The translations under genes were made by a program, and so were the position numbers. Below, piece by piece: positions 1 to 21,545 of a stretch of DNA of 21,545 nt; position 1 is the stretch's first letter; every line of letters starts with the position of its first letter. The DNA is from Candidatus Rifleibacteriota bacterium. GTDB lineage: Bacteria; Muiribacteriota; Ozemobacteria; Ozemobacterales; Ozemobacteraceae. Location of the stretch: positions 1 through 21,545 of the forward strand of contig JBNJGH010000058.1 in assembly GCA_051747585.1 (NCBI GenBank). The letters run 5' to 3'. The notes beneath the pieces are model-generated. The model did not search any database and was not told where the DNA came from. It saw nothing but the letters and a program-made list of their open reading frames with translations.

Positions 1-431
1 TAGAACCGCAAAAAAAAATGTTGCCCGGAAACGGCGAAACCGTTCTGTTAGTAGAAAATGAAGCTGCAATGTTACCCATGATGAAAATGATGCTCGAAAG
101 ACTTGGTTTCAGGGTTTTAACAGCAAGAACGGCTAATACAGCATTTAACCTTGCCGAGAAACACAAGCAGAAAATAACCCTGTTGATAACAGACGTAATA
201 ATGCCGGAAATAAACGGTTACAAAATATACGAGATGGTTAAAAAGACAAATCCAGATATTAAACTTCTTTTCATGTCTGGCCACCCGGCAAATGTTCTGA
301 TTCATCGAGGGATTATTGGGAATAATTTGAATTTTCTTCAAAAACCCTTTTCCATGAGTGAATTCGCTCAAAAAATTGGAAAATTATTACTTGATTCGCA
401 AAATCCAGAAACTGACAAAAGTTCCAATTAG
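1..431 (+). CDS. Response-regulator receiver domain, probably the C-terminus of a hybrid histidine kinase (5'-truncated by the window)
   Basis: Receiver motifs ETVLLVENE, LLITDVIMP (phospho-Asp), FMSG and LQKPF. The frame stays open upstream of ATG 18 to the window edge (EPQKKM). LPGNGETVLLVE is typical of the kinase-to-receiver junction in hybrid kinases. Confidence 0.85.
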   Translation, partial: EPQKKMLPGNGETVLLVENEAAMLPMMKMMLERLGFRVLTARTANTAFNLAEKHKQKITLLITDVIMPEINGYKIYEMVKKTNPDIKLLFMSGHPANVLIHRGIIGNNLNFLQKPFSMSEFAQKIGKLLLDSQNPETDKSSN

Positions 432-519
432 CCTGGGGATGCCTTCTACAACTATAAAAGTAGGTTGTTACGATGCTGGCGTTTTCCGCCGGACTCTCAA
501 CGAAATGGCTGAAGATTTA
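391..519 (+). pseudogene. Possible degraded HAMP-domain fragment overlapping the end of the receiver gene
   Basis: The frame of ORF 358..558 reads LIRKIQKLTKVPISLGMPSTTIKVGCYDAGVFRRTLNEMAEDL, which resembles the HAMP pattern PIxxL...IxxGD...DExGxLxxxFNxMxxxL. No adjacent TM or output domain. Confidence 0.3.
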
Positions 520-549
520 CATGCAACCTACTCGCCAGACCAGTTTTTG

Positions 550-1872
550 CTACTTTGAGAGACATCCACCGCTCTGAATAAACTGCATTGCCGGGTATAG
601 TTTGTTATTTAGAAAATCAGAGAGAAGTTTAAGGTTTGGATAATTCTGGGCAAGCTTTTCAGCAGAAGTGGAATTTGTTTTTTCCTGGTTTATTAAACGT
701 TCCAGAGAGGGCGTGCGTCCCTTTGAAAATTTTTCCAGACTGGCGAGGAAGCCCATATACCTGGAAAATCCGGCAGAATAGTTGGGAAGAATTGCAAGAA
801 CCCTGTTAAGGTCAATTACCTGAGCCAAAAGAAAATATTGGACCCGAACCCCTTTATAGCTTGCCATTTTTTCGGAAACAAGAAAACGGAAATTAGCTTC
901 TGCATTCTTTAAACTCGACAAGAATGTACTGTAAACAACACAAACATCAGTTAAAATTGATTGAAGTTGCCAGGCATTTTCCCCGGAAAAATCTGCTCCA
1001 AGTGTCCCGGTCGAATAACCTGACACGAAAAGATTTAATGAAGGTTCCAGAGCAAAAAGAAACTGAAGACTTCTACGGGCGACATCAAGCCAAAGATTAC
1101 CCATGCGCTTGTGACATTCATAAAGCGCTCTTGACGGATAAGATAGCCCTGCAGATTTATTGCGCAGCTCTTTTATTTCGGCAAAAGTCGTTTTATAAAA
1201 ATCCGAATTTAGAAACGCTCTTGAAAATCGATAAATGTCGGCTAGATTTGCCAGAACATCTGAATAGCCACCGGGGGAAGTCAGGATCTTTGAATATGCA
1301 GTATCATCCAAGCCAATATCAGAGATATCTGAAAGGCTGATATTTTTGGGGGTGACCGGCGAAAAGAAAAGGGAACAGATTTCTGACCCGGCTTTATTTC
1401 TGTGTTTTCCCCATTTAAAAATGATTTCGCTATTATACAGGTTAGATTCAATCGCATTGGCTGTTTTTGGTTTAACCCGGGATGCGCCGATGTCCAGGTT
1501 CAGGTCTTCAACCTGAGAATAAAGCTGAGTCTGCTTATCGTCAATTCCTGTAAGTTTGGCAGAGTTTCCCTTGCCCTCAAGCTTAAACTCTAAATCTGAA
1601 AAAAACGGTGATTCATCTCTGACAATTGGCGTTAAAACCCTTTTGGAGTTGGAGATTCCCAAGGTATCAAAGGCTTTCGGATTTATCCAGAGTTCTTCAT
1701 TCAGATCCTCAATTACTTTTTGAGAACAAACCAAGGTTGAAATATGCTTGTCGCCGAACTCAATCTGAGACCTGAAAGCTCGCATGCCCATAATAAAACC
1801 GCCAATTACCAGAGAAACTATAAGAACTCCAATCATCACTTCAATAAGTGTAAAACCAGTCATTTTATTCAT
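550..1872 (-). CDS. Large (440 aa) type IV prepilin-like protein with N-terminal cleavage/methylation motif
   Basis: MNKMTG|FTLIEV followed by a ~20-aa hydrophobic helix. GGAGG RBS upstream; ATGA overlap with the upstream gene. Confidence 0.88.
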   Translation of the reverse strand: MNKMTGFTLIEVMIGVLIVSLVIGGFIMGMRAFRSQIEFGDKHISTLVCSQKVIEDLNEELWINPKAFDTLGISNSKRVLTPIVRDESPFFSDLEFKLEGKGNSAKLTGIDDKQTQLYSQVEDLNLDIGASRVKPKTANAIESNLYNSEIIFKWGKHRNKAGSEICSLFFSPVTPKNISLSDISDIGLDDTAYSKILTSPGGYSDVLANLADIYRFSRAFLNSDFYKTTFAEIKELRNKSAGLSYPSRALYECHKRMGNLWLDVARRSLQFLFALEPSLNLFVSGYSTGTLGADFSGENAWQLQSILTDVCVVYSTFLSSLKNAEANFRFLVSEKMASYKGVRVQYFLLAQVIDLNRVLAILPNYSAGFSRYMGFLASLEKFSKGRTPSLERLINQEKTNSTSAEKLAQNYPNLKLLSDFLNNKLYPAMQFIQSGGCLSK

Positions 1873-2468
1873 TCTATACCTCCGAAGGGCAACAGCTTGA
1901 CCTGCGTAGCGAAAGCAAATTCTCCGTCGCCACTTTTGAGAACCATGTTGAATTTTACCTGGTTTGGATTTGTTACAGTAAAGGTCAACCTTTTTAAAGA
2001 TTTTATAAGCACCTTTTCTGTATTAAGGCCACTCTTAGACCTGGAACCAATTAAGAAATTCTTCTCTTTTTCACTTAAAAAGCCCGCGCCTGATCTCCTG
2101 GTAAGCGACACCAGTCGATAAAGTGCTTCGTCTCTGTCTCCTGAATTTACTCCCTTTTCGGGCTGGCAATATAAAACATTTACCTCGTTTACAGAATTTC
2201 GAGTAACGAGAAAAGTAGCGGTTTCGCCCATAGCCGGCCGGATAACTTCAAGGCTTTCACGAATATGATCAATAAGCAGATTTGCAGACTTTGTACCCTC
2301 CTGATTGATTACAATACGATCCACAAGTCTTGTTTCTGAATCGCTCTTCTGCAAAAAATAGCTAAAAAACATACCTGTAAACAAAGCGAGGAGAATTGAA
2401 ACTATAATTATTTCAACCATAGTGAAGCCACTTCTAATTTTAAACCTTGTTTTTTTTACAAGAGTCAT
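1869..2468 (-). CDS. Type IV prepilin-like protein (PilW/GspJ-like minor pilin), ~199 aa
   Basis: Basic leader MTLVKKTRFKIRSG|FTMVEII plus hydrophobic helix. Start reassigned from 2534 to ATG 2468 because this gives a normal class III signal peptide. Confidence 0.85.
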   Translation of the reverse strand: MTLVKKTRFKIRSGFTMVEIIIVSILLALFTGMFFSYFLQKSDSETRLVDRIVINQEGTKSANLLIDHIRESLEVIRPAMGETATFLVTRNSVNEVNVLYCQPEKGVNSGDRDEALYRLVSLTRRSGAGFLSEKEKNFLIGSRSKSGLNTEKVLIKSLKRLTFTVTNPNQVKFNMVLKSGDGEFAFATQVKLLPFGGIE

Positions 2469-2610
2469 TTGAATTCTTTTTCTGAAGCAAACGAAGAGCA
2501 ACAAGAACTGGAAAAAATCATTACAGTTAAACACCTCTCTTGATGAGATTATGGTGAGATTATTTCAAGATAACGAAGCAGCCTTAATTTTTTTACAGAT
2601 ACTTTATCTA

Positions 2611-2644
2611 TAAAGGTTAACGTTTGCGAAATCAGATTTGTTCC
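2611..2644 (-). promoter_or_regulatory. Putative ECF sigma promoter for the 2468->550 prepilin pair
   Basis: Minus strand reads GGAAC aaatctgatttcgcaaa CGTT aac CTTTA (17-nt spacer). Confidence 0.7.
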
Positions 2645-2677
2645 CTAATAAAATCGTTCCAGCCATAAAAAATAACC

Positions 2678-2711
2678 GGAACATTCTGTTATATTCTGTC
2701 GTTTTACATTA
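2678..2711 (+). promoter_or_regulatory. Putative ECF sigma promoter upstream of 2906
   Basis: GGAAC attctgttatattctgt CGTT tta CATTA (17-nt spacer), divergent from the 2611..2644 copy. Confidence 0.7.
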
Positions 2712-2791
2712 TAAAATACAAAAATTTAAAGTGTAAAAGACTTTAAGCAGGGATCAAAAATGTCTTATTTATAGCTCTTATATATTTATTG

Positions 2792-2816
2792 TGACATTTA
2801 ATCAGAGCTAATGTCA
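2792..2816. promoter_or_regulatory. Inverted repeat, possible operator
   Basis: TGACATT-N11-AATGTCA in the divergent intergenic region. Confidence 0.3.
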
Positions 2817-2852
2817 ATCAAAAAGCAAATGAGTTACTGTTAAAAGGCAAAT

Positions 2853-2882
2853 TTGGCACAATCTTAATTAAATCCTTATAAT
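2853..2882 (+). promoter_or_regulatory. Putative sigma70-type promoter for 2906
   Basis: TTGGCA-N18-TATAAT, then RBS-like GAAAGGGA and ATG 2906. Confidence 0.55.
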
Positions 2883-2905
2883 TAGATATAGAAAGGGACA
2901 AATTC

Positions 2906-4204
2906 ATGCTGAATATTAATAAAACGGGCATGGTGCTGCCATTAATTGCATTAGCCGCTCTATCAATGGGGTTATTTATAGCTTCTTTAACATCTATGGG
3001 TCAAAGCTCACGTGCACGCATCACTCATCTTAACAAATCGCAGGCTTGCTATTATATTGCCCAGTCCGCTTATCAAAAGCTGATTGCCCGCATTCATAAG
3101 GAAGGTTGGTACAATCGCTGTTTTAAAAGCGGCCCACACCGGGAAATAAACCAGAACCTTCTTGATGGCTCATACGATTTACATGTAGAAAACACCCCCG
3201 GTCCAAACAAAGATTTTCAGATGGATATCTACATAAGAAGCCGCTTTGTTGAACATTCACGACTTTATTTCTGGCGAGTCATGTACCGCAGCGATTTACT
3301 TGATATATCTAACCGCAACTGGGTTGTTGAATACGCAAGCCTGCCTGAAGAAAATTTTCCTGCTGCTGCAGAGACAGGCGAATTTGCATCTAAAATTGAC
3401 AAGCTGATTAAAGAACGAAAAGCCAATGAATCAGCTACTGATGATCTTTCAGCAAAAATCATTCCGGCAACTACAATTAACGATGTACTTGATATCATCG
3501 GCAATCCAGACCCTAAAGCCACAAATACAGATGAATTTGAAAAAACGGTAAAGTTGCCCTCTTCCATAAAAGGAATTCCCCCCACTCCGTTTCCTGTTGC
3601 CCAGCCTGAGCCCGGCCCTGAAGAACCGGTGCCGGCTCCCATTCCTGATAATTCAGCGAGCACAGAGCAACCTTTGGATCCAAGTAATGACCCTGCTACA
3701 AACACAACCGCTGATGACACCCCGTTTCAAGGCTGGGCTGATAAGCCATCTGATTTAGGCGCCAACCTTGATCCGGGAGGCTTGACAGACGGCCAAGCTT
3801 ATGATCCCGGGCCGCAAATAAGTTCTGCTGAAACTTACTACAACAATTCTTCTGATATCGCTGAATCTGCGGAGATGCTATATACACTAACCAGAAAAGA
3901 AGCAGGGCTCTACATGCCCTCCGATGACCTTATCAGGGATGGATTAATCAAAGCACTCGAGCTTGTTAAAACCATTAATGCCAATGTTTCAAAAATGGAT
4001 GAGCTGTTAGCCAAAGCAAAGGAGCTGGCCGAAAACGTCTCTGTTACCCAAAGTTCGGGGACCCGTAACCAGCTGGAAAGCATAGTTAAGGAAATTTCTA
4101 CTCTGAATACTGAAAACGAAAGCCTTTACCAACAACTAAAAACGCTTTGTACTGCTATTGTTGGGCAATCACAGCAATATTCAGATTTTGGTAATGGATT
4201 TTAG
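2906..4204 (+). CDS. PilX/GspK-like minor pilin with Pro/acidic linker and C-terminal helical (coiled-coil-like) region
   Basis: NKTG|MVLPLI hydrophobic helix lacking Glu5, then QACYYIAQSAY, matching the PilX N-terminal QAxYxAExG pattern. PFPVAQPEPGPEEPVPAP linker. Confidence 0.72.
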   Translation: MLNINKTGMVLPLIALAALSMGLFIASLTSMGQSSRARITHLNKSQACYYIAQSAYQKLIARIHKEGWYNRCFKSGPHREINQNLLDGSYDLHVENTPGPNKDFQMDIYIRSRFVEHSRLYFWRVMYRSDLLDISNRNWVVEYASLPEENFPAAAETGEFASKIDKLIKERKANESATDDLSAKIIPATTINDVLDIIGNPDPKATNTDEFEKTVKLPSSIKGIPPTPFPVAQPEPGPEEPVPAPIPDNSASTEQPLDPSNDPATNTTADDTPFQGWADKPSDLGANLDPGGLTDGQAYDPGPQISSAETYYNNSSDIAESAEMLYTLTRKEAGLYMPSDDLIRDGLIKALELVKTINANVSKMDELLAKAKELAENVSVTQSSGTRNQLESIVKEISTLNTENESLYQQLKTLCTAIVGQSQQYSDFGNGF

Positions 4205-4357
4205 AATTTATATTGTATAATTTTATACATTCATGCCTATATAAACGTTTCCACTATTATTTAAAATAATTTAACAAACAGCCAATCAGCCCTCTCAAAG
4301 AATTCTGCTTCTCTGTTTGCAATATTATTTTACTGAATTCTTTTATAATCTTTTTTT

Positions 4358-4383
4358 TCCTGTCCCAAACAGGATTTTTTTTT
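4358..4383 (+). terminator. Possible intrinsic terminator
   Basis: TCCTGT-cccaa-ACAGGA 6-bp stem followed by T9. The stem is short. Confidence 0.4.
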
Positions 4384-4430
4384 CGTTTTCTTTAATAGAA
4401 CTTGCGTATATTATTTTGCAGGAGGAAAAA

Positions 4431-6029
4431 ATGAAGTTTCTGAGAATATTACTTGTTATCGCGCTAATTTGCGCTTTTTTCCCAGGAATCGCTTATTCAA
4501 GACTGACCGAAGGCAGCGGAGTTGATGAAAATGAAATAAATGAGGCTCGAGCGGAAATGATGGAAGCCTATGAAGCCCGGCGAGAATTTGGCCAGCAAAG
4601 ATACTATTCAGACGATCCGCCAGAGCAAAACAAGACTGAAGATGCTATTGATGAATATTTTGATCTCTGGGGCAACGGTTTGGAATTCACACATAAAAAA
4701 CTAACAGAATATATCGAATCGAGAAGAAATTTTACTAAGAACACATATAACAAAGGTAAAGATTTAGCAGATGCCTATTCTGAGTTTCGTAATAATGCCA
4801 AAGAGAAGCGCAACGAAATACTTGAAGACCTTTATAATAGGGGCAAAAAAGGGTTTCAAAACACTTTTGCAGGCATAAAGAGATTTGGTGAATGGATTAA
4901 TAGTATAGAAGTAGATGCCGATCTTGATGTCAGCATAACCGCAGGCGGTGACCGCGAGGTTGAAGATACAGCACCATCTGATGGTTTCGTTTTAGATGAG
5001 GGCGATGAGGACTTAACCAGCCCCCCCCATAACGCCCATCCAGACCATTACCTGCCTGAAGAAGCAGATCAAGGCTCTCAACCAGTCCCTGACCATTACC
5101 TGCCTGAAGAAGCAGATCAAGGCTCTCAACCAGTCCCTGACCACTATCTGCCTGAAGAAGCAGATCAAGGCTCTCAACCAGTCCCTGACCACTATCTGCC
5201 CGAAGAAGCAGATCAAGGCTCTCAACCAGTCCCTGACCACTATCTGCCCGAAGAAGTTGTCCAGGATAATGGCTCAGTGCCAGATCATTATCTGCCCTCC
5301 GTTCCTGGAAAAGTAAGGGTTGGTGGTTCAGTGCTTCGTGTAAGAACCACCCCATGGGGTGAAATTGTTGATCATCTCGCTGATGGTGCCGACATAAAAA
5401 TAATCGGCGAAAAAGATGACTGGTATCTTATTTCTCATAATGGTCAACAGGCCTATGTTCACAAAAATTATGTAGATACCCCTGAGCAAGATGCCTCAAT
5501 GCAAGAGCCTGTAACCGATGCTCCTGCCTCTGAGTCTGATCCCTCAGACAATATAGTTACTGACCCATCCTTGCTTTCAGGAAACGGAACCTCGCAAGCG
5601 GCTCTTTCCTGGGCTCTTAACCAAACGGCAGGAGGCAACCAGAATGGCTATAATCGCAACAACAGCCTGACTTCAAAAAACCCTGCATGTTGGAATAACT
5701 GGTGCCTGGCATTTTGTGCCACTGCTTACGGCAGAAAAATACCTGAATTAACCGCTGGATCTGCCATTGATTCATATTATAAATTTGAGCAGGCAGGCAA
5801 AATACAGCATTCAAGCCCACCACCTGCAGGCGCAGTTCTGTTTCAGGATAAAACCGGCAGAAATCCCTGGGGCCATATTTTTATTGCAACCGGAGAAACT
5901 GATTCAAGCGGCGATCCAATAATAGTTACCAGTGGTTGGCCTGGATATGACGGAATTCATAAGATAACACTGAGCAAGATGCGACAAATGTATTCTGCAA
6001 AATATCTGGGCTGGGCTCTTCCTAATTAA
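4431..6029 (+). CDS. Secreted SH3b + CHAP/NlpC-P60-like cell-wall hydrolase with internal 16-aa repeats (532 aa)
   Basis: GGAGG at 4421 before ATG 4431 (start reassigned from 4317). Signal peptide MKFLRILL...AYS. SH3b motif LRVRTTPWGEIV...IIGEKDDWYLI...AYVHKNYV. Catalytic-type NWCLAFC ... GAVLF ... WGHIFIA. Confidence 0.82.
   Translation: MKFLRILLVIALICAFFPGIAYSRLTEGSGVDENEINEARAEMMEAYEARREFGQQRYYSDDPPEQNKTEDAIDEYFDLWGNGLEFTHKKLTEYIESRRNFTKNTYNKGKDLADAYSEFRNNAKEKRNEILEDLYNRGKKGFQNTFAGIKRFGEWINSIEVDADLDVSITAGGDREVEDTAPSDGFVLDEGDEDLTSPPHNAHPDHYLPEEADQGSQPVPDHYLPEEADQGSQPVPDHYLPEEADQGSQPVPDHYLPEEADQGSQPVPDHYLPEEVVQDNGSVPDHYLPSVPGKVRVGGSVLRVRTTPWGEIVDHLADGADIKIIGEKDDWYLISHNGQQAYVHKNYVDTPEQDASMQEPVTDAPASESDPSDNIVTDPSLLSGNGTSQAALSWALNQTAGGNQNGYNRNNSLTSKNPACWNNWCLAFCATAYGRKIPELTAGSAIDSYYKFEQAGKIQHSSPPPAGAVLFQDKTGRNPWGHIFIATGETDSSGDPIIVTSGWPGYDGIHKITLSKMRQMYSAKYLGWALPN
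5040..5297 (+). repeat. In-frame 48-bp tandem repeat encoding PDHYLPEEADQGSQPV
   Basis: Units start at 5040, 5088, 5136 and 5184 (identical in protein), 5232 (diverged second half) and 5280 (PDHYLP only). Confidence 0.97.
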
Positions 6030-6035
6030 TGAGAG

Positions 6036-6995
6036 GTGAATAAAATGAAAATCAGGATATTTATTTTGTTAACTATTATTCTTATCGCTATGACAAATCA
6101 TCTATATTCGGCAAAACTTGCAATAGGCTTTGACGCAGATCAGATTGGAATTTTAAATTCATCTGACTTTAAAGGTCCCGTCGGTTTGGCAATGCCCTAT
6201 GGTCCTCAAGCAATTAAAAATATTGACGAAACCACCAAAATTCTAGATTCTGTTGGCAGAAAAATCGTAACTGTTGATAAAGAGGGAAAGGTTCTTGACA
6301 CCCTTGATCTCAAAAGTATACCAAAACAATATTTGCCAATAGACTTTTGTATTAGTGACGAAGGCGATAAAAAAGCTCTTTGGCTTCTTGGTAATAATGG
6401 AAAAACCCTTATAAAGTTAAGCTTAGAAGGAAAAGTTATTGGCGTTGTAAAAAGTGACCATGACTTTTTTAAAGAAGCCTTTTTCCCTGATACTATCCAT
6501 GCAGGCCCGGAGGGGCAAATAATAATAAGCGATTCAAGCCTGAAAAAAATTGCAATAATGGATAAAAATGCAAAATTGATTCGTACAATAGATATGGTTG
6601 GCGAAAGCTGTTTTGTTAACAGCAAACATGAAATAATGATGGTTTATCACGAATTTGACTTCTGGAATCTGAGAAAAGTTGACATAAATGGAAAATTGAT
6701 TAACGACAGGCCTATTTGGAAAGTTAAAGCAGATTCAATTAAAATCGTTGGGGTTTTTAATAATTCAGACTTTCTTATTCATTATCAGTTACTGACCCCT
6801 CAAGGCCCAATTGAAAAAGTAGCTCGCTGTAACGGGCATGGTGAATTAATTAACGTTTCTGTGCTGGAGACCCTTCCGAATTCAAAACACCCTGTTGCTA
6901 TTGGAACTAAGGGCTTTATCCTTTATTTTGGAGAACTCAGTGACAAATGGTTGGAACTTACAGGAGTTTCTCTTTCGACTATGGCCGAAGGTTAA
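6036..6995 (+). CDS. Secreted protein, probable NHL/beta-propeller fold
   Basis: Signal peptide ending LYS-A. Repeated blade-like motifs GPQAI, ILDSVGRKIVTVDKEGK, PIDFCI, PDTIHAGPEGQIIISDS. Starts 6 nt after the previous stop, with a GAGAGG RBS. Confidence 0.65.
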   Translation: MNKMKIRIFILLTIILIAMTNHLYSAKLAIGFDADQIGILNSSDFKGPVGLAMPYGPQAIKNIDETTKILDSVGRKIVTVDKEGKVLDTLDLKSIPKQYLPIDFCISDEGDKKALWLLGNNGKTLIKLSLEGKVIGVVKSDHDFFKEAFFPDTIHAGPEGQIIISDSSLKKIAIMDKNAKLIRTIDMVGESCFVNSKHEIMMVYHEFDFWNLRKVDINGKLINDRPIWKVKADSIKIVGVFNNSDFLIHYQLLTPQGPIEKVARCNGHGELINVSVLETLPNSKHPVAIGTKGFILYFGELSDKWLELTGVSLSTMAEG

Positions 6996-7003
6996 ATAAA
7001 GAT

Positions 7004-7037
7004 GGAACAAAAAATAAACAGCCGGCATTTGCCTTTA
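7004..7037 (+). promoter_or_regulatory. Putative autoregulatory ECF promoter upstream of the sigma gene
   Basis: GGAAC aaaaaataaacagccgg CATT tgc CTTTA (17-nt spacer, one mismatch to CGTT). Confidence 0.6.
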
Positions 7038-7129
7038 CAATGCTAAATAAAACTGCCTGACTATGTTCGGTAAAGAAAGCTGTGTTACAATTGTTTTATT
7101 AATTCAAATAAAGTTGTGCAGGGACTAGT

Positions 7130-7696
7130 GTGTGTTTTAAAAATACCCTGACAAACCAGGATGACGAGCAGCTCGTTTTGTCCTTTCTAAAAGGAAATAA
7201 AGCGTGCTTCGAAGTATTATTCGATCGCTATCTTTATAGAATTGTTAGATATATATCAACTTTAATTAAAGACCCGGATGAAGCTAAAGATTTAAGTCAG
7301 GAAGTTTTTATAAAAGTTCACAAGGCATTGCCAACCTACAAATCCTCAGGAAAGTTCTCCAGCTGGTTATTCACGATAGCCAGAAGAACGGTTATAGATT
7401 CGCAGCGAAAAAAGAAACGTGCCATTGTCTTTAAGATTAGAGACGAAGAACTTCAAGACATTCCGGGAGAAACCTCCGCTGACGAAAAATTAGTTGAAGA
7501 ATCGGTTTCAGAAATACTTCAAGGTATCAATGAGGCACACAAAGAGATTCTTCTGCTACGAATAGTTGAAGGTATGTCATACAACAAGATTGCAGAAATT
7601 ACCGGTCAGACCGCCGGCAATTTGCGTAAAATAGTTTATAGAACTATCAAAAAGCTTTATCCCGACAACGACCGTGAACAAACGCAGGAAAACTGA
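7130..7696 (+). CDS. ECF-family RNA polymerase sigma factor
   Basis: 188 aa. Region 2 DEAKDLSQEVFIKV...FSSWLFTIARRTVID; region 4 EILLLRIVEGMSYNKIAEITG. Confidence 0.95.
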   Translation: MCFKNTLTNQDDEQLVLSFLKGNKACFEVLFDRYLYRIVRYISTLIKDPDEAKDLSQEVFIKVHKALPTYKSSGKFSSWLFTIARRTVIDSQRKKKRAIVFKIRDEELQDIPGETSADEKLVEESVSEILQGINEAHKEILLLRIVEGMSYNKIAEITGQTAGNLRKIVYRTIKKLYPDNDREQTQEN

Positions 7697-7744
7697 CAGA
7701 ACCGGGTTATCTGCCCTGGACTGCAGAAAGGAGAGTTCAAAATA

Positions 7745-8728
7745 ATGAGCTGCAAAAAAGTTGAAAACTGGATTGAATCCAGGAATTGCACTATCAACGA
7801 ACTCCCCGCTGAACTAAAGAGCCATGCTAAAACTTGCAAAGCTTGCGCCTCTTTCCTTAAAGCCATTGGTTTATTATCGGGCTCATTACAAAATTATGAG
7901 ATTAGCAAAGCAGACCTTGCGGAAATAAAGACTAATGTATTCAATGAACTAGGCATCACCCCTGTATCTTCAGCAAATTCAACCTCCGGCTCACACTCCA
8001 GGTTAAGCGCTCTGTTAACCAGACCAGCATCCATAATGGTTGCGGCAATAATCGCAACAGGGGCGTTAATCCTGCCCTTAGCCATCAGAAAAGACCCACA
8101 AAAAAACATAAAAAGTAACCAGCCAGTTGTTAAATCCGTGAAAAAAGTCCAACAAGCCGACCAACAAACTTCGGCAATTATTGCAGGCCAAAATGCCAAA
8201 TTAAAAGATGCTTCAGGTAATTGGAGCGAATTAAGCGACACTCGCCTGCAAATGGTTTCAGGAAACTCGCTTGTTTTGAATAATACTGATTCCAGAGCGA
8301 AACTGGTATTCTCAGAAGGAACAATATTGTTTATTCATGGTTCAGGCGAACTAAGACTCGAAAATAATTCTCTAAAAGCTGTAAGACTCGATGCAAAACT
8401 AATCTTGTATGCAGGAGATCGGCCTTGTAACCTTGAAATTAGCGAGACAAAATTAAGTTTTGCCGCTAAAAAGCAAATTTTCGCAATAGATACGGAAAAA
8501 AATAGTATCAAGGTATTTCAAGGAAGGTTAGACATTGATGCTGCCAATGAAACAAAAAAACTAAAAGCCGGCGAATGGTATGATTCTACAACTCAAACCA
8601 TACAATCAATAAACGACAAAAAGCCAGACCAACCGACGTTAAACCACCATAATCCTATTCCTGTTTCTCAAAACGATGAGCGAGGCAATCCTGTGGAATC
8701 TGCCGCTGATGGCTTTAAGCCAGATTAG
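7745..8728 (+). CDS. Membrane anti-sigma factor: zinc-binding N-terminus, one TM helix, FecR-like extracytoplasmic domain
   Basis: MSC...HAKTCKAC (ZAS HxxxCxxC). TM IMVAAIIATGALILPLAI. FecR-like SRAKLVFSEGTILFI and IKVFQGRL...LKAGE. Directly downstream of the ECF sigma; AAGGAG RBS. Confidence 0.85.
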   Translation: MSCKKVENWIESRNCTINELPAELKSHAKTCKACASFLKAIGLLSGSLQNYEISKADLAEIKTNVFNELGITPVSSANSTSGSHSRLSALLTRPASIMVAAIIATGALILPLAIRKDPQKNIKSNQPVVKSVKKVQQADQQTSAIIAGQNAKLKDASGNWSELSDTRLQMVSGNSLVLNNTDSRAKLVFSEGTILFIHGSGELRLENNSLKAVRLDAKLILYAGDRPCNLEISETKLSFAAKKQIFAIDTEKNSIKVFQGRLDIDAANETKKLKAGEWYDSTTQTIQSINDKKPDQPTLNHHNPIPVSQNDERGNPVESAADGFKPD

Positions 8729-8740
8729 GTCTAAAATAAT

Positions 8741-10999
8741 ATGAAGTATCTTTGGCGTTACAACAGTGGTATGGCTATACCCATAATAATCTGTATCATT
8801 TTACTCAGTTCGATTTTCTTTTTAACGGTTTCATTTCTTACCCAGAATCAGCAACATGCCGCAAAGTTTTATTTTGACTCCGAAAATGCCCTTTATATAG
8901 CCGAAGCAACCTCAAATGAAATTTTTTCATTCCTCAGATCCGTTAATTTTCCCAACGAAGACCGACCCGGAATGCAAAAGCTTTACAAAGAACTTTTCGA
9001 AAAGCCTGCAGGCCAGGAAGCCAAAAGCGTGAAGCTTGAACCAGGCCCCGAAATAGAAAGATATTTGATTGACTTTAGTAAGGTCTCGCCGTTAAAAATT
9101 CAAGCAACGGCGTTTCTTTCAAAATTTTGCGCTTTACAACTGCCGGAATCCAACCCCGGTTTCAAACTTGACCCTACCGAAAAAGAAGGACTTATTAAGC
9201 TTGAAATCAGAGTAGAGTTTGGTAAAGCCGTTAAAGTTCTTAACAGAATTCACAAGATAAAAATAACGCGAATAACCCATCCGGTTTTATCTCGTTTCAG
9301 TCTTTTTGTTAAAAATGCGCCTTCGAGCCCAGATCGACTCGAAAAAATTAATCCGTTACACCAGAATTTTTCCAGCCTTAAAGCAAGCGCCAATTCTTAC
9401 TTTTTAAAAAACTCAAATCGTCCATGCGCTCCAATTATTCTAGATAACGGTAATATTAGAAACCTGGCGCCCCAAGGTAAATACAGTTTTAGCAGCCTTA
9501 ACAAAGACATCAAACAACTTGCCGAGAAAAACGCGCTTATTTTTCTTGGAGGGGAAGATAAATGGAAACTGGGATTAGGCGGCGGAGCGCCAAATAGCAA
9601 ATATTCTGAACGTTTTTTAACCAGATTGGCCGCCTATGACATATATCACATGGTAAGAATAATGAGTGAGAAAGCCAAAGAAAAGGGATATCTCAGCCCC
9701 TTACCGGAAGTTACCATACAAGGCGCTTACATATCTAATTTCGGTATGGAAGACGATATAGCATTCAAAGATTCTTCAGTTGTCCCACTTGAGAAGACAC
9801 AAGCATACCAATTCTATAAAGATCTCGATGACAATATTCCGATTGCAAAAATGAAAGGAAGCTCAGCATTCAGACTCTTTGGAAGCGTTAAAAATTTTAG
9901 TCCTACAATTGTAATGGGAAATGTTGCAAGATTTTATAGAAAACAAATCGCTCTGGACTGCAGAATATGGGGAAAGACATTCAAGGATGTTACCATGCCT
10001 TACTTAGACGAGGACAAGTTTAAAAGGCTGAGTATGCCCAGCTTCATCAATATTATTACCAATGACGCAAAAACCGCAAATACACTTAAAGGTGTGAGCA
10101 AAGTCTTTGGTCTCCGAGTTGGCAATGCCGCTGATATCAGCTTCGCATTGGATTATTATTCTAAAATCTTCCGATCAGACATACAAAAAGAACATTACAT
10201 GCGTGCCCTGGATTTTGTGTTAACAAACAAAGAAACAGGCACTTACGGCCAGGAATTAACAAAGGGCAACAAGAGCCCGCCAATACCACCAAACGGCCAG
10301 ATCTATAAGGATTTACAAAATAAAAGAATCGAAATAGAAGCGCCAATATCTTCTACAAGTCCTGAAGCTCGGTTCTCAGGACAAAATGTAAACATAAAAA
10401 TTCCAGCTGGAGAGACTATATTCAAAGGCGATCTGGCAGACATCAACTTTTTTGATGACATGACCCTCAGGACATCGATGCAATTCGAAACTTTCAAAGA
10501 TTTTTCACAAAGATGCATTGTAGGCGATTCAGAAACGAATAAAAGACTCATTCTTCCAAGCAATGTATTTGTTAAACGAAAAGGACTACTTGCTGCAAAT
10601 TCTTTCAAGATCACCAAGCCCCTTATAATCGAAAGAGGCGGAACCATAGTTATTGATGGACCCGTTTATATTAATGCCGGGATTGAAGCACCAACAAGTG
10701 AGCCACTGACAATAGTATCATCAGACAAAATACAGATCGGAACCTCAGAAGAAATTGCAGCTTCATTATATGCCTGCAAAGGAATTTTTAAAACTTCTAA
10801 TATCGATGGATTTAAAATCAATGGGACTGTGGCAGCCGCAAAAATAGATACAGTATCTTTGGTAAAAGGCCCGACACCCAAATATATCAGTTATTCGAAT
10901 AACTTCGACGAATTACTGGCAAAAGAACATGACCCATATTTTCCCAAAAGAATTTCGTTGTCTGACGAATTCAGACAATATTACGGAAAGGCTTATTAG
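8741..10999 (+). CDS. Large (752 aa) PilX/GspK-like minor pilin
   Basis: YNSG|MAIPIIICIILL lacking Glu5, then ENALYIAEA. C-terminal beta-helix-like strands GGTIVIDGPVYINAGI...LTIVS...INGTVAA. Confidence 0.72.
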   Translation: MKYLWRYNSGMAIPIIICIILLSSIFFLTVSFLTQNQQHAAKFYFDSENALYIAEATSNEIFSFLRSVNFPNEDRPGMQKLYKELFEKPAGQEAKSVKLEPGPEIERYLIDFSKVSPLKIQATAFLSKFCALQLPESNPGFKLDPTEKEGLIKLEIRVEFGKAVKVLNRIHKIKITRITHPVLSRFSLFVKNAPSSPDRLEKINPLHQNFSSLKASANSYFLKNSNRPCAPIILDNGNIRNLAPQGKYSFSSLNKDIKQLAEKNALIFLGGEDKWKLGLGGGAPNSKYSERFLTRLAAYDIYHMVRIMSEKAKEKGYLSPLPEVTIQGAYISNFGMEDDIAFKDSSVVPLEKTQAYQFYKDLDDNIPIAKMKGSSAFRLFGSVKNFSPTIVMGNVARFYRKQIALDCRIWGKTFKDVTMPYLDEDKFKRLSMPSFINIITNDAKTANTLKGVSKVFGLRVGNAADISFALDYYSKIFRSDIQKEHYMRALDFVLTNKETGTYGQELTKGNKSPPIPPNGQIYKDLQNKRIEIEAPISSTSPEARFSGQNVNIKIPAGETIFKGDLADINFFDDMTLRTSMQFETFKDFSQRCIVGDSETNKRLILPSNVFVKRKGLLAANSFKITKPLIIERGGTIVIDGPVYINAGIEAPTSEPLTIVSSDKIQIGTSEEIAASLYACKGIFKTSNIDGFKINGTVAAAKIDTVSLVKGPTPKYISYSNNFDELLAKEHDPYFPKRISLSDEFRQYYGKAY

Positions 11000-11000
11000 C

Positions 11001-11405
11001 ATGAAATTTCATCGAAAAGGCCTGACATTTATTGAACTAACTATAGTTGCCGTATTGGGGACATTAATCATTGGCATGACCTATAAAATCTACAGTAACA
11101 TTTTTAACAGCTCTGATAAAATTTCAGGTGATTCTCAGTATTATCTTGAGCTGGGTAAATTTTCGGCACAGATAAAGTCAGACCTGCGAAGTGCGGTAAA
11201 GGTAATTAAAGCTAATGACAAATTGACTATTTTTACTGCAACTGAAGCCTATGATAAAGACGAAAAGATTGTTTATAAAGTTAAGGAAGAATCTAACCAG
11301 ATAGTTCGCAAATCCAAAGATCGATCCAGGATTTTTAATTTTGGAGATCCGCCTGAAGGGGCGGGAAAACTGGTTCTTAATATTGGAAACGAGGTAAAGA
11401 AATGA
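11001..11405 (+). CDS. Type IV prepilin-like protein (134 aa)
   Basis: MKFHRKG|LTFIEL plus hydrophobic helix. Start reassigned from 10929 to ATG 11001, 1 nt after the upstream stop. Confidence 0.85.
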   Translation: MKFHRKGLTFIELTIVAVLGTLIIGMTYKIYSNIFNSSDKISGDSQYYLELGKFSAQIKSDLRSAVKVIKANDKLTIFTATEAYDKDEKIVYKVKEESNQIVRKSKDRSRIFNFGDPPEGAGKLVLNIGNEVKK

Positions 11406-11959
11406 TCGTTTTAAAAAATCGACTTTTAGCAAGTATTGCCCTGCTATTAATGATGTTTTGCATTGTTGTTTCTCTTTCAGCAGAATCTGAGGATTCGGCC
11501 TCCGCCTCTCTTAATCTACAAATAGGTTTCGAAAACCAGCAACTTAATTTCAAAGTTAACACCCCCCAATTTCAAGACTTTGAAACTGACACCTGGGTTG
11601 ATTCTGACTCTGAATTAATAAAAAAAACCTTATCAAACCCAAATCCGTCCCAGGAAGATTTCACTCCAGATGAGTATAGTATTAACGACATTCCTTCTCA
11701 CCCATCACAACAGGATAACATCCCACCCAAGAAGTTGCTGCCACAACCTTTTGAAGATCCAAATGATGAAATTGTTTTAAGTAAAAGAGAAGCTGCAATA
11801 GAATTTCTAGAAAAAAGGCCTGATATTTTGGAATTTGTTAAAGTAAATACTGGCAAAACTGATCCGATAGAAGTTCTTGAACTTTGGGTCTATAGCATAA
11901 TGAAAAGCGATGACTCAGACTGGAAAGAAGGCAAACGAATACTTGAAGAGCTTGAATAG
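11402..11959 (+). CDS. Secreted acidic hypothetical protein with C-terminal 'RPDI' domain
   Basis: Signal peptide ending SLSA. GAGG RBS; 4-nt overlap with the upstream gene. C-terminus is similar to the N-terminus of ORF 14564. Confidence 0.7.
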   Translation: MIVLKNRLLASIALLLMMFCIVVSLSAESEDSASASLNLQIGFENQQLNFKVNTPQFQDFETDTWVDSDSELIKKTLSNPNPSQEDFTPDEYSINDIPSHPSQQDNIPPKKLLPQPFEDPNDEIVLSKREAAIEFLEKRPDILEFVKVNTGKTDPIEVLELWVYSIMKSDDSDWKEGKRILEELE

Positions 11960-11973
11960 ATAATTTATTAGCT

Positions 11974-13878
11974 TTGAAGAAAAAAATAACAAAGTTTTTT
12001 AATCAACTGAAAACGCACCTTTCTTTTCGCAAAAGGGTGCCTGTTTTTGCATGGCTTATTGCGATTCCTTTTTTGCTACTCTTCTTTGATTCACCTGCCA
12101 GAAGAATAGAATATCTGCTTATTGACGCCTGGGAAAGAACTGCATGCAAGCTTAGAACCCCTTCAGATAAACTGGCAATAGTAGGTATAGACTCAGAAAC
12201 TCTTGCTCAGATAAAAGACCGCTGGCCCTGGCCCAGGCACCATTTAGCAAATCTTCTCAGAAAAATTGACTCCGGCAAACCCCGTTTTATAATTCTCGAC
12301 ATTCTTTTACAACACCGGCAATCTGAAGTTTATGGAAAAGGAGACGAGATTCTTGCAAAGACTATCTCAGATCTGGGAAACATTATTTTGGTATCTTTTA
12401 TTGAAAACAAGGTCTTACCCACCGGCATAAGAAAAATGGTTTTTCAAAACCATGAAATTTTTAGAAAAAACTGTCTATTTCAAGGTCTGGTATGGGCTAT
12501 TATTGACCATGACGGAATTTCACGCTCTTTTGCTCTGGAAGACAACGACTTTGGCCTGAAAAGCGCTGCATTATGGATAGCAGAAAATTCAGGAATAAAA
12601 AAACCTATTCATTTTATAAGCAATCAAACCACAGAAAAATACCTGATTTCTCATGCAAAAAAAGACGGAGAAATACCACTGGTTACTGCTTCGGCGATTT
12701 TTGCCGACAATTTTCCAGCAGATTTTTTTAAGGATAAAATAGTGATACTGGGAGCAACCGCTCCAATTCTTCATGACTTCCACAATACCTCCCGAGGGCT
12801 TATGACTGGACCTCGGCTGCTTGCAATCAGCATAGATACGCTTTTACAACGACGAGGTGCAATAATATTACAGGGTTTTGCCTGGAACCTGGCTTTTATT
12901 ATACTTGGATTAATTCTGGGCTGGGTTATTTCCTTCTATTATATTGAATCCATTTTCAAGACTATTTTACTTATGCCTTCAGTATTTTTAGCCGGCTCTA
13001 TTATCTCACAAGAATTTTTCGACATCTTTCTGCCATCGGGTTCATTTATTCTAACCTATTTGCTCAGTTCACTCAGCCTACTGATTCTTAACCGTCTAAT
13101 GAACGCGATTGAAAACAGAATGCTTCAAGCAGAAGCAACAGCTGCCGGAAAAGTTCAGCAGCAGTTGTTTCCTGTCTCACCTATGGTATTAGATTCTCAT
13201 AGTTTAGGGGGAATTTGTATTCCCTGTTCTTCTGCTGGTGGCGATTTTTTTGAAATGTTTAAACATGCTTCGGGTAAAAGCTTTTTTGCGGTCGCAGATG
13301 TAATGGGTCACGGGATACCTGCAGCACTTGTAACTTCAATGATAAAAACCGCTCTAACCATTCATCGCCAGAAAACTGATCTAAGCCTTGAAACACTGTT
13401 ATTTGAGCTCAACAAGGTTATTTGCTTAACTTTTAATCGCAGAAAAATGGTTTCAGGTATTTTTGGGTTGTATGACCCAGCGAGCTGCAAATGTGAGCTG
13501 GCGATTGCCGGGCACCCTGCCGCCTACTATTTTCGCCGAAATAAAACTGTTGAAGAAATCGGCAGAAAAAGTTCTCCGCTGGGTTTACTGAAAAAACCAA
13601 AAATCAATTTTACCAACCTTGCAATGGTTCCTGGTGAAGCGCTTGTAATTTATACAGATGGGATTGTAGAAGCCCTTAGTCCTAATGGTGAGCAATATGG
13701 GTACGAGCGCTGGGAAAAAGTCTTAACAAAAAAAGTTTTTGAAAATGAAAATTGCATAAATCATCTTAACGGCCTGCTTGATGATATGCTTACGCATGCT
13801 GCCGGCCAACCGGTTGATGATGACTTAACCATTCTTATGCTTAAAATTGAAAAAAAGCAAGTTACTGACGGACAATAA
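11974..13878 (+). CDS. CHASE2-domain membrane sensor with SpoIIE/RsbU-type PP2C phosphatase
   Basis: CHASE2 motifs IVGIDSETL, RWPWPR, DHDGISR, KDKIVILGATA, then about three TM helices. PP2C motifs VQQQLFP, GGDFF, VADVMGHGIPAAL, AGHP, YTDGIVEA, DDLT. Confidence 0.93.
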   Translation: MKKKITKFFNQLKTHLSFRKRVPVFAWLIAIPFLLLFFDSPARRIEYLLIDAWERTACKLRTPSDKLAIVGIDSETLAQIKDRWPWPRHHLANLLRKIDSGKPRFIILDILLQHRQSEVYGKGDEILAKTISDLGNIILVSFIENKVLPTGIRKMVFQNHEIFRKNCLFQGLVWAIIDHDGISRSFALEDNDFGLKSAALWIAENSGIKKPIHFISNQTTEKYLISHAKKDGEIPLVTASAIFADNFPADFFKDKIVILGATAPILHDFHNTSRGLMTGPRLLAISIDTLLQRRGAIILQGFAWNLAFIILGLILGWVISFYYIESIFKTILLMPSVFLAGSIISQEFFDIFLPSGSFILTYLLSSLSLLILNRLMNAIENRMLQAEATAAGKVQQQLFPVSPMVLDSHSLGGICIPCSSAGGDFFEMFKHASGKSFFAVADVMGHGIPAALVTSMIKTALTIHRQKTDLSLETLLFELNKVICLTFNRRKMVSGIFGLYDPASCKCELAIAGHPAAYYFRRNKTVEEIGRKSSPLGLLKKPKINFTNLAMVPGEALVIYTDGIVEALSPNGEQYGYERWEKVLTKKVFENENCINHLNGLLDDMLTHAAGQPVDDDLTILMLKIEKKQVTDGQ

Positions 13879-13892
13879 AGGGAGGTTACAAA

Positions 13893-14489
13893 GTGAAATT
13901 TGTTAAAATCGTTTTAATTATGTGTTCTATTTTCTTTTATGGTTGCTCAGACCAGAATAACGTCCCTATCGGACAACTAATCAAAATATCCGGAACAGTT
14001 GAAATCCGAGAAGCTCCAGGGCAAAAATTCAAAACTGCAAGTGTTAACCTGAAATTGTTTAACGATATGGCGGTCAGAACCCAGGAGAACAGCAAAGCTA
14101 AACTTTCTTTTACATGTGGAGGGCAACTAAAACTAAGTTCAAACGCGTTTTTTCAGGTAAAATCCGGCCAGGTTCTGGGCAAGCAAACTTCAGGCTCAGG
14201 TTTCTACGAAATTGACAAACAGCCAAAACCACTATCAATAGAGACTCCGCATGGTGTTACAACAATTCTGGGTACCAAATTTCGTCAAATGGTCAATGAA
14301 ACATCGGTTGAAATTTTCCTCAAAGAAGGCTCAATCGAATTTTACGACAATGCCGGAAATAAAACCAAAATTGAATCAGGTCAAAAACTGCTGGTCGAAA
14401 AAGGCAAACCCCTCACTGAGGCTGTGCCAACAGATGACTTCGACGTAGACAAGCTTTTTAATGAAGATAAATCTCTGAAGAATTTTTAA
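13893..14489 (+). CDS. FecR-domain lipoprotein
   Basis: GGAGG RBS; lipobox-like FYG|C. FecR motifs VRTQENSKAKL, IETPHGVTTILGTKF, LKEGSIEF, IESGQ. Confidence 0.85.
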   Translation: MKFVKIVLIMCSIFFYGCSDQNNVPIGQLIKISGTVEIREAPGQKFKTASVNLKLFNDMAVRTQENSKAKLSFTCGGQLKLSSNAFFQVKSGQVLGKQTSGSGFYEIDKQPKPLSIETPHGVTTILGTKFRQMVNETSVEIFLKEGSIEFYDNAGNKTKIESGQKLLVEKGKPLTEAVPTDDFDVDKLFNEDKSLKNF

Positions 14490-14504
14490 TTCATACCCTA
14501 AACA

Positions 14505-14538
14505 GGAACAAAACATTAGACAGCTTCGTTGTTCTTTA
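14505..14538 (+). promoter_or_regulatory. Putative ECF sigma promoter upstream of 14564
   Basis: GGAAC aaaacattagacagctt CGTT gtt CTTTA (17-nt spacer), followed by AGGAGG RBS and ATG. Confidence 0.72.
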
Positions 14539-14563
14539 ATAGGAACCCATCAGGAGGAATTAT

Positions 14564-16261
14564 ATGAAACCTGCCAACATTAAATTGTTTTCTCTTTTTA
14601 TTGCATTCATGCTTGTATTTTCGAGTATTACATTTGCAATTGACATGAATGCATTAAACGATTTTTTTGCCCATCGCCCCGATATTCCTCAAAACATCAG
14701 CAAATGGTCAGGCAATACAGATAAAGTCTGGATTCTCAGAGAATGGGTAAAAATCACTACCGAACGAAATGAAGACTATCGAACAGCTCAAAGAATTTTA
14801 AGAGGTGAGTCAGTTGCACCTCCATCTGATAATTCTGGTGATAACCGGACTGACCCGGGACTTCCATCTGATGGCTTCGGTGAGCCGGTTGATGTTGATG
14901 CATACCCAAAACCAGCGAACGACAATGGCTGGGGAATACACTGGTTTCCCACCGAATCACAATCTCAAGAAGAAGTCGACAGATTTGTCAAAATTATTGG
15001 TGACCTCAATATAAAATGGGTGCTTTTTCTCAACCCCGGAACTGACCTGAACGCAAGCGAATACCTGGTTTCGCGGCTCGTAGAGAATAATATCATGCCG
15101 GTTATGAGGCTTTATTACAGCACCATCTATCCACCTTCGGAAGATGAATTGAATCAAACCAGAGCGTTGGTAAGCCATTATTTAAATAAAGGGGTTTTTT
15201 ACTTTCAGATTTACAACGAGCCTAATCTTCCCTGTGAATGGGAAGGCGGACAATTTCCTGAAAATTCAATTTCCAAGTGGGCTGATGCATTTATACCAAG
15301 AGCTGAAGCAGTGCTTAGTGTCGGCGGAATTCCCGGAATTGGCGGTCCGGCATTTGGGTATATAAAAGTTGATGGATCTTACGGCAATGGCTCTCAATAC
15401 TTTAGAGGAATGATTAATGAAGTTGTTAACCGAGGCAAAAAAGAGCTATTGGCCAAATCAGTCGTAGTTATTCACAACTACACAACCGATTCACATCCCT
15501 CTGATCGCTCTCAGACTGAAAAATTCTGGCAATTTGAAACCTATCACAATATTCTAGGCGAATACGGACTCGATATACCAATGATCGGCGGTGAAGGCGG
15601 CACCAGACCAGAAGATGTGGGCGGCGATATGAACAAGCTTGCAGAAAATGTTATGGCTTGCTATGACTACATGCCCGAAGCGCCAAAATACTATATGTGT
15701 TTTTCTCATTGGCTTTTAGCAGCTCCTGAAGGAAATGAATGGCAAAATCACGCGATGTATAAAACAGATGGTAGTCGCCTACAGCGAGCCCTTATAGAAA
15801 GAATGACAGCCGCAAACCCGCCAGTTATAAGTGCTGGCTCCAACCCGGCTGCACCCTCTGAACCTTATGAACCACCACAGCAAACAGAAACTCCGGATTC
15901 TGAAACTCGCTTGCGCGAATATGCCCCCAGAGAAGGCGAAACCTGGTTTCCACGCGATGGTTGGTATGACAGCGGAGACTTGCGTGAAGCTTTTATGAAG
16001 AAATACAACGCCTCAACCATGAACGATGCTCTAATAACAAAGATGCGCGAACAATGTCCGAATGTTGGCGATACCGGCTCAGTTACCTTTGATTGCGCCC
16101 TTGGCTTCTATGAAATCATGGAAGCAATGGATCTGGGTGGCTACACCTGGAGCGGAGACTGGGATTACCCCATCCCCGAATCAGCTTTTGATTCCTGGCG
16201 CAATGAAGGCCATAAACATATGCCGGCCGGAAGAGAAGTCGGCATTAAAAGAGTCAAATAA
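14564..16261 (+). CDS. Secreted clan GH-A (TIM-barrel) glycoside hydrolase-like protein with extra N- and C-terminal domains
   Basis: Signal peptide ending TFA. WGIH, IKWV, MPVMRLY, YFQIYNEPN (acid/base Glu), IHNY, PMIGGEGG (nucleophile Glu). Pro/Ser linkers flank the barrel. Confidence 0.8.
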   Translation: MKPANIKLFSLFIAFMLVFSSITFAIDMNALNDFFAHRPDIPQNISKWSGNTDKVWILREWVKITTERNEDYRTAQRILRGESVAPPSDNSGDNRTDPGLPSDGFGEPVDVDAYPKPANDNGWGIHWFPTESQSQEEVDRFVKIIGDLNIKWVLFLNPGTDLNASEYLVSRLVENNIMPVMRLYYSTIYPPSEDELNQTRALVSHYLNKGVFYFQIYNEPNLPCEWEGGQFPENSISKWADAFIPRAEAVLSVGGIPGIGGPAFGYIKVDGSYGNGSQYFRGMINEVVNRGKKELLAKSVVVIHNYTTDSHPSDRSQTEKFWQFETYHNILGEYGLDIPMIGGEGGTRPEDVGGDMNKLAENVMACYDYMPEAPKYYMCFSHWLLAAPEGNEWQNHAMYKTDGSRLQRALIERMTAANPPVISAGSNPAAPSEPYEPPQQTETPDSETRLREYAPREGETWFPRDGWYDSGDLREAFMKKYNASTMNDALITKMREQCPNVGDTGSVTFDCALGFYEIMEAMDLGGYTWSGDWDYPIPESAFDSWRNEGHKHMPAGREVGIKRVK

Positions 16262-16284
16262 AGGGTTCTGGCAAACAAGAAGGA

Positions 16285-18093
16285 TTGAAAATGACCCATT
16301 TCAAAGCAATTCTGCTGTTAACAACGTTCTATTTTTTCTCGGTAAACCTGCCTGTTTATTCAGATAGCACACAATGGCTTGCTTTTGGAAAAATTGACAC
16401 CCCTCAGAAACTCTGGCATTCACTTACCAACACAATAGAATTAGCCCCTGTTTATAAAGCGGCTTTAAAAGTAGCCTCAAATGACGATTACGCAAAAGTT
16501 CTTATAAAGGAATTGCATAAAAAGCCTGCTCTTCAAGCGCTTGACAAAGTTTGGTATTTTGCATTAGCAAAAAGCCCCAATTCTAATTTTTTTTCAGCAT
16601 GGAGTATTTGGCATGAAAATAAAGAAAAAAACAGAGAGCTTTTTATTTCAGGAAATCAATTAATAAATTCTAAAACTGAATTTCCTGAAATTTTTGCACA
16701 ATTAAATAGCCAAAATGAAATTGAATTTAGATTCGAGAAATTGCCTTATGAAGAACTTGAAAAAACACTTCAGAATTATCTTCAGCAGCAGAATCAAATG
16801 CTTGAACGAAGATGCTTAATGCAAAAAAGCAGAATAAAACGTGAGCTGCAAAAACATCCTGATAAAATATTTTCGGAAAAAAAAATTAATTCATGTCCTT
16901 TAAATGGCACTTACAGAATTGATAAAAATTCATCAGAAATAACGGTAACCTGCAACCATTCTCGATTAACTGCAAGTTATTCCAATGATGATAATGAAGC
17001 TGTTATAATTGGAATAGCTTTAATAGAAATATTGAAAGAAACTTCCAGCTTTAAAATAGTCTTTGACGATGATAACAAGATATTTTCTTTCGAACTTAAC
17101 TATAGCTCTGAAACAAGCAAACATAAAAAACATTTAAATACATGGGCCTCATCTATCAATTGGTTTACAATTAACAACGCTGCTTCAGTAGCAGACCCAA
17201 TCTCTAATTTTCAAATAATATCTACAATTCCTGTAAATCATCTCTTTAAAATTCTTCTGGCGCACTCAAATGAGTTCAAAATACTCGAAAATCAACTGCC
17301 AGAACTTGCTCTCAAACCTTTTTGTATTGAACTTTTTGGTGGGCCTCCCCGGTATAAAATGATTGGTCCAATTAAAATTAAAGTTCCTCTAAAGTTTGAA
17401 ATATTAAAACAGCTTATCAATAAAATGGAAAACAAATCGCTCCCCTTTACTATTAAAAAGCAGGAATTGCTTGGCCGAGAGGCTTTAAGCATTAAACCTT
17501 CTCCACAAGCAAGCAGATTCAAAGTATCTGGTAATTACCAGATCAAATTCGATGAATTTTACATTTTTGCAAGTCACAATAATGAAACTTTGGTAGCACT
17601 AGGTGGAGACACTGCAATACAAACCTTGATGACAGAAAGCGGCGAATCTGCAACAGTCAATATCTGGAACGATTTGAAAGAAGAACATCTTAAATTTGCT
17701 ATAGCATATAGACTTGATCTATTGGCGAAAAGATTACTTTACTTCGCAAATATATTCCTCTGGGGAAACGAACAAAGAGCTTGTTCATCATCTTTAAGTA
17801 ACTGGATAAGGAACAATCAGCAAGACTTTATTAATCTGAACCAAAAGGATGAATTACCTGAAAGCCTAAAGAAATGTTGCCCGCGTGATGGAATAGTCAT
17901 ATTTAATAATAGAAAAAAAGTTGGCTGTGCGATTCATAACTATCAAAATCTTGACAGAATAAAAACTCAACTTTTTTCGGCCAACATTCCGATTGGTCGA
18001 TGGTTACGTATTTATCTTAGAAAAACTTCAAACGGCAGTGAAATAATTTTTGACATAAAGCATCCACAGGAGGGCAAAAACCTTGAAAAATAG
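16285..18093 (+). CDS. Exported hypothetical protein with two Cys/His pilin-head-like modules
   Basis: 602-aa ORF with signal peptide ending VYS (start may be ATG 16291). Two C...CPxxG...Cx(1-2)H motifs. Confidence 0.7.
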   Translation: MKMTHFKAILLLTTFYFFSVNLPVYSDSTQWLAFGKIDTPQKLWHSLTNTIELAPVYKAALKVASNDDYAKVLIKELHKKPALQALDKVWYFALAKSPNSNFFSAWSIWHENKEKNRELFISGNQLINSKTEFPEIFAQLNSQNEIEFRFEKLPYEELEKTLQNYLQQQNQMLERRCLMQKSRIKRELQKHPDKIFSEKKINSCPLNGTYRIDKNSSEITVTCNHSRLTASYSNDDNEAVIIGIALIEILKETSSFKIVFDDDNKIFSFELNYSSETSKHKKHLNTWASSINWFTINNAASVADPISNFQIISTIPVNHLFKILLAHSNEFKILENQLPELALKPFCIELFGGPPRYKMIGPIKIKVPLKFEILKQLINKMENKSLPFTIKKQELLGREALSIKPSPQASRFKVSGNYQIKFDEFYIFASHNNETLVALGGDTAIQTLMTESGESATVNIWNDLKEEHLKFAIAYRLDLLAKRLLYFANIFLWGNEQRACSSSLSNWIRNNQQDFINLNQKDELPESLKKCCPRDGIVIFNNRKKVGCAIHNYQNLDRIKTQLFSANIPIGRWLRIYLRKTSNGSEIIFDIKHPQEGKNLEK

Positions 18094-20212
18094 ATTTTTT
18101 ACCTTTTTTATTTTTATCTTCTTAACGACAGTAGTTTTTGGAAACAGTGAAATGCTTTGTGTTTCTCCATGGACAAGTCCTATTTTTTTCCCCCTACTGG
18201 AACGAAACGTTACTTTAACTTCCAGAAATGGTATCGCCTCAATGGAAGTGGAAGATATTTTTGAAAAATCTTTTTATTTTAGATGTGAGGGAGTTTACAG
18301 ATTTAGATTACCAGAAAATGCTTTTGTTTCAGGTTTTTGGATAAATACTGATGAAAAGCACTGGGTTAGAGGAAAAGCGAAAGAGATTTCTGAAACAAAG
18401 GTTCAAGCTAATCAACACAAACAGATGAATCCTTATTATTTTCAGCAAGAGGATGGAGAATTATTATTAAAGGTTTCACCGATCGAAAATGTCAAAAGGA
18501 TCGGAGTCAGGTTCAGATGTTTTTTTCCGGCAAAGGGCTGCGAAAATAATTTTCACCTGGATCTTCCATTAGGTTTTGTTCATAAAATTTTTGGTAATAA
18601 TCTAAATTTTCCCAAAAAAGCACAATTTAGCTTAAAAGCCAAAATTATAGATGTAAACGGGATTTCTAATATTCAATGCCAGGGAATTAATAAAACTAAT
18701 GTACAAATAAGTTCATTAGAAAACGAAAATGCAATATCTGTGTCTCTTTCAGCAAATAAAATGAACGATATTCGGCTAACATGGGAAACAGATAAGAAAG
18801 AAGATTTCACCACAGCAGCCTATATTGCACCTTGGGGTAAGAAATATAGTTTCATAAGAATTAACAACTGTAATATTCAAGAGATAAAACAAATAAAAGA
18901 TCTTAATATTGTTGTTGACCTAAGTGGTTCTGTAGGTCCAAAGAATCACAAAAGAGCAATTACATTGATCAAAAAGATTTTTACTTATGATTTGATGGAA
19001 CCTGAAATTTACTTATTAAAAAATAAAAAGCTTCAACCCGCCAACTTTAAAAAGCTTGAAACAGCCAAAACTTTTGGACCAGATTCCTGGGAAGAAATTC
19101 AAACCATAGATCATGGTCCTTGTATTATCATTACTGATGGCATTAGACTCGATCGCGAAACCATAAAAACAACATACAGAGCTAACGGTCGAAAGCCGGT
19201 CTGGGTTATAATCGTTGGCAGTCAGAAGGTTAATAATATGCTTAAAGCATCTAATGACCGTTATGGCGGCGTAGTTTACCTTGAGGGTGAAAATTTTGCC
19301 AAACAATTGAAACTTCAATTACCAGATATTTTAAAGTCAATTTCTTCAACCCCTAAGCTTTATAGCGAAAACGATCAGCCATGTTACCCAATCTTCAAAA
19401 TTCCTCTTAGCCGAGCTTATTATTTAATGCCATTAAAAAAACAAAGTTATGTAGTGAAACAAAATTCTGGCAAAGAATTAATTAAAATAAATTCCAAATA
19501 TAATTCTATTAAATTAGAAAATAATTTTGTCTCTTTAATTGCATACCAACAAATTAAAATGCTTGAAACAATAAAACAAGCTCCCCAGGTTTTAAAAAAA
19601 ATAACTGAACTTGGGAAAAATTATTTGATAGCGACTGACTATACAGCATTCGTAGAGGTTTCAGATAAAGCTACTCAATCAAATAATGAAATTGTAAAAA
19701 ATCTAGATTCTTTACTTAATATATTATTCCCATTAGAAAATATATTCTTCTCAACAGTTAGTTGGTCAAATGAGAAAGCCAAAGTAAGATCATGCTATGC
19801 GAATCAGCGAATACTTAAAACAGCAATAAATAAATTTAAAAACAATGGCTATGCCTTGGATAACCTGCAACATGACTTGTATTCAGGAAGTTTTGAAATT
19901 AAGTCATTAATTGAAAAAGGTTATTTACGTGCTCAGCTTTTTCAACCCACTCCACTTTGTGAATATAGAATTCTCGGACATTTAAATGAAGACTTTCAAA
20001 TTATTTGTCTGGCTCATGGAAAAGCTAGTGAACCCCATACTTCTATCGAAAAACTTGTAAAAAATTATTGTCTTAAAAGAAATCTCAAAACAAAAAATTT
20101 TAAAATTCCACTGGATATTTATGGAACAGCGCCAGAAAAAGACAATTCAGGCTTCCTTTGGGTTATAAAAAAACTTATGCCATTTTGTTGTCTACTTGGG
20201 TTTATGCTTTAA
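18083..20212 (+). CDS. Exported VIT + vWA domain protein with C-terminal pilin-head-like module
   Basis: AGGAGG RBS and TTG start. Signal peptide. VIT motif EGVYRFRLPENAFVSGFWIN. vWA MIDAS IVVDLSGS and IIITDG. LGKNYLIATDYTAFV typical of VIT-vWA tails. Confidence 0.82.
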   Translation: MKNRFFTFFIFIFLTTVVFGNSEMLCVSPWTSPIFFPLLERNVTLTSRNGIASMEVEDIFEKSFYFRCEGVYRFRLPENAFVSGFWINTDEKHWVRGKAKEISETKVQANQHKQMNPYYFQQEDGELLLKVSPIENVKRIGVRFRCFFPAKGCENNFHLDLPLGFVHKIFGNNLNFPKKAQFSLKAKIIDVNGISNIQCQGINKTNVQISSLENENAISVSLSANKMNDIRLTWETDKKEDFTTAAYIAPWGKKYSFIRINNCNIQEIKQIKDLNIVVDLSGSVGPKNHKRAITLIKKIFTYDLMEPEIYLLKNKKLQPANFKKLETAKTFGPDSWEEIQTIDHGPCIIITDGIRLDRETIKTTYRANGRKPVWVIIVGSQKVNNMLKASNDRYGGVVYLEGENFAKQLKLQLPDILKSISSTPKLYSENDQPCYPIFKIPLSRAYYLMPLKKQSYVVKQNSGKELIKINSKYNSIKLENNFVSLIAYQQIKMLETIKQAPQVLKKITELGKNYLIATDYTAFVEVSDKATQSNNEIVKNLDSLLNILFPLENIFFSTVSWSNEKAKVRSCYANQRILKTAINKFKNNGYALDNLQHDLYSGSFEIKSLIEKGYLRAQLFQPTPLCEYRILGHLNEDFQIICLAHGKASEPHTSIEKLVKNYCLKRNLKTKNFKIPLDIYGTAPEKDNSGFLWVIKKLMPFCCLLGFML

Positions 20213-20290
20213 ATTTTGTCAAATTTGCTTTTCAATTGCCTGGGCGGACTTGATTACTAATACTACTGAAAAATCGAGAGAAAACAAATG

Positions 20291-20866
20291 TTATTCTTCC
20301 CATGTGAGAGAATCTTCTACTGAGTCCTCTGAAAACGTTGATTTCTTTGTAGCTCTGAATGAAATAGTTCTCTTCTCCGCCTCATAATCGCCAAACTGTA
20401 AACTAACTTCAACAAAGCTTGCTTTTTCGGGAGAAACTGCGTTCTTGCCTGTCTGGTCATAAAAGGAACTAGAAAACTCAAAGTTTTTTATTCCTTTGGT
20501 CATTTCAATAAATTCAATTTTTTTTATTTTTTGGTCTGCTTGCCGAATAACCTGTCTTTTTTCTGAATCAAATCTGTATATGAGATTATCAACCGGCTTA
20601 CCATTGCTGTCTACTGCGCCAATAACCTGCAGACTGTCTTCGTCGACAAAAGTACAACCCAAAGCTGAAGCCAGATCCTGTTTAAACATGATTTCAAGCG
20701 TTCGCATTCTATTCTCGCAGCCTATCCTGGCCCCTGAAGCTTGTTGACCACTCAAAACAAGGTTCATAATACCAATTACAAGCGAAATAAAAAGAACAAA
20801 CAAAGTAATTGTTACAATTACCTCAATCAATGTGAAACCATGCAATTTTTTAAGAGATTGAATCAT
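20291..20866 (-). CDS. Type IV prepilin-like protein (PilW/GspJ-like, 191 aa)
   Basis: KKLHG|FTLIEV plus hydrophobic helix; ATGA overlap with the upstream gene. Confidence 0.88.
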   Translation of the reverse strand: MIQSLKKLHGFTLIEVIVTITLFVLFISLVIGIMNLVLSGQQASGARIGCENRMRTLEIMFKQDLASALGCTFVDEDSLQVIGAVDSNGKPVDNLIYRFDSEKRQVIRQADQKIKKIEFIEMTKGIKNFEFSSSFYDQTGKNAVSPEKASFVEVSLQFGDYEAEKRTISFRATKKSTFSEDSVEDSLTWEE

Positions 20867-21285
20867 GAATTTTCAGGAACAAAAAATAAACTCTGAAGAA
20901 AAATTTCATGTTTGAGTTTTTTGTTGCCCGGCATACTCCATTTTACTTTGGTTTTAATTTTAAAAGCCGAAATTGGAGGTTTTGCATTTTCAAAACCTGA
21001 CGCTGGTACTGGTAATAAAACTTTTTCAGGCGAAATTTCAAACTCTGTATTGTTAACTAGTCTGACTTCAGGCTTAAGCATCTCAGGGGTAATCTTGTCG
21101 GCAAGTTTTAGTTCTTCTATTTTGCTTGAAGCCAAAGAAGTTGCAATAACATAGTTTCTGGCATTCACGCTCTGGCCCTTGATTGACGAAAATTTCGGCA
21201 TCATTGGAGCAAGAGCCAAAACCAGAATAGCAATGGCGATTACCAGCTCAACCAGACTAAAACCATCTTTTTGCAATTTAAACAC
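20863..21285 (-). CDS. Type IV prepilin-like protein (PilV/GspI-like, 140 aa)
   Basis: QKDG|FSLVELVIAIAIL, then ATSLASSKIEELK and C-terminal KIKTKVKW, typical of PilV/GspI-like minor pilins. Confidence 0.88.
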   Translation of the reverse strand: MFKLQKDGFSLVELVIAIAILVLALAPMMPKFSSIKGQSVNARNYVIATSLASSKIEELKLADKITPEMLKPEVRLVNNTEFEISPEKVLLPVPASGFENAKPPISAFKIKTKVKWSMPGNKKLKHEIFLQSLFFVPENS

Positions 21286-21350
21286 TTCTATTGGCTAGTA
21301 TATAACAAAAGAAAATAAAAAGAAACTTTTGTGAATTTTCAAATAGTAGC

Positions 21351-21388
21351 AAAAAAGGGCCGAAATCTTTTAGGATTTCGGCCCTTTT
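21351..21388 (-). terminator. Intrinsic terminator downstream of the 16S rRNA gene
   Basis: Minus strand AAAA GGGCCGAAATC ctaaaa GATTTCGGCCC TTTTTT: perfect 11-bp stem plus U6. Confidence 0.9.
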
Positions 21389-21464
21389 AAATTTATGAAT
21401 AAAGATCAAAAGACTGGCAGAATCTGCCAAGCTCGACTGAAGATACGTTATTGCATTACCTGAT

Positions 21465-21492
21465 GTAAGGGTTCAACATGTTGAACCCCAAC
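21465..21492. repeat. REP-like palindrome in the 16S trailer
   Basis: Perfect 20-bp palindrome GGGTTCAACATGTTGAACCC (21469..21488) inside GTAA...CAAC, two changes from a GTAG...CTAC 28-mer. Confidence 0.6.
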
Positions 21493-21520
21493 AGGATTTA
21501 TACCAATAACATGTCTCCCT

Positions 21521-21545
21521 AGAAAGGAGGTGATCCAGCCGCAGG
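21521..21545 (-). rRNA. rrs: 16S rRNA gene, 3' terminus (remainder outside the window)
   Basis: Reverse complement CCTGCGGCTGGATCACCTCCTTTCT is the conserved 16S 3' end including the anti-Shine-Dalgarno sequence. Confidence 0.93.

Follow-up and report, generated by a model that had tools for sequence, protein, structure and literature searches.

The closest described counterparts of the locus analysed here each resemble it in part. GspI-GspJ-GspK of the type II secretion system (T2SS) and PilV-PilW-PilX of the type IVa pilus likewise combine small pilins that have Glu5 with a larger one that lacks it. The modular pilins PilB (vWA) and PilC (lectin) of S. sanguinis carry a functional domain grafted onto the pilin for display, as do the fusions described below, and the survey of such pilins names, in the part available to us, binding domains together with S74 and M26 peptidases (PMC8179133). 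The Kil/Tad pilus of Myxococcus, in what the available text describes, has four interchangeable tips, that is, alternative minor-pilin tips with variable exposed domains on shared machinery (PMC12075869), and the streptococcal CHAP hydrolases CbpD (fratricide) and LytF (pilus extrusion) are co-expressed with a type IV pilus (PMC13192262, available in part). EcfG-type promoters have, in the accessible part of the source, the form GGAAC-N16-CGTT, a CATT variant being weaker (PMC7083833); both boxes and this variant recur in the sites reported here, as does the placing of one site ahead of the operon of the sigma factor itself. The window, a stretch of 21,545 nucleotides from Candidatus Rifleibacteriota, carries two gene sets that we predict to encode alternative type IV pilus tips, beside genes for secreted enzymes; most of these tip genes stand under a promoter motif that the local ECF sigma factor likely recognises. 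Our best reading, to which we give a little less than an even chance, is that of an ECF-switched pilus tip with a wall amidase, directed at foreign walls on contact; what is demonstrated below is the presence of the genes and of the motif and, in relatives, the joining of these two parts in one protein.

All seven prepilin-like ORFs named in a preliminary description of the window were found in place. A class III leader of the form G-F/L-T/S-x-x-E is present in five of the seven, with the Pfam N_methyl profile scoring over the cut-off in three of these five and under it in two; ORFs 2906 and 8741 are K-like and lack Glu5. In the tip sets, the class III leader is combined with a hydrophobic helix, Glu5 being present in the I- and J-like pilins and missing in the K-like member, and the leaders are type IVa-like. 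Because the source genome encodes 91 Glu5 prepilins (it has 53 pilin loci), seven pilins in one window are less unusual here than elsewhere. As also anticipated, no pilus machinery lies within the window and it is encoded elsewhere in the genome: a peptidase, extension ATPase, platform protein and secretin are available in trans, there are many secretins (8 matches) and ATPases, and PilM homologs are found together with eight PilT matches over the cut-off, which suggest retractile pili. Tad-type machinery may be encoded on contig C38. The window does not correspond to a described competence or T2SS locus. All ComG models scored far below their cut-offs with the window proteins, ComEC lies on other contigs of the source genome, on which no strict form of the promoter motif was listed, and the GspH/I/J equivalog models remained below their cut-offs, with no machinery gene of a gsp operon in the window. 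An Rfam search gave no match. Metatranscriptomes (three runs, one study) covered parts of the window only sparsely, with short contigs from which no level, strand or co-transcription can be read.

The earlier interpretation treated the window as one candidate system; that it forms a single conserved system was not supported. A gene-neighbourhood comparison placed its five modules at separate locations in relatives, and the complete gene order was absent from every relative examined; the 21 kb are not a conserved unit but five modules whose clustering is specific to the lineage. The parts of that interpretation that stood, as predictions, are a local ECF regulon over tip genes and a glycoside hydrolase gene, and a link between a tip and the CHAP enzyme.

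Tip set 1 lies on the left side of the window. It comprises an I-like minor pilin of 440 aa with a large helical domain (550..1872, minus strand), a J-like minor pilin of 199 aa (1869..2468, minus strand) and a K-like minor pilin of 432 aa (2906..4204, plus strand). In relatives, paralogs of the I-like pilin bear a C-terminal CHAP amidase domain, and paralogs of the K-like pilin bear C-terminal SH3b or OmpA-type domains, the latter in genome G045. OmpA-type domains usually bind the cell's own wall. A weak terminator-like hairpin (4358..4374, plus strand) separates the K-like pilin gene from that of a secreted SH3b-CHAP/NlpC protein of 532 aa (4431..6029, plus strand), which contains a 48-bp tandem repeat (5043-5256). 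With Pfam, SH3_3 scored over and CHAP under the cut-off; Cys425 and His482 are invariant, and on the strength of a papain-like fold with this Cys-His pair the protein is a predicted CHAP/NlpC-P60 peptidoglycan amidase. No CHAP gene adjoins the closest orthologs of the 550..1872 pilin (G045 and G047).

Pilin and CHAP domain are, however, joined in other relatives. In 17 of 50 other family genomes, which belong to three genera and are kin, not independent cases, a Glu5 pilin of some 600 aa has the window's CHAP domain at its C-terminal end. The fused protein is a paralog of the 550..1872 pilin with a C-terminal CHAP domain; it has a neighbouring K-like pilin with SH3b in 16 of the 17 genomes, the remaining locus being cut by a contig end, and the catalytic His is kept in all 17 copies and the Cys in 16 (it is lost in G050). 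When the fusion of G016 was compared with the whole source genome by tblastn, two matches were obtained, both in the window: residues 3-407 matched 640-1869 (23%, E 1e-12) and residues 404-594 matched 5445-6017 (44%, E 1e-45). Its K-like partner matched 2921-3514 and, with SH3b, 5322-5510. The fused and the window pilins are distant paralogs (20-24% identity). In a model of the fusion (pLDDT 84; the I-like family was the only one folded among the tip pilins), the pilin domain, residues 37-156, aligned with 5bw0_B (Z 8.1, middling; rmsd 2.9; 84 of 89 residues), which we take from its chain length to be XcpV, and the CHAP part aligned with the NlpC/P60-CHAP domain 6bim_A (Z 10.1, rmsd 3.6, 122 residues). 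These domains were resolved only by the wider structure aligner; Foldseek with the whole model returned nothing at E 0.001 or better. In G016, G017 and G019 the fusion stands beside a CHASE2-PP2C, a FecR lipoprotein, an SH3b-propeller pair and a second tip set, and in the fused operons of genus g15 no propeller adjoins.

The CHAP domain had no match in 24 of the 50 family genomes, some of which are incomplete. A search of 1.84 billion representatives gave 147 matches, one of which (P0052) has a Glu5 pilin leader, and from these 147 a pilin-CHAP fusion outside Riflebacteria could not be demonstrated; the full-length homologs (n = 26) bear, where named, only Riflebacteria names. A CHAP tree (40 rows), with an open backbone, favoured neither fission from a fused gene nor fusion as the history of the window CHAP. 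The fusion in relatives supports, at the level of sequence, a functional link between tip set 1 and the CHAP hydrolase. As a tip subunit and a predicted wall-cutting domain form one protein in 17 genomes, the tip likely carries a wall-cutting enzyme. The presence of CHAP on one tip type among dozens, together with the family genomes that lack a match, would be more in keeping with a specialised task than with a general requirement.

The hydrolase gene is followed by that of a secreted NHL-type beta-propeller (6036..6995, plus strand) that constantly accompanies SH3b hydrolases: in 26 of 31 propeller loci, the gene directly upstream codes for a secreted protein of SH3b or amidase type, and in G001 enzyme and propeller form one chain. 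Prediction of an amidase-propeller complex gave weak support, with a score of 0.41 (best control 0.00). This mark is attained by 116 of the 157 solved pairs and by 2 of the 215 mismatched ones, but only 18 solved pairs and both mismatches attain it with a score no higher than 0.60. The runs shared at least 64% of contacts and the pLDDT of the partners was at least 81. This arrangement recalls Tse1-Tsi1, the amidase effector/immunity pair of the P. aeruginosa T6SS, in its papain-like amidase fold (3vpi_A, Z 9.1) and in the gene for a secreted all-beta partner that comes next. The partner here is instead an NHL-type propeller common to CHAP, M23 and other enzymes, and Tsi1 was not among the propeller matches listed. 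Since the propeller is shared by several enzymes and is fused to one in G001, a carrier or accessory role fits as well as immunity.

An ECF sigma factor (7130..7696, plus strand) with sigma regions 2 and 4 only is encoded next to an anti-sigma factor with an HxxxCxxC motif and one transmembrane helix (7745..8728, plus strand). The motif GGAAC-N17-CGTT was found at 2619..2644 (minus strand), facing the 2468/1872 operon, and back to back with it at 2678..2703 (plus strand), facing ORF 2906, which also has a sigma-70-like site (11/12) ahead of it at 2853-2882. A third copy precedes the glycoside hydrolase gene (14505..14530, plus strand), and the variant GGAAC-N17-CATT precedes the ECF gene itself (7004..7029, plus strand), where it likely serves autoregulation. 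All four are intergenic, 59-228 bp ahead of a same-strand ORF. The claim of a shared promoter motif before four transcription units withstood a count against shuffled sequence: GGAAC-N17-C[AG]TT occurs four times in the window against a mean of 0.24 (100 shuffles, none of which reached 4), although the fourth motif needs CATT and the pattern was widened after that site was seen; the strict CGTT form occurs three times against 0.09 expected. No intact motif precedes the CHAP gene at 4431, which has the terminator-like hairpin before it instead, and none was found ahead of the two right-hand pilin genes. A genome-wide regulon in the source genome was considered and is unsupported, the motif count being no different from the control (7 against 6); there are 49 matches genome-wide, and four of the nine that a rough filter called intergenic are those in the window.

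In a second genus (G022), the motif is found before the genes orthologous to the 2468/1872 operon and to the glycoside hydrolase, and before the genome's own ECF gene, where a G022 matrix built without that site scored 29 bits, 51 bp upstream. The same matrix placed the window sites no higher than ranks 15, 32 and 122 among 3155 and did not pick the 2678 site; it scored below zero before six of eight other ECF homologs. A pilin gene lies within about 3 kb of 17 of 18 anti-sigma homologs (judged by eye), and none of five same-genus genomes has a close ECF homolog. A wider search of genome contigs with the ECF protein returned only seven loci, distant ones from Bacteroidota. We infer that the motif is read by the local ECF sigma factor rather than by one of its nine paralogs. 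The sites support the prediction that pilin tip genes and the glycoside hydrolase gene belong to a local ECF regulon.

Tip set 2 contains a giant K-like pilin of 752 aa (8741..10999, plus strand) and a small minor pilin of 134 aa (11001..11405, plus strand). When a profile built from 12 homologs of the giant pilin was run against the PDB, no ComZ chain appeared among the matches with E of 10 or less. Two minor pilins at the right-hand end, of 191 aa (20291..20866, minus strand) and 140 aa (20863..21285, minus strand), belong to tip set 2 in relatives. A secreted protein of 185 aa (11402..11959, plus strand) ends in a domain of about 58 residues ('RPDI') that is also found, at the N-terminus, in a secreted clan-A-type glycoside hydrolase (14564..16261, plus strand). 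The latter gave a weak GH5 match (E 0.0014) and, as best PDB profile match, a beta-xylosidase (E 0.027); its Glu219 and Glu344, with NEP and EG motifs, are invariant in 29 sequences, as expected of clan GH-A. Glycoside hydrolases of several kinds carry the RPDI domain next to one tip type, and in seven of eight close orthologs of the 752-aa pilin an RPDI-bearing glycoside hydrolase gene lies within 7 kb.

The CHASE2-PP2C membrane phosphatase (11974..13878, plus strand; CHASE2 and SpoIIE in Pfam) is linked to tip set 1 in relatives, an I-like pilin of that family lying within about 6 kb of 28 of 71 CHASE2 homologs (read by hand), and a FecR-domain lipoprotein (13893..14489, plus strand; FecR in Pfam) travels with it. 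Domain matches or motifs bore out the naming of both, as of the SH3b-CHAP/NlpC and GH-A hydrolases and the ECF/anti-sigma pair. A secreted 602-aa protein (16285..18093, plus strand) is always paired with the next gene, which codes for a secreted VIT protein with a DxSxS motif (18083..20212, plus strand). For this VIT-vWA protein, as it had been called, VIT is a Pfam match, whereas the only sign of vWA is the DxSxS motif, with no Pfam match. Both proteins had also been regarded as pilin-fused, which holds for ORF 18083, where a profile made without any window protein placed a pilin-head domain inside the chain, at residues 562-650 (E 5e-12), but the likeness of ORF 16285 to two pilin heads is weak (hhalign probability 70 and 31). 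The two genes form a pair of their own, with no pilin or ECF gene in nine of nine related loci.

In the mechanism that we propose, an outside signal would free the sigma factor from the membrane anti-sigma factor, and the sigma factor would raise expression of its own operon, of tip set 1 and of the glycoside hydrolase operon. Machinery encoded elsewhere would cleave the pilins and assemble a retractile pilus, with one of the tip sets priming it. Tip set 1 would present CHAP and wall-binding SH3b domains, which in relatives are fused to the pilins and in the window lie on a secreted protein of their own, the propeller possibly binding the amidase during export as carrier or guard, while glycoside hydrolases with the RPDI tag would go with tip set 2. 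Exposed peptidoglycan, on living cells or on dead ones, would be the target, for food or DNA. The main alternative, to which the same fusion evidence applies, is that the tip-linked amidase and wall-binding domains open the cell's own peptidoglycan for a bulky tip, the ECF factor coupling this opening to tip choice. The OmpA-type domains on the K paralogs of G045 argue for it, as do the OmpA or LysM genes that related cassettes contain, and a precedent is LytF, a CHAP hydrolase that promotes extrusion of the competence pilus in S. sanguinis with no fratricide (PMC13192262, available in part). We give it a lower probability than the contact reading. Against it, the host of LytF is a thick-walled monoderm, whereas the source genome has eight secretin matches; a fused domain would move outward with the tip; and such domains are missing from most tip sets, as is a CHAP match from nearly half of the family genomes, incomplete ones included.

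It seems still less probable that the tips are T2SS-like pistons that choose cargo, with enzymes freed into the medium to digest polymers or dead cells without contact. The modelled pilin domain does resemble a T2SS minor pseudopilin, and the proximity of RPDI-bearing glycoside hydrolases to one tip type (seven of eight orthologs, within 7 kb) and the many secretins and ATPases would fit; however, a pilin-fused CHAP domain could not be released as cargo unless cleaved, and the eight PilT matches and the PilM homologs point to retractile pili. Finally, the window could be a mosaic island of unrelated envelope cassettes gathered next to an rRNA gene, with motifs and neighbours devoid of joint function. 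Chance neighbours are common in a genome with 53 pilin loci, the full gene order recurs in none of the relatives examined, and the ECF factor has no close homolog in the five same-genus genomes. For ORFs 16285 and 18083, found without pilins in all nine other loci, the mosaic probably is the right description. As an account of the whole it has little probability, given that the same parts are joined by fusions (pilin-CHAP, and enzyme-propeller in G001), that the motif precedes orthologs in another genus and that CHASE2 homologs lie near an I-like pilin in 28 of 71 cases.

Taken further, our preferred reading would have Riflebacteria arm one interchangeable tip with an amidase and a wall-binding domain, load others with tagged hydrolases and use contact to lyse or strip other bacteria, the choice of tip being made by ECF switches. 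This wider proposal is possible but, as a whole, rather doubtful. If true, an uncultured phylum listed as fermentative heterotrophs only, in the available part of PMC7509429, would attack other bacteria by contact. Armed tips would offer a reason for keeping dozens of tip sets, and the promoter motif a way to map which enzymes belong to which tip. Our literature search, with subscription papers mostly outside it, turned up no account of pili in Riflebacteria or of a pilin fused to CHAP, and titles and abstract openings on predation in Riflebacteria held nothing on pilus-borne wall cutting.

Compared with GspIJK and PilVWX, the Riflebacteria sets have no machinery in the locus and occur by the dozen in one genome; their I-like pilin also bears a helical domain of 250 residues, and relatives have CHAP or SH3b domains fused on. 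The promoters differ from the EcfG type, as far as the available part of PMC7083833 describes it, in a spacer of 17 and a membrane zinc-type anti-sigma factor in place of NepR, and in their targets, which are pilins and secreted enzymes. Kil tips are of the Tad type and need a needleless T3SS (PMC12075869, available in part; its main text does not contain the words peptidoglycan, hydrolase or SH3). CbpD and LytF invite the same two readings, attack or passage, but are separate secreted enzymes of monoderms, unfused to pilins (PMC13192262, available in part); the locus touches the streptococcal debate on whether such hydrolases cut another cell's wall or make room for the cell's own pilus. The architecture table of PMC8179133, which in the part available covers only InterPro-detected domains, while Pfam misses or barely sees this CHAP, has one LysM architecture and no CHAP, NlpC/P60, SH3b or OmpA accessions. 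The modular pilins of the literature compared here mostly display binding domains; an amidase-bearing pilin with a wall-binding partner would be a tip that could be catalytic.

We used the CHAP domain of ORF 4431, the predicted secreted SH3b-CHAP amidase, as a query against 87 genomes and found matches in 26 of the 50 other genomes of the family. In 17 of these 50, the domain forms the C-terminal end of a pilin of about 600 residues with a Glu5 leader (13 of the 15 genomes of genus g15, three of the five of the window's genus, and genome G019); an eighteenth candidate, in G058, is truncated at the contig start. The first 420 residues of the fusion align over the entire I-like pilin ORF (550-1872; 20-24%), and the fusion of G016 matches just two sites in G000, the window's own genome: the window's pilin and its CHAP domain. 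The gene next to the fused pilin codes for a K-like pilin, a relative of ORF 2906, with a terminal SH3b domain; in other K paralogs the terminal domain is of OmpA type. In G016, G017 and G019 the fusion locus has retained the phosphatase and the lipoprotein, and it also contains a second tip set and an SH3b-propeller pair. The model of the G019 protein (mean pLDDT 84, pTM 0.62) predicts a pilin domain, a helical bundle and an NlpC/P60-CHAP domain. No CHAP gene was found beside the closest orthologs of the window's pilins, and the CHAP tree gives no order of fusion versus fission. We regard the link between pilus tip and amidase as well supported.

Several related arrangements were seen. One fused CHAP domain (L223:11231-13024, in G050:C80) may only bind, because Asn replaces the catalytic Cys. 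Two tandem I/J/K sets (L233:9008-10123 and 12099-13181, in G045:C2) have K-like pilins with a terminal OmpA-type peptidoglycan-binding domain. In a different family (L270 in G002:C25 and L272 in G001:C2), an SH3b-CHAP gene and two SH3b-C39 peptidase genes are preceded by an ECF gene and by genes for Glu5 pilins. Within ORF 4431 (window 5043-5256), a 48-bp unit that encodes a 16-residue acidic, proline-rich linker is repeated 4.5 times; in the close homolog P0059 the copies are fewer and diverged.

ORF 6036, which follows the amidase gene, was modeled as an NHL-type propeller (pLDDT 88), with a predicted fold match to 1q7f_A (Z 22.4, rmsd 3.7, 259 aligned). Homologs occur in 48 of the 50 family genomes. 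Among 31 loci chosen via the propeller, a part of the 163 matches reported, a secreted SH3b or amidase-type gene lies directly upstream in 26, is absent in three and is cut by the contig end in two. In G001, SH3b, CHAP and a homologous propeller are on one chain (probability 97). The predicted amidase-propeller complex scored 0.41 (best control, 0.00), with a contact agreement of at least 64% and a partner pLDDT of at least 81. Of 157 solved pairs, 116 attain the mark for this score, as do 2 of 215 mismatched ones; at 0.60 or under there are just 18 solved pairs, yet both mismatches. The prediction lends weak support to binding. Since the propeller partners several enzyme classes across the family, immunity fits no better than a role as carrier or chaperone.

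The preliminary description had treated the window as one system. Every gene that it named was found, but the 21 kb divide into five modules, and the complete gene order is, among the relatives examined, lineage-specific. The first module comprises the I/J/K set (550-4204), the CHASE2-PP2C and the FecR lipoprotein, which are side by side in G045 and G047; in a hand-read tally from which one duplicate and the entry for the window itself were removed, 28 of the 71 CHASE2 homologs have an I-like pilin of the ORF 550 family no farther than about 6 kb away. The second contains the 752-aa K-like pilin (ORF 8741), three small pilins, a 185-aa protein and the RPDI-tagged hydrolase. The SH3b-CHAP gene with the propeller, the ECF/anti-sigma pair, and ORFs 16285 and 18083 are the remaining three; homologs of the last two are paired in nine of nine related loci, where neither pilins nor ECF genes were called close by. 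The window thus holds two tip sets, one with three pilins and the other with four. The I-, J- and K-like labels were assigned from the type of leader, the protein size and a single fold match; a 'ComZ-like' label found no confirmation in a profile search of the PDB. In G016 (L232; C482:25000-44000), 17 kb contain three I/J/K sets of the ORF 550 family together with genes for an ECF factor, a FecR protein and a CHASE2-PP2C.

The 58-residue RPDI domain, common to ORFs 11402 and 14564, occurs in 12 of the 87 genomes, N-terminal to different clan-A-like hydrolases. An RPDI-hydrolase gene lies within 7 kb in seven of the eight closest ORF 8741 orthologs, and the eighth stops at a contig edge; our guess is that RPDI is a docking or export tag for the second tip set. 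A lone frame (L292:700-3597, in G021:C404) joins a signal peptide, RPDI and a 752-aa-type pilin lacking the N-terminal helix, possibly through a deletion or an assembly artefact.

The shared promoter motif of the preliminary description was borne out: GGAAC-N17-C[AG]TT occurs at 2619-2644 (minus strand), 2678-2703, 7004-7029 and 14505-14530, four sites against 0.24 expected (none of 100 shuffles attained four), and its strict form three times against 0.09. A published ECF consensus has the same boxes, with CATT as a variant (PMC7083833). Provided that co-directional runs (gaps of at most 74 bp) are operons, 13 of the 17 window genes are under the motifs; the CHAP-propeller pair and the two right-hand pilins are outside. 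The regions upstream of the CHAP gene (4375-4430) and the glycoside hydrolase gene (14520-14563) have about 20 bases in common from the CGTT box on; the former, with no GGAAC box at the correct spacing, is possibly a decayed ECF promoter. No enrichment of the motif was found across G000 as a whole.

In G022, of a different genus, 20 matches were found against 7 in the control, and eight are intergenic, upstream of genes for pilins or secreted proteins; orthologs of the glycoside hydrolase and of the 2468/1872 operon are among these. A matrix built from these eight sites scores 29 bits 51 bp upstream of the ECF gene adjoining the hydrolase ortholog, which supports autoregulation. Against a wider regulon, the matrix is negative upstream of six of eight other ECF homologs, and the sites in the window itself come only at ranks 15, 32 and 122 among 3155. 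ECF genes beside pilins are a family trait: in G000, six of ten have a Glu5 pilin no more than 5 kb away (background 14.8%, 2177 genes), and 17 of 18 anti-sigma homologs have a pilin gene within about 3 kb, as judged by eye among kin, non-independent genomes, the remaining one being truncated by a contig end. In the G022 ECF locus, a 3963-aa secreted protein follows the hydrolase ortholog (L063:12708 onward, C44). Three identical 26-base matches at 246-bp spacing in G019 (C2:454689-455206) indicate a tandem repeat there.

The window is a complete contig (C58) of a 4.14-Mb genome in which a pattern scan found 91 Glu5 prepilins at about 53 loci; close homologs bear Riflebacteria names. Elsewhere, G000 has 24 T2SSE-family, 18 platform-domain and 8 secretin matches, and 8 PilT matches above the cut-off; it also codes for PilM homologs and for 2 prepilin peptidases. 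The assembly machinery is therefore available in trans, as had been proposed, and clusters of pilin genes are common in G000. About a dozen G000 proteins without a prepilin leader (on C126, C35, C36, C12, C49, C3, C59, C19 and others) have internal head domains of the major-pilin-like kind, one or two in each. At positions 21521-21545 (minus strand), too short a stretch for Rfam, the contig ends in what we take to be the 3' terminus of a 16S rRNA gene, a conserved sequence. Hairpins and pilin genes, instead of tRNA or 23S genes, come next, which suggests an unlinked 16S gene.

What the tip and the amidase do together can be read in several ways. We tentatively favor an ECF-switched tip with a wall amidase that would act on foreign walls. 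The enzyme might instead open a passage through the cell's own wall, for which LytF, as described in PMC13192262, is a direct precedent; we regard this as unlikely. That the pilins form a secretion piston selecting cargo seems rather improbable. We give little credence to chance clustering.

We found no description of a pilin-CHAP fusion in the literature searched, and none in the architecture table of PMC8179133. Interchangeable pilus tips (PMC12075869) and modular pilins (PMC8179133) were known before; the fusion of a pilin to a CHAP domain is the new element.
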